DNA from: Sedimentisphaerales bacterium | Lineage (GTDB): Bacteria > Planctomycetota > Phycisphaerae > Sedimentisphaerales > SM23-30 | DNA length: 64,000 nucleotides | Assembly (NCBI GenBank): GCA_963663805.2 | Contig: CAXXMR010000027.1 | Coordinates: forward strand, 19,971-83,970 | Reading direction: 5' to 3' | In this document: positions 1 through 64,000 of the stretch, piece after piece | Numbering within the stretch: position 1 is the stretch's first letter | Layout: each line of letters begins with the position of its first letter | The notes under the pieces: generated by a model | The model's input: the letters and a program-made list of their open reading frames with translations, nothing else | The model's database searches: none | What the model was told of the DNA's origin: nothing | Position numbers and translations under genes: made by a program

Positions 1-1
1 C

Positions 2-439
2 GATGCTTTTTCAGAAGAGAAAACCCGCAAATCTGGCTCCATTTTCAATGCTAATCACCACTGGGAACCAAAAACCAAAGTCAATAGAGCCGTGCCAATT
101 AGCAAATCCCTGCGGTTTTATCTGAATCAATATCAGCTTAGGCCGTCTATAGGGGGGTGGTATTTCCCCAGTCCCAAAGGTGTCCACTATGACCCGGATA
201 ATTTCAGCCGGGATTTAAGAAGTGTAAATAAAAATGCAAGATTAAAATGGAGTTCTCTGGACTACAGGCATACTTTTGGCAGCCAGTTAGCCATGAAAGG
301 CGAAAGCCTGTATAAAATATCTAAGCTGATGGGTAATTCCCCGGAGATATGCCGCAAACATTATGCCGCCATTATCCCGGAAAGCCTGATGGACTGCGTG
401 GACTTCGGGCAGCCTTTACCGGTTGCAATCACTATGTGA
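2..439 (+). CDS. tyrosine recombinase (phage-type integrase), C-terminal part; 5-prime end lies outside the window
   Basis: The frame is open from the window edge. WEPKTKVNRAVPIS...LDYRHTFGSQLAMKGESLYKISKLMGNSPEICRKHYA is the catalytic C-terminal box (RHT...H/Y) of tyrosine recombinases. It is clearly paralogous to the C-terminus of the full integrase at 19829-20998. Confidence 0.85.
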   Translation, partial: DAFSEEKTRKSGSIFNANHHWEPKTKVNRAVPISKSLRFYLNQYQLRPSIGGWYFPSPKGVHYDPDNFSRDLRSVNKNARLKWSSLDYRHTFGSQLAMKGESLYKISKLMGNSPEICRKHYAAIIPESLMDCVDFGQPLPVAITM

Positions 440-450
440 AATAGGTAAAT

Positions 451-510
451 AGGCCAAATGTCCGGGCCACGGTCCACTAAAGAAGCTTTCGCTGTCCGGC
501 CATTTGGCCT
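451..510 (+). other. hairpin immediately downstream of the integrase stop (10-bp perfect stem, about 40-nt loop)
   Basis: AGGCCAAATG (451-460) pairs with CATTTGGCCT (501-510). The loop sequence recurs at 4569-4608 inside a different stem. Confidence 0.6.
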
Positions 511-567
511 TTGTAACTTAAAGTTATACCTCTTGTCATGTAATCATAGTCAGAGGTATGAAATGGC

Positions 568-3051
568 TTACGTTGTAATTTCTGTAACAAGTCCGATTTG
601 CTGAGCAATCGGTGTATATAAATCAACTTTAGTCGAAGGAGTACTGATTGTTATTATCAGTGAATACCTACATTTCTTCTCAGCAAAACCAAGATGTTTT
701 CGCTCTCTCCACCATCCGGTCACAGGAAAGACGGCAACTTGGCCGCATTCTGCTAATTCTACGGCAGAGGTAGTCCACCAATCACAGTGAACAGAGCCTT
801 TTGTTCTTAAGCGAGAACCGATAGACCAGCTAATTGGATCTGTTGTAGACGGACGTTCTTCTTTCTCATCCCATTCGTGACTACTGATTCTCTGCTTGAA
901 CACACTTTCTTTTTCAACCGGACCTTTAAGCGCAAAACGCAAGCCATGTGAAGCGTATCGGAATTTAGTCCCCCAACCTCGACCGGCTGGACTTGGCTCA
1001 ACAAAATACGAAAGAGTAATTTTTACAGTCACATCTTGATCACCTAAACCGTCCAATGCTTGTTTTGGCCACGGCAGTGAATGCAGAACAAAATGATTGG
1101 TTTTCGCATCTTTTCCATCCATCATGAAGGGCTGTATAGTGCCCTGATGGATAAGAGATACATTATTTTGAATGGTGTGTCTCGCTTTTTCTAAGTTCGG
1201 AACACCATACCCAAAACAACGAAGCCTTCGGTGTTTATCTACTTCTCGTTCGCCAGGAATTTGTTGCCTCATAGCATCTGTCCACTCTGCCGAATGAACC
1301 ATCAATGCCCGAATTGTTTCTGGCCAAAAACTTGGGTAGTCTGCCATTAGAATTGCCGCATAACGTGCAGCCTGAGCCGTTGCAGCACTTGTATCGCTTG
1401 TCCATGATAACAAGTGACCAGTTCGATCAAGGGTAGTTGTCAAAAGAGCAAGATCATCGCACCCATCAACTTGCCCGGAAGGTGAACTTACATAATTTCC
1501 ACCTTCCATCACAATATCAGGTTTGATTGGCCATATGTGATTATTCCACGAGCATGAAGTTCGGCTTGTTGGACACAAACCGCCCCTTGGCGCCAAAGCC
1601 TGATAACCATCGAACTCTCTTGATCGAATTTGAATCCTATCTGTAAAAGCTCCTACTGTCAGAGCATTCCAACTTTGAGCAGGGTCTTCAATGTTTTTTG
1701 CGAGATTGCTTTCTAAATACCTGTAGTTTGTGTCAGTTTGTGTATCTCTTATGTTTCCGGCAGAAATCACATATAGCCTTTGGTCGCCATCAGATTTTCC
1801 TGAAGAATGCTGGTCTACAGCCCCTGACCATGATGATGGCCTACCATGGTCGCGTCCTTCATCGCTCGAAGTAATCGGAAGACAGGCAACTCTACGTCGG
1901 TCCGGTTTTTGACTCTCTGCTTTTTCTAAACTTTTCTGAGTAACATAGCCCCAAGTGTCCTCACTATGAGGATGGTTTGTATGAAGCATCCGAACTGATT
2001 CTAAGTGGTGCGAAAGTTGTAATTGATGGTTATTGGCCAATAATTCAGGGAGCTTATCTCCATACAAAACAAGCCCCGCCATTTCAGTGCCGTGTGATTG
2101 AATGTGATCTACAACTGGCCATTGAGGGTCATATGTTTGTGCATCATCATCAGATATTAAAGGTCGTATTAGAGGATGCTCAGTATGTACTCCATAATCA
2201 AGCATGCATACAGAAGGGGCATTTGGACTAGGCAAGATCAAACGACTCGCTAAATCGTCAACATACATTTTTTGATCTCGAGGCGGCAGTTGAAGAAATT
2301 CCGTTGGAACTTCTTTTGCTTTTCGAAATTCTGCAATTCTGTCGAGAAGAGGTATAAATATCTGTGTCCAGTCTTGTGTTGAACCATGGGCTAGAAAAAC
2401 TAATCTTTCAGGAAAGCTTATTGTATGCTGACTTATTTGCAAATTTGAACCTGCCGTTAATGCAACAAATTCTGAAAAAACATCATCCGAAATTTCTGTG
2501 CTGGAAACTCGAATCCATACTTCCCACCATATACTTTCGTTATTTGTTCTCGGAAATAGATTATCATCATCAGTCCAAAAAGAACGTAATACAGGGTATC
2601 GAATGCGCGAAATGCCAGCCACAAGATCTTCGTTTTTAGGACGTTGCTTGCCTCGACTGTTGTTTTCAGTTTCGTATCGCTCAATCTTTCGAATGAAATT
2701 TTGCAGTTTTCCTTCAGGGACATGTATTGTGGCATGAATTTGATTGCCAATTGTTTTAACGGTTAATACTTCAATGGGTGGTTTAAGTTTAAAATCTTGA
2801 AGGCTTTCAATTTTTAGTCCATAATCCTGCTCTCCGACAATTTCTAAGCAAATATCATGAATGATATGTCCTGTTCGCTCTGCTTCTTGATTAGCTTGTC
2901 CAGTTGCTTGATCTATTTCTTTCAGCAATTTTCTTGCATGAACCCTCCTGTCTCTTGGTGGCACCTCAAATTGCCCTCCACCTATTTGTGTAGATGTGTA
3001 ATCATGTGGTTGGCCAGGATCATCTACGATAATATGTTTACGTTGTAGCAT
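568..3051 (-). CDS. ietS: S8 subtilase-family serine protease, 827 aa (IetS-like defence protease)
   Basis: The Asp/His/Ser triad motifs appear in subtilase order: MLDYGV, SHGTEMAG, SDTSAATAQAARYAA. A strong RBS (AGGGAGGAG) lies 20 bp after the upstream AAA+ gene. The pairing with an AAA+ ATPase matches the published IetAS architecture. Confidence 0.7.
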   Translation of the reverse strand: MLQRKHIIVDDPGQPHDYTSTQIGGGQFEVPPRDRRVHARKLLKEIDQATGQANQEAERTGHIIHDICLEIVGEQDYGLKIESLQDFKLKPPIEVLTVKTIGNQIHATIHVPEGKLQNFIRKIERYETENNSRGKQRPKNEDLVAGISRIRYPVLRSFWTDDDNLFPRTNNESIWWEVWIRVSSTEISDDVFSEFVALTAGSNLQISQHTISFPERLVFLAHGSTQDWTQIFIPLLDRIAEFRKAKEVPTEFLQLPPRDQKMYVDDLASRLILPSPNAPSVCMLDYGVHTEHPLIRPLISDDDAQTYDPQWPVVDHIQSHGTEMAGLVLYGDKLPELLANNHQLQLSHHLESVRMLHTNHPHSEDTWGYVTQKSLEKAESQKPDRRRVACLPITSSDEGRDHGRPSSWSGAVDQHSSGKSDGDQRLYVISAGNIRDTQTDTNYRYLESNLAKNIEDPAQSWNALTVGAFTDRIQIRSREFDGYQALAPRGGLCPTSRTSCSWNNHIWPIKPDIVMEGGNYVSSPSGQVDGCDDLALLTTTLDRTGHLLSWTSDTSAATAQAARYAAILMADYPSFWPETIRALMVHSAEWTDAMRQQIPGEREVDKHRRLRCFGYGVPNLEKARHTIQNNVSLIHQGTIQPFMMDGKDAKTNHFVLHSLPWPKQALDGLGDQDVTVKITLSYFVEPSPAGRGWGTKFRYASHGLRFALKGPVEKESVFKQRISSHEWDEKEERPSTTDPISWSIGSRLRTKGSVHCDWWTTSAVELAECGQVAVFPVTGWWRERKHLGFAEKKCRYSLIITISTPSTKVDLYTPIAQQIGLVTEITT

Positions 3052-3071
3052 TAGGCTCCTCCCTAAATATG

Positions 3072-4049
3072 TTATTCATATCGTTGACGTAGTACTATTG
3101 CCTGTTTTAATTCGTCGGTTCTTATTTTTTTCCTGTCATCAAGCACGGCTTGTTTAGCCGCATCTTCACAGGCTTTTACAATTTCTGCGTGGGGCATATT
3201 TTCTGCTGCTTGAATTATGGATTTCCAACCGATTCTCTCCAAAACAAAATTGCTAAGGCGGTTTTCAATTAAATTTCGAACCATAGAAGGCTGAGGTATA
3301 TTATACCTTAATGTATCGTCAAATCGCCTAAAAAGAGCATTATCTAAAAAAGTTTCAAGATTGCTTGCTGCAAGAATGATGCTATTTGAACGATCTTCTT
3401 CCAGAAACACCAGAAACGAATTCAAGACTCGTCTAATTTCGCCAACATCCTGTCCCATGCTGCGTTGGGCACCTATAGCATCGAATTCATCAAAGAAATA
3501 AACACCCCGCGTTTGCTTCATAGCTTCGAATATATGTCTTAACTTTACTGCTGTTTCACCCATATATTTTGTTATTAAGATATGAAACTGAACAGTTAAC
3601 AATGGCAAGCCAAGTTCACCGGCCAATGCTGCTGCTGTCATCGATTTTCCACAGCCAGAGGGACCTACCAACAAAATTTTACGTCGTGGGAATAGTCCAT
3701 GTGAAAACAAACGGTCGGATTGCCTGTACTCATAAATGACTCTTCCAAGTCTTTCTTCAAGGTCTGTATCTAATACCATATCTGAAAGTCTTGTTTTGGG
3801 GAAAGTTGCCGAGAAAAGCCCGCTAAGGGTACCGGTCGGTTGAACTATAGGAATAGAGCTTATATTTGATGATTTTTCTTTTTGGTTGTTTCTTGCATCT
3901 TCAATCAGTTTACGAAGGTCTTCGGCTAATTTTGATTTTCCGGATCTTGCAGCTTGGGCAGCAATTTGGGAAGCAACTGACAAGAACCTTTCAGGATTAT
4001 GTTCAGTATAGCTCTCTATCAATGCTTTCAGTTGCTGCGCTGTTGCCAT
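3072..4049 (-). CDS. ietA: AAA+ ATPase, 325 aa (IetA-like)
   Basis: Walker A is LLVGPSGCGKS and Walker B is VYFFDEFD. Sensor-1 is ILAASN and the RRFD arginine region is present. The gene sits directly upstream of, and is co-oriented with, the S8 protease gene. Confidence 0.75.
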   Translation of the reverse strand: MATAQQLKALIESYTEHNPERFLSVASQIAAQAARSGKSKLAEDLRKLIEDARNNQKEKSSNISSIPIVQPTGTLSGLFSATFPKTRLSDMVLDTDLEERLGRVIYEYRQSDRLFSHGLFPRRKILLVGPSGCGKSMTAAALAGELGLPLLTVQFHILITKYMGETAVKLRHIFEAMKQTRGVYFFDEFDAIGAQRSMGQDVGEIRRVLNSFLVFLEEDRSNSIILAASNLETFLDNALFRRFDDTLRYNIPQPSMVRNLIENRLSNFVLERIGWKSIIQAAENMPHAEIVKACEDAAKQAVLDDRKKIRTDELKQAIVLRQRYE

Positions 4050-4091
4050 TTAGTTTCCTTTGATATGACGAGAAAGTATTCTTATAACACC

Positions 4092-4295
4092 TTACATGTG
4101 TTTGGTAGCCATTGGGTTAGCAACTTTCAGCAAAAAATCCTGTAAGTCACTTTTTCTGAACATACGATATTCATTGGCTGGGTTATGAAAAACGGGGATT
4201 TTCCCATCACTTGCCCAAGATCTGATTGTGTTTGGAGAAACACCGAGTATTTTGGCAGCTTCACTTGTTAGCACATAGTTATTTAATTTTTCCAT
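4092..4295 (-). CDS. small MerR/excisionase-type helix-turn-helix protein
   Basis: LTSEAAKILGVSPNTIRSWASDGKIPVFHNPANEYRMFRKSDLQDFL is a MerR/Xis-like HTH. The start is taken at MEKLNNY; the ORF is open to 4364. It lies 42 bp upstream of the AAA+ gene on the same strand. Confidence 0.6.
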   Translation of the reverse strand: MEKLNNYVLTSEAAKILGVSPNTIRSWASDGKIPVFHNPANEYRMFRKSDLQDFLLKVANPMATKHM

Positions 4296-4388
4296 AAGGC
4301 GTCCAGAGAAAATCAATTGCATCGAAACACTAACAAAGTATAACAAACCCTGCAAATCATGCAACTGCTTTTTTTGGGGTACTTCTAC

Positions 4389-4405
4389 AAAAAAAAGGGG
4401 GGGGG
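4389..4405. repeat. A8 G9 homopolymer pair
   Basis: Read directly: aaaaaaaa ggggggggg. It lies between the HTH gene upstream region and the integrase remnant. Confidence 0.9.
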
Positions 4406-4409
4406 AATT

Positions 4410-4625
4410 ATGGGTCTCAAAGGTGGATTATAACCCAGATAATTTCAGCCGGGATTTAAGAAATGTAAATCGGAAAGCAAGATTAAAATGGGCCTGTCTG
4501 GATTACAGGCATACTTTCGGCAGCCTTCACCTGTGGCAGTTTCCCTGTAAAGATAAAACAACCACCCGTCCGGGCCACGTTCCGCTAAAGCGGCTTTCGC
4601 TGTCCGTCCGGGTGGTTGTAGCGTG
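4410..4625 (+). pseudogene. integrase remnant (internal fragment plus 3-prime flank) with a hairpin
   Basis: 4413-4513 aligns with 170-283 of the left integrase (YNPDNFSRDLRNVNRKARLKWACLDYRHTFGS). It then jumps at a shared GGCAGCC to the equivalent of 407-510, including the hairpin. The N-terminal three quarters of the gene are absent. Confidence 0.8.
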
Positions 4626-7473
4626 TTCAGAAAAAAACGGGCAACAACTTGTCTGGTTGCTACCCGTTCAGTTAATCACACCAACTCATATTTGCTATGA
4701 GGCTGTTTTACTTACAGAAGATAACTCGGATTTCCATTCTGTCAGGAGTTCATCGAGCCAGTCGTAAAGCATTTCTAAGGATTTCTTATACTGGTCTTCG
4801 GTAACCTCTTTCTGGAAGTCGGGGTTGGTTAGCCAATCGTTTTCTATGATTTCGATTATATCTTCGACCATTAACATAGTCTCGTAAGTGGTGTATTCCC
4901 GTTCGGGTTGATTCTTTTGCCATTTGGCCTGGCGGTTGGATTCGATTTGTTCGTCGGTCAGGATGGTTGCTTCGGGGATTGACGCGGTGCGCATCATGGC
5001 GACGGCGGTAGAGTCGGAATCATACCAACAGGCTTGCCAGAGCCAATAACCGAAAGTTTCGGCGTTGGTGGAATCTACGAAAATCATTAAATCATCGAGG
5101 TCGATATATTGGTTGTTGTCGAGGTCACAACGAGAATCCCAATTATCGTTGGGGGTGTTGGGGTCTCCGGTATAAGTGGGGTCGTAGTTGCTCCAGGCTT
5201 TCTCGAACAAGGCAAACTCCTTGAGGTTTACCACGCCATCGGCGTTATAGTCCAGAGTGCAACTTATGCCGGAATCGCAGGAATAATATTCATCGGCTCC
5301 CATATCTACATAAGTACCATTGATACGGTCTTCGTTGTCGATGTCGGTTTCGCCGGTTATTACGTTGGTATTATTGCCGGCGTCGATACAGAGCGAATTA
5401 CTGGAAAGGTGGAAGTTGCCAAGGGTTTCATCGGCATAGGCGAAGCAAGGGTCGTCAGCGATATTATAGTCATTGTTGGGAATAGTAACATTTTCTATAC
5501 AGCTATCAGTGGCAGTAATAGAAGCAGGAAGCTGGGTGCCACTGCTATTATTACCCCAGAGAATATTGTTGACTGTGTAAAGATATGGCAAACCAGCTTG
5601 ATTGGTATAAATACCCTGATTGTCATTATAGACAATGGTGTTATTGCGAATCATTGAAGATGATGAGCAGGAGCTAATAAAAATACCATATCCGGCATTA
5701 TGGTGTATCCAGCAATTTTCCAGCAAAAGCATTTCCGCATCAACATAAATACCGTACAGGTCATTATGTGCGATAATACAATGATCTACGGTCAGGGTAT
5801 TGTTGTTTCCGGTTTTGATACCATATCGACCGTTATCAGTAATACGGCAATTTCTGATAGTAACATCGCACGAAGCAGCGATACTGACAGCATCATAAGA
5901 AGCGTTAATCAAACTAAAACCATCAATAATGATATTCTGGGCATCAGCAGCGATACTTATGATATTACCAAATTGATTTGCTCCGCTTAGATAAGTGCGA
6001 TAATGAGCGGGGTGGCGTTCCGACAGCGTGGTTTCATTACCGAGAAAACCACCGTAAAGCGATACGCCGGAAGGAATGGCAAAAGTGCTGTTTAGATAGT
6101 CAGGGGTATAGGTACCGGAGGCAATCCAGATTTCATTGCCGCAACCATTGGCGGCACGACTAAGAGCGCTATGGAGAGAATTATAGGCATTGGCCCAACT
6201 GGTGCCGGTATTATATCCATCCGCAGAGTTATCAACGTAAATAACGTCGCCGCCAAAACAGCCAACCGGGGTTTCGAGGGATTCTCGACGATAGACCAGA
6301 TCGGTTTCGATTATACAGATATTAGCGATGGTGGTAAGCGGTTCGGTCGATTCATTGATGATAGTATTCAGGGTGATGGCAGAGCAGGGATCGGTATCTG
6401 CCAGTGTGCCAATATTCCATACCCAGGCGTAATATTCCTCAAGGAAGTTACTATATTGCGGTGTAGAAGAATCGTAATCGGTTTTGGTGCTGAGATAGTC
6501 AGTCAGTTTGGTGCTGTTGTGGTTATTACCGGCTGGACCATAAGTAAGGGTGTATTGCAAAACATCGTTGTAACCGGGGTAATTATTAGGGTCATTACGA
6601 TTAACATTGTCGGCCTTGTTGAGGTATATTTCCATATCCTCCGGGGCCGAGGCACAAATCATTTCGCGGGGCGTACTTGAGGAAGTTGTGTCGCCGGTTC
6701 CAAAATCACCGTTGTTATTAGTTCCCCAGGCGTAGATCATGCCGTGGCCGTCAATGGCGAGATGGTGAGTGTAGCCATCGTCAATGGCGTTGATATTTTC
6801 CAGATAGCCGGAGCGGCTGAATTGTTCACCATCCGAAACCAGTTGAGGGTTATTGCCGGACCACTGCCAGACAAAACCAAAACTGTCCAGAGCAAGGAAG
6901 TGACTGTTGCCCGCACCGATGGCAATAATATCTTCGAGATAGGTTGTCTCCATATCTCCACCGGGAACTTTTGTCGGTGCGGAACCGGGGGACCACTGGT
7001 AAACGTGTCCGTCCCCGTCGAGAGCCAGCGAATTGTTACAGGAGGCGATTTCGACAATGTTTTCCAGATAGCCCGACGGGGTTTCCATGTCGCCGTCAGT
7101 TACCCGATAGGCAAAAGGATTGCCGCTGCCCCATTCCCAGACGTTGCCGTTTTCGTCCAGTGCGAGGGAATGAGCAACTCCGGCGTCAACTTCGATGATG
7201 TCGTAACCGGTATCATAGCCAAGATATAATATGCCAAGGTTCGGGTCGTTGGCGGTTACGACTTTATGGGGGACATCCCGGTAATCAGGTGTACTGAAAG
7301 TACCAATACCCAACTGTCCACTATTGTTGTTGCCCCACGCATATACATAACTATCACTTGACGCCGCCAGCGAATGCGTGCCGCTGCGACCGGCAGAGAT
7401 ACAGGTTATGTCTTCAAGATGACCACTGACGCTGCCCTGTTGGCCATCGTGAACAAAAATAGGAGATAAAATG

Positions 7474-8999
7474 GACTCTGTAGCATCTTTACCGGCAACA
7501 TAGCATTCCAGTCCTTTCTTCATGAAGTGTTGTTGTAGTTCGTAAACGGCCTTGGGACTGCTCGTCACGCTGCATATCAATAGCCACCCGCTGGCTGATA
7601 TTGGTTTGAGTTCGCACTCGATAGACACTCTTCTGCATTTTTCGATGGCGGCGATAGCCCCGTTCAACCGCGTTGGACGTTGACGGCAGTTGTGAATCAT
7701 CAAGGAAGGTCAACGCCTTTTCGATATTGGGGGTGAACAATTTCTTAAGAGTCTGTCGCAAGGTTTTGAATCGCCCAATTCGCCGGCGTAACACAGCCAA
7801 CTTTTCCAATGCCGTTTCCGTTCGACAACGACGGTCAAAAAGACGATAAACCTGATCCATGATCGAGCGTAAATTTCTCAGGTTTGGCAAGCCTCTGGTT
7901 ATATGCAAAAACTTCTTCTTATCCTTCGAACTCAATGAATGTTGTACAAATAAATATCTGTGCTCAAACAGATCGGCAATTTTCTTTTCCTGTTTCTTCT
8001 TGCGTGATGCCGCTTTCTTCGCGGAAGAAGACGATGGACGGCCACGTTTCAGCTTGGGCAACTTTGCCTTGAGCTCTCGTCGTACTTTCGTAACAGCTTT
8101 GAGTATTTCTCTGTTGATCTCCTTGAGGACATGAAATTCGCACACCTGATGAGCAGCGTCAGGAAATATCAGCGCCAATGGCTCCGGATATAAAGGCGAG
8201 CCGTCGGTCGTAACACCCCGTAATGTCAGCGTTCTTTGTACCAGTTCGGTCCGAAACCGAAAGGAAAAGTTTGTTATATCTTCATGAGTGGGATTATGGT
8301 CAAGAACCTCGTAGATGAGCCGTTTGAAGGTGTGGTTATCCACTATGGATAAGACGCAGAATGGCCCATCATATAATTCGTCCGCTGCAATATAGCCGGA
8401 GAAATCAGCCAGAACACCATCAAGGTACTCAGTTGTAATTCGTTGCTCAGCTTTTTTTCCCCGTCGCCTCAACCCAGTTTTGAATTGTAGCCCAAGGGAC
8501 AAAAACTCTGTGGTCTCGCCACAAGTGCCATGATGCCGGGCGGTACGGCAGGCCGTCCTCCACAACCAAACGCACGGCCAGGTGAACAACCCGACGGGTA
8601 TAGTGACAGCCGGGGTCCGCAAGATCAGTGAGGTCGGCATTGAAGTATCGTTTGCATTTTGAACAACGATGCTGTGAATAGCTGACCCAAATCTCGATGG
8701 GACGGTTGGCAGCCAGGTCTCCGAGGTCATGCAGTTTTCGCCTGAAGACTTTGTCTCGATACGACGAGTGGCCGCAATGGGGGCAAGGACGCTTTTTGTA
8801 GGTGCGTGAACGCCGTTTGATTTTTGCTTTCGGTAAATCTTCAACACCAGTAATACCTTCGGTTATATCGGATACGTATTCGCCTGGCCCAGCCATAATC
8901 GTCTCTCCTGGAAAATTCCACTGGTCTGTTCTTCCAGGAGTTTTATCGGCTAATTTGCGAAAATCTCATTAAAAATGCCGGTATCTATGCTACAGTCTC
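7474..8999 (-). mobile_element. ISL3-family insertion sequence, complete copy (1526 bp)
   Basis: Imperfect terminal inverted repeats of about 23 bp: GACTCTGTAGCATCTTTACCGGC versus the reverse complement of GCCGGTATCTATGCTACAGTCTC. An 8-bp direct target duplication ATAAAATG lies at 7466-7473 and 9000-9007. Confidence 0.85.
7489..8896 (-). CDS. ISL3-type transposase in two frames that meet at an A7 run
   Basis: The N-terminal frame (8447-8896) has a zinc finger (CPHCGHSS…CSKCKRYF) and an HTH. The C-terminal frame has the DDE region (…AADELYDG…VCEFHVLKEINREILK). The frames switch at T7 on the plus strand, 8452-8458. An A6 run would give one continuous ORF. Confidence 0.75.
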
Positions 9000-9430
9000 A
9001 TAAAATGTTATTATTATAAGAACCATTGCCTATTTGACCGTAATTGTCTCCGCCCCATGCGTAAATATAACCATCTTCATCAAAAGCAAGTGAATGATAC
9101 CAGCCAGCATCTACGGCTATAATGTTTTCGAGAAAGCCTGAAGATGTATTCATTTCGCCATCATGAACAGAAACTAGGATCGTTGAACTACCGTCATTAC
9201 CATTTCCTAACTGTCCGAAACTATCGGAACCACAAGCCCAAACCGTTTTGTCTTCCATAAGGGTTAATGTGTGATACTCTCCACCTGAAATAGCGGAGGC
9301 TTTTAGGCATGTATCTTCAGCGCTGAGATTATATGAAATCCCAAATACAAAAAGTACTATTGACATTCTGAGTGTGCGCACCATCTCTGTATCTCCTTTC
9401 AAAGAGGTGAAATGTAAGTAAAAGGATTAA

Positions 9431-10078
9431 TTAATGTTTACGAAATCTGATTAAAATGTTTCCAGTGGTCAGTAACAATAAAGTTAGCGGTTCAGGAACC
9501 AATACGGCAGATGTTACAACGGCAGATATAGTCAATGATTGTTTTTCTGTGTCAACATATCTTGTGCCATCAATAGTAAGATGATTCCATGACCAATCTG
9601 TAAGATTTGGGGCACCAGTGAGTATGGCAGTGTTTTCGAGGGCAAGCATTGTATCATCATTTAATTGCCAACTAATAAAATTTATTGGCATGTCTGAGAC
9701 GGTAACATTGTTTTTGCTTACCGCATAAAATACATCTCCTCCGTATGGGCTGTCATTTGAGATTGAAACATCAAAATTGCAGTTTTGGGTATTTGTTTCA
9801 AATTTTAAATTGCCAGCTTCTAAGAAAATTCCACATGGTGCAAAGTCAAACTTGTATTCAGCAAAGTTAGTTTCCTGAATTGATGGAGTGACATTACTTT
9901 CATAGGCATACCATCCTGTTATTTCGTCGCCAACAGATGCATTTCCACCAAGGATTCCGGCCTGATCTATAATGTCTGTAATAGTAGCGGTGATAGCCAC
10001 TTTAATAATAGACGCTTGGATTGTTGGGGCTATCAAGGCCAAAGTCAAACCTACAAGAAAAACAATGCTCTTTTTCAT
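9431..10078 (-). CDS. secreted protein with a PEP-CTERM sorting signal
   Basis: N-terminal signal peptide MKKSIVFLVGLTLALIAPTIQA. C-terminal VPEPLTLLLLTTGNILIRFRKH has the PEP motif, a TM helix and a basic tail. Confidence 0.7.
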   Translation of the reverse strand: MKKSIVFLVGLTLALIAPTIQASIIKVAITATITDIIDQAGILGGNASVGDEITGWYAYESNVTPSIQETNFAEYKFDFAPCGIFLEAGNLKFETNTQNCNFDVSISNDSPYGGDVFYAVSKNNVTVSDMPINFISWQLNDDTMLALENTAILTGAPNLTDWSWNHLTIDGTRYVDTEKQSLTISAVVTSAVLVPEPLTLLLLTTGNILIRFRKH

Positions 10079-10832
10079 ATCAAATCCTCCGTAATAGTGT
10101 AATTGTTAAGTTTCCATCCTGATTATACGTGGTGTCCAGTCTATTTGACCAGGTGTTTTTTACTTTTTTGTGGCAGTGCATAAAATAAGGGCACCGCCAA
10201 ACGCCATGCTTCCCATTGGCCCGCTAGAGCCTGTGAAGAACACACGCCAGCGATGCCCAATGCCAAATGGCAAATGGGCACCTACCGGTCGCGATCCTTC
10301 ACGTTTTAAACTAGCGGTTCATGGGAAGACGCTCACTGGTAATAGTGATTCACCTATTCAAATATCAAAAACGGCGCATTTCGCCTAAATTAACGCTCCT
10401 AAAAAAATACAAACCACCTTCCCAAACTTACGACTTCCTGTACTTTATCAGATGTTTAATCCCATTGCAAGAGAAAAAACTTATTTTTTTGTTACAGCAG
10501 CCCCGACCAACTGCTGTAACTATAGGGACTTAGCGTCCTTTGTGCGCAAAGGGGGACGCCGCCTCAATTATGCCAACTCAAGGCCCGCAAAAGCCCGGTA
10601 AGGTCATAAAAGCGAACGGCGCCCTTGTATCAAAATACACGGGCACCGAGCCTTTCAGACTACCTTACCTTATCTAATTTTGCGGTTTAGAGTTGGCAGT
10701 TTGAAATCTCAGTGCAAGACGATTTCTGGTATTAAATTGTAATTATGCTCGTTTAAGCCAAATAAATCTCCTGAAAGAAAAATCGTATAGTAATGATTAT
10801 GACGATTGGGTTTTTATGATTCAAGTGTTTTT

Positions 10833-12023
10833 TTAGGAAATCCTATAACTTTTTACCCAAATTTGTACAGTGCCTTTTAGGTCAGACTGGGATTTAAGGA
10901 TGTTCAATATGCCGGAGTCGGTAAAAGAGCGGGTGGCTTTTTTGACGCTGCCCAGCAGATAAACGCCACCGGTTTTAATATATGCGGTGGTAGTGAAATC
11001 CTGCGAATTGGTGATAGGGGCCGAATTTTCGACATAACCGACCACTGACGAAATAGTGATACTAACACCCAGCTTACAGGTATCAATAGTTGATTCACGG
11101 ACGGAACAACTAAAATCCAGCCCGGTTTGAATATATTCAAAACCTGAGGTTGAGACGGTGCCATTATCTGAAACTACCTTTTTAGGGACCGGGACACGCT
11201 CACCAGAGGAAAACTGAGCATTGCCGCCATCCATCAGAACAAACATAGGCCGGGCAATCATGTTAATATTGGCTTTTTCTCGTTCTGCCTTTAGGATAGC
11301 ATTTAATATGCCGTTGGCGGCTGCGTATGAATTGCTTAGTTTGGTGCTTTCGGCCAGATTGAGGGCCAGTTCACTATCCAGCGTGAAATCAACCCCAAAA
11401 GTCTCTGAGAGTTCGTCCCGTAGGTCCACAATGTACATCTGGACCACCCAGCTATTAGATGGGGCCGAGTCTATACCGTCGAGCATTTCCGAGACACGCC
11501 GGAGAACTTCGACGGTATCACCAATTACCACCAAACCGTCATTATAAGCAACTGCCCGGCCATGCTGAGAGAGCAGCGACGTAATGGCCTGCTGGAGATC
11601 GTCGGCCCGCATACGCTTTACCACTCGAACCAGTACCCCTCTGTCCTCTGGCTGTAATGTACCCAGAAAATACAAATTGCCGGTTTTCGTGACCTGTACG
11701 CTCAACCGCCGGGCGACCACGCCGAGTATATCAGATACCGTCTGGTCCTGTACTTCGACGCTTACCGGCTTTTCGTCCAGATCACTTTCACATACCACAC
11801 TGACCCCGGATTCATTACTGAGCCAGCGCAGGAACATTTTTAAGGATATATCCTGACAGGACAGGGTTAGCAGCGTTTCTTTATTTCTGCTGTCAGATTC
11901 AGTCTCGGAGGTTTGCTGCAAGGCTTTATAATACTGCTGAAATTCTACTTTGGTTTCGAGTTTTGGTAGTTTGGAACAACCGCAAACCCAAACAGAAAAT
12001 ATAACGATCATCAATTTACGCAT
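10833..12023 (-). CDS. secretin (pIV-like) lipoprotein
   Basis: Lipobox VWVCGCS. The C-terminal secretin core reads MIARPMFVLMDGGNAQFSSGERVPVP…GFEYIQTGLDF…GGVYLLGS. Confidence 0.75.
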   Translation of the reverse strand: MRKLMIVIFSVWVCGCSKLPKLETKVEFQQYYKALQQTSETESDSRNKETLLTLSCQDISLKMFLRWLSNESGVSVVCESDLDEKPVSVEVQDQTVSDILGVVARRLSVQVTKTGNLYFLGTLQPEDRGVLVRVVKRMRADDLQQAITSLLSQHGRAVAYNDGLVVIGDTVEVLRRVSEMLDGIDSAPSNSWVVQMYIVDLRDELSETFGVDFTLDSELALNLAESTKLSNSYAAANGILNAILKAEREKANINMIARPMFVLMDGGNAQFSSGERVPVPKKVVSDNGTVSTSGFEYIQTGLDFSCSVRESTIDTCKLGVSITISSVVGYVENSAPITNSQDFTTTAYIKTGGVYLLGSVKKATRSFTDSGILNILKSQSDLKGTVQIWVKSYRIS

Positions 12024-12688
12024 AGTAATTTAACTCCTAACAATACAAAGAAGTGAGCCGGATAAAACCAGCGCCAAAGCCAATTGGGAATCTGTAATTT
12101 AAAATTCTTGGGGCAAAGATAGATAACCGGCAAGGCCAGTATAGCGAAAATCTGGACCGGATTATTTGTAATAGAGGAATACAGCAAAGTAAGGGCAATA
12201 TAAAATATTATCCCTTTTACTTTGTGAGTCTCTAAAAGTCTGAATACAAACAACAGTAACAGGCCGTATATGCTGTATTCAACCAAAGCGGTACATAATC
12301 CCAGAAATACCGCAATAGCTTTATGGCCGCTCTGCCAAAGCTGATAAACCAGAATGAAGATTGCAAAGGTAAATACAATATTGAATTTGCACGAGACAAA
12401 CAAAGCGAAACCATATTGAGCCAGTGCCGCTATAACTGCCAGACGCAGGAAGTACCGGAATTTATTGTCTGTCCAGTCTATCCCGGTTGCCATCAGGTAG
12501 GCATAAATGGGAAAAGCTATCCTGCCGACCATTCGCAAGGCTAATACTTGCGGAAAGAATATCATACCGATATGGTCTAAAACCATCGTAATAATGGCAA
12601 TGCACTTGAGATATTCCCGCCGATTGTCAATTAGTTTTCCATTCGTAGTATAGTTCCATCGGACAATATTATCATTCGTTTGCGCCAT
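12011..12688 (-). CDS. traX: TraX-family membrane acyltransferase
   Basis: Polytopic membrane protein with TraX signature blocks: LKCIAIITMVLDHIG, GRIAFPIYAY, NIVFTFAI and the C-terminal FYPAHFFVLLG. These compare with F-plasmid TraX LKLLALVLMVADH, GRGAFPLFA and FYACHLAVLG. Confidence 0.75.
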   Translation of the reverse strand: MAQTNDNIVRWNYTTNGKLIDNRREYLKCIAIITMVLDHIGMIFFPQVLALRMVGRIAFPIYAYLMATGIDWTDNKFRYFLRLAVIAALAQYGFALFVSCKFNIVFTFAIFILVYQLWQSGHKAIAVFLGLCTALVEYSIYGLLLLFVFRLLETHKVKGIIFYIALTLLYSSITNNPVQIFAILALPVIYLCPKNFKLQIPNWLWRWFYPAHFFVLLGVKLLCVN

Positions 12689-13881
12689 ATTATTTCCTCA
12701 ACTTTCTTGCCCTGATATATGCCGGAATCTATTATTTCCCCTATTTGCAAATCCAAACCATTTTTCAGTAAAACACTGTCCCTTGTCATAAGGGCTATGG
12801 CAGATTCGGAAATAAGTTTTTCCTGCAAGGTTTGTTTTTCCTGATTGGCCTTTTCTAGTTCCTGCTGAATTTGCAAAAGTTCATTGGCGGGAATAACCGG
12901 CTGGGCAGTATTAACAGCAGGAGCCGTTTTAACGTTTTCAACTTTCTTAATCGCTGTTTGTTTCTTGGCAAGATAGCTGAGCTTTTCCAGAAAAGTTCTG
13001 AATAATATTTTGCTGCCGCCGAACAACACTATCCAGCAGAACAAAGCGACAATTAACGCCCTTGAAGCCAGAGCGAGAGGGTGAGTCTTGATAAACCACC
13101 AGAAAACACCTATACGGCCATGCTTTTGAAATTCATGTTGGGCCGCCTTGCCAGCCTTACCGCCGGTATGCGGGGCGACAAAGGAGTCATAGAACTGGAA
13201 ATAATACGGGTCGAGCGTGAAAGTCTCCCGGTGTGATACTTTCCACTTGCCGTCAATGGAGCGTTTTTCAATCTGATGTATCTTTTTTTCATACACTCCG
13301 GTTAATGCTGCCTGTAATTCGTACCAGTGCGCCATCTGTATTTTGAAGAACGGGTCACGGTTGGTTTCGCCATTGACAAGGCTGATTAAAACTGAGGCTT
13401 CCCATTTAATTTCATCGGCCAGCTTATTAGGTGATTGGGTCAAAAATTCAACCGTTGCCCCTCTATGCCGGATTTCACCCAACCACTTGCCCCATTTTTG
13501 CCGTTGATGTTTGGGAGTGGATACGCCACAAAAATTATGTATTTCATCTATGGCGATATGAGCGTTATTTATATCAATATCCTGAAAATAACTCCACGGT
13601 CCCTCCGCTAAATCTGTTTGCCGACGATCATAGGTCAGCATCCATTTATCAAGCTCGGCTTTCGGGATAATATGTATTCTTTCCAGAATCTTTTCTTTTG
13701 GGATATTATGTTTTTTGCTGACCACTTCGGCCATCTTGTCAGCAAAGGCCGGATAGTTAGTGTAAATATGGCCGGTTTCTTTCGGCAGAAATTCATCGAC
13801 CATAAACCTTGAACATCGGCGATAGGTCTTGCCGGAACCCGCCGGGCCGGTTGTCAGATATACTGTACTTCTTTTTGCCAT
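12631..13881 (-). CDS. Zot / pI-like morphogenesis ATPase
   Basis: N-terminal Walker A LTTGPAGSGKT. A single central TM helix (LIVALFCWIVLFGGSKILF) is followed by a coiled C-terminal domain. This is the typical inovirus pI topology. Confidence 0.8.
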   Translation of the reverse strand: MAKRSTVYLTTGPAGSGKTYRRCSRFMVDEFLPKETGHIYTNYPAFADKMAEVVSKKHNIPKEKILERIHIIPKAELDKWMLTYDRRQTDLAEGPWSYFQDIDINNAHIAIDEIHNFCGVSTPKHQRQKWGKWLGEIRHRGATVEFLTQSPNKLADEIKWEASVLISLVNGETNRDPFFKIQMAHWYELQAALTGVYEKKIHQIEKRSIDGKWKVSHRETFTLDPYYFQFYDSFVAPHTGGKAGKAAQHEFQKHGRIGVFWWFIKTHPLALASRALIVALFCWIVLFGGSKILFRTFLEKLSYLAKKQTAIKKVENVKTAPAVNTAQPVIPANELLQIQQELEKANQEKQTLQEKLISESAIALMTRDSVLLKNGLDLQIGEIIDSGIYQGKKVEEIIWRKRMIILSDGTILRMEN

Positions 13882-13883
13882 TT

Positions 13884-14204
13884 TTACCCCACAGTTGGAA
13901 TTAATTTCAATACGAATTTCACGGTAACAAATACCGCAACAAAAGTGTAATACACTGCTAATAGGGTAACACCGTAATCAAGAGGAACCCATGAATTGGC
14001 AACCTCAATCCAGACTTTCATTGGCTCAAGATTGGCCTGCCAGTCAGCCGGGACCATTTCCAGCAGGAAACCCAGCCCGGTATCAACCAGAGTCTTTATG
14101 GAGTCACTAAGCCAGTTCCAGAAGGCTACTAGAGCATTTATAATGGCCGATTCCCACCAGCTAGGCTGTTCCTCGCTGGCAAGTATATAGAGAAAATTGA
14201 ACAT
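13884..14204 (-). CDS. small membrane protein, pVI-like by position
   Basis: 106 aa with a C-terminal hydrophobic helix (LLAVYYTFVAVFVTVKFVL). It lies between the adsorption-protein genes and the pI gene. Confidence 0.45.
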   Translation of the reverse strand: MFNFLYILASEEQPSWWESAIINALVAFWNWLSDSIKTLVDTGLGFLLEMVPADWQANLEPMKVWIEVANSWVPLDYGVTLLAVYYTFVAVFVTVKFVLKLIPTVG

Positions 14205-14216
14205 GATTATGCCTTT

Positions 14217-14639
14217 CTAATATTGCCGTAATACCAGCCAGATATTTCTGATGAGCCAATAGGTCATGAGCGCAATAAACAACATGCGTATCCATTTACG
14301 GAGCTGGTCAACTGCCGCCCCCATTGTTGTTGATGTATCAGGCACGAGATTAATTTTGTATTCCTGAACACCAGCACCGGGAAAGGGTATACGTAGGGTA
14401 ACGGTATAATCACGCTGGTTATCAGGCCGGAGGGATTCCCAGTTGCCCCGGATTTTATCGAAGCGCCCTAACATATCATCATAGTCTTGATCGCCGAAAT
14501 TAAAAGATGAGGGATTAGTGGTATAATTCCCCGGTTCGTACTGGTCGGGGTCTTGATAAGTATCATCATTATCGGGAGCGTCATTATTGGTATCACCTGT
14601 ACCATCGCCGCTATAACCGCCCGTTGAATAAACCATCAT
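14217..14639 (-). CDS. acidic protein with a C-terminal membrane anchor (possible C-terminal module of the adsorption protein)
   Basis: The N-terminus is rich in D, N and G. The C-terminal TM is IRMLFIALMTYWLIRNIWLVL. It overlaps the upstream ORF by 29 nt in the +1 frame. Confidence 0.45.
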   Translation of the reverse strand: MMVYSTGGYSGDGTGDTNNDAPDNDDTYQDPDQYEPGNYTTNPSSFNFGDQDYDDMLGRFDKIRGNWESLRPDNQRDYTVTLRIPFPGAGVQEYKINLVPDTSTTMGAAVDQLRKWIRMLFIALMTYWLIRNIWLVLRQY

Positions 14640-15714
14640 GGTAATCGTCCGGGTCAGTGGGGTCAGTTGCCGGCGGTGCTACCGGGTTGGGATTATCAAC
14701 CGTTGGCGTAGGTGTCGCCGGGTTGGTTTCGCTGTAGTTGCTTTCCCCGTCGCCGTCATAGTCCAGATTGTTCCAGTCCGGGTCATATAATTCTGAGGGG
14801 TAATCATCGGAATTTAGCCAGTTAGAGCCGCTATCCCATTCCAGACCATCGGTATAGCCATCGCCATCCGAATCATTCAGACGCCAGTTACCAACGCCGT
14901 TATCACTAACGGGATTAAACATATTTATTTCAGAATCGAAATCACCCGTTCCCGGTGCTTTTGATGTTGCATCATACGGGTCGAAACCGTGTGTTTCTTC
15001 CCAGCCATCGGAAAAACCATCACCATCAGAATCAATATTCCGTTTATTCTCCCAGTTATCAGCCCATGCTGTGGGGTCTTCCTGCCAGAGTTTATAATCG
15101 AAAGGGTCGTCGTTAGTGCCAGTGGCAGAAGTCCAGTTTGTACCTTCAAAATTTTCACCAAATATCTTTTTGCCAAGTTCATTCATATACTGGTCATGTA
15201 ATGGGCAGTCTTTATCAATCTGGTCCGGTATGCCGTCCAAATCTTCATCTATTAATGGATTGTTAATTTCATTGGCGTAATCATCCAGTAAATCCAAATC
15301 ATCCGGCGGGGAATAGGGGCCGCCATCAACAAACTGGCTGTAATCCGGGGCAGAACTGCAAGCACTGTAATAGCTTTCTGCATTACCGCCCCAGCTACCA
15401 TCTACATACCAGCGACCACCACCAGAACTATCCCACTGAAAACATTTGTAGCCTGAATATGAATGCCATGTACCGGAATAATAGTACATTGAACCTGTCC
15501 CGCAATACCTTCTGGTGCCATCTGATGAAGTATAAACCGTCGGCATTAGAAACGTATAGCCAGGTTGACTGCCGGTAAACATGCCTATCCCTTCCCCCGC
15601 GCAAATATCAACCGGGGAAGGTGTACTGTTATCAACGGCAAAGGTCGGCAAAGCCGTCAATAGTGATATTACCAGAGTTTTCTTGAGTCTTTTGCTAACA
15701 GGATTAAACGCCAT
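14611..15714 (-). CDS. secreted adsorption-protein candidate (pIII-like) with thrombospondin-type-3-like calcium-binding repeats
   Basis: Signal peptide MAFNPVSKRLKKTLVISLLTALPTFA. Repeated motifs DSDGDGFSDGWE, DSDGDGYTDGLE, DYDGDGESNYSE and DEDLDGIPDQID. It is the largest virion-type ORF and sits in the gIII position. Confidence 0.55.
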   Translation of the reverse strand: MAFNPVSKRLKKTLVISLLTALPTFAVDNSTPSPVDICAGEGIGMFTGSQPGYTFLMPTVYTSSDGTRRYCGTGSMYYYSGTWHSYSGYKCFQWDSSGGGRWYVDGSWGGNAESYYSACSSAPDYSQFVDGGPYSPPDDLDLLDDYANEINNPLIDEDLDGIPDQIDKDCPLHDQYMNELGKKIFGENFEGTNWTSATGTNDDPFDYKLWQEDPTAWADNWENKRNIDSDGDGFSDGWEETHGFDPYDATSKAPGTGDFDSEINMFNPVSDNGVGNWRLNDSDGDGYTDGLEWDSGSNWLNSDDYPSELYDPDWNNLDYDGDGESNYSETNPATPTPTVDNPNPVAPPATDPTDPDDYHDGLFNGRL

Positions 15715-15890
15715 GATACAGCACCCCAGATAATAGTTGCGGTTATACACAATACCTTTAACATGAATTTGGATTCATAAATGTCGTTCTGTATCGTCTG
15801 CCATTGATTAGGGTCAATAACCACCGTAGAGGCAAGGCAGCTTGAGGACAGAAAGAGCAATATCAATATGAATTTCATTTTATTCCCCAT
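15669..15890 (-). CDS. small membrane protein (minor coat candidate)
   Basis: Signal-like N-terminus MKFILILLFLSSSCLA plus a second hydrophobic helix. It lies within the coat gene block. Confidence 0.4.
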   Translation of the reverse strand: MGNKMKFILILLFLSSSCLASTVVIDPNQWQTIQNDIYESKFMLKVLCITATIIWGAVSWRLILLAKDSRKLW

Positions 15891-15899
15891 AAAAAAAGG

Positions 15900-16043
15900 C
15901 TAAGTGGAGCGTTTGCCCCACTTTAGCCCGACTCGGATAATGGTAAATGCAACAGAACCGCCGATAAGAATAAGCAGCCACGGCCCGATTAAACTTACTA
16001 CCGCAACCAGAAAACCACCTATATCATTAAGCTCAAATTCCAT
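15900..16043 (-). CDS. 47-aa Pf3-type coat-like protein (below the ORF-track size cut-off)
   Basis: My own translation is MEFELNDIGGFLVAVVSLIGPWLLILIGGSVAFTIIRVGLKWGKRST. It has an acidic N-terminus, one TM helix and a basic tail. Confidence 0.45.
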   Translation of the reverse strand: MEFELNDIGGFLVAVVSLIGPWLLILIGGSVAFTIIRVGLKWGKRST

Positions 16044-16071
16044 TGCAAATACCTATTATCCTTTAACAAGA

Positions 16072-16299
16072 TTAACCAATCTTGTTGCCCCATCGCAGGG
16101 CACGTCTTACCACCAGAAAAGCGAAGTAACCACCCACAGCAACCGCAGCAACAGCGCCGAGGGCAGTAATACCGGCGGTGATATAACCGCCTACATCAAT
16201 TCCGGTATCGGGGATGGTGACTCCACTGGCAAAAACACGGGAAGCACCGGCACCGACCAAGACAGCGCCCCCAAGGGCTAAATTCCTGACCTTTTTCAT
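16072..16299 (-). CDS. major coat protein candidate (g8p-like)
   Basis: MKKVRNLALGGAVLVGAGASRVFA | SGVTIPDTGIDVGGYITAGITALGAVAAVAVGGYFAFLVVRRALRWGNKIG. It has a signal peptide with an AxA-type cleavage site, an acidic mature N-terminus, a Gly/Ala-rich TM and a basic C-terminus. Confidence 0.7.
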   Translation of the reverse strand: MKKVRNLALGGAVLVGAGASRVFASGVTIPDTGIDVGGYITAGITALGAVAAVAVGGYFAFLVVRRALRWGNKIG

Positions 16300-16503
16300 A
16301 ACAAAATCCTTTCGCAACACAAAACACAATAAAATATAAAACAATTCAGTTTGGCCAAAACTGTTACACGCAAAAATTAGATATTCTCACCATGCCAGAA
16401 GTTGAAAATCTTTAATCCATTACAGGCAACGACTACAAAATGAAGGGCGGCATGAAATATAAAACCACATGACCAGCCGTAAATGACATAATTCCAGGGG
16501 CTG

Positions 16504-17466
16504 CTAAATTCCATATTGTTCACCGCTTTCGTCAAAATAACTCTCATAGTTACTTACCGGGCAGGTTCGGTAGCGTTCCTCATCGAGTGTTTCTTCGAGA
16601 ATTGCCCGCACCCAGTCAGGCATAAAATCAGGTTTTCTCTTATTTATCAAGTGAAGTGCGGCGGCGTCCGCCGCCGCCAACCCTGCAAAGCAGCACAAAT
16701 GGTCACGGTCAACATCAAGATGCATCCAGCCTTTCTCCGAACCAATGACATTAACATTATTTTCCATGCAGGCTTTTAATAAAAAACCGATATGAACATT
16801 AACGGTGAAAAAACTTGGGTCAGTAACACCTTCCCGGCATAAGGTTTTATTTCGATATTCCTCCAGACGAACAGCAATAGGGATATAACAGCCAGATTTT
16901 CCCCAAGGGTCGGGGATTTTCTTGTCGTACTTTTCCTTTTCGTTTTCTTCCTCCCAGAAGCCGGGACTGACGGCAACAATTTTTACCGTCTTGGGTTTTT
17001 CCGCCAGAATCCACGCCGGGACTTTTCCATCTTTGGCTACGTATTTAGTTACGTAACCGGCAATAGAGTCTTTCCAGCGGTTGACCCAGACGAATCCATG
17101 CCCCCAGAGTGCCTGTAGATCACTCTGAGGGATGAACCCGGAATAATCAATGATAAGATGAAAATGAACCCAGCCGCCTTCCTGAAATTCTAATTTCCGC
17201 ATCCATTTACCGGTTAGCGATTCTCCTAGATACCGGGATAGACGCCTGATGAATAACGGGACGTGCTGTTGTTCTTTCATCTGGTAATAAAGTTCCCTTG
17301 GCGATTCGTAATCGTCATGTCTGTAAGTTAAAGTAATGAACAACCCACGACGGCCACCCATACGGTTTTTAATTCTTTCCGCGAGGTTAAACGAAAGAAA
17401 CGGGACGCTTAGAGGGTCAAACCAACTTTTCAGACTGGGAACTTTTACCGCTATCATGATTATCAA
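16504..17466 (-). CDS. rolling-circle replication initiator (HUH superfamily, two-tyrosine type)
   Basis: HUH motif WVHFHLIIDY. Catalytic motif GYVTKYVAKDGK (Y-x-x-K-Y, as in phiX174 gpA-type Reps). Confidence 0.75.
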   Translation of the reverse strand: MIIMIAVKVPSLKSWFDPLSVPFLSFNLAERIKNRMGGRRGLFITLTYRHDDYESPRELYYQMKEQQHVPLFIRRLSRYLGESLTGKWMRKLEFQEGGWVHFHLIIDYSGFIPQSDLQALWGHGFVWVNRWKDSIAGYVTKYVAKDGKVPAWILAEKPKTVKIVAVSPGFWEEENEKEKYDKKIPDPWGKSGCYIPIAVRLEEYRNKTLCREGVTDPSFFTVNVHIGFLLKACMENNVNVIGSEKGWMHLDVDRDHLCCFAGLAAADAAALHLINKRKPDFMPDWVRAILEETLDEERYRTCPVSNYESYFDESGEQYGI

Positions 17467-17477
17467 TTCCTTGGAAA

Positions 17478-17744
17478 TTATTCTTTTTCGTCCACGGGTT
17501 TAATGCCCGCAAGGTCAAACTGGGGGACATTGTTAAAGAAACTAAAAGTACCAAAACAGCGGACGTTTTGACCTATAACAACTTCCTGATAAAGACTTAT
17601 ATCTTCTGTCCGAAGATTGAAATTCTTACCGAGAGTTGCTACGGAAATGATATATTGACGCCATTTTGAGTCGGCCTTCTTGGGCATAATGACTCTGGTG
17701 TCTTGAACGATACCGCAAATTTCAAATCGGTCCAACAATTTCAT
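17478..17744 (-). CDS. small ssDNA-binding protein candidate (gV-like by size and position)
   Basis: 88 aa, next to the Rep gene. No recognisable motif; the call rests on position only. Confidence 0.35.
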   Translation of the reverse strand: MKLLDRFEICGIVQDTRVIMPKKADSKWRQYIISVATLGKNFNLRTEDISLYQEVVIGQNVRCFGTFSFFNNVPQFDLAGIKPVDEKE

Positions 17745-17794
17745 AAAACTGGCTCCTAAAAAAGTAGTAAAAAAATAAAAACCTTTTTTTGCTC

Positions 17795-17916
17795 AGGCTC
17801 CCCTACAAATCCGGCAGCAGCGCTGCTCACCGTCCCTTTCTTTTTCGCCCTCCAACCGCTTGCGCGAGGGCGAAAAAGCGGAGACGGCAGCAGCTTAAAT
17901 TTTCGTTGGGGAGCCT
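17795..17916 (-). promoter_or_regulatory. long rod-like hairpin in the prophage intergenic region (candidate packaging signal or origin)
   Basis: Outer stem AGGCTCCCC (17795-17803) pairs with GGGGAGCCT (17908-17916). Middle stem CTGCT-CA-CCGTC pairs with GACGG-C-AGCAG. Inner perfect 12-bp stem TTTTTCGCCCTC (17841-17852) pairs with GAGGGCGAAAAA (17866-17877). A 12-nt palindrome AGCAGCGCTGCT lies at 17816-17827. Confidence 0.55.
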
Positions 17917-18044
17917 CTATTTACTTTTCAATGTGAGGCTTTCTAAATTACTAACGGCCTCTATAATTGGCCGATAGTTGCATTTTTTTTGAAAGTTTTT
18001 CGAGGAAATGTGGAATTTGAGATTGGAAACGCAGAAAAAAAGTT

Positions 18045-18365
18045 TTATTTTTCTTCTGAAAGTTGTATCGACCGTTGCATTTTGGCGCGGGATTTAAGAT
18101 ATTGCGAAACGCTTTCCCAGCGGTATAAAGTGACCTTGTTGACACCCACTTTGCGGGATAACTCATCAACAGTAATATCGGGACAACTCAGAATATACGC
18201 CATCGCCAGAGTTTTTTTGTCAACATGAACCAGACGATTATCTGAAAAATATTGAACCTGCTTTTTGCCTTGGGAATCGCCGCACAAGCTATCTATTTCA
18301 CCATCAACAATTTTCAGCGAGTCAATAAGGGATTGTTTCAATTGAATTAAATCAGGTAATTTCAT
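18045..18365 (-). CDS. HTH DNA-binding protein (prophage regulator candidate)
   Basis: C-terminal HTH ITVDELSRKVGVNKVTLYRWESV. It is a paralogue of 18844-19158. Confidence 0.55.
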   Translation of the reverse strand: MKLPDLIQLKQSLIDSLKIVDGEIDSLCGDSQGKKQVQYFSDNRLVHVDKKTLAMAYILSCPDITVDELSRKVGVNKVTLYRWESVSQYLKSRAKMQRSIQLSEEK

Positions 18366-18429
18366 GATATGCCAAGGAGTACAAAAAATGGCTCTCCTAG
18401 CGGAACTTACAAGGCTAGGAGAGCAAAGA

Positions 18430-18651
18430 TTATTTATGCAAATTTTTCATTCGGTTTTTCTCAAATAGGCACACCTCCTTTCGTAAATATCTGATAGTAC
18501 TGCCTTTCTTTTTGCCTAAACACAGAACCACAAACCCTTCCTCGCAAGCAATGGACATCACGGTATTTCGGGAAACTTGCCAGCGGTGGGCTAATTCTTT
18601 AGGTGAGACGTAAACAGAATCGTTTGAAACATTTGTTGTGCTGTTTTTCAT
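18430..18651 (-). CDS. AlpA/excisionase-type HTH protein
   Basis: VSPKELAHRWQVSRNTVMSIACEEGF…IRYLRKEVCLFE resembles Xis/AlpA (HTH_17-type) proteins. Confidence 0.5.
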   Translation of the reverse strand: MKNSTTNVSNDSVYVSPKELAHRWQVSRNTVMSIACEEGFVVLCLGKKKGSTIRYLRKEVCLFEKNRMKNLHK

Positions 18652-18716
18652 GCTAAAATCCTTCGGTAATTCTATTAACGCTTCCAGTAGTGGCCGACCG
18701 TCGCATGAAAAACGTT

Positions 18717-18747
18717 AAAAAAAAGCCTGAAAATGGATTTTCAGGCT
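18717..18747 (-). terminator. rho-independent terminator after 18844-19158
   Basis: 10-bp stem AGCCTGAAAA / TTTTCAGGCT with a 4-nt loop. On the minus strand it is followed by a U8 run (plus-strand A-run 18717-18724). Confidence 0.65.
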
Positions 18748-18843
18748 AAAAACGAGGGAAAATATTTTTATTTTGTCTAAAAACGTCGCATTGTTCGTCG
18801 CATGGATAGCGAAAATAACCACTTGAGGCCGATGGGGAATGAT

Positions 18844-19158
18844 TTAGCGGCTATATCTGTCACGCTTGTAATCTTTTCTTGCCCTCAAAATCCTTCCAAC
18901 TTCCGACCAGCGGTATAACGTCGATTTGTGTACCCCGACCATTTTTGCTAATTCTTCGGAAGGTATCCCCGGTAGTCTTAAAAGTATCGCCATTGCGACA
19001 TCCTGCGGGTCTAAATCTATGGTTTTCCCACCGGTTCGATAGGTAATACCGTTACTCTCAACGCCTCCCGATATGCCCTCCGACCCGTTATTCCCAACCA
19101 GCTCTAGAAGTTCATTGAGAAGATTTATTGCCAATTGTCTTTGTTTGGCATTCATCAA
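18844..19158 (-). CDS. HTH DNA-binding protein (prophage regulator candidate)
   Basis: HTH IPSEELAKMVGVHKSTLYRWSEV. It is a paralogue of 18045-18365. Confidence 0.55.
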   Translation of the reverse strand: MMNAKQRQLAINLLNELLELVGNNGSEGISGGVESNGITYRTGGKTIDLDPQDVAMAILLRLPGIPSEELAKMVGVHKSTLYRWSEVGRILRARKDYKRDRYSR

Positions 19159-19653
19159 TCTATCTCAATACTGGAAGATTATTTTATTTCATGGCTTATA
19201 TCATTGAATATAAAAGCGCGCGGATACCTCGGTCTAAATTTTAAAAGCAAAGTCAGGGTTATGGAAAATAGACTTAAGCCGATAAAGGCGGATTATCCCG
19301 ATGGTTTATATTGGGGTATCATTTGACAGGTTCCTTCCATGCTGCTGCAATTCTGTGTGTAGCCGCTTTCAATAAAGGCGGGATGTCCAAAATATACAAT
19401 ATAGATTTTCGTGACGCAAATTATCGCCCCTTAAATATATGTTTTTATTCAGGTGGACATTACGCAATCGGCAGGCAGGAAAAAAACACGACCTCCGGGG
19501 TTGAAAAAGACTGTCAGGCAAAAAAGAGGCCCAAAGTGGGAACACTTTTGGGTACACTCAACTTGACAACATGGGACATATATTATATAATGACATTCGG
19601 TAAACTATTGTGTTTACTGTAAGTTATGAATTTGCAATGGGGTCATTAACTCC

Positions 19654-19695
19654 CTCATAACCCGGAGGTCGTTGGTTCGAATCCAGCCCCCGCTA
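19654..19695 (+). tRNA. 3-prime fragment of a CAU-anticodon tRNA (Met/Ile2 type), from the anticodon loop to the discriminator; not a complete gene; att-site candidate
   Basis: The parts in order are anticodon loop CTCATAA, stem 3-prime strand CCCGG, variable loop AGGTC, T arm GTTGG-TTCGAAT-CCAGC, acceptor strand CCCCGCT and discriminator A. The spacing is exactly canonical. Upstream there is no D arm, no partner for the anticodon stem and no AGCGGGG acceptor strand. Confidence 0.65.
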
Positions 19696-19710
19696 ATCCT
19701 TGTTATAAAG

Positions 19711-19739
19711 GGACTTGCAGCAATGTAAGTCCTTTTTTT
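19711..19739 (+). terminator. rho-independent terminator after the tRNA fragment
   Basis: GGACTT-GCAGCAATGT-AAGTCC followed by T7. Confidence 0.6.
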
Positions 19740-19828
19740 GTGCGCCAAAATCAGGGTATTGTACCCTAAAGTGTACCCTGTGAGGCCGGAGGACTTGCCA
19801 AATATGGAAAACTTTTTTGGAGAAAGTC

Positions 19829-20998
19829 ATGGCAAGTTTTTTAAAGAAACGAGGTAAAGTTTATTATGCTCAGTATTATATCGGAACCAAGCAAAAACGG
19901 GTGAGTCTGGAAACTATGTCTTACCAAGTAGCAAAAGAAAAAATTCGGGATATTGAATCGGCTTTGTCGATGGGGTCGGATTCTCCGCTACCTTCCAAAA
20001 CTCCCCTAGAAAAAATTCTACAGAAATATGTCGTGCATATCCGCACGGTCAAGACTGCTAAGAGTGCCCAGACTGATGTTTACTATTTACGTCAGATGTT
20101 CGGGCCTATCTGTACTGGGTTGCAGGTGACTATCCGGAAGGTATCTGCTAAAGCCCTCAAAAGGCCGCCCAAGCCGGGGCAGGACCGGAGATTTAAAGCA
20201 TCGGTGATCGAGGTAGGATATTTTGAGCAAATCACCACAGAGGCAATATCTAGCTTTATATCGGCAAAAGTGCGTAGCACGGGGATAGCACCCAAGACAG
20301 CTAATCGATATCGGGAGATAATGTGCAGGCTGTTTAACTGGGCCATGGCTGAGGGTGGAGTGAAAATGCCTAACGATAAGAACCCAGCCGCTAAGGTGGG
20401 AAGGTACAAAGAATCTGCCCCTAAAATACGGTTTTTAACCTTACCGCAGATTGATGAGCAGCTAAATGCCCTTAGCGATTGCCCGCAAATTAAGATAATG
20501 GTGGCAATGTACATCTACGCAGGGTTAAGGCGGGAAGAATTGCTATGGCTCAGGCAAGAGGATATAAACCTAAAGGCAGGATATAACGGCATGATTCGGA
20601 TACAGGCCAAGACCGTTAATGACGAAAGCTGTGAGCCAAAAACAAAGGTAAATCGTGCAGTGCCAATAAGTTCTAGCTTGCGAAGTGTTTTAGAATATTA
20701 TCGTGTCCGTCCTTCGTTTGGAGATTGGTATTTTCCCAGCCCACAGGGGCACAGATACGACCCGGATAACTTCTCAAGCGACCTTAGAGCAGCTAATCAT
20801 AAAGTGGGCTTAAAATGGACCTGTCTGGATTTTCGGCATACTTTTGGAAGTCAGCTTGCAATGAAAGGGGAAAGTTTGTATAAGATATCTACTTTATTGG
20901 GTAATTCGCCGGAAATTTGTAAAAGGCATTACGCAGCTTTGTTGCCTGAAAGTTTGTTTAATACCGTTGATTTCGCAAGTAAAACCAGTGTTAACTAA
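19829..20998 (+). CDS. tyrosine recombinase / phage integrase, full length
   Basis: ATG at 19829 is preceded by GGAG. The N-terminal SAM-like domain and the C-terminal catalytic box LDFRHTFGSQLAMKGESLYKISTLLGNSPEICKRHYA are present. It lies 130 bp downstream of the tRNA fragment on the same strand. Confidence 0.85.
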   Translation: MASFLKKRGKVYYAQYYIGTKQKRVSLETMSYQVAKEKIRDIESALSMGSDSPLPSKTPLEKILQKYVVHIRTVKTAKSAQTDVYYLRQMFGPICTGLQVTIRKVSAKALKRPPKPGQDRRFKASVIEVGYFEQITTEAISSFISAKVRSTGIAPKTANRYREIMCRLFNWAMAEGGVKMPNDKNPAAKVGRYKESAPKIRFLTLPQIDEQLNALSDCPQIKIMVAMYIYAGLRREELLWLRQEDINLKAGYNGMIRIQAKTVNDESCEPKTKVNRAVPISSSLRSVLEYYRVRPSFGDWYFPSPQGHRYDPDNFSSDLRAANHKVGLKWTCLDFRHTFGSQLAMKGESLYKISTLLGNSPEICKRHYAALLPESLFNTVDFASKTSVN

Positions 20999-21273
20999 TT
21001 ATGGTTTTTCGAGGCGTTTTACCGCCTTGAAAACCTAGTTGTACTGAACGCGTGGGTTGGTTGGGTGTTTCGAAGCGTTTTTTGGGTTGGTGTTTTGGGC
21101 GTTTTTTATGTTTCTGCGGGTATCGGCATCATGCTTTTTGCGAGCTTTGGTCTCTTCGGCGCATACCGGTGACGTAGTCCCGAACTTTGTGGTTCATTCC
21201 GGGCGATTTTGTTCGCTGGGTCATTGTTCGATGCTAATCACCACATGCAAAGGGGGAAGCATTTGTAGAAAAT

Positions 21274-21768
21274 ATGCTAAAGGCCTCGGTTGATGAGACT
21301 ACGGGGGTTGGCTTGGATGTTCATATGCTTCAGCCGGGTTTGGGTTGGGTTCCCTGGTGGCAAAGTACGGTTTATCCTGATGCTTATCAGTGGTTCCAGC
21401 AGACATATCAGGTTACTCCGGATGGTTATGGGCAATATATGCTCGCTGGTGGTGATATGTTGCCGGTATTTATTTCCGAGTGCAGAGCAAATGGGCTTAT
21501 ACCATTCATCTCGTATAGACTTAATGACGCTCACGGCAAAGAATATATTGATGCTGATCCAGGCACTGTTCCTCCTTGGACCGGCCATGCTCTTAGCCGA
21601 TTTTACAAGGATCATCCGGAATATCGAATCGGGCCAAGTATGGATAATTGGTATCAAAGAGTTCATGACTGGTCAATAGATGCTGTTCGCCAACATAAAT
21701 ATGATTTTATTGAAGAAATATGTCAAAATTATGACATTGACGGCCTTGAACTTGATTTTATGCGTAAC
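21274..21768 (+). pseudogene. fragment of a TIM-barrel glycoside-hydrolase-like gene, 3-prime truncated by IS21
   Basis: …WSIDAVRQHKYDFIEEICQNYDIDGLELDFMRN is typical of GHL10-like hydrolases. The reading frame runs straight into the IS21 terminal repeat at 21769. Confidence 0.45.
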
Positions 21769-21865
21769 TGTCAATGGGCGCTTGAAAACCGGCCAGGTTG
21801 GGGCGCTGCAAAACCGGCCACTTTGATTATGGGTTTATAAATGTTGGTGGGGGTTTTTGCAAGGG

Positions 21866-22630
21866 TTAATCTTCTTTTTTTGGATTTTCGGGGTCGGATT
21901 GCTTTTTCTTGTTTTTCAGACGATAGCTTCTGCCGGTGATTTGGACTATTTCGGAATGATGCAGGAAGCGGTCCAGGATGGCGGTGGCTGAGGGCACATC
22001 GCCCAGAAGTTTGCCCCAATCTTCCAGCGGGCGGTTACTGGTCATGATTGTCGAACGGACTTCATATCTTTGCATGATCACTTCAAAAAGATACTCGCCG
22101 CTGTTTCGGGGCAATTGTTTCATGCCCATGTCATCGATTATCAGCAGGTCGGGTTTCAGATACTTCGCCAAAACTTTGTCTATCTGTCCCAAAGCTTCAT
22201 CCTGCATAAAATCGCGTACCAGATCGAAGATCGAACGATAGCGAACCGTATGGCCGTTCTTAATTGCCTGATAACCCAAAGCCTGGGCCAAATGACTTTT
22301 GCCGGTGCCGGGTGGTCCCAGGAATAATATATCGTTGCCCTGACGGATAAATTTGCAACAGGCAAAATCGTAGATCTGTTTTCGTTTAATGGTATTGTTG
22401 AACTGCCAGTCGAAATCTTCCAGGGTTTTTAATTCTCGAAACCCGGCCTGCTTAATTCTTCTCTGCATGAGTCTTTCATCTCTAATGAGAAGTTCATCCT
22501 GCAAAATCAGTTCTAAAAACTGATCGTATGAAAGCTGATTACCTACCGCTTCCTGGATACGAATTTCCAGCGAAGATGCCAGGCCGGACAATCGTAATTT
22601 CCTTAACGATGTTAACAATGATTCCTGCAT
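21866..22630 (-). CDS. istB: IS21 helper ATPase IstB
   Basis: Walker A LGPPGTGKSHLA and Walker B LLIIDDMG. Typical size of about 254 aa when started at MQESLLTSLRKL. Confidence 0.85.
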   Translation of the reverse strand: MQESLLTSLRKLRLSGLASSLEIRIQEAVGNQLSYDQFLELILQDELLIRDERLMQRRIKQAGFRELKTLEDFDWQFNNTIKRKQIYDFACCKFIRQGNDILFLGPPGTGKSHLAQALGYQAIKNGHTVRYRSIFDLVRDFMQDEALGQIDKVLAKYLKPDLLIIDDMGMKQLPRNSGEYLFEVIMQRYEVRSTIMTSNRPLEDWGKLLGDVPSATAILDRFLHHSEIVQITGRSYRLKNKKKQSDPENPKKED

Positions 22631-22755
22631 GTTTGTGCTCCTTGATTTGAAGGTTAGTAAAACAAATATTCCGTTTTCCCTTCTCGCCCAAAGGTGGAGG
22701 TTAAATGGCGGGGTTTGGGGCCGGCCCCAAGTAAAAATAGTTGCCGCAGGCATCC

Positions 22756-24366
22756 TTAATATTCATGATCTCCAAATGTTGTCAAAGTGACAAATTCCTG
22801 ATAATCGCTCATATCACGAATAATCGGATGTTCATCGATAAAGTTCATCATCTGCTGGTCCGGGATATCCTGATCTAATATTTTTTGAATAGTTTGCAAC
22901 CGCCAGGCTCCGTGATTGAGGGCTTTACGACAGGCATCATCTATTTGCTTAGGCGAATACGTGCCGCTCAGGCTCAATAGACCTAATATAGCTCTTTGGC
23001 CGGTTACGCCCCGGATTTCAAATAACTGCTTGGCCCAACGATGACTATGCTTACCGAGCAAAGCTGTTCTTTGGATCAGCCATTGGGCACCTTTTTCAAT
23101 TTGGCTTTGTTTATGGGGATGGATATGCTGCTGGTTAGTCTGAAATCTGCCCGGTTCAACTTTGCTGTGCAGAGCGATCTGTTCCATTTTATGGTTGAAT
23201 ACCCGAACCAGACGGCTGTCCCAACGCACCCATACTTGATGACCCACAAATTCCGGCGGAACCGAATAGTATGATTTATCAACTTCGACATGGCCATCGC
23301 GATGAACACTGCGTTTGCCTTCGTTAAAGGACGGGAAATAACTTTCCGGCAAAGATTTCAAGGCCGGCTTTTCGATTTCCAGAAAAACCTTCTCGACCTG
23401 CTGACGGGTAGTACCGTGAATACGTTTGTCTGCAATGCTCTTTTCCCAATGCAGAAGATGGGCGTTCTGCTGATTAAGGCAATCAAAATCTCGGCCTTTA
23501 AGAGCATTGGACTTAACATAATTTATACCATTCTCGACTTTGCCTTTGTGACGAGGCATATATGGTTTAGTGGGCAGGATGGCGGTACCGTAATGAACAT
23601 AAAAAGATTGAACCTTGGGTACGACCTCCGGATCATACCAGTCTGCCCGCGTTACCGCCGCCTTGAGATTGTCAATTACAATGGTTTGCGGCACCCCGCC
23701 GAAATACCAGAAGGCCTTTTCCAGACAACGCAAAAAACTATCGGTACTCTGATGGAATACCGTTTCACTGTAGGCTTTGCGGGAACAACTCAGGACGATC
23801 CGGAAGACGTAACTTCTTTTGCGTTTGCCGTTGGGCAGAGGAATATATCGGGCAGTACCGAAATCAATCTGAGCTTCCAGACCTGGCGAACATTCCAGAC
23901 GCCGAAAAGGCAGAGGATTGGTGTGCCGCAGCTTGCCAACGTAACGCCGTACACTGTAGTAGCTGCCGGTGAAATTATGGTCCGCTGCCAGATCCTGGTA
24001 AATTCGCTGAGCAGAGAGTTCCTGCTGAACCATCGGGACGATCAATTCGTGGTATTGGACACATTGACTGGTAGAACCGGGCGGAATCGAGATAGAATCG
24101 ACCTCAGAGCCGGGGGACGCCTTGGCCGGTTTTGAATCCCCCAGGGGCGCCCCGTACGGAGCAGATGCCGCCTGCCTGTCGACTGGCTTAGTCGATTCGC
24201 CTTCGGAAGGCCCGTCATCGTTGCCTGGCACCTCACGAAGCCGCCAATACCGGGCCACCGTCTCCCTGTGAATGCCTAACTCCCGTTCAATACGACGGTT
24301 AGACCAGCCACGATCCTTGAGTTGTAATACCGTTTGTACCTGTGCCATCGTCAAATAGTTCGCCAT
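22756..24366 (-). CDS. istA: IS21 transposase IstA
   Basis: N-terminal HTH MANYLTMAQVQTVLQLKDRGWSNRRIERELGIHRETVARYWR, followed by the DDE integrase core. It sits immediately upstream of istB. Confidence 0.85.
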   Translation of the reverse strand: MANYLTMAQVQTVLQLKDRGWSNRRIERELGIHRETVARYWRLREVPGNDDGPSEGESTKPVDRQAASAPYGAPLGDSKPAKASPGSEVDSISIPPGSTSQCVQYHELIVPMVQQELSAQRIYQDLAADHNFTGSYYSVRRYVGKLRHTNPLPFRRLECSPGLEAQIDFGTARYIPLPNGKRKRSYVFRIVLSCSRKAYSETVFHQSTDSFLRCLEKAFWYFGGVPQTIVIDNLKAAVTRADWYDPEVVPKVQSFYVHYGTAILPTKPYMPRHKGKVENGINYVKSNALKGRDFDCLNQQNAHLLHWEKSIADKRIHGTTRQQVEKVFLEIEKPALKSLPESYFPSFNEGKRSVHRDGHVEVDKSYYSVPPEFVGHQVWVRWDSRLVRVFNHKMEQIALHSKVEPGRFQTNQQHIHPHKQSQIEKGAQWLIQRTALLGKHSHRWAKQLFEIRGVTGQRAILGLLSLSGTYSPKQIDDACRKALNHGAWRLQTIQKILDQDIPDQQMMNFIDEHPIIRDMSDYQEFVTLTTFGDHEY

Positions 24367-24484
24367 TTTGTGCCTCTGATAACCTGAGTTTTTACCCAGA
24401 TTAACAAAGACAAACATTTCAACTATTCAATTTTGGCCGGTTTTCAAGCGCCCCTCATTGGCCGGTTTTGAGCGCCCCTTGACA

Positions 24485-25536
24485 CCCGGCATCATGGCAC
24501 TTGTGGCGAGACCACAGAGTTTTTGTCCCTTGGGCTACAATTCAAAACTGGGTTGAGGCGACGGGGAAAAAAAGCTGAGCAACGAATTACAACTGAGTAC
24601 CTTGATGGTGTTCTGGCTGATTTCTCCGGCTATATTGCAGCGGACGAATTATATGATGGGCCATTCTGCGTCTTATCCATAGTGGATAACCACACCTTCA
24701 AACGGCTCATCTACGAGGTTCTTGACCATAATCCCACTCATGAAGATATAACAAACTTTTCCTTTCGGTTTCGGACCGAACTGGTACAAAGAACGCTGAC
24801 ATTACGGGGTGTTACGACCGACGGCTCGCCTTTATATCCGGAGCCATTGGCGCTGATATTTCCTGACGCTGCTCATCAGGTGTGCGAATTTCATGTCCTC
24901 AAGGAGATCAACAGAGAAATACTCAAAGCTGTTACGAAAGTACGACGAGAGCTCAAGGCAAAGTTGCCCAAGCTGAAACGTGGCCGTCCATCGTCTTCTT
25001 CCGCGAAGAAAGCGGCATCACGCAAGAAGAAACAGGAAAAGAAAATTGCCGATCTGTTTGAGCACAGATATTTATTTGTACAACATTCATTGAGTTCGAA
25101 GGATAAGAAGAAGTTTTTGCATATAACCAGAGGCTTGCCAAACCTGAGAAATTTACGCTCGATCATGGATCAGGTTTATCGTCTTTTTGACCGTCGTTGT
25201 CGAACGGAAACGGCATTGGAAAAGTTGGCTGTGTTACGCCGGCGAATTGGGCGATTCAAAACCTTGCGACAGACTCTTAAGAAATTGTTCACCCCCAATA
25301 TCGAAAAGGCGTTGACCTTCCTTGATGATTCACAACTGCCGTCAACGTCCAACGCGGTTGAACGGGGCTATCGCCGCCATCGAAAAATGCAGAAGAGTGT
25401 CTATCGAGTGCGAACTCAAACCAATATCAGCCAGCGGGTGGCTATTGATATGCAGCGTGACGAGCAGTCCCAAGGCCGTTTACGAACTACAACAACACTT
25501 CATGAAGAAAGGACTGGAATGCTATGTTGCCGGTAA
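24485..25536 (+). pseudogene. ISL3 transposase fragment (C-terminal DDE part)
   Basis: The protein is identical to the C-terminal 337 aa of the copy-1 transposase. The A7 run is retained at 24567-24573. Confidence 0.85.
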
Positions 25537-25551
25537 AGATGCTACAGAGTC
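24485..25551 (+). mobile_element. second ISL3-family copy, 5-prime truncated by IS21
   Basis: The translated ORFs (24523-25536; 7489-8847 tail) are identical to copy 1 and the stretches compared at both ends match the reverse complement of 7474-8540. It starts abruptly at the IS21 end and ends with the same terminal repeat …GATGCTACAGAGTC. Confidence 0.85.
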
Positions 25552-25571
25552 ATAATTTTTTCAAATTATCT

Positions 25572-27162
25572 GTAACACTTTAGCCAAGTGAAGCAGAGAA
25601 CTCCGCGAGTTTTGGCAATTTGCCGGTTTTGATGTATGTTCGCAGGGCTTTTTTGATGGTAGCAACCGGGTTTAGGCCGCGTTGTTTCAGGGTAAAAAAC
25701 ACGCTCATCAGCACCGATTGCGTTCGGGCTCCACGGTCGCTGCGGTTGTTATAGCTGTTCTTTCGCATGATCACCGCGCCGCGAATGCTGCGTTCGCCAA
25801 AATTATTATCGAACGGCACCTCGCGATTGCTCAGAAAAGTGAACAGCTCATCATGATGGCGTTTCAAACGCTTAATCAACCGCTGAGCTTCCTTGTTCGA
25901 CCACTCATGCGCGATAATAAGATCCAAGCGTTTTTCGATTCGTTGGCAGCGCCGCTGGTAAACCGTCGCATCCAGTTCATCGATGCGTTTACGCAGGCGT
26001 ATCGCGTCGCGAATTAATCGTTTGAGTTTTTTGGAGAACCTCGGCCAATCGCCGCTGTGGTCTTTGGCTTTCCAGACTCGCTCCAAATCACGCAGTAAGT
26101 GAACCAGGCACTTTTGTTTGGCGCATGACAATACATTGTAAGCATACCAGAAGTCACTTACGAACACGCCGTTGAAACATTCTTTGATAAATTCCAAAAC
26201 CACCGGCCCGGCCCGCGACTGCTCGACCGTAAAAATCGTGGCTTGATGGCTGGTAAAGCACCATAACCAATGCGTTTTACCGTTTACCCGCCAGCCGGTC
26301 TCATCGCCGTGCAGGACACCGGCTTTTTGAATGTCCTCGATTATTTCTTCGTACCAGGCCAGGAGTATATCCGCTAAACGATGCCACATCTGGACTAATC
26401 CGCCCGGCGACATCTTAAACCGGAGATGAAAATTAAACACCTCCAGGATCTGCGCTATCGTATTGCCCAACGCAAAGTGGAGCCAGGCACACAAAACCAC
26501 AATACCATTGCCAATAGATGATTTTGGCAGAGCATCGGTTACGATCGGCTCAACCGCCTTGCGACAGTTCGGACACCAGTCGCGATGAATAACATGCTTT
26601 ACCGTCTCAACGCGAACATCTTCCGGGATGTCTTCGATGATTCGTTCACGTGTGCCGGAACATTTTTTCAGTTCGCCGCCGCAGTCCGGACAACATGAAG
26701 CGCGATGTTCTTCGGTACGGTCTATTTGGGTCGGCAGATTGCGGCGAGTACCTTGATGCCCTTTTTTACGGCCAAACTTTTTGCCGCGTTTTTTATCTGT
26801 TTTGTTCGGCTTGACAAAAACCGGCTTCTGACCTGAGGGACACGAAGGATCAGCCGGACTGCCGGCAACTAACGTACCTTGTGTTTTTTCCGCTGCCAGT
26901 TTCGACAGTCTCAGCAAAACAAAAACCACCGCCTCTCTGCCTTGCTCGTAAATAAGCTCAGCCTGCTCCGCAGTCAATTCCTGCTCTAAGGCCAGGTCGG
27001 CGATAGCCTGTTCAGCATTCGGCTTCATCATGCTGAAACTATAAACCATTACACGCAATAGCGCAAATTACCCATCTTAACATTTTAAAGTTTTTTTTGT
27101 CTTTTTTTTGCACAAGCCAACCCAAAAGCTATAGAATTTGCTTCACTTGGCTAAAATGTTAC
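25572..27162 (-). mobile_element. IS66-family element, single-ORF type
   Basis: Terminal repeats are GTAACACTTTAGCCAAGTGAAGC and the reverse complement of GCTTCACTTGGCTAAAATGTTAC (22 of 23 match; the GTAA start is typical of IS66). An 8-bp target duplication AATTATCT lies at 25564-25571 and 27163-27170. Confidence 0.85.
25580..27031 (-). CDS. IS66-family transposase
   Basis: Zinc-finger pairs CPDCGGEL…CPNCRKAV. DDE region LHGDETGWRVNGKTHWLWCF. Start taken at MMKPNAEQ. Confidence 0.8.
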   Translation of the reverse strand: MMKPNAEQAIADLALEQELTAEQAELIYEQGREAVVFVLLRLSKLAAEKTQGTLVAGSPADPSCPSGQKPVFVKPNKTDKKRGKKFGRKKGHQGTRRNLPTQIDRTEEHRASCCPDCGGELKKCSGTRERIIEDIPEDVRVETVKHVIHRDWCPNCRKAVEPIVTDALPKSSIGNGIVVLCAWLHFALGNTIAQILEVFNFHLRFKMSPGGLVQMWHRLADILLAWYEEIIEDIQKAGVLHGDETGWRVNGKTHWLWCFTSHQATIFTVEQSRAGPVVLEFIKECFNGVFVSDFWYAYNVLSCAKQKCLVHLLRDLERVWKAKDHSGDWPRFSKKLKRLIRDAIRLRKRIDELDATVYQRRCQRIEKRLDLIIAHEWSNKEAQRLIKRLKRHHDELFTFLSNREVPFDNNFGERSIRGAVIMRKNSYNNRSDRGARTQSVLMSVFFTLKQRGLNPVATIKKALRTYIKTGKLPKLAEFSASLG

Positions 27163-27354
27163 AATTATCTCAGAATTTTCCGACAGTTTTTGACCTTTTG
27201 GGTAATGTATCAATAGGAGGCTGATGTTTTTTCTCCCGGGAGTTCGCATGATGAATTTAACCTGACATGATTTTTACCAAAAAGCAATTTTTCCGCGCGA
27301 CAAAATCGGCGTTATCACGGATATAACAGGTGAAGGGAATAAAGGTTTTAAGTA

Positions 27355-27555
27355 ATGACAGAAACATCAATCCAACAGAACATCGCAGATAACGCTTCCG
27401 GTCCGCGTAAGGCCAGCAGCGATTCGGGCAGTGTAGAACAGCATGCCCTGCCGGATCAGATCGCGGCGGATAAATTCCTGGAATCGAAAAAGGCTGTGGC
27501 AAAAAAAGGACTGGGTTTGAAGTTTAACAAGCTCTCGCCGGGAGGCACCATCTAA
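27355..27555 (+). CDS. small phage protein upstream of the portal remnant (head-tail joining gpW-like by position only)
   Basis: 66 aa, ending …KKGLGLKFNKLSPGGTI. Its stop lies 5 nt before the portal-like ORF. Confidence 0.3.
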   Translation: MTETSIQQNIADNASGPRKASSDSGSVEQHALPDQIAADKFLESKKAVAKKGLGLKFNKLSPGGTI

Positions 27556-27560
27556 TCTTT

Positions 27561-27770
27561 ATGAAATGGTTTAAGCGTAAAAATAAGATTCAGACTCCCC
27601 GGAGTATTCCGGTTCGGTTGCGGGCCCGTTATGACGCCGCGCAGACCACCGCCGAGAGGGCATCGGCCTGGGCCCAGTGCCGGGCATTCTCGGCGGATGC
27701 GGCCGCGAACTCGGAAGTCCGCGGTAAACTCCGCCAAGAGAGATTGTTGGCGAATGCCAAGCTTTTCTGA
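27561..27770 (+). pseudogene. N-terminal fragment of a phage portal protein (lambda / Phage_portal_2-like)
   Basis: RARYDAAQTTAERASAWAQCRAFSADAAANSEVRGKLRQ matches my recollection of the conserved N-terminal block of lambda-family portals. The ORF stops after 69 aa and the next gene is unrelated. Confidence 0.45.
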
Positions 27771-27793
27771 AAATCGAATGGTACGGGGAGTGG

Positions 27794-28864
27794 TTATTTT
27801 GGCTGGTTAGATTTGCGGAACTGTTCGTATAGTTGACCGTTGAGCAATGGCTCAACCGGCAGGGTCTGGAAGTAGATATTGCCTATGCCGCCATCGTGGG
27901 AGGAGTAGTAGCTTACATAGAGAGTCTCGTTTTCCATTACCAGCCCGGTGTAACTGCAATCTTTGCCCGCTTCAAAGCGATATAGCCTTTTCGTTTTGCC
28001 TTCCGGGGTCATTGAGAACAGGGCGCAGCCGAGTTGGGACTCCTGATAATCGCGGCTGCCAACGAGATAATTGCCGTCAGGCATGATAAGGAAACAGGGA
28101 CCACCCAACCGCAAATCGGTATTGATCCATTGCCAGTCGGTATAGGGCGGCAGGGCTTTGCCCAGGTGCGATAGGCCGAAATCCTTGTGTTTTTCCTCAC
28201 GAACGAGCAGGATCATTTCGTCGCCGTCGAACTGAATAGCGGTTTCGTTGGCGAAACCTTCGGTTTTGAGCAGTGTTAGTTGTTCCCAGATAATACCGTC
28301 GGTACTTTTAAAAAGAATCAGTTTATTTATACCTCTCTGGTAGCTGACCGAATAGGCGACCCCTTTGTGCCAGACTACCCGCCAGAGCCAGTCCATATAA
28401 CTGACATCTTTACCGGTGAGCAGGCAAGGCAGGGCCTGGGTCCAGTTTTCGCCATCTTTACTGAAAGCAACGTGAGGCTGTCGGCGATAGATATTTCCGT
28501 CGTGGTTCCAGGTGCAGCCCATGTTGACCATCAGTCTGCCGTCAGGCATAATGCTGAGTTTGGGGTCACGCAGGTCTTTGCCGCATTCCTTGATAAGGGC
28601 GACAGACTGCCAGGTTTTGCCTTTGTTGGTTGATTTCATAATGCGAGCCTGGCCGTAGAAAGGGTCTTTCGAGCGGGTTGTATGGCCGTTGCCTTCACGA
28701 AAAGCGACATAGAGATTGCCGTTATAGTTAATCAAATCGGTAAAAGCAGCGTAGTTCTGGTCCCAGATTTTTTGCGGGCCATCATCTTTGGTTGTGTTAT
28801 CGGCGGCGAAGGCAAGCGAGCAGGTGAGCATGGCCGCGATTATTATGGTTGAAGACTTTTTCAT
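27794..28864 (-). CDS. secreted BNR/Asp-box sialidase-fold protein (exo-alpha-sialidase-like)
   Basis: Signal peptide present. Asp-boxes STNKGKTW, SKDGENW and STDGIIW. Conserved FREGNGH and DLRDPKL blocks are shared with 33384-34856 and 34868-35977. Confidence 0.6.
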   Translation of the reverse strand: MKKSSTIIIAAMLTCSLAFAADNTTKDDGPQKIWDQNYAAFTDLINYNGNLYVAFREGNGHTTRSKDPFYGQARIMKSTNKGKTWQSVALIKECGKDLRDPKLSIMPDGRLMVNMGCTWNHDGNIYRRQPHVAFSKDGENWTQALPCLLTGKDVSYMDWLWRVVWHKGVAYSVSYQRGINKLILFKSTDGIIWEQLTLLKTEGFANETAIQFDGDEMILLVREEKHKDFGLSHLGKALPPYTDWQWINTDLRLGGPCFLIMPDGNYLVGSRDYQESQLGCALFSMTPEGKTKRLYRFEAGKDCSYTGLVMENETLYVSYYSSHDGGIGNIYFQTLPVEPLLNGQLYEQFRKSNQPK

Positions 28865-31323
28865 TTTTGGGTCTCCTTGTTGGTATTAGTAATGGTACTT
28901 ATCAATGTTGCGGTTACAACTCCGACGATAAAGGCGACGGGCATAAGCCAGAAAACGCCAATGCCCAGAATATTGTAAAACCCGATTGATACCGCTACAG
29001 CGACACTGGTTAATCCGCCGGCCAGGGTACCGGTGACGGTTGCTTTTTTGACGAACAGGGCCATGAAGAATAATACGAACAGAGGGGCGACGAACAGATT
29101 GACGACTTTAATGACCACTTCGATTACGTTACCCTGTACATTGCCTACGAGGAAGCTACAGGCCATGGAAAGGGCACCGATGGTGAATGAAATGAGCTGT
29201 ACTTTGGATAGTGACGCTTCTTTTCTGGTTTTGCCGAAGCGTTTGATGATGTCTTCGGCGACAACTGATGCTGATGAGCTCAGCCCCGACGAAAGGCTGG
29301 ACATAGCCGCGGCGAGCAGTCCCGCGGTTACCAGCCCGGTCAGTCCGATGGGCAAGCCGACAACGATAAAGCGTGGAAACAGGGTGTCGGCGTTATCATA
29401 TGTATTGGTGCCGGCCGCGAGCAGATAAGGGTGGGCCTGAAAATAAGCCAGTACCGCGATGCCGACGAACATTAGCAGGATTTGCACGATGATAGTGGTT
29501 ACTGCCGAAACGGCGAAGGTTTTTCGGGCGGCCTTTACGTCTTTGGTGGCCAGGTAGCGTTGGATAGCCATCTGGTCGGAACCGGCGGTAAAAACATGCC
29601 AGGAAAAAATATAAATTATCATATTCAATACGGTTCTGCCGCCCAGATTGATTGACCAGTCGAGTTGAGGCCAGTTTTCGGGCCAGGTTTGGGGCATCCA
29701 AGCGGAAACTGAACCGAAAGAGATGGTTATTAGTACAAGCGTTAGTAACGCTCCGCCCAGCAGAATGATGGTTTGAATAACATCGGTGATGACCACCGCC
29801 TTGAGACCGCCGATCGAGGTATAAAGTATCGTCAATCCGCCCATGGCAGCGCAGATGAGAGGGATGTAGGAGCGGTCCACACCGAAAATGCCGATGATGG
29901 CGGTATCGACCGTGATGAATATGATTGTCGCCATCCAGAGGAAACGCAGGGACAGGAAGAAAAACGTTGCCAGCATACGGACGGGAGTGCCGAGTTTTAT
30001 TTCGAGCAGTTCATAAGCACTGGTGACATTACTCTTCATAAATTTGGGAATGAGGAACCAGCCTACAATAAAATAGATCGCAGGAAACGCCGCTAGTCCA
30101 ATGAACAAGACCGGCCCATTTTTGATTGCCTCGCCGGGATAAGCCAGATAACTCAGGGCGCTGAGCATGGTGGCAAAGAATGAGAGGCCTACCATGAAAG
30201 GGTTCATGGCCCGCCCGCCGAGCAGAAAATCTTCGGAATTTTTATTTCGGACGGAACACAGCCAGCCCACAACCAGCATAATCAGACAATACCCCGCCAG
30301 GACCACCCAGTCGAGCCATCTGAAACCGTAATGACCTTTACGAAGCTGACAGAGTTGGGCCCAGGCGGCGGTCAGCCGAACATCAGCGTTGGTGGGATTG
30401 TCTATTTCGCCCTGTTCAGTGATAAGTGGAAATTTGTCGTCCCGGAGCTTTCGGATAACATCGGTTTCACAAACACTATCCATCAGGGCCAAGGCGATAC
30501 ATACTGTCCGCCTAATATTTTTATCGGGAACAGTCGCCATCTCCAGCAATTCATCATAGAACTGCCAGTAACGCAAATCGTCAGCCAGAGGACAACAGAC
30601 CAGAGCAGCAGCCAGAAGGTTCGCTCTGACCTTTTGGTCCATATCCGTAGTAAAAATAACTTCGGCAAGCTCTGACCATTGAGCAGTGCCGAATTTTATT
30701 TTATGGAAACTCACAGCATAGGACGCAATATTCATACGGGTCGGATTTCGAGTTAGAATTTCACGCAGAAGCATTTTGGTGGTATATGTTTTATCCTGAA
30801 TCGCAAGCAGCCACGCGGTAAAGGCACTTTGGGTAATGTCATCACTATTATAAAGGCTTTGGGCGCGGGTTAACTGCCGGTCATTGAGCCGGATTTTAAG
30901 TTTCGCCAGTGTTTCGGTCGCATGGAGAACATCCGGTCCATCTTTATCCATAAATGCTTCGAGGATTTTGTCGATATAAATCTGACGCTGGTCGGGACGT
31001 TGATAGCATTGGGCCAGAGTACGCCAAATGCCGATGCGGTATTGCGGTTCGGTTCCGGCGGTTTCCTGCTGGTCAACAAAGATTTGCCGGATCGATTCCA
31101 GATCCTGCGGATAACCCAGAGCCAGCAGATATTCCGCCGCGTGGACCTTAACCCAGCCCTGCTGCGTTTGCAGGCTGTGACGTAAGATATTAAGGGCCTG
31201 TTCGCGAGGTTCGGCGTCAGCGGAATTATTTTTGTCGCTGGTATTATCGCAGCCGGACAGGGCGATGAGGGTGCAAATCAGAGCGAATATTGTTTTGACA
31301 GCTTTTGGGGTATTTTTTTTCAT
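28861..31323 (-). CDS. fusion protein: lipoprotein-anchored HEAT/ARM-like repeat domain plus sodium:solute symporter (SSS/SLC5) permease
   Basis: Lipobox LIALSGCDN. About 330 aa of helical repeats follow (VKVHAAEYLLALG, VRANLLAAALV, IRRTVCIALALM, VRLTAAWAQL). A polytopic SSS core of about 490 aa follows (FLLGGRAMNPFMVGLSFFATMLSALSYLAYPGEA…). Confidence 0.65.
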   Translation of the reverse strand: MKKNTPKAVKTIFALICTLIALSGCDNTSDKNNSADAEPREQALNILRHSLQTQQGWVKVHAAEYLLALGYPQDLESIRQIFVDQQETAGTEPQYRIGIWRTLAQCYQRPDQRQIYIDKILEAFMDKDGPDVLHATETLAKLKIRLNDRQLTRAQSLYNSDDITQSAFTAWLLAIQDKTYTTKMLLREILTRNPTRMNIASYAVSFHKIKFGTAQWSELAEVIFTTDMDQKVRANLLAAALVCCPLADDLRYWQFYDELLEMATVPDKNIRRTVCIALALMDSVCETDVIRKLRDDKFPLITEQGEIDNPTNADVRLTAAWAQLCQLRKGHYGFRWLDWVVLAGYCLIMLVVGWLCSVRNKNSEDFLLGGRAMNPFMVGLSFFATMLSALSYLAYPGEAIKNGPVLFIGLAAFPAIYFIVGWFLIPKFMKSNVTSAYELLEIKLGTPVRMLATFFFLSLRFLWMATIIFITVDTAIIGIFGVDRSYIPLICAAMGGLTILYTSIGGLKAVVITDVIQTIILLGGALLTLVLITISFGSVSAWMPQTWPENWPQLDWSINLGGRTVLNMIIYIFSWHVFTAGSDQMAIQRYLATKDVKAARKTFAVSAVTTIIVQILLMFVGIAVLAYFQAHPYLLAAGTNTYDNADTLFPRFIVVGLPIGLTGLVTAGLLAAAMSSLSSGLSSSASVVAEDIIKRFGKTRKEASLSKVQLISFTIGALSMACSFLVGNVQGNVIEVVIKVVNLFVAPLFVLFFMALFVKKATVTGTLAGGLTSVAVAVSIGFYNILGIGVFWLMPVAFIVGVVTATLISTITNTNKETQK

Positions 31324-31329
31324 ATCTCT

Positions 31330-33354
31330 CTACGGGCAGAATGTCGAGGGTTCCAAATTACAAATCAGCCAGTTCTCCGCCATTAGTTTCAGGTCGATAA
31401 TGTCAACGCCACAATTGTTGTCGATATCGCCGGGGTAATTGTGGTCACAACCAGTCTCGAAGCTCCAGATCGGTCCAGTATAAACATTGTTCATAAGCAC
31501 AATATCGACGCGCCAATAATAAACGGTAAGCTCGTCAAGTGCAATTTCTAATGAATTGCTGTCTTGAAGAATGCTGACCGGTGTTTCCGGCAGGGCAGGT
31601 GTGGTTCCTATGTATATGTTATACTGATATTGCCCGGCGGGGTAGGCATTCCAGCTAAGTTCGGCATTTGTGGGGACGATTTCGTCGTTATGGGCAGGTG
31701 AATGACTTGTAAAATATAACAGATTGCTATTTGAGGCAAGGTCGCCGCGTCCGCCGTTTATGTCGGTGGCCGATGTGACATCTTCCATGCTGGTATAACT
31801 ATTGGTTGCAAGCGAGTAGATGCCGAAGGTGTCGTTGCCGTCGAAGGTTCTGAAAACGCATATTCGGTCGTCATTCTGATTTGAAAAAGCACAGCCGACC
31901 AGTCCGTTACTGGTATCACCGGTCGGCGTGGCAATATAAGTCAACTGGCCGGTCGAGGTGTCCAGTGACCAGATTTTGTTCGAGTTGCCGATAAGGTAAG
32001 CGTTGTTTTGAGAATCAAAGGTCAGGTCGATGATGTTGTTGGCCTGGGAATAGTAGTTAGTGCCGCTTAGATTATAAGTTGCGATAATCGAACCGTTGGA
32101 ATCGTTTATTTTTAGAAGTTGACCGGCCTGATTGTCAACCAGCCAGAGATTGTCCTGTTTGTCAAAGGCGGCTGCGGCTGCGAAGTAACTTTGTTCTGTT
32201 CCCAACGGCACAACTTCCACTCCGTCGGGACCGGCCAGGGTGGTGTTGTCTATCAGAACCATTTGGCTGGCAACAATACCGCTGTTGTCAGTTAAAGCGA
32301 AGGCAAGGGCCCTTCCCTGTGAGTTGATCGCCAGGGCGTCCAGGCAAACATATTCTGACTCCAAAGTTACCATACCGTGACTGGTGATATGGTTGTTGAT
32401 CAGGTTGATTTCAAAAAAAGCCGTAGGGGCAGTCGAGTACAAGGGCGCGTCATTAGTTGCGGCGGTTTGTATTCCGTATACCATGTCATACTGAATAAGT
32501 GTATCGCCGCGAAACACTGCCATATCACCCCGGCCGCCTTCATTGCCGGTTACTTCCCGTACGGTGCCATAATATGTATAAGAACCTATAGTCTGGCCCG
32601 CTACCGAAAAGGAATAAATCGTGTCGTCACCGCCCCAGGTGCGAAAAGCGTATATTTCATCATCGTCGCTGGGATTAACGGCAGCGCCGCACAAGCCGCT
32701 GGGCAGGGCTGGGCCGGTAATAGCCGTCATTTGGCCGTTTGTCACATCGAGTGTCCAGACCAGGTTGCTGTTACCAACCACATAAGCGATATTCTGACTG
32801 TCGAAGCTGAGGTCCAGCACACTGTTGACCGCACTAGCGTTATATCCACCGCCTGTCAGCGTCACGGACGAGATAATTTCACCGTTGAGGTCGTTAATCT
32901 GATGAAGGAGACCGGAAATATTATCGATAACCCATAAAATGTTGCTGTTGTCGTAAGCCGCTGCGGTAGCGAAATAGTCCTGCTGGTCGCCCAGGGAACA
33001 GGCGGTAATGTCGGTTTGAGACGACGATTCGGTATCAATTAAAATCAAGGTACTCTGGGCAGTGTCATTGGCGGGATCGGAAATAATAAACGCAACCATT
33101 TTGCCGAACGAATTAATCGCCAAGCCATCGGCTCTGATATAAACACCATCGACCTTTATGTTGCCATAACCAACAAGCTCCTGTGTGGCGGGGTTGATTT
33201 CAAAGAGCGAAGTCGGAGCGTCGCAATAAACAGGAGCGTTGGCGTTATTAGTTTTGGATTGAATGCAAAATATGCTTCCTGCCTGAGTCTGGGCAATTAA
33301 AATGATGTGCATACATAATATATAAGTCCAGATAAATCGCTTATACATTGCCAT
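31330..33354 (-). CDS. secreted protein with an internally duplicated beta-propeller-like domain, an FN3-like module and a dockerin-like C-terminal tail
   Basis: Two homologous halves (APVYCDAPTSLFEINPATQ… and APLYSTAPTAFFEINLINN…). The YYWRVD module and the tail GDIDNNCGVDIIDLKLMAENWLICN are present. Confidence 0.55.
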   Translation of the reverse strand: MAMYKRFIWTYILCMHIILIAQTQAGSIFCIQSKTNNANAPVYCDAPTSLFEINPATQELVGYGNIKVDGVYIRADGLAINSFGKMVAFIISDPANDTAQSTLILIDTESSSQTDITACSLGDQQDYFATAAAYDNSNILWVIDNISGLLHQINDLNGEIISSVTLTGGGYNASAVNSVLDLSFDSQNIAYVVGNSNLVWTLDVTNGQMTAITGPALPSGLCGAAVNPSDDDEIYAFRTWGGDDTIYSFSVAGQTIGSYTYYGTVREVTGNEGGRGDMAVFRGDTLIQYDMVYGIQTAATNDAPLYSTAPTAFFEINLINNHITSHGMVTLESEYVCLDALAINSQGRALAFALTDNSGIVASQMVLIDNTTLAGPDGVEVVPLGTEQSYFAAAAAFDKQDNLWLVDNQAGQLLKINDSNGSIIATYNLSGTNYYSQANNIIDLTFDSQNNAYLIGNSNKIWSLDTSTGQLTYIATPTGDTSNGLVGCAFSNQNDDRICVFRTFDGNDTFGIYSLATNSYTSMEDVTSATDINGGRGDLASNSNLLYFTSHSPAHNDEIVPTNAELSWNAYPAGQYQYNIYIGTTPALPETPVSILQDSNSLEIALDELTVYYWRVDIVLMNNVYTGPIWSFETGCDHNYPGDIDNNCGVDIIDLKLMAENWLICNLEPSTFCP

Positions 33355-33383
33355 AAGCCTTTCTGTTGCGTTTTAGAGGCATT

Positions 33384-34856
33384 TTATTTTTCCCAGTCCA
33401 TGAGCAAAAGAGCGAAATCATTCAGGTCAACAATGCAGTCATCATTCAGGTCTCCTTGCGGGTGTGATTGGCAGATTGGCTCACCGGAAACGAAACTCCA
33501 GACATCCCCGGCATTCAACAAAGTACCGCTGTCGTCGCGGGTATCGACTCGCCAGTAGTACTCTGTGTTTATATCCAATATTCCCAGTCCGGCATAAGAA
33601 AGTTCGGTAACATTGTCCTGGAAAATCAGACTTGCCGAGTTAGTCCCAAAATACACATCATAAGAAACTGCTTCTCCAAAACATTGCCAGCTCAATTCGG
33701 TTTCAAGCGGCACTTCTGCTTGCTCGTCATAAGGTTGGGGATTATAAGGCTGATTCGGTTGGCCGAAATTGCCGTTTACTATGGCAAAGTAAATATTGGG
33801 CGAACCTCCTTCATGGCCGGAATAATAACTAATGTACAAAGTATTACCGTCCAGATAGAGTCCGGCATAACTGTTGTCACCGCCGCTGGGCAGTTCCAGA
33901 AGGTCTTCCCAAAGACCGTCTTTGGTGATTTCGAATAGTCCGGTCATTTTACTGCCGGTCGAAGTACTCTGATATTGACGGCCCGCGGCGAGCAGGCGAC
34001 CGTTGGGCAAGATAATGAAATTTGGTCCGCCGATTTCGCGGTGAAGTGAATTTTCATCGAGCAGAGCGTTCCAGCTCCAGGTCGTATAACCGCCGGCCAG
34101 ATCGGACCAGCCGATATACGCTTGATTCGCATATGATCGTACGAGGCAAATCATCTCGTCATTATTGGCAAATCTCAAAGTCATCTCGGAGCTTCTTGCC
34201 GGCAGGGGCATTTTGACGACGGCGTTGAACTGAATGCCGTCCGTCGAGTTGAAAAGCCAGTGGTCCTGATTGGGATGGGCGGAAATCGAGCGATACGAGG
34301 CAGTGTAAGCCATGCTGTTATTCCAGGTCAGTCGCCAGGGCCATTCCGATTCGTATTGCTGATAAACACCGTCCGGGCCTGCAAATGTTTCTATCATGGG
34401 GCCAAACTCGCTATTAACCGAATCCCAGAATGATATCCAGGTCTTGCGTCTTTCCAGATATGTCCCTTCATAGTCGGCCCCGGTAAACCAGACCATCAAC
34501 TGGCCATTGTCGTCCATGGCGAGTTTTGAGTCCCGCAGGTCAAAGTCGTCCATCCGAAAATCTGCGACTCTGGTCCAGGCGATTCCGTCATTAGATTTGA
34601 TTACCGCGATTCGACCATCACGTCCACCTACATGTGCGTTACTCTCGCGAAAGGTTACAAAGAAACTGTCGCCAACGAAAGCCAGGTCCGTAAAAGCACA
34701 ATAGCTGTCAATTACGCCGGGCTCACGTTGGCCCTGCGTCCATATTTTGCGTACCGCCTCAAGCTGCAAATTGAGGTCGGAGGCAAAGGAGATGGAACTG
34801 AAAAGAAAGAGAAGTCCGGTGATATTTCTAATAAATCTGCTGTGTTTCATTGCCAA
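33384..34856 (-). CDS. secreted BNR/Asp-box sialidase-fold protein with an FN3-like module and a dockerin-like tail
   Basis: Asp-boxes KSNDGIAW and NSTDGIQF. FRESNAH and DLRDSKL blocks are present. The C-terminal YYWRVD module and the tail GDLNDDCIVDLNDFALLLMDW are present. Confidence 0.6.
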   Translation of the reverse strand: MAMKHSRFIRNITGLLFLFSSISFASDLNLQLEAVRKIWTQGQREPGVIDSYCAFTDLAFVGDSFFVTFRESNAHVGGRDGRIAVIKSNDGIAWTRVADFRMDDFDLRDSKLAMDDNGQLMVWFTGADYEGTYLERRKTWISFWDSVNSEFGPMIETFAGPDGVYQQYESEWPWRLTWNNSMAYTASYRSISAHPNQDHWLFNSTDGIQFNAVVKMPLPARSSEMTLRFANNDEMICLVRSYANQAYIGWSDLAGGYTTWSWNALLDENSLHREIGGPNFIILPNGRLLAAGRQYQSTSTGSKMTGLFEITKDGLWEDLLELPSGGDNSYAGLYLDGNTLYISYYSGHEGGSPNIYFAIVNGNFGQPNQPYNPQPYDEQAEVPLETELSWQCFGEAVSYDVYFGTNSASLIFQDNVTELSYAGLGILDINTEYYWRVDTRDDSGTLLNAGDVWSFVSGEPICQSHPQGDLNDDCIVDLNDFALLLMDWEK

Positions 34857-34867
34857 TCCTTTTGCTT

Positions 34868-35977
34868 TTAATTGGCCGCTGAGGAGTTATTGAAGTTGCC
34901 ATTGATGACCGCGAAATAAATGTGAGGTCCTTTTTGGTGCTTGGAATAATAGCTCATATACAATTTATTTCCGTCGATATGCAGGCCGGGATAACCATTA
35001 TCGCCGCCGCTGGGCAGTTCGATGGTATCGGTCCACAAACCATCCCGGGTAATCTCAAAAATTCCGGTCATGGGTCTGCCGCTGGAAGTTTTTTCATATT
35101 GACGACCAGAAGCGATCATTCTGCCGTTATCAAGAATCAGAAAGTTTGGCCCGCCAATACGCCGATGTGTACCGTCCTTGTCTTTTAGAGGTTTCCAGGT
35201 CCAGTTGGTATAATTTTCCGCACGGGTTGCCCAGCCGATATAGGCGAGGTCTTTGTCACGGCTGCGGCCAAAGCATACAATATTGTCATTTTCAGAAAAA
35301 CGTAACGCCATTTCACACATCAAAATCGGTGCTTCCAGTTTGACTACCGGTTTATACTTTATCCCGTCAGCGGACGAGAACAGCCAGTTGTCCCTGTTGT
35401 TACTTGATGACACCCATCGATACGAAGCCGTGAAAGCTTTTCCATTATGCCAGGTCAGAGCCCAGGGCCATTCGGAATTGAACTCCTGATAATTACTGCC
35501 GGTATCGGGAATTGTTTCTGTGACAGGACCAAATGCCGACTTGCTGTCATCCCAGAATGCGATCCAGGTTTTTCTGCCCTGCAAATATTTGTCCTTGTAA
35601 TCAGCACCGGTGAACCACACTGCCATTTTTCCCTGAGCATCTATCGCGAATTTGGAGTCCCGCAAATCATAAATATCATTGCGAAAATCCGCTACTCTCT
35701 GCCAGTTTTCCCGGTCCTTGGAGCGAATTACCGCGATCCTGCCGTTTCTGCCGTAAACGTGCCTGTCACTCTCGCGAAACGTAACATAATAATACCCGTT
35801 CAGGAAAACCAGGTCAGTGAAAGCACTGTAGCTGTCAACTACACCCGGTTGTCGTTCGCTTTGCGCCCATATTTGCCGGACAGATTCGATTTGAAGACTC
35901 AGTTCATCGCCTTGGACAGAGTTGAGGATGGAGATTGTTACTAAAAACGCGGTGATGTATAACTTCCTGTGGTTCAC
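34868..35977 (-). CDS. secreted BNR/Asp-box sialidase-fold protein (paralogue, no tail)
   Basis: It aligns along its length with 33384-34856 (FRESDRH, DLRDSKF, SSADGIKY). The start is taken at GTG (VNHRKLYITAFLV…), just before the signal peptide. Confidence 0.55.
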   Translation of the reverse strand: MNHRKLYITAFLVTISILNSVQGDELSLQIESVRQIWAQSERQPGVVDSYSAFTDLVFLNGYYYVTFRESDRHVYGRNGRIAVIRSKDRENWQRVADFRNDIYDLRDSKFAIDAQGKMAVWFTGADYKDKYLQGRKTWIAFWDDSKSAFGPVTETIPDTGSNYQEFNSEWPWALTWHNGKAFTASYRWVSSSNNRDNWLFSSADGIKYKPVVKLEAPILMCEMALRFSENDNIVCFGRSRDKDLAYIGWATRAENYTNWTWKPLKDKDGTHRRIGGPNFLILDNGRMIASGRQYEKTSSGRPMTGIFEITRDGLWTDTIELPSGGDNGYPGLHIDGNKLYMSYYSKHQKGPHIYFAVINGNFNNSSAAN

Positions 35978-36080
35978 TTCTGGGCCTTTCTGCGATCTTT
36001 GTTTAAGGTGAAAGCAGGTCTGAAGACAACATCTCATCCCCAAACCTGCTTTGTTGGGTTCTAAACGAAAATGGTTTTAC

Positions 36081-38264
36081 TTACTTGCAGGTTGGTACCA
36101 CGTTGCAAAGCATCCATTCTTCAGTAAACTTGGCAAAGTCATTGAGATTGACTATGCAGTCGCCATCGAAGTCAAAAGTCGGGTCCTCAGCACAAATCTC
36201 CACACCGGAAATCAGGTCGGTGTACAGGTGGGCAACCGCCACATTGTCCAGAGGATAGCTGAATATTCTGATTTCATCTATGTAACCGACCAGACTCGCC
36301 TCGCCGGTAATTCTTCCGCCAAAGACCAGGGGAACTTCCGGCAGGGCTACAACCGCACCAGTGTTGACTCTTTCGGTTATATATTCACCATCAGCGAACA
36401 GTTTCATTGTGCCGACCCCGTCGTAGGTGATAGTGAGCAGATGCCAGGCATCATCCGCAAACACGCTGGTAGCGTTAATGGAACCGCCCAGGTTCGGAAT
36501 TCCGCCCCCGGCATTGCCGTTGGCATAGATGTGCATGTAGAAGCCGCCGTTATAGCCCGGTTCGTTATTTCTCATGGGGTTGACGGTTTCGGTCTGAGCG
36601 GCATCAAGTTTGATCCAGCAGCTAGCGGTCATGCCCAAAGGATAGAAGTCTATCCATTCGGCACCGGGAATTTCAACAATCAGCCCATCGCCGGTAAACT
36701 CAAAGGCTTTGCCCGATACCCCGCCAGCAACATATCTTGAGCTTGGGTCCGGCGTAGGATTGTTTTCGTTCGGGTCAATGAACGAGCCATGATGGATGCC
36801 AAGTTGGTCATTGAGGTTGTCTTCAAACTTCCAGTGGGCCATCAGACGTTTAGTCCACAACTGGGCGATATTTGACAAAACCAAACCCGCACCATTGGAG
36901 GCTTCGCAATAGTAATATCCCTCGTCAGTCTGCTGAACGCCGGAAATCAGCAATGTTGCGTCAGTGCCTACCTGGGTGTCATCGCCCGGAGTGTTATTAG
37001 CGGCATCGAGCGAGCGATACCATTTGTAACTTTCGATATTCAGGCCGACAATAGAAAATTCCGCCGGGTCACCAATCGCTGAAATCGTGGATTGAGGGTC
37101 TGCTGAAATATAGGGCACCTGCGGTATCGTGGTGAAATTCCACACACTGCCCGTTTTTGTTGAACCACCAACTATCGCGTCAACACGCCAATAATAAGTG
37201 GTGTCATTGATAAGGTCTGCGGGGAATTCGTAGCTCAGGCCGGTGATGCCGCTTACTACTGTTGTACCCACCGCGCCGAAGTCGTTATCGTCGGCACGGT
37301 AGTTAAGTGTATAACTGCTGGGGGTGCCCAAATCGGGGGCTTCCCAGCTTAAGTCCGTGTCAATGGCGATCAGAATAGAACCATTACCCGGCGTGGGGTT
37401 TTTTGCCAGCTCGGTATAGCCCAGAGAGGCCAGGTCGCCGCGACCGCCTTCGTTGTTGGTAATCGTGCGAATTGAACCTAAATTTACTTCCGTTCCGATT
37501 ACGTCACCGGCAACCGAGAATTTTTTGACTGTGTCGTCGCCACCAAAAGTGCGGAATGCGTACATCATGGTATCATCATCCGGGTCGAGGGCACAGCCGC
37601 ACAAACCACTGGAAAGACTCGCACCGGTAAGTCTGGTCATTACTCCGGTGTTGACATTAGCTTTCCAAACATAATTTGTATTGCCGACAATATAGCAGAT
37701 ATTTGTACTGCTGAATGCCAGGTCGAGAACCGCGTTGGTCTGGGGGGCATAACCGCCGCCGCTCAGAGTGACAGTTGTTATGATTGACCCGTCGTTGTCG
37801 TTTATCTGGTACAATTTGCCGGAAATATTATCTATAGCCCACAGTTGACCGGAGGTGCTATAGGCTGCCGCGCAGGCGAAATAATTCTGCTCAGCGCCCT
37901 TGGGGCTCGCTGCTACCTCTGTCCCTCCCAGACTGCTCATGTCAAACTCAATCAGTTGGCTTGTCGCGGTGCTGTCAACAGGGTCGCTGATGACAAAACC
38001 CACAAGTTTGCCCGGCTGACAAGCCAGCCCCTCAACACGCACGTCCAGCCCCTGCACCAAAACATTGCCGTGGCTGGTAACAGTATCGGTTGCAGTGTCA
38101 ATTTCAAAAAGCGTGGTAGGCGGGTCACAGTAAACCGGGATATTGCCATTATTGGTGGCTATTTGCGTACCGTAAATAGTACCCGCGTAAACGTGATTCG
38201 CTCCGGACGAAAAAATCAAACACATCCCGCAAAGCAGTAATGACAGAATTTTTTTCATACTCAT
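36081..38264 (-). CDS. secreted multidomain protein: propeller-like domain, FN3-like, Ig-like, LamG/concanavalin-like lectin domain, dockerin-like tail
   Basis: The N-terminal domain is homologous to both halves of 31330-33354. YYWRVD is present. The Ig-like block is YKWYRS…EGYYYCEASN. The LamG block is AHWKFEDNLNDQLG…WHLLTITYDG…GYIDEIRIFSYPL. The tail is DFDGDCIVNLNDFAKFTEEWMLCN. Confidence 0.6.
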   Translation of the reverse strand: MSMKKILSLLLCGMCLIFSSGANHVYAGTIYGTQIATNNGNIPVYCDPPTTLFEIDTATDTVTSHGNVLVQGLDVRVEGLACQPGKLVGFVISDPVDSTATSQLIEFDMSSLGGTEVAASPKGAEQNYFACAAAYSTSGQLWAIDNISGKLYQINDNDGSIITTVTLSGGGYAPQTNAVLDLAFSSTNICYIVGNTNYVWKANVNTGVMTRLTGASLSSGLCGCALDPDDDTMMYAFRTFGGDDTVKKFSVAGDVIGTEVNLGSIRTITNNEGGRGDLASLGYTELAKNPTPGNGSILIAIDTDLSWEAPDLGTPSSYTLNYRADDNDFGAVGTTVVSGITGLSYEFPADLINDTTYYWRVDAIVGGSTKTGSVWNFTTIPQVPYISADPQSTISAIGDPAEFSIVGLNIESYKWYRSLDAANNTPGDDTQVGTDATLLISGVQQTDEGYYYCEASNGAGLVLSNIAQLWTKRLMAHWKFEDNLNDQLGIHHGSFIDPNENNPTPDPSSRYVAGGVSGKAFEFTGDGLIVEIPGAEWIDFYPLGMTASCWIKLDAAQTETVNPMRNNEPGYNGGFYMHIYANGNAGGGIPNLGGSINATSVFADDAWHLLTITYDGVGTMKLFADGEYITERVNTGAVVALPEVPLVFGGRITGEASLVGYIDEIRIFSYPLDNVAVAHLYTDLISGVEICAEDPTFDFDGDCIVNLNDFAKFTEEWMLCNVVPTCK

Positions 38265-38337
38265 CGTAATGTCCTCCAGTAAAAGTAGTAAAATATTATT
38301 CAATACCTGATTCTTGCTAAACGATCGCTAGGTTTAG

Positions 38338-39300
38338 TTATGCATTGACTTTTGTCGGCCGGGACTGCGGAATTTCAACCTTGAGATAAGGCCTAGAGCC
38401 CAGCCATCCAAAAAAACCTAGTTTGGCCATATCTTTTTCCAGTGCCAGTATTTGGGTGTTCGTCAAAGCCACCAGCGGCAAGCGAGTCGGGCCACAATCC
38501 ATGCCTACCAGTTTCATCGCCGCCTTGAATGCAGCCAGACCACCGTGATCATACAATAACCGACATATGCTCACCGCTTTCAATTGCCATTGGCGAGCGG
38601 TTTCCAGGTCACCCTGCTGAAAAGAGTTTATTACACGCTGATAAATCGGGGCCGCGAAATTGTACGAAGTCCCCACCGCTGAAGTGCCGCCCACGCTCAT
38701 AGATGCCAATAGCATTTCGTCCGAACCGAACAAAATATTGTAACGACCATCCTGAAAGTTTACGCACCTCTGAAAGTCGTGAAGATTATGAGCACTGAAT
38801 TTCATGCCAGCCAGATTGGGGAACTGCTTTTCGCCCAGACGCAGCATTTCCACCGTATCAAAATCTATTCGCGTTGTACGCGGGATGTGATAGTAGTAAA
38901 ACGGTAATTCCGGGGCAGCATCACAAATATGTTTGAGCGTGGCAACCAGAGCTTCAATCGAAACGCACCCGTAATAAATCGGTGGTACCGCTGCCATGGC
39001 ATCAGCACCTGCCTTAAACGCGTGTTTGGCTAAGACTTTCGCTTCTTCAATAGATTCATGACCTACCGATACGATTACCGGTACTCGCTTGTTCGCGGCC
39101 TTGATATATTCTTCCGCAACTGCCATACGTTCCTGACAGCTCAGCAACGCTCCTTCACCCGTTCCACCTCCAACATAAAACCCCTTTATATCCTGCTGTA
39201 TCAGGGACTCTGCTATATCGGAGATTCGACCCAGGTCTACCCTGCCGTCTTCCCGAAAGGGTGTAAAAACTGCGGCGATGAGTCCACTACATTTAACCAT
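38338..39300 (-). CDS. nanA: N-acetylneuraminate lyase-like aldolase (DapA/NanA family)
   Basis: GFYVGGGTGEGALLS compares with E. coli NanA YVGGSTGEAF. The Schiff-base lysine context is GMKFS. GTSYNFAAPIY compares with NanA GSTYNIMG. The locus context is sialidase-like proteins plus an SSS transporter. Confidence 0.65.
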   Translation of the reverse strand: MVKCSGLIAAVFTPFREDGRVDLGRISDIAESLIQQDIKGFYVGGGTGEGALLSCQERMAVAEEYIKAANKRVPVIVSVGHESIEEAKVLAKHAFKAGADAMAAVPPIYYGCVSIEALVATLKHICDAAPELPFYYYHIPRTTRIDFDTVEMLRLGEKQFPNLAGMKFSAHNLHDFQRCVNFQDGRYNILFGSDEMLLASMSVGGTSAVGTSYNFAAPIYQRVINSFQQGDLETARQWQLKAVSICRLLYDHGGLAAFKAAMKLVGMDCGPTRLPLVALTNTQILALEKDMAKLGFFGWLGSRPYLKVEIPQSRPTKVNA

Positions 39301-39434
39301 TATTGTTCTCCAAAATGTCGGCCTATACTACACATGCGACATGAAATCACATAAAAATCAAAACTCAAGATACTTTTGAGGGATTGCTTAACTCGCGTTC
39401 CCTTTAAAACTTCGCCAATTGAAAACATACGAAC

Positions 39435-40208
39435 TTACTTCAGGGTGAATCGATAATCTGAATTTTTCAGATGGTCGGGAGCTTCCTTCAGCTCCAGTTC
39501 AGCCACATGCCCGTCAACAAAAAGGATGTTAGTTTCGTAACTCTTCTCGTCGTGCATCTGGGTATAGGCAAGATACTGAGTGCCGGTCGTAAAATATTCC
39601 GAATAAGCGATAGTACGATCACCTAGCATCACCATATTGCCTGCCTGTCTGATACTCGCGGACTTTTGATTGTAGAGGGTTTCGACTATGCGATGACCAG
39701 CCCCGCCCCATGCTTCACCCTTGGAACTGGTGGCAAGTCCCTCAATTGGATCCAGATAAACTGCGTTGTAAACGTAACTCGAACCATAAATGTCATAGAA
39801 AGGACGGTTGTCATATTCCGACGGAACACCGGAGCCTTTGCGATAACCTTTATCCATTGGGCAGTAACAAACCTTGGTATCAATATAGGGAGTTAATTTT
39901 CTTTCATTGCCCGGAATTGGCTGATAATCACCGTTATGGTCACCAACAATATTAACACGATTGTTATGATAAAGAGTCGCCAGGGTCGGCTTGTCTTTTT
40001 CCATATACATAGGCAGCATGTCGTCATTGTCTTCCGTATATACATTAATACCCAGCCCGATTTGATGAATCTGGGTTCCGCAAACAACTTTCTTGGCTGA
40101 CTCACGAGCTTGCCCCAATGCCGGCAAAAGAATCGAAACCAGCAAAGCTATGATGGCAACTACAACCAATAGTTCGACGAGGGTAAAAGCTTTGGGGCGA
40201 TGATTCAT
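39435..40208 (-). CDS. type II secretion pseudopilin-like protein (prepilin N-terminal methylation site, DUF1559/H-X9-DG type)
   Basis: [26 protein letters not shown] is a prepilin cleavage/methylation motif. C-terminal FVDGHV is present. Confidence 0.75.
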
Positions 40209-40294
40209 GGCATTTTTCCTTTTTCTCAGGCTATAGACTTTTGTCATCCGATTTCACTGGCTTTATTATCGCAAATTAGCACCTGTGGTTAAAT

Positions 40295-40333
40295 CTCATT
40301 TTGCGTTCAATATTTCTCATTCTACGAACATTA
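40295..40333 (+). promoter_or_regulatory. conserved roughly 40-bp motif, copy 1 (upstream of the XylR/AraC-type regulator)
   Basis: CTCATTTTGCGTTCAATATTTCTCATTCTACGAACATTA is nearly repeated at 42706-42744 and partly, in reverse complement, at 54081-54122. Confidence 0.5.
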
Positions 40334-40464
40334 CTTTTTCTTGCAAAAAAAGGAGATCTGTATCAAAAAATGAGAGAAAATGGCATTTTAAGCCGCTAAG
40401 ACCGAATTATCGGACAAGGAATTATGCTTGCATTTCTTTGTGTCAGTTGTTTAAAATATTTTTT

Positions 40465-41688
40465 ATGAGCAAAATCCCGAAAGTTATCCTGCGGATTTCA
40501 TCAGACCTGGAATATGGTAGGGGATTCCTGCGCGGTGTGGCCAAGTACTCCCGAACACACGGACCATGGCATTTCTACAAACATATTGATGTTATGCTTT
40601 ATCGCGATGACCCCCACAAGGCCCGCAGGCCCCTGACCAGACTAGCCAGCCTGCAAGCTGATGGGCTCATGACCCGTGACCCAATCAAAGATAAAAAACC
40701 CATCGAAGCCGGCATCCCCACCATTTTCGCTATTCATACCAAGGAACAGTTACCCTATTACCCCTACGTTATTATGGACCATTTAGCCATCGGTCGAATG
40801 GCCGCTGAATATCTCATCCGTCAGGGGTTTCGTGAATTCGCCTTCTATGGCCACAGTGATATGTTCTGGTCACGTCAGCGTGGGGATGGCTTCACCAGCA
40901 AGCTCCAGGAAGAAGGTTTTCAGGTTAATCTTTATCAGCCGCCCAAAGGCAAGGTTCTCGTCTCTTGGGAGGAAACTCAGGACCATCTGGAAAAATGGCT
41001 GTTGAGCCTCAGCAAACCGGTTGGCCTGCTTGCCTGCAATGATGTTCAGGCTCAGGATATAATCGAGGCTTGCAAAAACAGTGACTTACATGTCCCCGAT
41101 GATGTAGCCATTATTGGTGTCGATAATGATGAATTGCTGTGTGAACTTACCGAACCGCCCCTGACCAGCGTCGCGGTAAATTTCGCTAAGGCTGGCTACG
41201 AAGCTGCCGAACTGCTCGACCGGCTTATGAAAGGTGAGAAAATGGCCGGCCAACGCATAGTAATCAGACCTTCGCGTGTCGTGGCCCGGCAGTCAACCAA
41301 TATCCTGGCCGTTGAGGATATCGAAGTTCGCAAGGCAATACGTTTTATTCAGAAAAGTGCTAAGCGGCCCATTGCTGTCGATGATGTTGTTGATGCGACT
41401 TTTCTGTCCCGGCGTGTTCTGGAAAAACGCTTCCGAAAATTATTGAACCATAGCATTATGGACGAAATTAAAAAAACTAGAATAGACCAGATCGCCATGC
41501 TCTTGACCGAAACCAGCATGTCTTTGCAAGATATTACCACGGCCCTGAATTTTTCCGGCCTGAATAATATGTCAAGATTTTTTCATAGAGAAAAAGGGGC
41601 TAGTCTTTCTGAATATCGCAAACGTACTCTGGCCGGTTGGACAGGTGCATCCTTGGCCCAAAAAAACGGGACGGACGATATGAAATAA
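40465..41688 (+). CDS. XylR-like regulator: periplasmic-binding-protein-fold sensor plus AraC-type HTH
   Basis: The N-terminus MSKIPKVILRISSDLEYGRGFLRGVAKYSR and the LacI/PBP-like body (VGLLACNDVQAQDIIEAC, IIGVDNDEL) are present. The C-terminal AraC HTH is SRRVLEKRFRKLLNHSIMDEIKKTRI…FSGLNNMSRFFHREKGASLSEYR. Confidence 0.75.
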   Translation: MSKIPKVILRISSDLEYGRGFLRGVAKYSRTHGPWHFYKHIDVMLYRDDPHKARRPLTRLASLQADGLMTRDPIKDKKPIEAGIPTIFAIHTKEQLPYYPYVIMDHLAIGRMAAEYLIRQGFREFAFYGHSDMFWSRQRGDGFTSKLQEEGFQVNLYQPPKGKVLVSWEETQDHLEKWLLSLSKPVGLLACNDVQAQDIIEACKNSDLHVPDDVAIIGVDNDELLCELTEPPLTSVAVNFAKAGYEAAELLDRLMKGEKMAGQRIVIRPSRVVARQSTNILAVEDIEVRKAIRFIQKSAKRPIAVDDVVDATFLSRRVLEKRFRKLLNHSIMDEIKKTRIDQIAMLLTETSMSLQDITTALNFSGLNNMSRFFHREKGASLSEYRKRTLAGWTGASLAQKNGTDDMK

Positions 41689-41725
41689 CGACCATCCCGC
41701 ATATTTGATAGTACTATAAACCCAA

Positions 41726-42544
41726 TCAACTATTCTTGCGTATTCTGATAGCCATGCCCGCTCCAGCCGTCAACAATAGTACGGTCAAGGGCTCCGGAAT
41801 TGCTGTGGTGGAGGTATAGATACCGGTAATCTGCTGTTCGCTGAGCGTATTGTTGAAAATCGCGAAATCATCAAGGGCACCGGTGAAATATCTCATGCCG
41901 CTGGTATGGTAACGCCGGCCCAGCGATACGCGAGCACCCGGCTGCCACGAAGTTGATGCCGTGGTACTGGTAGCAACACCGTCAACGTAGATTATGGGTA
42001 TCGCGTCTCCGGTCTCGGAATCTTCTGCTACCGCGACAGCTATGTGATGCCAGCCGTCGTCCAGATTAGCGACGCTGGATTCCACCTGACTCAAAACATC
42101 ATTTTCGCCCCGGCAATAAACCCGAACATTGCTGCTGCCAAAACCAATGCTGAACTCAACGTCATTATAGGCGTAGGCAAACAATACACTTGCCTGAGCC
42201 CAATTGCCGGTTTTGACCCACGTCGAAACCGTAAAGCTGTCACTTGTTCCGCCCGGAAGATTTTCAGGAGTCGCACTCATCCTGGAGGTATAAACCTCAG
42301 CCACATTGCCGCCGCGAAAATCCAGGGCAGTACCGTATTTACCTGCGACGGAATAGTCATCAAAACTAAAAGCCGGAGTCCCGTTAAACATCGTGGCATC
42401 ATAAGCCGGGTCAGCCACGCCCGCGGTGTCGTGAGCTACCGTCCCGGTACTCTCGTCAAAATCATAGTGCAATACCAACGCGGCATTTGATACGCTGGCC
42501 CATAAAGCTACAAGCAAAATCAACATTTTTTTAGTCAATAACAT
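41726..42544 (-). CDS. secreted LamG-domain protein with PEP-CTERM anchor
   Basis: LHYDFDESTGTVAHDTAG, FTVSTWVK, DDGWHHIAVAV, IYVDG and GALDDFAIFNN are present. C-terminal IPEPLTVLLLTAGAGMAIRIRK is present. Confidence 0.7.
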   Translation of the reverse strand: MLLTKKMLILLVALWASVSNAALVLHYDFDESTGTVAHDTAGVADPAYDATMFNGTPAFSFDDYSVAGKYGTALDFRGGNVAEVYTSRMSATPENLPGGTSDSFTVSTWVKTGNWAQASVLFAYAYNDVEFSIGFGSSNVRVYCRGENDVLSQVESSVANLDDGWHHIAVAVAEDSETGDAIPIIYVDGVATSTTASTSWQPGARVSLGRRYHTSGMRYFTGALDDFAIFNNTLSEQQITGIYTSTTAIPEPLTVLLLTAGAGMAIRIRKNS

Positions 42545-42705
42545 TTTGACCTCCTCAATATTACTGAGATGTACTTTTGCGAACTCACACAGTCCACAGT
42601 TTAATATTCATCAATTTACGCACACCAACAGGAAACACCTGTTTTGGAACAGTATCATCTCTCATGACACGTTTCATTGAACCATCTTTGTGTTTTGAAA
42701 AAAAG

Positions 42706-42744
42706 CTCATTTTGCGGTTAATATTTCTCACTATGCGAACATTA
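42706..42744 (+). promoter_or_regulatory. conserved roughly 40-bp motif, copy 2
   Basis: CTCATTTTGCGGTTAATATTTCTCACTATGCGAACATTA. Confidence 0.5.
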
Positions 42745-43966
42745 GTTGCCAAACAATCGAAGAATAAAGTGAGGGCCATATCGCGAAATTCTCCGGGTCC
42801 ACCTGGTCGCAACTTGGCAGCGGGTTCAATAATACGGTGTACGCCCTGGAATCCTGGGACGGCAAATTATACGCCGGGGGTTATTTCACGGCCAATGCTA
42901 CAGATGAAAAAACATTGGCTCACCTGGCTGTTTATGACCCGGCGGAAGATGACTGGGCAACTCTTGGCGGCGGCCTGAATATCAAATACAGTGTACCGGT
43001 CCACGCCCTCAAGGGCCGCGCAGAAGGGCTATATATTGGCGGCGATTTCGATTATATTGGGGGAGCACTGACTGCCAATTATCTGGCGGGCTATAATGAA
43101 GACGGCTGGTCGGAGATGTTGGCTTGTGAGGAAGGGATAACCATTACCGCTGGCCCATCTGAGACTGCTCTAACCAATGACGGGGTCTATGCCATCGGCA
43201 ACTGGCGTGCATCTTATCCAACAGTTTATTATCGCCTGGCCTGCTGGGATGGTGAAATCTGGAGTGCCATCGAGTCGGACTATACGCAGTTTAGAGGTAT
43301 TGCCTCAGATGGCAGCAGTATGTTTGTAGGGACATATAGCGATATCACAGGTGAGTATCATGTCGCAGAATACAACGGGGCAAACTGGCAGGAGCTGGGC
43401 GGGATATTCAATCGAAATCCTCAGGCCCTAGCCGTAGCAAGTGATGGAACGGTATTTGCAGCTGCGAGCGGATCAATCGAAATTGACGGCGAAACAGGTT
43501 ATAACTGTATCGCCCAGTGGTATGACAACCAATGGCTAAAACTCGGTTCCGGCCTGACAGGTAATTCTCCCCTGGCAAACGCTCTGGCCATTGATGATGA
43601 TGACAATCTCTATGTCGGCGGGCGGTTCACCCAAGCCGGGGTGGTAGATGCTCTAAATGTCTGCCTGCGGGAAGAAGATGGCATTTTAAGTAATCTGGGC
43701 GCAGGGCTTGATGGCACAGTTAAAGTATTATTAGTGGATGAATCCACTATTATCGCCGGAGGTGATTTCAGCGGTCATGTAGCGGCTTACATTAATGAAG
43801 AATGGACTTATTTAGGTGCCGGGCTGGATGGTACGGTGCGGGCCTTGGCTGTTTGGGATGATAAGATTTACGCCGGGGGTAAATTTGAAACTTCCGGCGA
43901 AACAATCGTTAATAACATCGCGGTGTTTTCCGGCGGTAACTGGCAGGCTCTGGGGGCAGGTCTTAC

Positions 43967-45968
43967 CCCCAATTTCTCACTTAAGGGGTAAAAAGTGGAT
44001 TTTTGGCTCCTTCAGGGCTGTTGGTCTGTCGCCAACAGTGGTGTTATTTTTTGAGCTGACCGCTGTATATTTTCGGTGGCTTTTGCGGCGGCATTTCCAT
44101 CTTCAAATGGTATAGCAGCAATTTCTGATCGCCATCGGGCTCGGTATATCTCTGCATCAGCAGAGTCCTGCCGTCCTGGGTTTCAAAGGACACATCGAGC
44201 ATCTGGATTCGTGACATTGTTTCCAAAACGGCCTGGCTGGTTATCCCGCAGGCACTGGCCCGCAGTCTGTGTCTCAAGGTCACTTGCAGACAATAGCTCA
44301 TAAACGCTACAAACACGTGAGCATCGACCCGGTCTTCTTTATGGTGATAGACCGGCCGAACACCCAGATCGCTTTTGAGCTCCCGGAACGCTTGTTCTAC
44401 ATTACATTGCAGCATATACTCCTGCCAAAGCTCTATGCCATTCTTTCCGGTTTGATTGGTACGCAAAAAGTATGTGCCGTCACGATAAATCATTTCTCGG
44501 TATTTGTTCCTATCGAATTTATAATCAAACTCACCTTCCTCAATTCTTTCCTTTGGTTTTGGAATTGTAAGAGTAACGCATTTATACGAACTGCCAGCAT
44601 GATGTTTGAGTTTGCCCAGCCTTTGCATAAAACGGGCGTAATCACGATATTTCTTCAGCTTCTCCAGACCTTCCAGATAGTCACGCAGCTTGCGCTTACG
44701 CATAGCCCGTTCTTTAGCCATCCGCTCTTTGCTGCGGGCTAGAACATAACATTCACCATCTTTTTCGATATGCTTTATGCGAACACTGTCATTTACATCA
44801 TGCCAGTTTTTCACCGAGAGTTCTTTTGAGAATTCATCCAGTAATTTACGAGGAGTACCAACAAGGTAACCAATGTCATTATCACGCATGTGCTCAAGTA
44901 CCGCTTCTGTGGGGATACCCCGGTCCATCAGCCAAACCCTGCCGACTTGGCCGTATTTTGACTCTATCTTGTTCAATAACGGCTTTAGCGTGGTTTTCTC
45001 CGAGGTATTACCCGCCCAGATTTCATAATTAATCGGAAAGCCATCGGGCGTAACTACCAAAGCTATCAGAATCTGCCGACAATCACTTCTGCGATCTTTG
45101 CTATGACCAAATTTGGCTTTAGGATTCTGTTTGCATAATCCCTCAAAATACGTACTGGTGATATCGTAAAGCAAAATATCGTATTCCAGATTGAACATCA
45201 TCTGCCAGGTATCTTTCAGATAAGAGCAAAGCTCCTCTTTGTAGGGCAATATCCTGTCCAGGCAGCGGTAAAGCCGGTTCTTTTCGGCAACCTCAAAATC
45301 ACAGTCCAGCAATACATCCATTGCGGTTTGAGTAAACCAGTGCTGATGAACATAAAACTCCGCGCCGGGTTTGATAAGACGATTTACCGTCAATAATTTA
45401 ACGACTTTGGAATACTCCACCGAAGATCTTTCGGTGTCTATACGAGCGGACCAGAATTTATCCAGCCCAAGAGTATCCCATATCTCACAGCCCAGCCAAC
45501 AGTCACCAAATGTTCGGGGGTTTTCCAGCCGCATCTTTGATAATTTCACGGCAATGGTATCGACATCATGGTGGGCATGATTATCCTGGTCATAAGCAAA
45601 CAATGATTTGCGGACAGGCTGGTTATCCTCGTTGATTATCTCAATAGACTTTTCCCAGGACTTCTTTTGCGAATCGGAAATCTCCCCGAGATACAGAACC
45701 ATCTTCTCCACATAACGACCGCGCGAGACTTTACGCTTCTCAGCTATGCTGTAGTAGGTGTTGTACTTGCCGTTCTTCTTTCGCTTGTGCTTCTTCAGGT
45801 ACATGCACATATTATCGCGGCTGAAAAACACCTGGCAATAGGGCAGGTCTGTACCAGAGCCAATATCGAACTAAAATCGCCGCTTACAACTCAAAATCAC
45901 AGAAAATATTTTTATTTTTGACGGTTTTGACCGCTAAGTGAGAAATTGGGGTTAAGTGAGAAATTTGG
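43967..45968 (-). mobile_element. IS1634 (IS4-related) family insertion sequence; termini approximate
   Basis: The left end CCCCAATTTCTCACTTA is inverted at the right as TAAGTGAGAAATTGGGG (45935-45951). This is followed by a second copy, TTAAGTGAGAAATTTGGG (45952-45969). A single large transposase gene lies inside. Confidence 0.7.
44044..45804 (-). CDS. IS1634-family DDE transposase
   Basis: The N-terminus MYLKKHKRKKNGKYNTYYSIAEKRKVSRGRYVEKMVLYLGEI is characteristic of IS1634 transposases. About 585 aa. Confidence 0.75.
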   Translation of the reverse strand: MYLKKHKRKKNGKYNTYYSIAEKRKVSRGRYVEKMVLYLGEISDSQKKSWEKSIEIINEDNQPVRKSLFAYDQDNHAHHDVDTIAVKLSKMRLENPRTFGDCWLGCEIWDTLGLDKFWSARIDTERSSVEYSKVVKLLTVNRLIKPGAEFYVHQHWFTQTAMDVLLDCDFEVAEKNRLYRCLDRILPYKEELCSYLKDTWQMMFNLEYDILLYDITSTYFEGLCKQNPKAKFGHSKDRRSDCRQILIALVVTPDGFPINYEIWAGNTSEKTTLKPLLNKIESKYGQVGRVWLMDRGIPTEAVLEHMRDNDIGYLVGTPRKLLDEFSKELSVKNWHDVNDSVRIKHIEKDGECYVLARSKERMAKERAMRKRKLRDYLEGLEKLKKYRDYARFMQRLGKLKHHAGSSYKCVTLTIPKPKERIEEGEFDYKFDRNKYREMIYRDGTYFLRTNQTGKNGIELWQEYMLQCNVEQAFRELKSDLGVRPVYHHKEDRVDAHVFVAFMSYCLQVTLRHRLRASACGITSQAVLETMSRIQMLDVSFETQDGRTLLMQRYTEPDGDQKLLLYHLKMEMPPQKPPKIYSGQLKK

Positions 45969-46168
45969 GTTAGGGCTGTTATTGAGTTGGTCGCGGCCTA
46001 CAGTATGGTTGATGAGTTGGTGAAAATCTGCACTTCAGATTCACAGCCGCGGTTAGATTTTTAGAGCCCAGACTGTGGGAAGGCGTACGTAATTTCCTAT
46101 TTCTCAGGTTGTTACAATCTGTCCCGTCAGAGCTTGACCTGGAAAGCTAAAAAATTTCTTCAAAATAC

Positions 46169-46197
46169 TTGCAATCTGGTAGGACTACTTATATATT
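46169..46197 (+). promoter_or_regulatory. sigma-70-like promoter candidate for the PEP carboxykinase gene
   Basis: TTGCAA, a 17-nt spacer, then TATATT. It lies about 115 nt upstream of the ATG at 46311. Confidence 0.4.
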
Positions 46198-46310
46198 AAC
46201 GAGGCTGCGCATTATGCGGAGGGTCGAAACCCCCTCCCCGAAAGTGCGTAATCGTGGCAAGCCGACGTAACGGACGAATTAAAGGTAGTACTAGAAAAAA
46301 GGAAAAAGTT

Positions 46311-48257
46311 ATGCGACTTGAGATGAAAAAAGGAATCGATATTCTCTCAGCAATTGGCGGCATTGAAAACATAGACCAGGCCAAGGCCCTGTTCAAAAAT
46401 AAATGTGATACGACGAATCTCACGAAAATCGAAACGATAAAAAATGAAGAAGCTCTGCTGAAAATCGCTAATGCTATCGCGATGTTCCAGCCGGATTCTG
46501 TTTGGATCAATTCCGGTAGCGAAGCGGATTTACAAAAGGCACGCGAAGGTGCTCTGGAAAACAATGAAGAGTTCAAGCTGGCCCTGTCCAATCATACCTG
46601 CCACTATGATTTGCCGGAAGACCAGGGACGTTTGATAAGTCAGACAATGTATATTTGCAATGAAGATGAAGACATTTCATCGATGGCCAAAAAAGAGCTT
46701 CGCTCGGACTCACATAAGTATCTTCAGGAAAACATGGTGGGCCTGATGAAGGGCAAGACCATGCTGGTTTCGCTGTGGAATCGAGGCCCCATTGGCGCTA
46801 AAGCTGCCATTCCAGCGATTATGATTACCGATTCTTATTATGTGGTCCATTCGGGCAATATTCTGTATCCGAATGTCTTCAATGATTTCGACAAGGAGGT
46901 CGCTCGGGCCGGTGTGTTCTTTACCAACTGCCACAGTTTCGGCAGATTCAACAGTGAGGACATCCCTAAGGCTCGTATTTATATGGATCGCAGCTGGCAG
47001 ACGACCTACTCGCTGCACTGCACCTATGCCGGCAATACGCTGCTGCTGAAGAAAGGCAACCATCGTTTCGCGGTCGATTTGTGTACTTATTATCGTGAGG
47101 AAGAACAGCTTTCCGAGCACATGTTCATTACCGGCATGACCGGACCCGGTGGTCGCAAGACCTTCATCGCTGGTGCCGCTCCCAGCGGTTGCGGCAAGAC
47201 CACGACAGCTATGGTTGGTACTGATTTTATCGGTGACGACCTGGCCCAGATCTGGATAGAGAATGACGGCACGGTGCGGGCGGTTAATCCGGAGATTGGT
47301 ATCTTTGGTATCGTCGCTGACGTGAACCGCGAAGGTGACCCGTATCTGATGGACTGTCTGCGGGGTGATAAACCTGCCGAGGTTATTTTCTCCAATGTGC
47401 TGGTAGATGACAGCAATACGCCCCGCTGGACCGGCGACGGCGATAAGCTGCCCACCAGCGGTAAAAATTATGAAGGCGAATGGACGCCGGACAAAGGAAC
47501 GCCTATGTCCAACCCCAACGCTCGCTGTACGCTTAGCTGCATGAACATTGAAAATTACAATCCGGAAATCGGCAAAAGCCCCGCCGGAGCTCCCGTCAAG
47601 GTTATTACCTATTCGGGCCGTGACAGCGACACCATGCCCCCGGTATGGGTTGCCAAAAATGCTGATGAAGGCGTGGTAATTGGTGCTTCGATTCAGTCAG
47701 CTGCTACCGCCACCGAGATCGGTGCTTCCGGTATCCGTCGCCAGCCCTGGGCGAATGCCCCGTTTGTACCCGGTTCACTTACGGATTATATGCAGGCGCA
47801 GTTTAAGTTCTTCAATAGTTCGAAGATTAAAGACAAGCCGGTTATGGCAGGCCTTAATTACTTCCTGACCAACGCTTCACGCGGCGGTGCTAAGGACGAT
47901 GTCAGCCTTATCGGCGAAAAACGCGATGTCAAAGCCTGGCTCAGCTGGCTCGAACGTTATGCCCACGGCGACGTAAAGGGCATCAATACGCCCATCGGCT
48001 TCATCCCCAAATATGAAGACCTCAAGGCCATCTTCAAGGAAACTATCGGCAAGGACTATACCAAGGCTATTTACGACAAACAGTTCGCTTTGTATGTTGA
48101 TAATATCGTAGCCCGTCTGGACCTGCAGAAAGAGGCCTACAGCAAGGAAAGCGACGTACCCGCAAAACTGTTCGAGATTTACGATACTCAGAAAGCAGAG
48201 CTTCTGGCCCTGAAAGATAAGTTCGGCAGTGTGGTTTCCGTAGAGCAGTTAAGCTAA
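46311..48257 (+). CDS. pckG: phosphoenolpyruvate carboxykinase, GTP-type (divergent)
   Basis: The P-loop region GPGGRKTFIAGAAPSGCGKTTTAM compares with the canonical GTP-PEPCK FPSACGKTN. The N-terminal PDSVWINSGSEAD block is present. Length is about 650 aa. The start is taken at MRLEMKKG, preceded by AGGAAAAAG. Confidence 0.65.
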   Translation: MRLEMKKGIDILSAIGGIENIDQAKALFKNKCDTTNLTKIETIKNEEALLKIANAIAMFQPDSVWINSGSEADLQKAREGALENNEEFKLALSNHTCHYDLPEDQGRLISQTMYICNEDEDISSMAKKELRSDSHKYLQENMVGLMKGKTMLVSLWNRGPIGAKAAIPAIMITDSYYVVHSGNILYPNVFNDFDKEVARAGVFFTNCHSFGRFNSEDIPKARIYMDRSWQTTYSLHCTYAGNTLLLKKGNHRFAVDLCTYYREEEQLSEHMFITGMTGPGGRKTFIAGAAPSGCGKTTTAMVGTDFIGDDLAQIWIENDGTVRAVNPEIGIFGIVADVNREGDPYLMDCLRGDKPAEVIFSNVLVDDSNTPRWTGDGDKLPTSGKNYEGEWTPDKGTPMSNPNARCTLSCMNIENYNPEIGKSPAGAPVKVITYSGRDSDTMPPVWVAKNADEGVVIGASIQSAATATEIGASGIRRQPWANAPFVPGSLTDYMQAQFKFFNSSKIKDKPVMAGLNYFLTNASRGGAKDDVSLIGEKRDVKAWLSWLERYAHGDVKGINTPIGFIPKYEDLKAIFKETIGKDYTKAIYDKQFALYVDNIVARLDLQKEAYSKESDVPAKLFEIYDTQKAELLALKDKFGSVVSVEQLS

Positions 48258-48361
48258 ACTACCCTGTTTGGCAAAAAATTGCCGTAACAGTTCACATAAT
48301 CGTACCGATGCAGCTAATTTGAAATGCAGCGAACACTTGCAAATTGCCTAAATTAACAAAA

Positions 48362-48387
48362 AGGCCAACTTCGGTTGGCCTTTTTTT
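48362..48387 (+). terminator. rho-independent terminator
   Basis: AGGCCAAC-TTCG-GTTGGCCT followed by T7. Confidence 0.75.
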
Positions 48388-48457
48388 GTTTCCATTTTAA
48401 TGTGGAAATTGGTATAATTAATGTTCTGATAACAAGAAAATCGAAAAGAGGCAGAAA

Positions 48458-49867
48458 ATGAGCAGAGTCACAATTTTTTTAACGATGTGTTTGATTTCAA
48501 CATCAAGTCTTTACGCAACTACATATAATTCTGCCTGGAATAATACCAACGGTGGATATTGGGATGACAACAATAATTGGCTCCCTCAAATCGTGCCCGA
48601 CAATGATGACCCGGATATTTTTATCGTTACCATTAACAATTCCGGTAATCCCGAAATAAAAATAACGATGGAAGAGAGCCGTACAATCAGCCAGCTTCAA
48701 TGTTGGGGAAATGTCTTCCTGTGGAGTGATTTGTTCAATTACCCGCGTTTGGAGATAGTGGGTGGTTTACAAAACTACGGTGGACTTGATATTGAACAAC
48801 TTGAGGTAGCGGCGGGGGGGATAAGCAATAGTGCCGTATTGTATATTGAGGCTGTCCGGCTTTATGGTTATATTTCCAATAGTTCGGCCGCGACATTAGA
48901 CATTGAGGATTCCGATATCGAAGGAGACATAATTAACTACGGGATTATCGAGAGCTTTGATACTGAACTTGAAGGTGAAATAACAAATAATGCCGGGGCC
49001 CGCATCAGTGTCCGTGATAAATTTATTGTCGAAACCAATGATTCTGGTCTGGGCGGCAATATTAACAATCAGGGCATTCTGATGGCATTGCCGAGCAGTC
49101 ATTTCTGGGCGGAAGATACTTTTGCTAACAGCGGTTTCATTAAACTCTGGGGCGGCCTGCGGGGTGAAAATGAATTCATCAACAATACTGGCGGAACCAT
49201 CAATGGTTATGGCGGAATTGCTGGCGGAACCTTAACCAATGCGGGAACAATTATCGCCAACGGCGGCGGTCTGGAGCTTTTCGCGACCGCTTCTGCGGTG
49301 GTTAATGACGGAACTATTATATGCAAACCGGGTGCGATGATTTATCTGACCGCTCTGGGAACCCCGGGTGACCCGCAAAATAACGGCTATCTCGAAATCA
49401 ACGCCCAAGCCACATTAACCGCGGATATGTCCCTGCATAACAACACCGGAGCGGAAATATATTTAGCCGGCGGTACCCTGGCAGCCCCCACGATTCATCA
49501 GGCGAACGGAGCGTTACTGACCGGCCAGGGAAATATCACCGGAAACATTATTATTGCCGATAACGGCTCAATAGAGTTCACTGGCCCGTCGAACGTATTT
49601 GGCGACGTAGGAATTGGCACAGACGCTGCTCTCGAAGTCCGCGACGGCACAACAATCGTCACCGGCGATATAATCAATAACGGCACCATCCACATGATTG
49701 GCGGACGTTTGATATGTCAGGGAACGTTCACCAATAACGGAACGATAACCTGGGAAGCCGGTCCCAACAGCAATCCGGTCGATATGAATCTGGATGGGCA
49801 GGTTGACCTGATAGATTTCGCCGGTTTCGCTGATAACTGGCTCTGGCAGGCAGACTGGCGTAACTAA
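48458..49867 (+). CDS. secreted beta-helix-like repeat protein with a dockerin-like tail
   Basis: Signal peptide present. The N-terminal WNNTNGGYWDDNNNW motif is shared with 55433-57961. Gly/Asn/Ile-rich repeats are present. The tail is DMNLDGQVDLIDFAGFADNWLW. Confidence 0.5.
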   Translation: MSRVTIFLTMCLISTSSLYATTYNSAWNNTNGGYWDDNNNWLPQIVPDNDDPDIFIVTINNSGNPEIKITMEESRTISQLQCWGNVFLWSDLFNYPRLEIVGGLQNYGGLDIEQLEVAAGGISNSAVLYIEAVRLYGYISNSSAATLDIEDSDIEGDIINYGIIESFDTELEGEITNNAGARISVRDKFIVETNDSGLGGNINNQGILMALPSSHFWAEDTFANSGFIKLWGGLRGENEFINNTGGTINGYGGIAGGTLTNAGTIIANGGGLELFATASAVVNDGTIICKPGAMIYLTALGTPGDPQNNGYLEINAQATLTADMSLHNNTGAEIYLAGGTLAAPTIHQANGALLTGQGNITGNIIIADNGSIEFTGPSNVFGDVGIGTDAALEVRDGTTIVTGDIINNGTIHMIGGRLICQGTFTNNGTITWEAGPNSNPVDMNLDGQVDLIDFAGFADNWLWQADWRN

Positions 49868-50454
49868 AGAGCAACGATGTTATCCATGGGAACGTCCTGC
49901 ATGCTACCCGCCCGAAGGTGATTAGTTAGATTTCGGGTAACGGTATCCGTTGCATAATAACTGCACGGTAACCGATCGGGGGACTCACCGGATTATCCGG
50001 CAAAGACTGATTATTAGGCGGCCAATATCCATTTCAGCTTCACTTTACCCATTATAATAAAACTTAAAGACAAAACAAATAAAAAAGACGACTTTATTCT
50101 AGAATAAATATTCATAGCGCCGGATGTCTCTATCATCCAAGATAATTCAACTACCAGGAATGACACCTGGGGTTGCCAGATGTGCGCGAAATGACAACTT
50201 TTTTTCAAGTTTTGCTATAGTTGCTCTCCTGCTTGTTTGCATATAATCGAGAGGTAATGGTAGAAATTGGGCAGTAGTCTCTCACAAATGAATTACGCAA
50301 AATGGCAACAATATTCCCGGAACCGTGTGTACATAGTTAAAAATTAGTTGCCGTTTAAAATCCGCATAATCCGCGGTTAAATATTTTTGTTGTCGTTGTT
50401 TAGGATTTAGAATTTAGTGCTTGGAATTTCCAGTTTATCTGACTTAGGATAAAG

Positions 50455-51699
50455 ATGAAAAAATTAGATTTGTTAATCGTAGGTGCCGGCCAGCGGGGGC
50501 AGGCTTATGCCCAGTATGCTCTGGAAAATCCTGACCGGGCGGCTATCCGGGCGGTGGCTGAACCACGCGAGTTTCACCGACAGCAGATGGCGAGGCGGTA
50601 CGGTATCTTGCCGGACAAACTTTTTGGGGACTGGAAAGAACCCGCTTCGCAAAAAAAAATGGCTGATGTGGTGGTCATTGCGACTCAGGATAAAATGCAC
50701 ACTGAACCAGCGCTTGCCTTTGCGAATATGGGATACGATGTGCTGCTGGAAAAACCGATGGCACCCACCGAGGACGAGTGTCGCAGGATTGTCGATAGTG
50801 CCCAGCGAAACGATATTATGTTTGCGGTTGCTCATGTCCTGCGCTATACCAATTACACCCGCAAGCTGAAAGAGATTGTTGATTCCGGGCGTATCGGTGA
50901 GGTGATAAGCATTCAGCATCTTGAACCGGTGGGCTACTGGCATCAGGCCCATTCTTATGTGCGGGGTAGCTGGCGCAACGAAGCGGAATCAACCTTTATG
51001 CTGATGGCTAAATCCTGCCACGACCTGGACTGGATACGTTATTTCGCCGGCGCCTCATGTACGAAAATTTCTTCATTTGGCAATCTGAAGCATTTCAAGG
51101 TCGAAAACAAGCCCGCCGGTGCCGCGAAACGTTGTCTGGATTGTGCGGTTGAATCAGCCTGTCCTTATTCTGCTCAGAAGATTTACCTGGGAATGTATCA
51201 TGCCGGTCAGCACAATTGGCCGGTCTCTTATATTACCACGGATATTTCTGAAGAGGGCATTTTGGCGGCATTGCGTGATGGTCCTTATGGCCGTTGTGTT
51301 TATGATTGCGATAATGATGTCGTGGACCATCAGGTAGTGAATATGGAATTCGCCAACGGGGTAACAGCGTCTTTTACAATGACGGCCTTTACAAAGATGA
51401 CGCATCGCCAGACCATGTTTTTTGGTACCTATGGCCAGCTTAAAGGGGATGGCGAACGAATAGAAATTTACGATTTCCTTACTGACCAGACTGAAATTAT
51501 AGAAGTCAACAGTAAAGCCGCGGACCTTACCGGAGGCCACGGTGGAGGCGATATGGGCCTGATGCACAGTTTCGTAGATGCCGTATCAAGCCGCGACAAA
51601 AGCAAAATCCTCTCCGGCCCGGCAGAGACGCTGGAGACGCATTTGATGGTCTTCGCCGCCGAAAAATCCCGACGTGAGGGGACGGTAGTTACTCTGTAA
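50455..51699 (+). CDS. Gfo/Idh/MocA-family NAD(P)-dependent oxidoreductase
   Basis: N-terminal Rossmann motif LLIVGAGQRGQAY followed by LLEKPMA. Length 414 aa. Confidence 0.7.
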   Translation: MKKLDLLIVGAGQRGQAYAQYALENPDRAAIRAVAEPREFHRQQMARRYGILPDKLFGDWKEPASQKKMADVVVIATQDKMHTEPALAFANMGYDVLLEKPMAPTEDECRRIVDSAQRNDIMFAVAHVLRYTNYTRKLKEIVDSGRIGEVISIQHLEPVGYWHQAHSYVRGSWRNEAESTFMLMAKSCHDLDWIRYFAGASCTKISSFGNLKHFKVENKPAGAAKRCLDCAVESACPYSAQKIYLGMYHAGQHNWPVSYITTDISEEGILAALRDGPYGRCVYDCDNDVVDHQVVNMEFANGVTASFTMTAFTKMTHRQTMFFGTYGQLKGDGERIEIYDFLTDQTEIIEVNSKAADLTGGHGGGDMGLMHSFVDAVSSRDKSKILSGPAETLETHLMVFAAEKSRREGTVVTL

Positions 51700-51716
51700 T
51701 TTCGGATATTTAAATC

Positions 51717-52868
51717 ATGATTTCTCGCAAAGAACGATTACTGAAAACATTGAGGGGGGAGTCTGTAGACCGGGTGCCAGTTTGTTTTTATGAGTTGAAC
51801 GGACTGGATGAAGATTTTTCCGACACAGATACATTCAATATCTACAATCATCCGTCGTGGCGGCGGCTTATTGAGTTGGCTGCCGATGAGACAGACCGCA
51901 TTGTGATGAGACAGATGTCTTTTCGGGGGGCGGAAACCGATTATCTGGCGGATTTGAGAGAGTTGGTCAATCGCGAAATTTATTATGACAAGCAGGGCAG
52001 TCGTCACATTGTCACGACGATTAAGGCCGGGGGACGCCAGTTGAGGAGGCATCAGAGAGTTGACACGGGAGTGCGGACGACCTGGACTCTGGAGCATTTT
52101 CTCAAAAACGAAGAGGATACCCGGGCTTTTCTGGCTCTGCCGGAGAAAGATTTCGCCGGTATTGCAGATGTGAGCAGCATTGAAGCAGCCGAGGCACGGC
52201 TGGGTGATTCGGGGATGGTGATGATTGATATTCCTGATGCCTTGTGTCTGGCGGCCGAGTTGTTTGATATGAGCACCTTTACAATAATAGCACTTACAGA
52301 AAGCAATTTATTTTCAGCTTTGCTGCATCGTTTCCAGAGATTTCTATTACCGCGGGTACAGGTCTTTGGCCAGGGTTGCCCGGGGCGGTTGTGGAGGATA
52401 TATGGTCCTGAGTATGCCTGCCGGCCTTATCTGCCGCCAGCGTTGTTTGCGGAATACGTGTTGAAATATGACCGGGAGCTAGTAGAAGCGATTCATAGCG
52501 GAGGGGGCTGGGCTCGTATTCATGCTCATGGAATGGTTCGCGATATTCTCGACGGGGTGGTTGAGGCAGGCTTTGACGCTATCGACCCTCTGGAGCCAGC
52601 ACCTCAGGGAGATGTCCAGCTGAGTTATGTGCGGCAGCGTTACGGTAAAAATTTGGTACTGTTTGGCAATCTTGAGCTGAGCGATTTAACAAATCTGTCA
52701 CCGAAAGCTTTTGCTGTCAAGATACGCCGAGCGTTGGAGGAAGGTACCAGTCGCGAAGGAAGAGGTTTTGTGCTTATGCCTTCAGCTTGCCCTTATGGGC
52801 GAGAGATAAGTGATAATGTGTTTGAGAATTATCGTCTAATGACGGAAATGGCCCGTGATTTTGGCTAA
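51717..52868 (+). CDS. uroporphyrinogen-decarboxylase (URO-D) family protein
   Basis: The N-terminus SRKERLLKTLRGESVDRVPV is typical of URO-D/MtaA-like proteins. It follows the oxidoreductase gene after 17 nt. Confidence 0.5.
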   Translation: MISRKERLLKTLRGESVDRVPVCFYELNGLDEDFSDTDTFNIYNHPSWRRLIELAADETDRIVMRQMSFRGAETDYLADLRELVNREIYYDKQGSRHIVTTIKAGGRQLRRHQRVDTGVRTTWTLEHFLKNEEDTRAFLALPEKDFAGIADVSSIEAAEARLGDSGMVMIDIPDALCLAAELFDMSTFTIIALTESNLFSALLHRFQRFLLPRVQVFGQGCPGRLWRIYGPEYACRPYLPPALFAEYVLKYDRELVEAIHSGGGWARIHAHGMVRDILDGVVEAGFDAIDPLEPAPQGDVQLSYVRQRYGKNLVLFGNLELSDLTNLSPKAFAVKIRRALEEGTSREGRGFVLMPSACPYGREISDNVFENYRLMTEMARDFG

Positions 52869-54046
52869 TCGTTCCGGTTGTCTTTCCGGAACGACATGGG
52901 GGAAGTATTGGTGATATTTTTGAAATATCGGCTGAAGCTGTCCACTCCAGAGAAGTTGAGGTATTGGGCGATTTCGGTGATATTCATATCTGAGTCGAGC
53001 AACAGTTCCTGAGCCAGAGAGATTCGGGTATTTTGTATTTCGCTGAGGATTGTGCGTCCGAGTTTATCGCTGAATTTTCCCTGGAGGCACCTTCGGGAGG
53101 TAGTGACCGCCTCGACGACATCTGAGACCTGAATAGGTTTGCGACGGTTTTCTCGGATAAACTGCAATGCTTTGACTACCTCGTCATCCTCAATTGCCAT
53201 GATGTCAGTTGATGTTCTGGTAACAACCTGGATAGGACTGATGGTTATTACCTGACCGGTCATTTTTTCTCCCTTGATGAGATTGTGCAGGAGCTGGGCA
53301 GCTTTGAATCCGGCTTTGTGGGCATTGAGGTGTATGCTGGAAAGGGGGATTTCGCAAGTATTGCAGAGCAGGTCATCATTATCGACTCCGAGGATAGCGA
53401 GGTGTTCAGGAATGTGGATCTGGGCTATTTTGGCGGCTTCCATAATATTTATGGCTCTGGCGTCGGAACAAGCCAGCAGGGCCGTAGGTTTTTTCAAACT
53501 TTTGAGCCAACGAGCGATATTTTCTATTTCATATTTGACGCCCTTGCGGCGTAGGTTGTTTCGGGTTGGATGAACATAGGACTGTACCTGAAAATCGGCT
53601 TTTTTTACGGCTTGGCGAAAACCATCTTCCCGCAAATTGGAAAAAAGCTCATTTTTGAAACCACAATAGGCGAAATTTTGGTATCCCCGGTCGAGAAAAT
53701 GCCGGGCGGCCATCTGTCCTATTCCCGTATGGTCAAGTGACAGTCTGGGCAGGTGGCCGGCCAGGTGGAGTTCTGTTTTGGCGACAATGGTAGGGACGCC
53801 TTTTGCGGTCAGAAATTCAGTTTTTTTGGGGTTGCGGGTTATAATACCGTCTGCGTCGATCCTCTCCAGTCTTTTATAGAATTCACGCCTGAGATTGGCG
53901 CCAGGGCCATAGGCGGGATTGTGAAAATCACGAAAAATGGTCCAGGGGCCGTGGAGGCGGACATATTCTGAAAAACCCCAGATTAAAGAGCGGCAATATG
54001 AGCTGGAGTCCTCGATGACCATGATTATCTTAGGTATCTGCGACAT
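52865..54046 (-). CDS. XylR-like regulator (PBP-fold sensor plus AraC HTH), paralogue of 40465-41688
   Basis: MSQIPKIIMVIEDSSSYCRSLIWGFSEYVR… LLACSDARAINIMEAA, ILGVDNDDLL. The AraC HTH is SRRCLQGKFSDKLGRTILSEIQNTRI…FSGVDSFSRYFKNITNTSPMSFR. Confidence 0.75.
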   Translation of the reverse strand: MSQIPKIIMVIEDSSSYCRSLIWGFSEYVRLHGPWTIFRDFHNPAYGPGANLRREFYKRLERIDADGIITRNPKKTEFLTAKGVPTIVAKTELHLAGHLPRLSLDHTGIGQMAARHFLDRGYQNFAYCGFKNELFSNLREDGFRQAVKKADFQVQSYVHPTRNNLRRKGVKYEIENIARWLKSLKKPTALLACSDARAINIMEAAKIAQIHIPEHLAILGVDNDDLLCNTCEIPLSSIHLNAHKAGFKAAQLLHNLIKGEKMTGQVITISPIQVVTRTSTDIMAIEDDEVVKALQFIRENRRKPIQVSDVVEAVTTSRRCLQGKFSDKLGRTILSEIQNTRISLAQELLLDSDMNITEIAQYLNFSGVDSFSRYFKNITNTSPMSFRKDNRND

Positions 54047-54080
54047 AAGCACCTTTCTGATACTGAAAAACTGATTGTAA

Positions 54081-54122
54081 GCTATAATTGAGAATAAATC
54101 AAGTTTTCTTGCGCAAAATGCC
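54081..54122 (-). promoter_or_regulatory. partial third copy of the regulator-associated motif
   Basis: The minus strand reads CATTTTGCGCAAGAAAACTTGATTTATTCTCAATTATAGC. It shares CATTTTGCG and the TTCTCA-TT block with copies 1 and 2. Confidence 0.35.
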
Positions 54123-54223
54123 AAAGTCTTAGCACAAAGAGGGATGATATATTTTGTCGATACATGTTAGGATATAATCTGTTGAGTACCAACGTTATAG
54201 GGATGTAAAGCAGAGGTGACAAA

Positions 54224-55429
54224 ATGGTAAAGATTCTTAGAGCCTTACTACCTTTTTTATTCAGTATGAGTTGCCTGGCCGCAGATGAGATTGTGGTCTG
54301 TGAGTATGCTCCGATAAAATTCAAACCTGGCATGTTTGATGTCAGTCAGGGGGATACTCTGGGATTGAAGGAGGCCGATGGTAGTGAGACGATAACGGTT
54401 TTTCGACCGGAGCGGGAAACCGATATGCGTTTCAATAATCATCCGCAGTTGATAGTTTTCAAAGAAAAACTTTACGCAACCTGGGTCGGCCATCCGGTTC
54501 ACGAGGTAAGTGATAAGGCGTATGTTTTTTATAGTTGCAGTGTTGATGGACACAAGTGGACTGAGCCGGTTCGAGTTGGACCGGAATTACGGGCCAGTGG
54601 CGGTTGGTTAAGTGATGGTAATCATCTTTCATGTTTGCTGATAAAGGCTGACAAGGAACTTAAAGGTGAACATAAGGTTGAGTCGCCAGATACGGAATAT
54701 TGCCTGAGTCGGGATGGTTTGATCTGGTCAGAGGCCCAGGTTTTGATAGATAACGCGATGCCCAGCGAAAGCGCCCGCCGAACTTCTACGGGCCGATATA
54801 TAATGACTTGTCATGGCTTGGGTAAGGGTGACTACTCAGATGTACGGGTGACTCGAGTGATGTACACAGATGACCCCGCAGGTCTTACCGGTTGGCAGGA
54901 AGGCCAATTGCCGCGTTTGCTTCCTGTGAATATCTCCGATAGTAAAAAAGTCGCTCGGGCGGTTGAATCGAGTTGGTATGAAAGGCGTGATGGTTCACTG
55001 GTAATGTTGTTTCGCAGTCTGGATTTTAATGCCAAAACACGTCCGTGGCGGGTTCTGGCGGCAGAAAGTTTTGATAACGGTACGACCTGGAGCAAGCCGG
55101 TCCTGACAGATATGGTTGACTCTGATTCGATGCAGTGTGCAGGTTCTTTGCCGGACGGAACAGTATATATGATAAATAATCCAGTTGAAGGACGCCGGCG
55201 GGTTCCGCTGGCAATTACGGTCAGTGATGACGGAAAATACTTTGACCGCTCGTATCTGGTGCGGGGGACACCACAGGAAAGACGCTACGAGGGTATAAGC
55301 AAAACCCTGGGATACAGCTATCCGGGGCGAGCCGTCTGGAAAGATTATATCTGGATATCATACGCGACCAATAAAGAAGATATCGAAATTACCCGCATTC
55401 CTCTGAAGTCTTTGAAGAAAGTGCAGTAG
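54224..55429 (+). CDS. secreted BNR/Asp-box sialidase-fold protein (second family)
   Basis: Signal peptide present. Asp-boxes SVDGHKW, SRDGLIW, SFDNGTTW and SDDGKYF. The conserved DSDSMQCAGSLPDG block is present. Confidence 0.6.
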   Translation: MVKILRALLPFLFSMSCLAADEIVVCEYAPIKFKPGMFDVSQGDTLGLKEADGSETITVFRPERETDMRFNNHPQLIVFKEKLYATWVGHPVHEVSDKAYVFYSCSVDGHKWTEPVRVGPELRASGGWLSDGNHLSCLLIKADKELKGEHKVESPDTEYCLSRDGLIWSEAQVLIDNAMPSESARRTSTGRYIMTCHGLGKGDYSDVRVTRVMYTDDPAGLTGWQEGQLPRLLPVNISDSKKVARAVESSWYERRDGSLVMLFRSLDFNAKTRPWRVLAAESFDNGTTWSKPVLTDMVDSDSMQCAGSLPDGTVYMINNPVEGRRRVPLAITVSDDGKYFDRSYLVRGTPQERRYEGISKTLGYSYPGRAVWKDYIWISYATNKEDIEITRIPLKSLKKVQ

Positions 55430-55432
55430 CAG

Positions 55433-57961
55433 ATGAAGTATACTTTAATGGTCGGTATCACGTTTTTGTTATTTTTACCCGGTAGGGCCCACGGCTGGCA
55501 TGATTGGGATAATGGTGGGCCGGGCCATTACTGGAATACGCCGGGCAACTGGCAGGATGATGTGCTGCCTGGTAGCGATGATAATCCCCGTATTGATATG
55601 GACGGCTCGATGGGAGCTATAATCAACTCAAGTATGACTAGCCTGCCGGTTTATGCGACAGTTGCTATAGGTTGTGAAGGCTCCGGCAGGGTATCGATTA
55701 GCGGCGGGATTTTGCATTCCGCGAATTTAATTATGGGCGGAGATATTGGTTCATCGGCGATATGTGAATTGTTCGCGGGCGTGGTCGCGGTAGATAATGA
55801 TTTTACTCTGGCTGACAATGGTACCGCATTTTTTGATATGACCGGCGGGAGTTTGTCCGGCAATAATGTTTACATTGGCAGTGGTGTTGGCTCGGAAGGG
55901 ACATTCAAAGTCAATTATGATGCCGTGGTTACTTTTAGCAATTCTGCCGTTTTAGGTGTCTCTGGCAGCGGCATTTTGGAAATTAGCAATGGCCAGATGG
56001 TCATTGGGCAGAGTCTAATCCTGGCCCAGAATTCCGGTTCCGTGGGCAGGGTTGAACTCCGAGGCGGAACTTTACGGGCGGCAAATCTGATATGGGGCGA
56101 CGGTGAGGGCACAATCGATATAAGCGGAGGGACGTTGATTCTGGATGGTCAAATAAGCGAACTGCCCGATACAGTTATCGCTTACGGGGGCAATGAACAA
56201 TGGTATTTGGCCTTGGATTACGATTCAGTTGAGGATGTGACGCGAATCAGTGTTGCAATGGTACCGCCGATTTTCGTCTGGGAGGATATTTTTGACTATA
56301 ACCAGGGCGATTCTCTGGGGCTTATGCCGGCATATCAAACGGAAACTGTCACAGTTTTTCAGCCGGTTGCAGATGAAGATATGAAGTTTAACAATCATCC
56401 TCAACTGGCGGTTTTTCAAGGGCGGCTTTATATTACCTGGACCGGGCATCCTCAAGATGAGCTATCTGATGAATCGTGGGTATTCTACAGTATCAGTTCG
56501 GATGGTATTAGTTGGTCTGAACCACAGATATTAGGCCCGGATATTCGAGCCAGTAGCGGTTGGCATAGCGACAATGTGCAATTAGTCAATTATATGGCCA
56601 GGCTACTCAATACTCAGGCTTATGTATCTCTGGATGGAAAAAACTGGACTGATTACGGTTTCATATTGAATAATGCCGCACCCAGTGAAAGCGACCGTGC
56701 CCTGCCCGAAGGACGTCTGATTATGCCCTGTCACGGCTACGGCAGTGGTTTATTTGAGGATGTGAAAGTCACCCGTATTATGTATACGGACACTCCGAAC
56801 GGTCTTAGCGGCTGGCAGGAAGCGATTTTACCCCAATTGCCGGAAATAAATATTTCCGATAACAAGAAAGTCGCCCGTGCGGTTGAGCCGAGTTGGTTTA
56901 TACGTCCGAACGGTGAGTTGGTGATGGTTTTTCGCGACCTCAATTTTAACGCGGCCTTGCGTAACTGGAAACTGCTGGCCTCTGTAAGTTCAGACCGTGG
57001 CCAAAACTGGACGCTCCCGGTCTTAACAAATATGCCCGATTCCGACTCGATGCAGTGCGCGGGCAATCTTCCCGACGGCTGGTCTTATCTGGTGAATAAT
57101 CCTATCGCTACCCGCAGGCGGGTACCTTTGGCAATTACTATAAGCAGGGACGGCAAAACGTTTGATAGTTCTTATCTGCTGCGCGGTACACCGCCGGCAA
57201 TCGTGTTTGAAGGGGGTGATAAAACTCTGGGCTATTCGTATCCCGGAAGCGTTATCTGGGGTGATTACCTTTATATTGCCTATGCGACTAACAAGGAAAA
57301 TATTGATGTGACGCGCGTGCCCTGGCGGAGTTTGGTTTCACAATATACGATAATAGAAAACTTTGATGGTTATCCAACTCGCGCCGAACTGACGGAATAC
57401 TGGCAGGGACAGGGAAATGCTGATTTGCAAATAAGCAAATTTCCTGAGCCGGGCCATGCTTTTAATTCTTTGAACCTTGGATATGAAAATAATCTGGCCC
57501 CCTATTACAGTTCGGCGTGTAAGATTTTTGCTGAGCCTCAGAATTTGAGTTCAGATGGAATTCACGCGCTGGATATTTCGTTGAAAGGTGACGCGGCGAA
57601 CCCGCCGGCAGTAATTTATGTTGAGCTTAGTGACGGGGATAATGTTGCCCAGTTGGTTTTACGCAATGAATATGGGGCGATAGATTATGACGCGGTACGT
57701 GCTGACGATTGGTTTACCTGGCATATTGACTTACAAAATTTTTCGAGGGTAAATCTGGAACATGTTGTGACTCTGGCGGTCGGTTGTGGTTATGCCGGTT
57801 ATAGCGGTGGGGGAAATTTGTATATTGATGATGTCAGGCTTTATCCGGGCAGATGCTTTGGCGGTTACCCGGACAATGACCTTAACGGTGATTGTATTGT
57901 TGATATGGAAGATTTTATGCTTTTTGTGGCAAATTGGGCAAAAACCGGGTTTTTCCCCTAA
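55433..57961 (+). CDS. secreted multidomain protein: beta-helix-like N-domain, BNR sialidase-fold domain (paralogue of 54224-55429), CBM-like domain, dockerin-like tail
   Basis: The central region aligns with the previous gene (FNNHPQLAVFQGRLYITWTGHP, SSDGISW, DSDSMQCAGNLPDG). The tail is DLNGDCIVDMEDFMLFVANW. Confidence 0.6.
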   Translation: MKYTLMVGITFLLFLPGRAHGWHDWDNGGPGHYWNTPGNWQDDVLPGSDDNPRIDMDGSMGAIINSSMTSLPVYATVAIGCEGSGRVSISGGILHSANLIMGGDIGSSAICELFAGVVAVDNDFTLADNGTAFFDMTGGSLSGNNVYIGSGVGSEGTFKVNYDAVVTFSNSAVLGVSGSGILEISNGQMVIGQSLILAQNSGSVGRVELRGGTLRAANLIWGDGEGTIDISGGTLILDGQISELPDTVIAYGGNEQWYLALDYDSVEDVTRISVAMVPPIFVWEDIFDYNQGDSLGLMPAYQTETVTVFQPVADEDMKFNNHPQLAVFQGRLYITWTGHPQDELSDESWVFYSISSDGISWSEPQILGPDIRASSGWHSDNVQLVNYMARLLNTQAYVSLDGKNWTDYGFILNNAAPSESDRALPEGRLIMPCHGYGSGLFEDVKVTRIMYTDTPNGLSGWQEAILPQLPEINISDNKKVARAVEPSWFIRPNGELVMVFRDLNFNAALRNWKLLASVSSDRGQNWTLPVLTNMPDSDSMQCAGNLPDGWSYLVNNPIATRRRVPLAITISRDGKTFDSSYLLRGTPPAIVFEGGDKTLGYSYPGSVIWGDYLYIAYATNKENIDVTRVPWRSLVSQYTIIENFDGYPTRAELTEYWQGQGNADLQISKFPEPGHAFNSLNLGYENNLAPYYSSACKIFAEPQNLSSDGIHALDISLKGDAANPPAVIYVELSDGDNVAQLVLRNEYGAIDYDAVRADDWFTWHIDLQNFSRVNLEHVVTLAVGCGYAGYSGGGNLYIDDVRLYPGRCFGGYPDNDLNGDCIVDMEDFMLFVANWAKTGFFP

Positions 57962-58101
57962 AAAAGTACTGTCGGCTTGCATGAAAACACAAACTATTTG
58001 CGCATATTGGCATAGTGTCTCGGTCGATAAATGGTAATAATAAGCGTAGTTGAGTCTGGTGTTGGTAAAGAATCTGGAGCAAAAAAGATCAGGAGGTTTT
58101 A

Positions 58102-59784
58102 ATGATGAAAAACAAAATCGCGTATGTATCACTTTTAGTTATGTTTGTAGCCTTGGTTTCGGTATCGCCAGCAGCAGTAACGGCACCGACCGGAGGCGGA
58201 AAACTTGCTTTGGGATTTGACGGAACTGATGTGGTTCTGGGCAGCGGGACAAAAGTTACGACCTGGACCGATCAGGTTTCAGATTATGACGCCGCGGCGG
58301 TGTTGTTCGCCCAGCAGCCCACGCTGGTGGATTTAGATACCGGCAACGGTGTACACCCGGTGGTGGATTTTGATGGGTCAATGAATTACATGGAAACTGC
58401 GGCTTTCAGCTCGGTTTTCAATCAAGCCAACGTGATTTTTATGGTGGCAGCCTGGGATGTCCTGCCGGTCAGTCTTTATATGTTCGACAGTATCGACGGC
58501 GCTAACCGTAACGCATTATACAGTCGTTCGGACAGTTCTTTCGGCATGTTCGCAGGCTCACAGATTATCAACGGTAATGTTCAGGCGGTGACCAATACTT
58601 TCCAGGTTTATACAGCAGTCTTCAATGGGGCCAACAGTCTGTTGCGTATCGACGGTGCCTCTGTTCTGGGCGGTAATACGGGAACCCTGGGGCTTTCTGG
58701 TCTGACAATCGGTGCTGACCGTAACGGTAATCAGGTATTCAATGGCAAAATCGCGGAGGTTCTGGTTTATGACGGAGGCTTGAATACCGAACAGATTTTA
58801 GCTATTGAAACATATCTTAGAGAAAAATATATCGTCACTCCCGACCCCGATATCGCCACCAACCCCAATCCGGCTAATTCCGAATCTGGTATCCCTCTGG
58901 ATGTTGTATTGAGCTGGACTGCTAGTCCTTCCGCTCAGCCGGTTGACGGTCAGGATGTATATTTTGGCGAAGTCAAACAGGATGTTATTGATGCTGACCG
59001 TGCCAATCCTTTAGGGGTGTATCAGGGTGCCCAGGACGGCAATACATTTGACCCGACCGGCCCGTTGGAACTGGGTAAGACTTATTACTGGCGGGTGGAC
59101 CAGGTAAATGGCACGACAATCTGGGCCGGCGAAGTCTGGGGCTTTACGGTTGCTTCTTATGTTCTGGTCGATAATTTTGAGGATTATGCTGATACCACAG
59201 CTCTATTGGGTGAATGGTCGGAAAACGGCCAGGCGTGGCTGGCTTTGGCAACCGATTCGGCGCTAGTGCTAGGCGAAAAATCTATGGAACTGCACTACGG
59301 CAATTCGAGCAGTCCCTATTATTCCGCGGCGACTCGAAATTTCGACCCGGCTCAGGACTGGACTATCTCCGAAGTTGAGGCGATGGATGTCTGGTTCAAA
59401 GGGCAAAACGCTAATTCCGCCGCTCCCGTTTATGTGGAAATTTCTGACGGAGTAAATACGGCCCGTCAATATCTGCTGGGGGATGATGAAATGACAGACC
59501 CAAATGCCACAAGAGATGAAGCCTGGTACCACTGGCGAATCGATCTTGATAGGTTTACAAATGTGAGTTTGACAGCGGTTACCGAATTAACTTTCGGAGT
59601 TGGTGACGGAATTAACCCCGCTCAGGCCACTACGGGTGACATTTATATCGAAGATTTCCGGCTTTATCCTACCCGTTGTCTGATGGGTAATCCAGACTAT
59701 GATTTCAATGGCGACTGCACTGTCGGTCTGGAAGATTTCGCTATCTTTGCGACGGGATGGCTCGAAACCGGTTTGTGGCCTTAA
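58102..59784 (+). CDS. secreted LamG-like, FN3-like and CBM-like protein with a dockerin-like tail
   Basis: GKIAEVLVYDGGLNTEQILAIETYLREKY is a LamG_3-type end. The YYWRVD module is present. The C-terminal domain is homologous to that of 55433-57961 (IYIEDFRLYP). The tail is DFNGDCTVGLEDFAIFATGW. Confidence 0.6.
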   Translation: MMKNKIAYVSLLVMFVALVSVSPAAVTAPTGGGKLALGFDGTDVVLGSGTKVTTWTDQVSDYDAAAVLFAQQPTLVDLDTGNGVHPVVDFDGSMNYMETAAFSSVFNQANVIFMVAAWDVLPVSLYMFDSIDGANRNALYSRSDSSFGMFAGSQIINGNVQAVTNTFQVYTAVFNGANSLLRIDGASVLGGNTGTLGLSGLTIGADRNGNQVFNGKIAEVLVYDGGLNTEQILAIETYLREKYIVTPDPDIATNPNPANSESGIPLDVVLSWTASPSAQPVDGQDVYFGEVKQDVIDADRANPLGVYQGAQDGNTFDPTGPLELGKTYYWRVDQVNGTTIWAGEVWGFTVASYVLVDNFEDYADTTALLGEWSENGQAWLALATDSALVLGEKSMELHYGNSSSPYYSAATRNFDPAQDWTISEVEAMDVWFKGQNANSAAPVYVEISDGVNTARQYLLGDDEMTDPNATRDEAWYHWRIDLDRFTNVSLTAVTELTFGVGDGINPAQATTGDIYIEDFRLYPTRCLMGNPDYDFNGDCTVGLEDFAIFATGWLETGLWP

Positions 59785-59838
59785 AATAAATTGTGTGTAG
59801 TAAATGGTGTTCTTTTTGATTCTGTTAAGGAGGAAAGT

Positions 59839-60642
59839 ATGTGTAAGTTAAGAATGACAGTTTTGGTTTTCGCTGGTTCATTAATGTTGATTGTTCCATT
59901 AACCGCGGCGATTACCGCACCAGACGCTGGCGGAAAACTGGTTATCGGTTATGACGGCACCGATGTAACCGTCAGTGCCGGGACGACACTGGTGGAATCG
60001 TGGAATGACCAGGTCGCTTTACGCAGTGTTGATAACGCGGTATCAGCCGGAGACCGTCGACCGGAGCTTGTCCAGATGGATACCGGTAATGGGCTGCATA
60101 ATGTTATTGATTTCTCCGGTACCAATTACCTCAAAACCGCTGATTTTGCCGAAGGCGATATGGCTCAGACCAACACCATCTTTGTAGTCGCTCAGTGGGA
60201 TTCACTCAGCTCGGATTATTTGTTTGACGGTATCAGTTCTTCGGAACGTCATGCCCTCTATACTCGTTCGGATAATTCCTACGGTATGTTCGCTGGTGCT
60301 CAAATCATTAACGGTAATGTGCCAGCAGTGACGGGGCAATTCCAGGTTTTTGCCGCCAGCTTTAACGGCAGCAGCGGATGGTTTCGCGTTGATGGAACCA
60401 CAATTTTAAGCGGAAATATTGGTAGTCATGTGCTGGGGGGACTGTCAATTGGCTCAAATTATGGAGCCAGCGGAATGATGGACGGAAAAGTCGCAGAAGT
60501 GCTCGTTTATGACGGCGGACTAAATACTGCTCAATTGCTCAGTGTTGAAGAATATCTTGCTAATAAATATCTGGTGCCCGAACCGACAACCATGATTCTT
60601 TTGGCTATAGGCGGCCTGGGTATTTTAAGACGTAAAAGATAG
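59839..60642 (+). CDS. secreted LamG-like protein with PEP-CTERM anchor (paralogue of the N-domain of 58102-59784)
   Basis: RBS AGGAGG. GKVAEVLVYDGGLNTAQLLSVEEYLANKY is followed directly by VPEPTTMILLAIGGLGILRRKR. Confidence 0.7.
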   Translation: MCKLRMTVLVFAGSLMLIVPLTAAITAPDAGGKLVIGYDGTDVTVSAGTTLVESWNDQVALRSVDNAVSAGDRRPELVQMDTGNGLHNVIDFSGTNYLKTADFAEGDMAQTNTIFVVAQWDSLSSDYLFDGISSSERHALYTRSDNSYGMFAGAQIINGNVPAVTGQFQVFAASFNGSSGWFRVDGTTILSGNIGSHVLGGLSIGSNYGASGMMDGKVAEVLVYDGGLNTAQLLSVEEYLANKYLVPEPTTMILLAIGGLGILRRKR

Positions 60643-60712
60643 TAATTACTGCGCCTTCGGGGTTTTGATGGTAAAGCCCCGAAGGTGCTAATAATGAATT
60701 AGGAATAAACTT

Positions 60713-61495
60713 ATGGCCTACAAACGTGGTTTTACGCTGGTTGAACTTTTAGTGGTAATAGCTATTATAGCTCTGCTTGTTTCAATTCTTTTGCCGGCTA
60801 TTGGCTCAGCGCGAGAACAAGCCTATACAGTTCTCTGTCTGTCGAATCTGCGGCAGTGGGGGCTGGTGGTTTCCATGTTTACTGGTGACAATAACGATTT
60901 TTTCAATGAAACTCGTCTGGGCCATGCCAAGGAAACCTGGATATGGACTATGCGGGATTACTACATGGACCAGGATGATATTCGATTCTGCCCCAAGGCC
61001 CAGATGCCATTGACACAGGGAGGCCCTATCGAAAAACTTGCCTGGGGGCCCTATGATATCGACAACAACTCTGCCACGCCAGGAGATAGCGGTAGTTATG
61101 GCCTTAATGCCTGGAGCTATGATTTGCCCCAGGATCAATCAAATGCCTGGTATCCAGCCGAAAATTACTGGCGAACAATTAATGTCGCTAATACCGAAAA
61201 TATACCACTATTTGCCGACTGCTGGTGGCGGGAAGGGAATCCTCGTATGGGTAGCCCTGCCCCTACCAAACAATGGCAGATGGAGGTTGCCCAGAATTAT
61301 ACCTTGGGTTTTGGGTATGAATGGGAAATGGCCCGTTTTTGTTTGGACCGCCATCGTGGAACGACATGTATGGTTTTTTATGACCTTACCGCGCGACAGA
61401 TAGACCTCAAAAGACTTTGGGAACTTAAATGGCATCGAAATTATGATACAACGGTAGCCCCTTCGGGCGGATGGCCCCAATGGATGGATAACTGA
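60713..61495 (+). CDS. type II secretion pseudopilin-like protein (prepilin N-methylation site, DUF1559 type)
   Basis: [26 protein letters not shown]. Confidence 0.75.
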
Positions 61496-61629
61496 TATCC
61501 TTCTTTCACGCCCAGCATCAAAATCATTCCGATTCACTCTCAAATCGTTTTTTTATGAAATGTGTACTATATCACCTTCCTTGAACGATTATTCTCGAAA
61601 AAGTACTATATAGTATAGTTTGTAGTCTC

Positions 61630-61696
61630 AAAAAATCGAAAAAAACGTCTTTTTTTCTCCAAAAACTCAAAAAAAGCCCCCAAAAAAGTCAAAAAA
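61630..61696. other. run of phased A/T tracts (probable intrinsically bent DNA)
   Basis: A6, A7, T7, A5, A7, A6 and A6 tracts begin at 61630, 61639, 61650, 61661, 61669, 61682 and 61691. Spacing is 8-13 bp. Confidence 0.5.
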
Positions 61697-61995
61697 TCCT
61701 TAACCAGACACCATAATCCAAACTTATACCGAAAAACTACCAGAAGTGCGCAAAAAAAAGCACCCGGAAAAGACTTTCGTGCCTGACTCCCTCTCCCAGC
61801 CTCTCTCTCTCTAGAACCGGGCAGCACGCTTAGCATCTCTCTCCCAAGTGCTGTAGTAAATATAGCCCAGGCCTTACTGCTTGTCAAATGAATTTTTACG
61901 TTTTGGACAATTATCTGGACCTTAACGCTCCCCAGCTTTATCATATTTATGCACCAGGATGGACCTGCGTGTAACATTAAACTGGAACCATAGTT

Positions 61996-62496
61996 ATGAC
62001 GCCCAATAAATTTGTCAGAGCCGTTTTTCCCGGCTCTTTTGACCCGATAACCAACGGCCATATTGACGTTATTCAGCGGGGACGCAAAATTTTTGATGAA
62101 TTAATTATCGCTGTCGGCGACCATCCCACCAAAAATCCGTTGTTCACCGGCACCGAGCGAGTCGAGATGATTGGCGAGCTTATCACCGACTGGCCCGATG
62201 TATCTGTCGAAAGATTTACCTGCCTAACTGTTGACTACGTAAAGAGTAAGAACGCCGACGTTATCCTCCGCGGCCTGCGAAATCTCACCGATGTTCAATA
62301 TGAATTCGAGCTGGCCCTGACCAACCGGGCCGTCGCCGGCATCGAAACCGTATTCATTATGACCGGCGAAAAGCACGGATTCACCACCTCAACTCTCATC
62401 AGAGAGATCGGCAGGTACGGCGGAGATGTCTCAACTTTAATTCCCACACCGGTTTACGAGCGGCTCACCAAAAAACTCCAGGCCGGGAACAAATAA
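61996..62496 (+). CDS. coaD: phosphopantetheine adenylyltransferase
   Basis: AVFPGSFDPITNGHIDVI (T/HxGH motif), ILRGLRN and ISSTLIRE-like TTSTLIREI are present. Length 166 aa. Confidence 0.9.
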   Translation: MTPNKFVRAVFPGSFDPITNGHIDVIQRGRKIFDELIIAVGDHPTKNPLFTGTERVEMIGELITDWPDVSVERFTCLTVDYVKSKNADVILRGLRNLTDVQYEFELALTNRAVAGIETVFIMTGEKHGFTTSTLIREIGRYGGDVSTLIPTPVYERLTKKLQAGNK

Positions 62497-62498
62497 AA

Positions 62499-62870
62499 AT
62501 GTTCTCCGTTACCGTAGAAACCAGTTTCCGGGCATCACACAGCTTGACCATGCCCGACGGCATAGAAGAGCCAACACACGAACATAATTGGAAAGTCCAG
62601 GCCACCGTCCAGACCGAAAAACTCGACCGGCACATGCTCGTTATGGACTTCCACCTGCTGGAAAACCTTCTAAATAAAGCAGTTACACCATTAACAAAAG
62701 TCGGCTCCATCAATAACGACCCCAGTTTCATAAACCACAACCCCTCAGCAGAAGCTATCGCCGATTATATCCGCCGCCAAATTCAGAACACCCTACCCGA
62801 AAATGTTGAGCTGACCCAGGTAACCGTCTGGGAAACCACCACTTGCAGCGCTTCATGGCACAAGAGCTAA
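62499..62870 (+). CDS. queD: 6-carboxy-5,6,7,8-tetrahydropterin synthase (PTPS family)
   Basis: FRASHSL…HEHNWKV…VMDFHLL is the PTPS/QueD signature. Length 123 aa. Confidence 0.75.
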   Translation: MFSVTVETSFRASHSLTMPDGIEEPTHEHNWKVQATVQTEKLDRHMLVMDFHLLENLLNKAVTPLTKVGSINNDPSFINHNPSAEAIADYIRRQIQNTLPENVELTQVTVWETTTCSASWHKS

Positions 62871-63027
62871 TCCCCATTTTACTGCTTTTTTTATACCAGC
62901 CTTTATTCGGCAAGTAACCACAAGCTATTGACGATATACGATTATGAGCCTATGATATTGTTAGGAAAGCGTTTTACATTTGCCGGAAAATGAAACACAA
63001 CCTGAATTTTAACAGGGATTTATATAA

Positions 63028-63513
63028 ATGCGGTGCCAGCTTTGTGATAACCCAGCCACGGTCCACCTTACCGAAATAATCAATGGCGAAAAGACCGAGC
63101 GGCACCTGTGCCAGCAGTGTGCCGAGATCGAAGGCATCGCTATTAAATCCCCGGAAATCCCTATCACCGAACTACTTAACGACCTTGTGGCTGCCAAGGA
63201 ACGCACTGAGGAGTTGGTTGACCTTAAATGTCCCAGTTGCGGGCTGAGCTGGATAGAATTCAGAAAAAGGGGACTGCTCGGCTGCCCTGACGATTACGAA
63301 GCCTTCGCTGAACCGCTGGGCCAGTTAATCTGCCAGACTCAGAATGGCGCAACTTCCCACCGGGGCAGGATACCGCGAAAATCAGCCTCTGACAGCTCTA
63401 ATCAGGTTAATATCATCAACTTACGCCGACAGCTGCAGCAGGCCATCGAAACCGAAGACTACGAAACTGCCGCCCATATCCGCGACGAACTGCGCAAAGC
63501 CGCGACGGAATAA
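63028..63513 (+). CDS. mcsA: McsA-like protein (zinc-finger pairs plus UvrB/UvrC motif)
   Basis: CQLCDNPA…CQQCAE and CPSCGLSW…GCPDDY are present. The C-terminal UVR motif is LQQAIETEDYETAAHIRDEL. It lies directly upstream of an mcsB-like gene. Confidence 0.65.
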   Translation: MRCQLCDNPATVHLTEIINGEKTERHLCQQCAEIEGIAIKSPEIPITELLNDLVAAKERTEELVDLKCPSCGLSWIEFRKRGLLGCPDDYEAFAEPLGQLICQTQNGATSHRGRIPRKSASDSSNQVNIINLRRQLQQAIETEDYETAAHIRDELRKAATE

Positions 63514-63550
63514 AACCACATGGAAATTTCCGACCTCAGCCAAAGTTTAG

Positions 63551-64000
63551 GTGCCCTGGCTTACTGATACCGGTCCAATGAACGATGTTGTACTGTCATC
63601 AAGGATCCGGTTGGCTCGTAATATTCGCGGTTTTCTCTTCTTCGCTCAATCTGACCCGGAGGAGCAAGCGGAACTGCTTTCGTTTGTTTATGAGAAACTT
63701 CGCAAAACCGAGCTGGCTCAAAGCCTTTTCTTTTTCAACATGGACGACCTGTCGCCGATGGAAAGGCAAATGCTACTGGAACGTCATTTGATTTCCAGAC
63801 AACTGGCGCGTGGTGACGGTGTTCGCGGGGTGGCGCTTGCGCCGGATGAGTCGCTGGCATTGATGATAAACGAAGAGGACCATCTCCCGCATCCAAAGCC
63901 TGAGCAGCGGTTTACAGTTACATGAGGCCTATGAGCGTATTAACCGGGTCGATGATATTCTGGAAGAAGCGTTGGAATATGCTTTCTTCCAGTAAATACG
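63551..64000 (+). CDS. mcsB: protein-arginine kinase McsB-like (ATP:guanido phosphotransferase), apparent frameshift; continues past the window
   Basis: VVLSSRIRLARNIRGF and MINEEDHL are present. After a one-base shift at the CCC run 63886-63888 it reads RIQSLSSGLQLHEAYERINRVDDILEEALEYAF. This parallels B. subtilis McsB NEEDHIRIQCL…VDYAF. Confidence 0.65.

Follow-up and report, generated by a model that had tools for sequence, protein, structure and literature searches.

Six exported proteins encoded in the window (the whole 64,000-nucleotide stretch of DNA analysed here) end in a single dockerin-like repeat, and the same tail was found genome-wide on exported proteins whose genes are linked to orphan pseudopilin-like genes, while a cohesin is missing from this genome of an uncultured planctomycete. 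The linkage of tail genes to orphan pseudopilin-like genes is a new result, and neither it nor the tail was described in the literature searched (subscription papers on Sedimentisphaerales genomes excepted). The tail may have arisen from the dockerin repeat as an autonomous module specific to this lineage and may serve as a docking handle, a reading to which we give about an even chance.

The first-pass annotation had counted seven secreted proteins with this tail but listed coordinates for six, and these six ORFs were confirmed (Table 1). All six tails are single-repeat and stop 0-4 residues before the stop codon, with the consensus end C..D-x-N-x-D-C-x-V-D-L-x-D-F-A-x-x-A-x-x-W-L. An HMM built from them matched 140 of the 17,444 ORFs of the genome at E<1e-3. 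In 98 of these 140 proteins, no more than 25 residues separate the tail from the C-terminus, and 82 of the 98 C-terminal tails are single-repeat. Among the 132 proteins with a significant stretch, 96 carry it within the last 20 residues, where uniform placement in a protein of ~550 aa would put only ~4%. Chance was thus excluded by the genome-wide matches and their C-terminal position, and the tail first noticed in the window proved to be a real and recurrent module. A signal-peptide-like N-terminus was present in 89% of tailed proteins, compared with 29% of background ORFs. Among 60 sampled tailed proteins, the domain in front of the tail comes from at least 25 unrelated Pfam families, and distant homologues of the C-terminal CBM-like module end at '..DDIRLYRP' without it; the possibility that the tail is a piece of a longer known domain was rejected on these grounds. 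Orthologues of the protein at 58102..59784 (47-50% identity) retain the tail. About five copies are N-terminal or internal, for example right behind the signal peptide, and a binding module is therefore favoured over an obligate C-terminal export signal.

Table 1 Features of the window related to the tail, the PEP-CTERM paralogues and the pseudopilin-like genes
Feature	Coordinates	Strand	Remarks
Degenerate dockerin-like loops (two), residues 818-879	5067..5252	-	inside the IS-interrupted RCC1/beta-helix protein 4695-7703
Small PEP-CTERM-like protein	9431..10078	-	seven-member family; no LamG match
Exported protein, 674 aa	31330..33354	-	single-repeat tail ~31333-31464, both Cys pairs: GCDHNYPGDIDNNCGVDIIDLKLMAENWLICNLEPSTFCP
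Exported protein, 490 aa	33384..34856	-	single-repeat tail ~33387-33476: ICQSHPQGDLNDDCIVDLNDFALLLMDWEK
Exported Ig + LamG protein	36081..38303 (likely start 38264)	-	tail ~36084-36206, both Cys pairs; AlphaFold models
Pseudopilin-like gene, prepilin N-methyl signal	39435..40247	-	heads a minus-strand run with tailed genes 36081, 33384 and 31330
Short LamG protein with PEP-CTERM	41726..42544	-	closest tailed paralogue on another contig, 40% identity
Exported repeat protein, 469 aa	48458..49867	+	tail 49766-49864; loop Gly, not Cys
Exported BNR (sialidase-like) protein, 842 aa	55433..57961	+	tail 57851-57958, 'RC...WxxxGxxP' subtype
Exported protein, 560 aa: LamG, extra module, CBM-like domain	58102..59784	+	tail 59674-59781
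Short LamG paralogue of 58102..59784	59791..60642 (likely start 59839)	+	PEP-CTERM ~60568-60639
Pseudopilin-like gene	60713..61495	+	closes plus-strand run 54224-60642; arrangement kept in relative L006

The tail had been taken for half of a classical two-repeat dockerin, and a profile of 50 tails indeed matched solved type I dockerins (E 3e-8), aligning to each of their two repeats. Existing dockerin models recover it poorly: Pfam Dockerin_1 gave weak matches in 27 of the 50 tails (best E 7e-4), PF00404 matched 4 of 60 tailed proteins at E<=1e-4, and none of the six window proteins matched PF00404 at E<=0.01. Like type I dockerin (PF00404; PDB 5NRM/5NRK, 2Y3N), the tail has a predicted 12-residue calcium loop, D-x-N-x-D-x-x-V/I-D/N-x-x-D, followed by a helix, and is mostly C-terminal on secreted carbohydrate-active or carbohydrate-binding proteins. 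Type I dockerin has two tandem repeats of ~22 residues each, with Gly at loop position 6; the tail consists of just one, in which this position is Cys, putatively paired with an upstream Cys. Its helix closes with an invariant Trp-Leu, a Cys hairpin is optional and a long linker is lacking. It falls below the Pfam threshold and occurs in an order in which 39 of 41 sampled genomes have no cohesin. The NCBIfam family NF041540 ('GC-type dockerin domain-anchored protein') is likewise a Cys-containing dockerin-like C-terminal module of Gram-negative bacteria and is curated as an anchor. However, only one window protein matched it, with 17.9 bits (cut-off 29), and only 1 of 50 tails did so, and the tail is therefore a different subfamily. 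The full two-repeat dockerin that had been assigned to the IS-interrupted RCC1 protein was not borne out: this protein, which matches 'choice-of-anchor Q' (NF041518), contains two degenerate loops which are not called by Pfam and are not C-terminal.

Each tail corresponds to one dockerin repeat, a putative Ca-binding loop plus a helix, with Cys as the usual residue at loop position 6. The ligand positions are highly conserved (D1 in 80/80 tails, N/D3 in 68/80, D/N5 in 79/80 and D/N9 in 76/80; position 12 was set by the anchoring pattern and is uninformative in this respect), as are Trp W20 (79/80) and the hydrophobic helix face formed by F13, A14, A17, W20 and L21. An upstream Cys was found in all 64 tails with a loop Cys but in only 2 of the 16 without one, and the number of Cys after the Trp was zero in 43 tails, two in 34 and one in only 3. 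Judged from these residues, the tail would comprise one calcium-binding loop and, behind it, one amphipathic helix. A disulfide from the Cys at loop position 6 to a Cys 5-14 residues upstream would stiffen this structure, and a second disulfide would close the Cys-x8-Cys hairpin that is often present behind the invariant Trp-Leu. In some copies the calcium ligands are gone and the helix and W-L are retained, and calcium may therefore be dispensable. The AlphaFold model of the tail alone (70 sequences) had a pLDDT of 84.9 and contained the loop plus a helix at residues 24-37, and that of LamG plus tail (14 sequences) had a pLDDT of 65.7 with a low-confidence linker; no solved structure was matched by Foldseek with the 44-residue tail model, which is very small. 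A tripartite sortase-type signal was also looked for, and the tails stop 2-24 residues past the Trp without a hydrophobic span.

In classical dockerins both repeats are required for folding, and a lone repeat might therefore bind nothing by itself. Single tails could pair in trans like EF-hand-type motifs; the tails of two co-encoded proteins would then complete a two-repeat, dockerin-like junction, giving hetero-oligomers that need no separate receptor. Two-repeat forms do exist in the same genome, with the Cys hairpin after W-L joining repeat 1 to repeat 2, and the single tail therefore resembles the opening half of such a unit. Without pairing, the conserved hydrophobic helix face would be exposed, and 26 tail genes have another tail gene within 500 bp, compared with 5.4 expected, two such runs being located in the window. 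Nevertheless, this clustering may be mere operon structure and many tailed genes are solitary, so trans pairing is considered quite unlikely.

The absence of a cohesin, which had been remarked for the window, extends to the whole genome, where PF00963 gave zero matches at E<=1. The tail was present in all 41 sampled genomes of the order, probably Sedimentisphaerales, and a Pfam cohesin in only 2 of them; in one relative, the cohesin-bearing scaffold protein itself ends with the same kind of module. In the phylum-wide survey, in which at most 35 candidates were scored per genome, 'order-specific' applies at E<=1e-6 and to the sample only. When 1.84 billion representative proteins were searched, 48,516 matched at E<=1e-3; this list is topped mostly by multi-repeat proteins and is thus not a count of single-repeat tails. 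Non-cellulosomal dockerin-type modules of planctomycetes are also the subject of the 'Planctosome' proposal for freshwater Phycisphaerae (PMC6461901), which was built on recognisable cohesin-dockerin pairs, whereas no cohesin was found here and the module has a single repeat. Sedimentisphaerales are among the planctomycetes richest in carbohydrate-active enzymes, and the survey reporting this (PMC11131199) does not mention a dockerin-type module.

We infer that the tail, placed without a long linker at the C-terminus of ~100 Sec-exported lectin-like or enzymatic proteins per genome of this Phycisphaerae order, would act as a non-covalent docking handle by which these proteins are held at the cell envelope, and that its receptor would be other than a Pfam-type cohesin. 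Since no receptor was found, the tail could alternatively have no partner at all and be merely a calcium- and disulfide-stabilised cap that guards the C-terminus of exported proteins. The short linker between the tail and the preceding domain, with the upstream Cys directly behind the last strand of that domain, would agree with a cap. However, across ~100 otherwise unrelated proteins there is hardly any variation in the Trp-Leu and the hydrophobic helix face, the helix is kept where calcium ligands are lost, the module also occurs at N-termini, and the scaffold of the relative mentioned above carries it as well. A cap is thus highly improbable.

The second C-terminal tag of the window is PEP-CTERM, the exosortase-associated signal (PF07589, TIGR02595; Haft et al. 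2006, PMC1569441), whose PEP motif, hydrophobic helix and basic end are common to three window proteins and ~87 proteins of the genome. The three window assignments made earlier were upheld, two by score (59791-60642 with 27.4 bits, Pfam cut-off 20.7; 41726-42544 with 16.7 bits, NCBIfam cut-off 16) and the third, 9431-10078, by the visible VPEP, hydrophobic stretch and RFRKH, its 13.6 bits being below the cut-off. Unlike PEP-CTERM, the tail has no membrane-spanning segment, and the two are alternative tags. No exosortase is encoded within the window, as had been noted, because both genome copies (PF09721, 185 and 184 bits) are located on another contig, C12; an exosortase was present in 41 of 41 relatives.

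The PEP-CTERM proteins of the window had been described as close LamG paralogues of tailed proteins. This holds for the adjacent pair 59791/58102 but not for 9431-10078, which has no LamG match, and 36081 and 41726 share just 21% identity. Moreover, the tag is not the main difference within the adjacent pair, as had been thought: the 51% identity covers only the first 247 residues, after which the tailed protein continues for ~310 more. Tail-bearing paralogues were found for 30 of the 87 PEP-CTERM proteins, 15 pairs being within 5 kb of each other, and the two versions differ in size and build, the PEP-CTERM ones being short with a single domain (median 258 aa) and the tailed ones long and multidomain (median 553 aa). 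Such pairs recur in a second genus, and those of genome G004 share 53% and 66% identity. At the syntenic locus L006, two long tailed copies take the place of the one long tailed and one short PEP-CTERM copy of the window, and tags may have been swapped among tandem duplicates. The NCBIfam 'choice-of-anchor' domains (e.g. NF041518) are similar in that one extracellular domain family has differing C-terminal anchors; here, however, the alternation is between adjacent tandem paralogues of many unrelated families and is tied to protein length. PEP-CTERM and exosortase would provide a second, covalent or membrane route for the shorter paralogues. The earlier proposal of two parallel routes for one toolkit is supported insofar as paralogues carry either tag, but the tags sit on short and long proteins respectively, often side by side on one strand with a pseudopilin-like gene, and one locus-level system therefore fits at least as well as two independent routes.

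The PEP-CTERM neighbours could also be hidden receptors, i.e. small exosortase-fixed beta-sandwich proteins binding the tail of the adjacent long protein, so that the two tags would be plug-and-socket halves. Consistent with this, 18 PEP-CTERM genes lie within 500 bp of tail genes (4.4 expected), 11 of 32 lie within 3 kb in G004 (4.1 expected), and exosortase is universal in the sampled genomes. Most of the adjacent PEP-CTERM proteins, however, do not belong to one receptor family but are paralogous to the N-terminal domain of the neighbouring protein itself (LamG, beta-helix repeats and others). None of the 87 PEP-CTERM proteins exceeded 2.6% probability in hhalign against three cohesins from relatives, a comparison of a single sequence with a three-sequence profile that has low sensitivity, and none matched a Pfam cohesin at E<=1. 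We therefore regard such receptors as very unlikely.

A close linkage was observed between tail genes and orphan pseudopilin-like genes. Both copies in the window exceeded the TIGR02532 cut-off of 16.3 bits (25.6 bits for 39435-40247 and 31.8 bits for 60713-61495), and the orthologue in L006 matches H-X9-DG. Genome-wide, a pilin-like gene was found within 3 kb of 57% of the tail genes but of only 14% of the 393 untagged exported proteins used for comparison (odds ratio 8.2, P 2e-17). Of the 69 pilin-like genes, 33 have a tail gene no more than 500 bp away, in the same orientation in all 33 cases. The result was replicated in G004, where the fetched regions showed a tail gene in 9 of 17 pilin-like loci and in 0 of 17 random control loci; when only listed coordinates were used, with 150 of 266 tail candidates scored, the count was 6 of 20 against 3.3 expected. 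With their prepilin cleavage/methylation signal, these neighbours resemble the DUF1559 / H-X9-DG pseudopilin-like proteins of PVC bacteria (TIGR02532, TIGR04294), for which the literature searched shows no linkage to a particular C-terminal tag. Their position beside tail genes makes them testable partner candidates, and the adjacent pseudopilin-like proteins would be the leading candidates for the receptor.

The same linkage could mean that the tail is recognised, as a handle for export or sorting rather than as an anchor, by a type II secretion-like machine, with the co-encoded orphan pseudopilin as a cargo- or locus-specific adaptor that would drive the tailed protein through the outer membrane. 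In favour of this, genes for a prepilin peptidase and six secretins are present in the genome, the close pairs are without exception co-oriented, the linkage was seen again in G004, and the strong C-terminal bias of the tail suits a sorting signal. To our knowledge, however, the type II secretion substrates known so far carry no linear tag. A few tail copies are N-terminal or internal, PEP-CTERM genes lie in the same neighbourhood so that the linkage may reflect locus organisation instead of direct recognition, and the pilin-like proteins are diverse (median 33% identity) whereas the tail face is nearly invariant. An export handle is thus considered unlikely.

A broader reading is that the tail, the orphan pseudopilin-like gene and the short PEP-CTERM paralogue would belong together in a single, as yet undescribed system for surface capture or export in Sedimentisphaerales, perhaps also in other PVC bacteria. 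Each glycan locus would have its own pilin-like adaptor or fibre subunit, the nearly invariant tail would be the common handle by which ~100 lectins and enzymes are loaded, and the exosortase-fixed paralogues would keep the same ligand specificity at the membrane. This proposal is tentative, and we regard it as unlikely; if true, it would give a role to the very large DUF1559-type pilin family and explain the cohesin-less dockerins. A tag that is carried by ~2% of all proteins, occurs in every sampled genome of the order and is missed by standard domain libraries is in any case a large annotation gap. Handles for work in cultured members of the order are provided by the missing cohesin, the regular pairing with PEP-CTERM paralogues and the close linkage to orphan pilin-like genes, and such work bears on what non-cellulosomal dockerins bind and on the role of the hundreds of pilin-like paralogues in PVC bacteria.

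Six ORFs that the first-pass annotation had singled out in the window share a C-terminal motif, here called the tail; that annotation counted seven tailed proteins but gave coordinates for only six, and its number was corrected. The tail consensus is C-x(5-13)-D-x-N-x-D-C-x-V-D-L-x-D-F-A-x-x-A-x-x-W-L, followed by C-x8-C or G-x-W-P, and the stop codon lies 0-4 residues past its end in the six ORFs. An HMM built from these six tails was searched against the 17,444 ORFs of the whole genome (4.75 Mb, 35 contigs, 88% complete), and 140 proteins were matched at E<1e-3 and 118 at E<1e-5. The tail stretch was located within 20 residues of the C-terminus in 96 of the 132 proteins with a significant stretch, and among 98 C-terminal tails (same distance limit) 82 were single-repeat and 16 double. 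By a crude test, a signal-peptide-like start was present in 89% of tailed proteins versus 29% of other long ORFs. The genome-wide HMM count suggested by the first-pass annotation thus places the tail beyond chance, as it is C-terminally enriched and mostly on exported proteins, and the feature is real. In 60 sampled tailed proteins the preceding families were LamG (15), Ig, Glug, beta-helix, PA14, glucoamylase-like, subtilase, FG-GAP, RCC1, CBM4_9 and others. Orthologues of 58102-59784 at 47-50% identity retain the tail, and distant homologues of its CBM-like module end at '..DDIRLYRP' with no tail. These many unrelated families and tail-less homologues rule out that the tail is the end of one longer domain.

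The standard domain libraries miss the tail. Pfam Dockerin_1 matched no window protein at E<=0.01, and the NCBIfam GC-type dockerin NF041540 gave one match below its threshold (17.9 bits versus a cut-off of 29). A precomputed dockerin domain was assigned to 0 of 108 homologues of 58102-59784, and dockerin was not mentioned in the source names; the homologues were named 'Sedimentisphaerales bacterium' or 'Planctomycetes bacterium'. Compared with PF00404, the tail departs in three of four membership tests (two repeats, threshold score and a cohesin in the genome). A profile of 50 tails matched solved type I dockerins at E 3e-8 to 7e-7 and EF-hand proteins more weakly. Since this profile aligns separately with each of the two repeats of the solved dockerins, the tail is, as judged from sequence profiles, one dockerin repeat; the module descends from a dockerin repeat and would work like one.

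Loop ligand positions are conserved among the tails, and Trp occupies position 20 in 79 of 80. Classical dockerins carry Gly at loop position 6. Cys is found at this position in 64 of 80 tails, all 64 of which have an upstream Cys (within 16 residues, most often 7), versus 2 of the 16 non-Cys tails. After the Trp, 43 tails have no Cys, 34 have two and 3 have one; the first mostly falls at W+3, with a typical spacing of 8. From this pairing two independent disulfides, each of them optional, are predicted; they fit an exported module, and we infer that they compensate for the absent second repeat. AlphaFold modelled the tail alone (70 sequences) with a pLDDT of 84.9 as a loop and then a helix at residues 24-37; this very small model found no match in Foldseek.

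In the two-repeat forms of the same genome, the Cys hairpin after W-L (the conserved Trp-Leu at the helix end) joins repeat 1 to repeat 2, and the single tail thus resembles the opening half of a two-repeat unit. One rival explanation is that tails pair with each other in trans. A few module copies are internal or directly behind the signal peptide (see table). In some copies the loop ligands are gone and the helix with W-L is kept (see table); the functional core may be the helix, not the calcium loop. Another rival is that the tail is a mere structural cap. The helix face (F13, A14, A17, W20, L21) hardly varies between tails, which speaks for a single shared binding site. As a separate observation, three public metagenome proteins (P0109, P0110 and P0117; 1,800-2,600 residues) contain 21-29 consecutive matches to the tail profile.

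Sampling of the same family and order covered 41 genomes; every one contained the tail, with between 7 and more than 150 matches per genome. A phylum sample of 201 genomes was scored at E<=1e-6 for up to 35 candidates in each genome; matches came solely from the window's genome and two relatives, all three from the window's order. The absence of cohesin, first remarked for the window, extends to its whole genome (Pfam, E<=1). Of the 41 genomes from the order, 2 have a Pfam cohesin (1 among the 22 of high quality), and there it adjoins classical dockerins of another type; the L003 pair is an ordinary cohesin-dockerin pair, differing in type from the tail. Because of these neighbours, and because the two-cohesin protein itself is W-L-ended, the relatives' cohesins are unlikely tail receptors. 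This scaffold carries a W-L-type double module at its end and may therefore be held by the same receptor as the tails. Its closed genome agrees with the account of Limihaloglobus sulfuriphilus in PMC11557425, and the order is accordingly probably Sedimentisphaerales. Non-cellulosomal dockerins have been discussed in planctomycetes where cohesins exist (PMC6461901).

About 87 proteins of the genome were matched by the PEP-CTERM HMM, with a median length of 258 aa versus 553 aa for tailed proteins; no protein in the genome carries both tags. When tags were removed before comparison, 30 of the 87 had a tail-bearing paralogue, and in 15 of these pairs the two genes are within 5 kb of each other. 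Nine of the 15 are immediate neighbours on one strand, with N-terminal 180-300 residues that are 25-60% identical. In 18 cases a PEP-CTERM gene has a tail gene within 500 bp, versus 4.4 expected (maximum 10 in 200 random samples). The members of dyad 58102/59791 are 51% identical across 247 residues; after that stretch PEP-CTERM closes the short member, and about 310 further residues lead to the tail in the long member. Locus L006 of a relative, syntenic to this dyad, has two long copies, both tailed, and lacks a PEP-CTERM copy, so between tandem duplicates both tag and length change. In G004, a closed genome of another genus, PEP-CTERM lies within 3 kb of a tail in 11 of 32 cases versus 4.1 expected (P about 0.001), and adjacent pairs are again paralogues (53% and 66% identity). 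The proposal of alternative tags on paralogues is thus supported genome-wide, but the toolkit is no plain duplicate: the PEP-CTERM members are short, single-domain versions. One domain with alternative anchors is an idea already curated in the NCBI 'choice-of-anchor' domains, of which choice-of-anchor Q was matched by one window protein.

No exosortase had been reported in the window; the genome-wide search found two genes on contig C12, and exosortase was present in all 41 relatives. On C12, eight tandem small genes (380162-386295) have a distinct 'VPAPGALLLGSLGMGLVGWLRKRR' PEP-CTERM flavour, and the second exosortase is about 15 kb away inside a 680-residue ORF (exosortase-containing ORF, C12:365056-365826); the arrangement suggests an exosortase devoted to a set of substrates of its own. 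A further rival makes the PEP-CTERM neighbours hidden sockets for the tails, but a sequence-level test of low sensitivity for cohesins among PEP-CTERM proteins was negative. Some PEP-CTERM neighbours are not paralogues of the tail genes beside them, among them C3:60679-61395, C18:81438-82094, C3:200533-201441 and C33:16587-17276 in this genome.

Two sugar-utilisation gene runs, one per strand, are found in the window (contig C27, positions 19971-83970), both with AraC-type regulators. The stretch 27794-39300 is a sialic-acid-type harvesting run including the NanA-like lyase; its BNR proteins are without Pfam-detectable catalytic families and its symporter is fused to HEAT repeats. Three exported proteins of this run carry the tail. 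Recent insertions are frequent in the window: among 7489-8847(-), 24523-25536(+) and 44044-45831(-) are two copies of an IS-type transposase with identical C-terminal sequence, and the beta-propeller gene 42837-43991 is cut by a third, different transposase (595 aa).

Gene runs of the window and tail- or cohesin-bearing loci (G000, the window's genome; G020 and G031, relatives; C, contig; L, locus in a relative; P, protein matching the tail profile)
Feature	Location	Strand	Content
Minus-strand run	27794-40247	-	pilin-like protein, DHDPS/NanA-type lyase, BNR-like proteins, sodium:solute symporter
Plus-strand run	54224-61495	+	two BNR proteins, LamG proteins, pilin-like protein
Two-cohesin protein (closed 3.9-Mb relative)	L004/L005, G031:C1:1001995-1006197		2069 residues; two Pfam cohesins, internal classical dockerin-like repeat, W-L-type double module at end
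Cohesin-dockerin pair	L003, G020:C250:1-2148		classical two-repeat dockerin protein immediately upstream of signal peptide + cohesin protein
Module not C-terminal	G000 C19:130278-131285 and C20:67625-67879		directly after signal peptide, before FGE-sulfatase-like domain
Tails without calcium-ligand residues	G000 C8:156840-161003; P0029, P0034		helix and W-L-x-x-x-(I/L)-W-P ending kept

Both window runs (39435-40247, 60713-61495) and L006 combine tails with a pilin-like gene. The genome has 69 ORFs with the prepilin cleavage/methylation motif, 33 of them at most 500 bp from a tail gene and always on its strand (18 upstream, 15 downstream). These 33 are not recent copies, because the pilin-like proteins are diverse (median identity 33% among the 69). 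A pilin-like gene lies within 3 kb of 57% of tail genes, 34% of PEP-CTERM genes and 14% of untagged exported proteins (n=393; tail versus untagged, odds ratio 8.2, P 2e-17). When pilin-like loci of G004 were taken with 4.5 kb on either side, a tail gene was present in 9 of 17, versus 0 of 17 random loci (one-sided hypergeometric P 4.6e-4); in eight of the nine it is directly adjacent and co-oriented. The genome also encodes a prepilin peptidase and six secretins. In a rival reading, the tail would be the export handle on which a type II-like machine guided by pilins acts; the non-C-terminal and ligand-less copies favour a helix binding surface over an obligate C-terminal export signal.

The literature, key subscription papers on these genomes apart, yielded no description of the Cys-stapled tail with its single repeat, of its abundance across the order in the absence of cohesin, of dyads of PEP-CTERM and tail, or of the link to pilin-like genes. 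We propose that the tail would be a disulfide-stapled calcium-loop-plus-helix docking handle. The adjacent pilin-like proteins are candidate receptors, best supported on gene linkage, and the common site could, but need not, be present in pilins as diverse as these. Taken as one joint reading, a handle on a non-cohesin receptor with PEP-CTERM as a separate route is about evenly poised between right and wrong: the tail would hold exported lectins and enzymes at the envelope, and exosortase would provide the route for their short paralogues.
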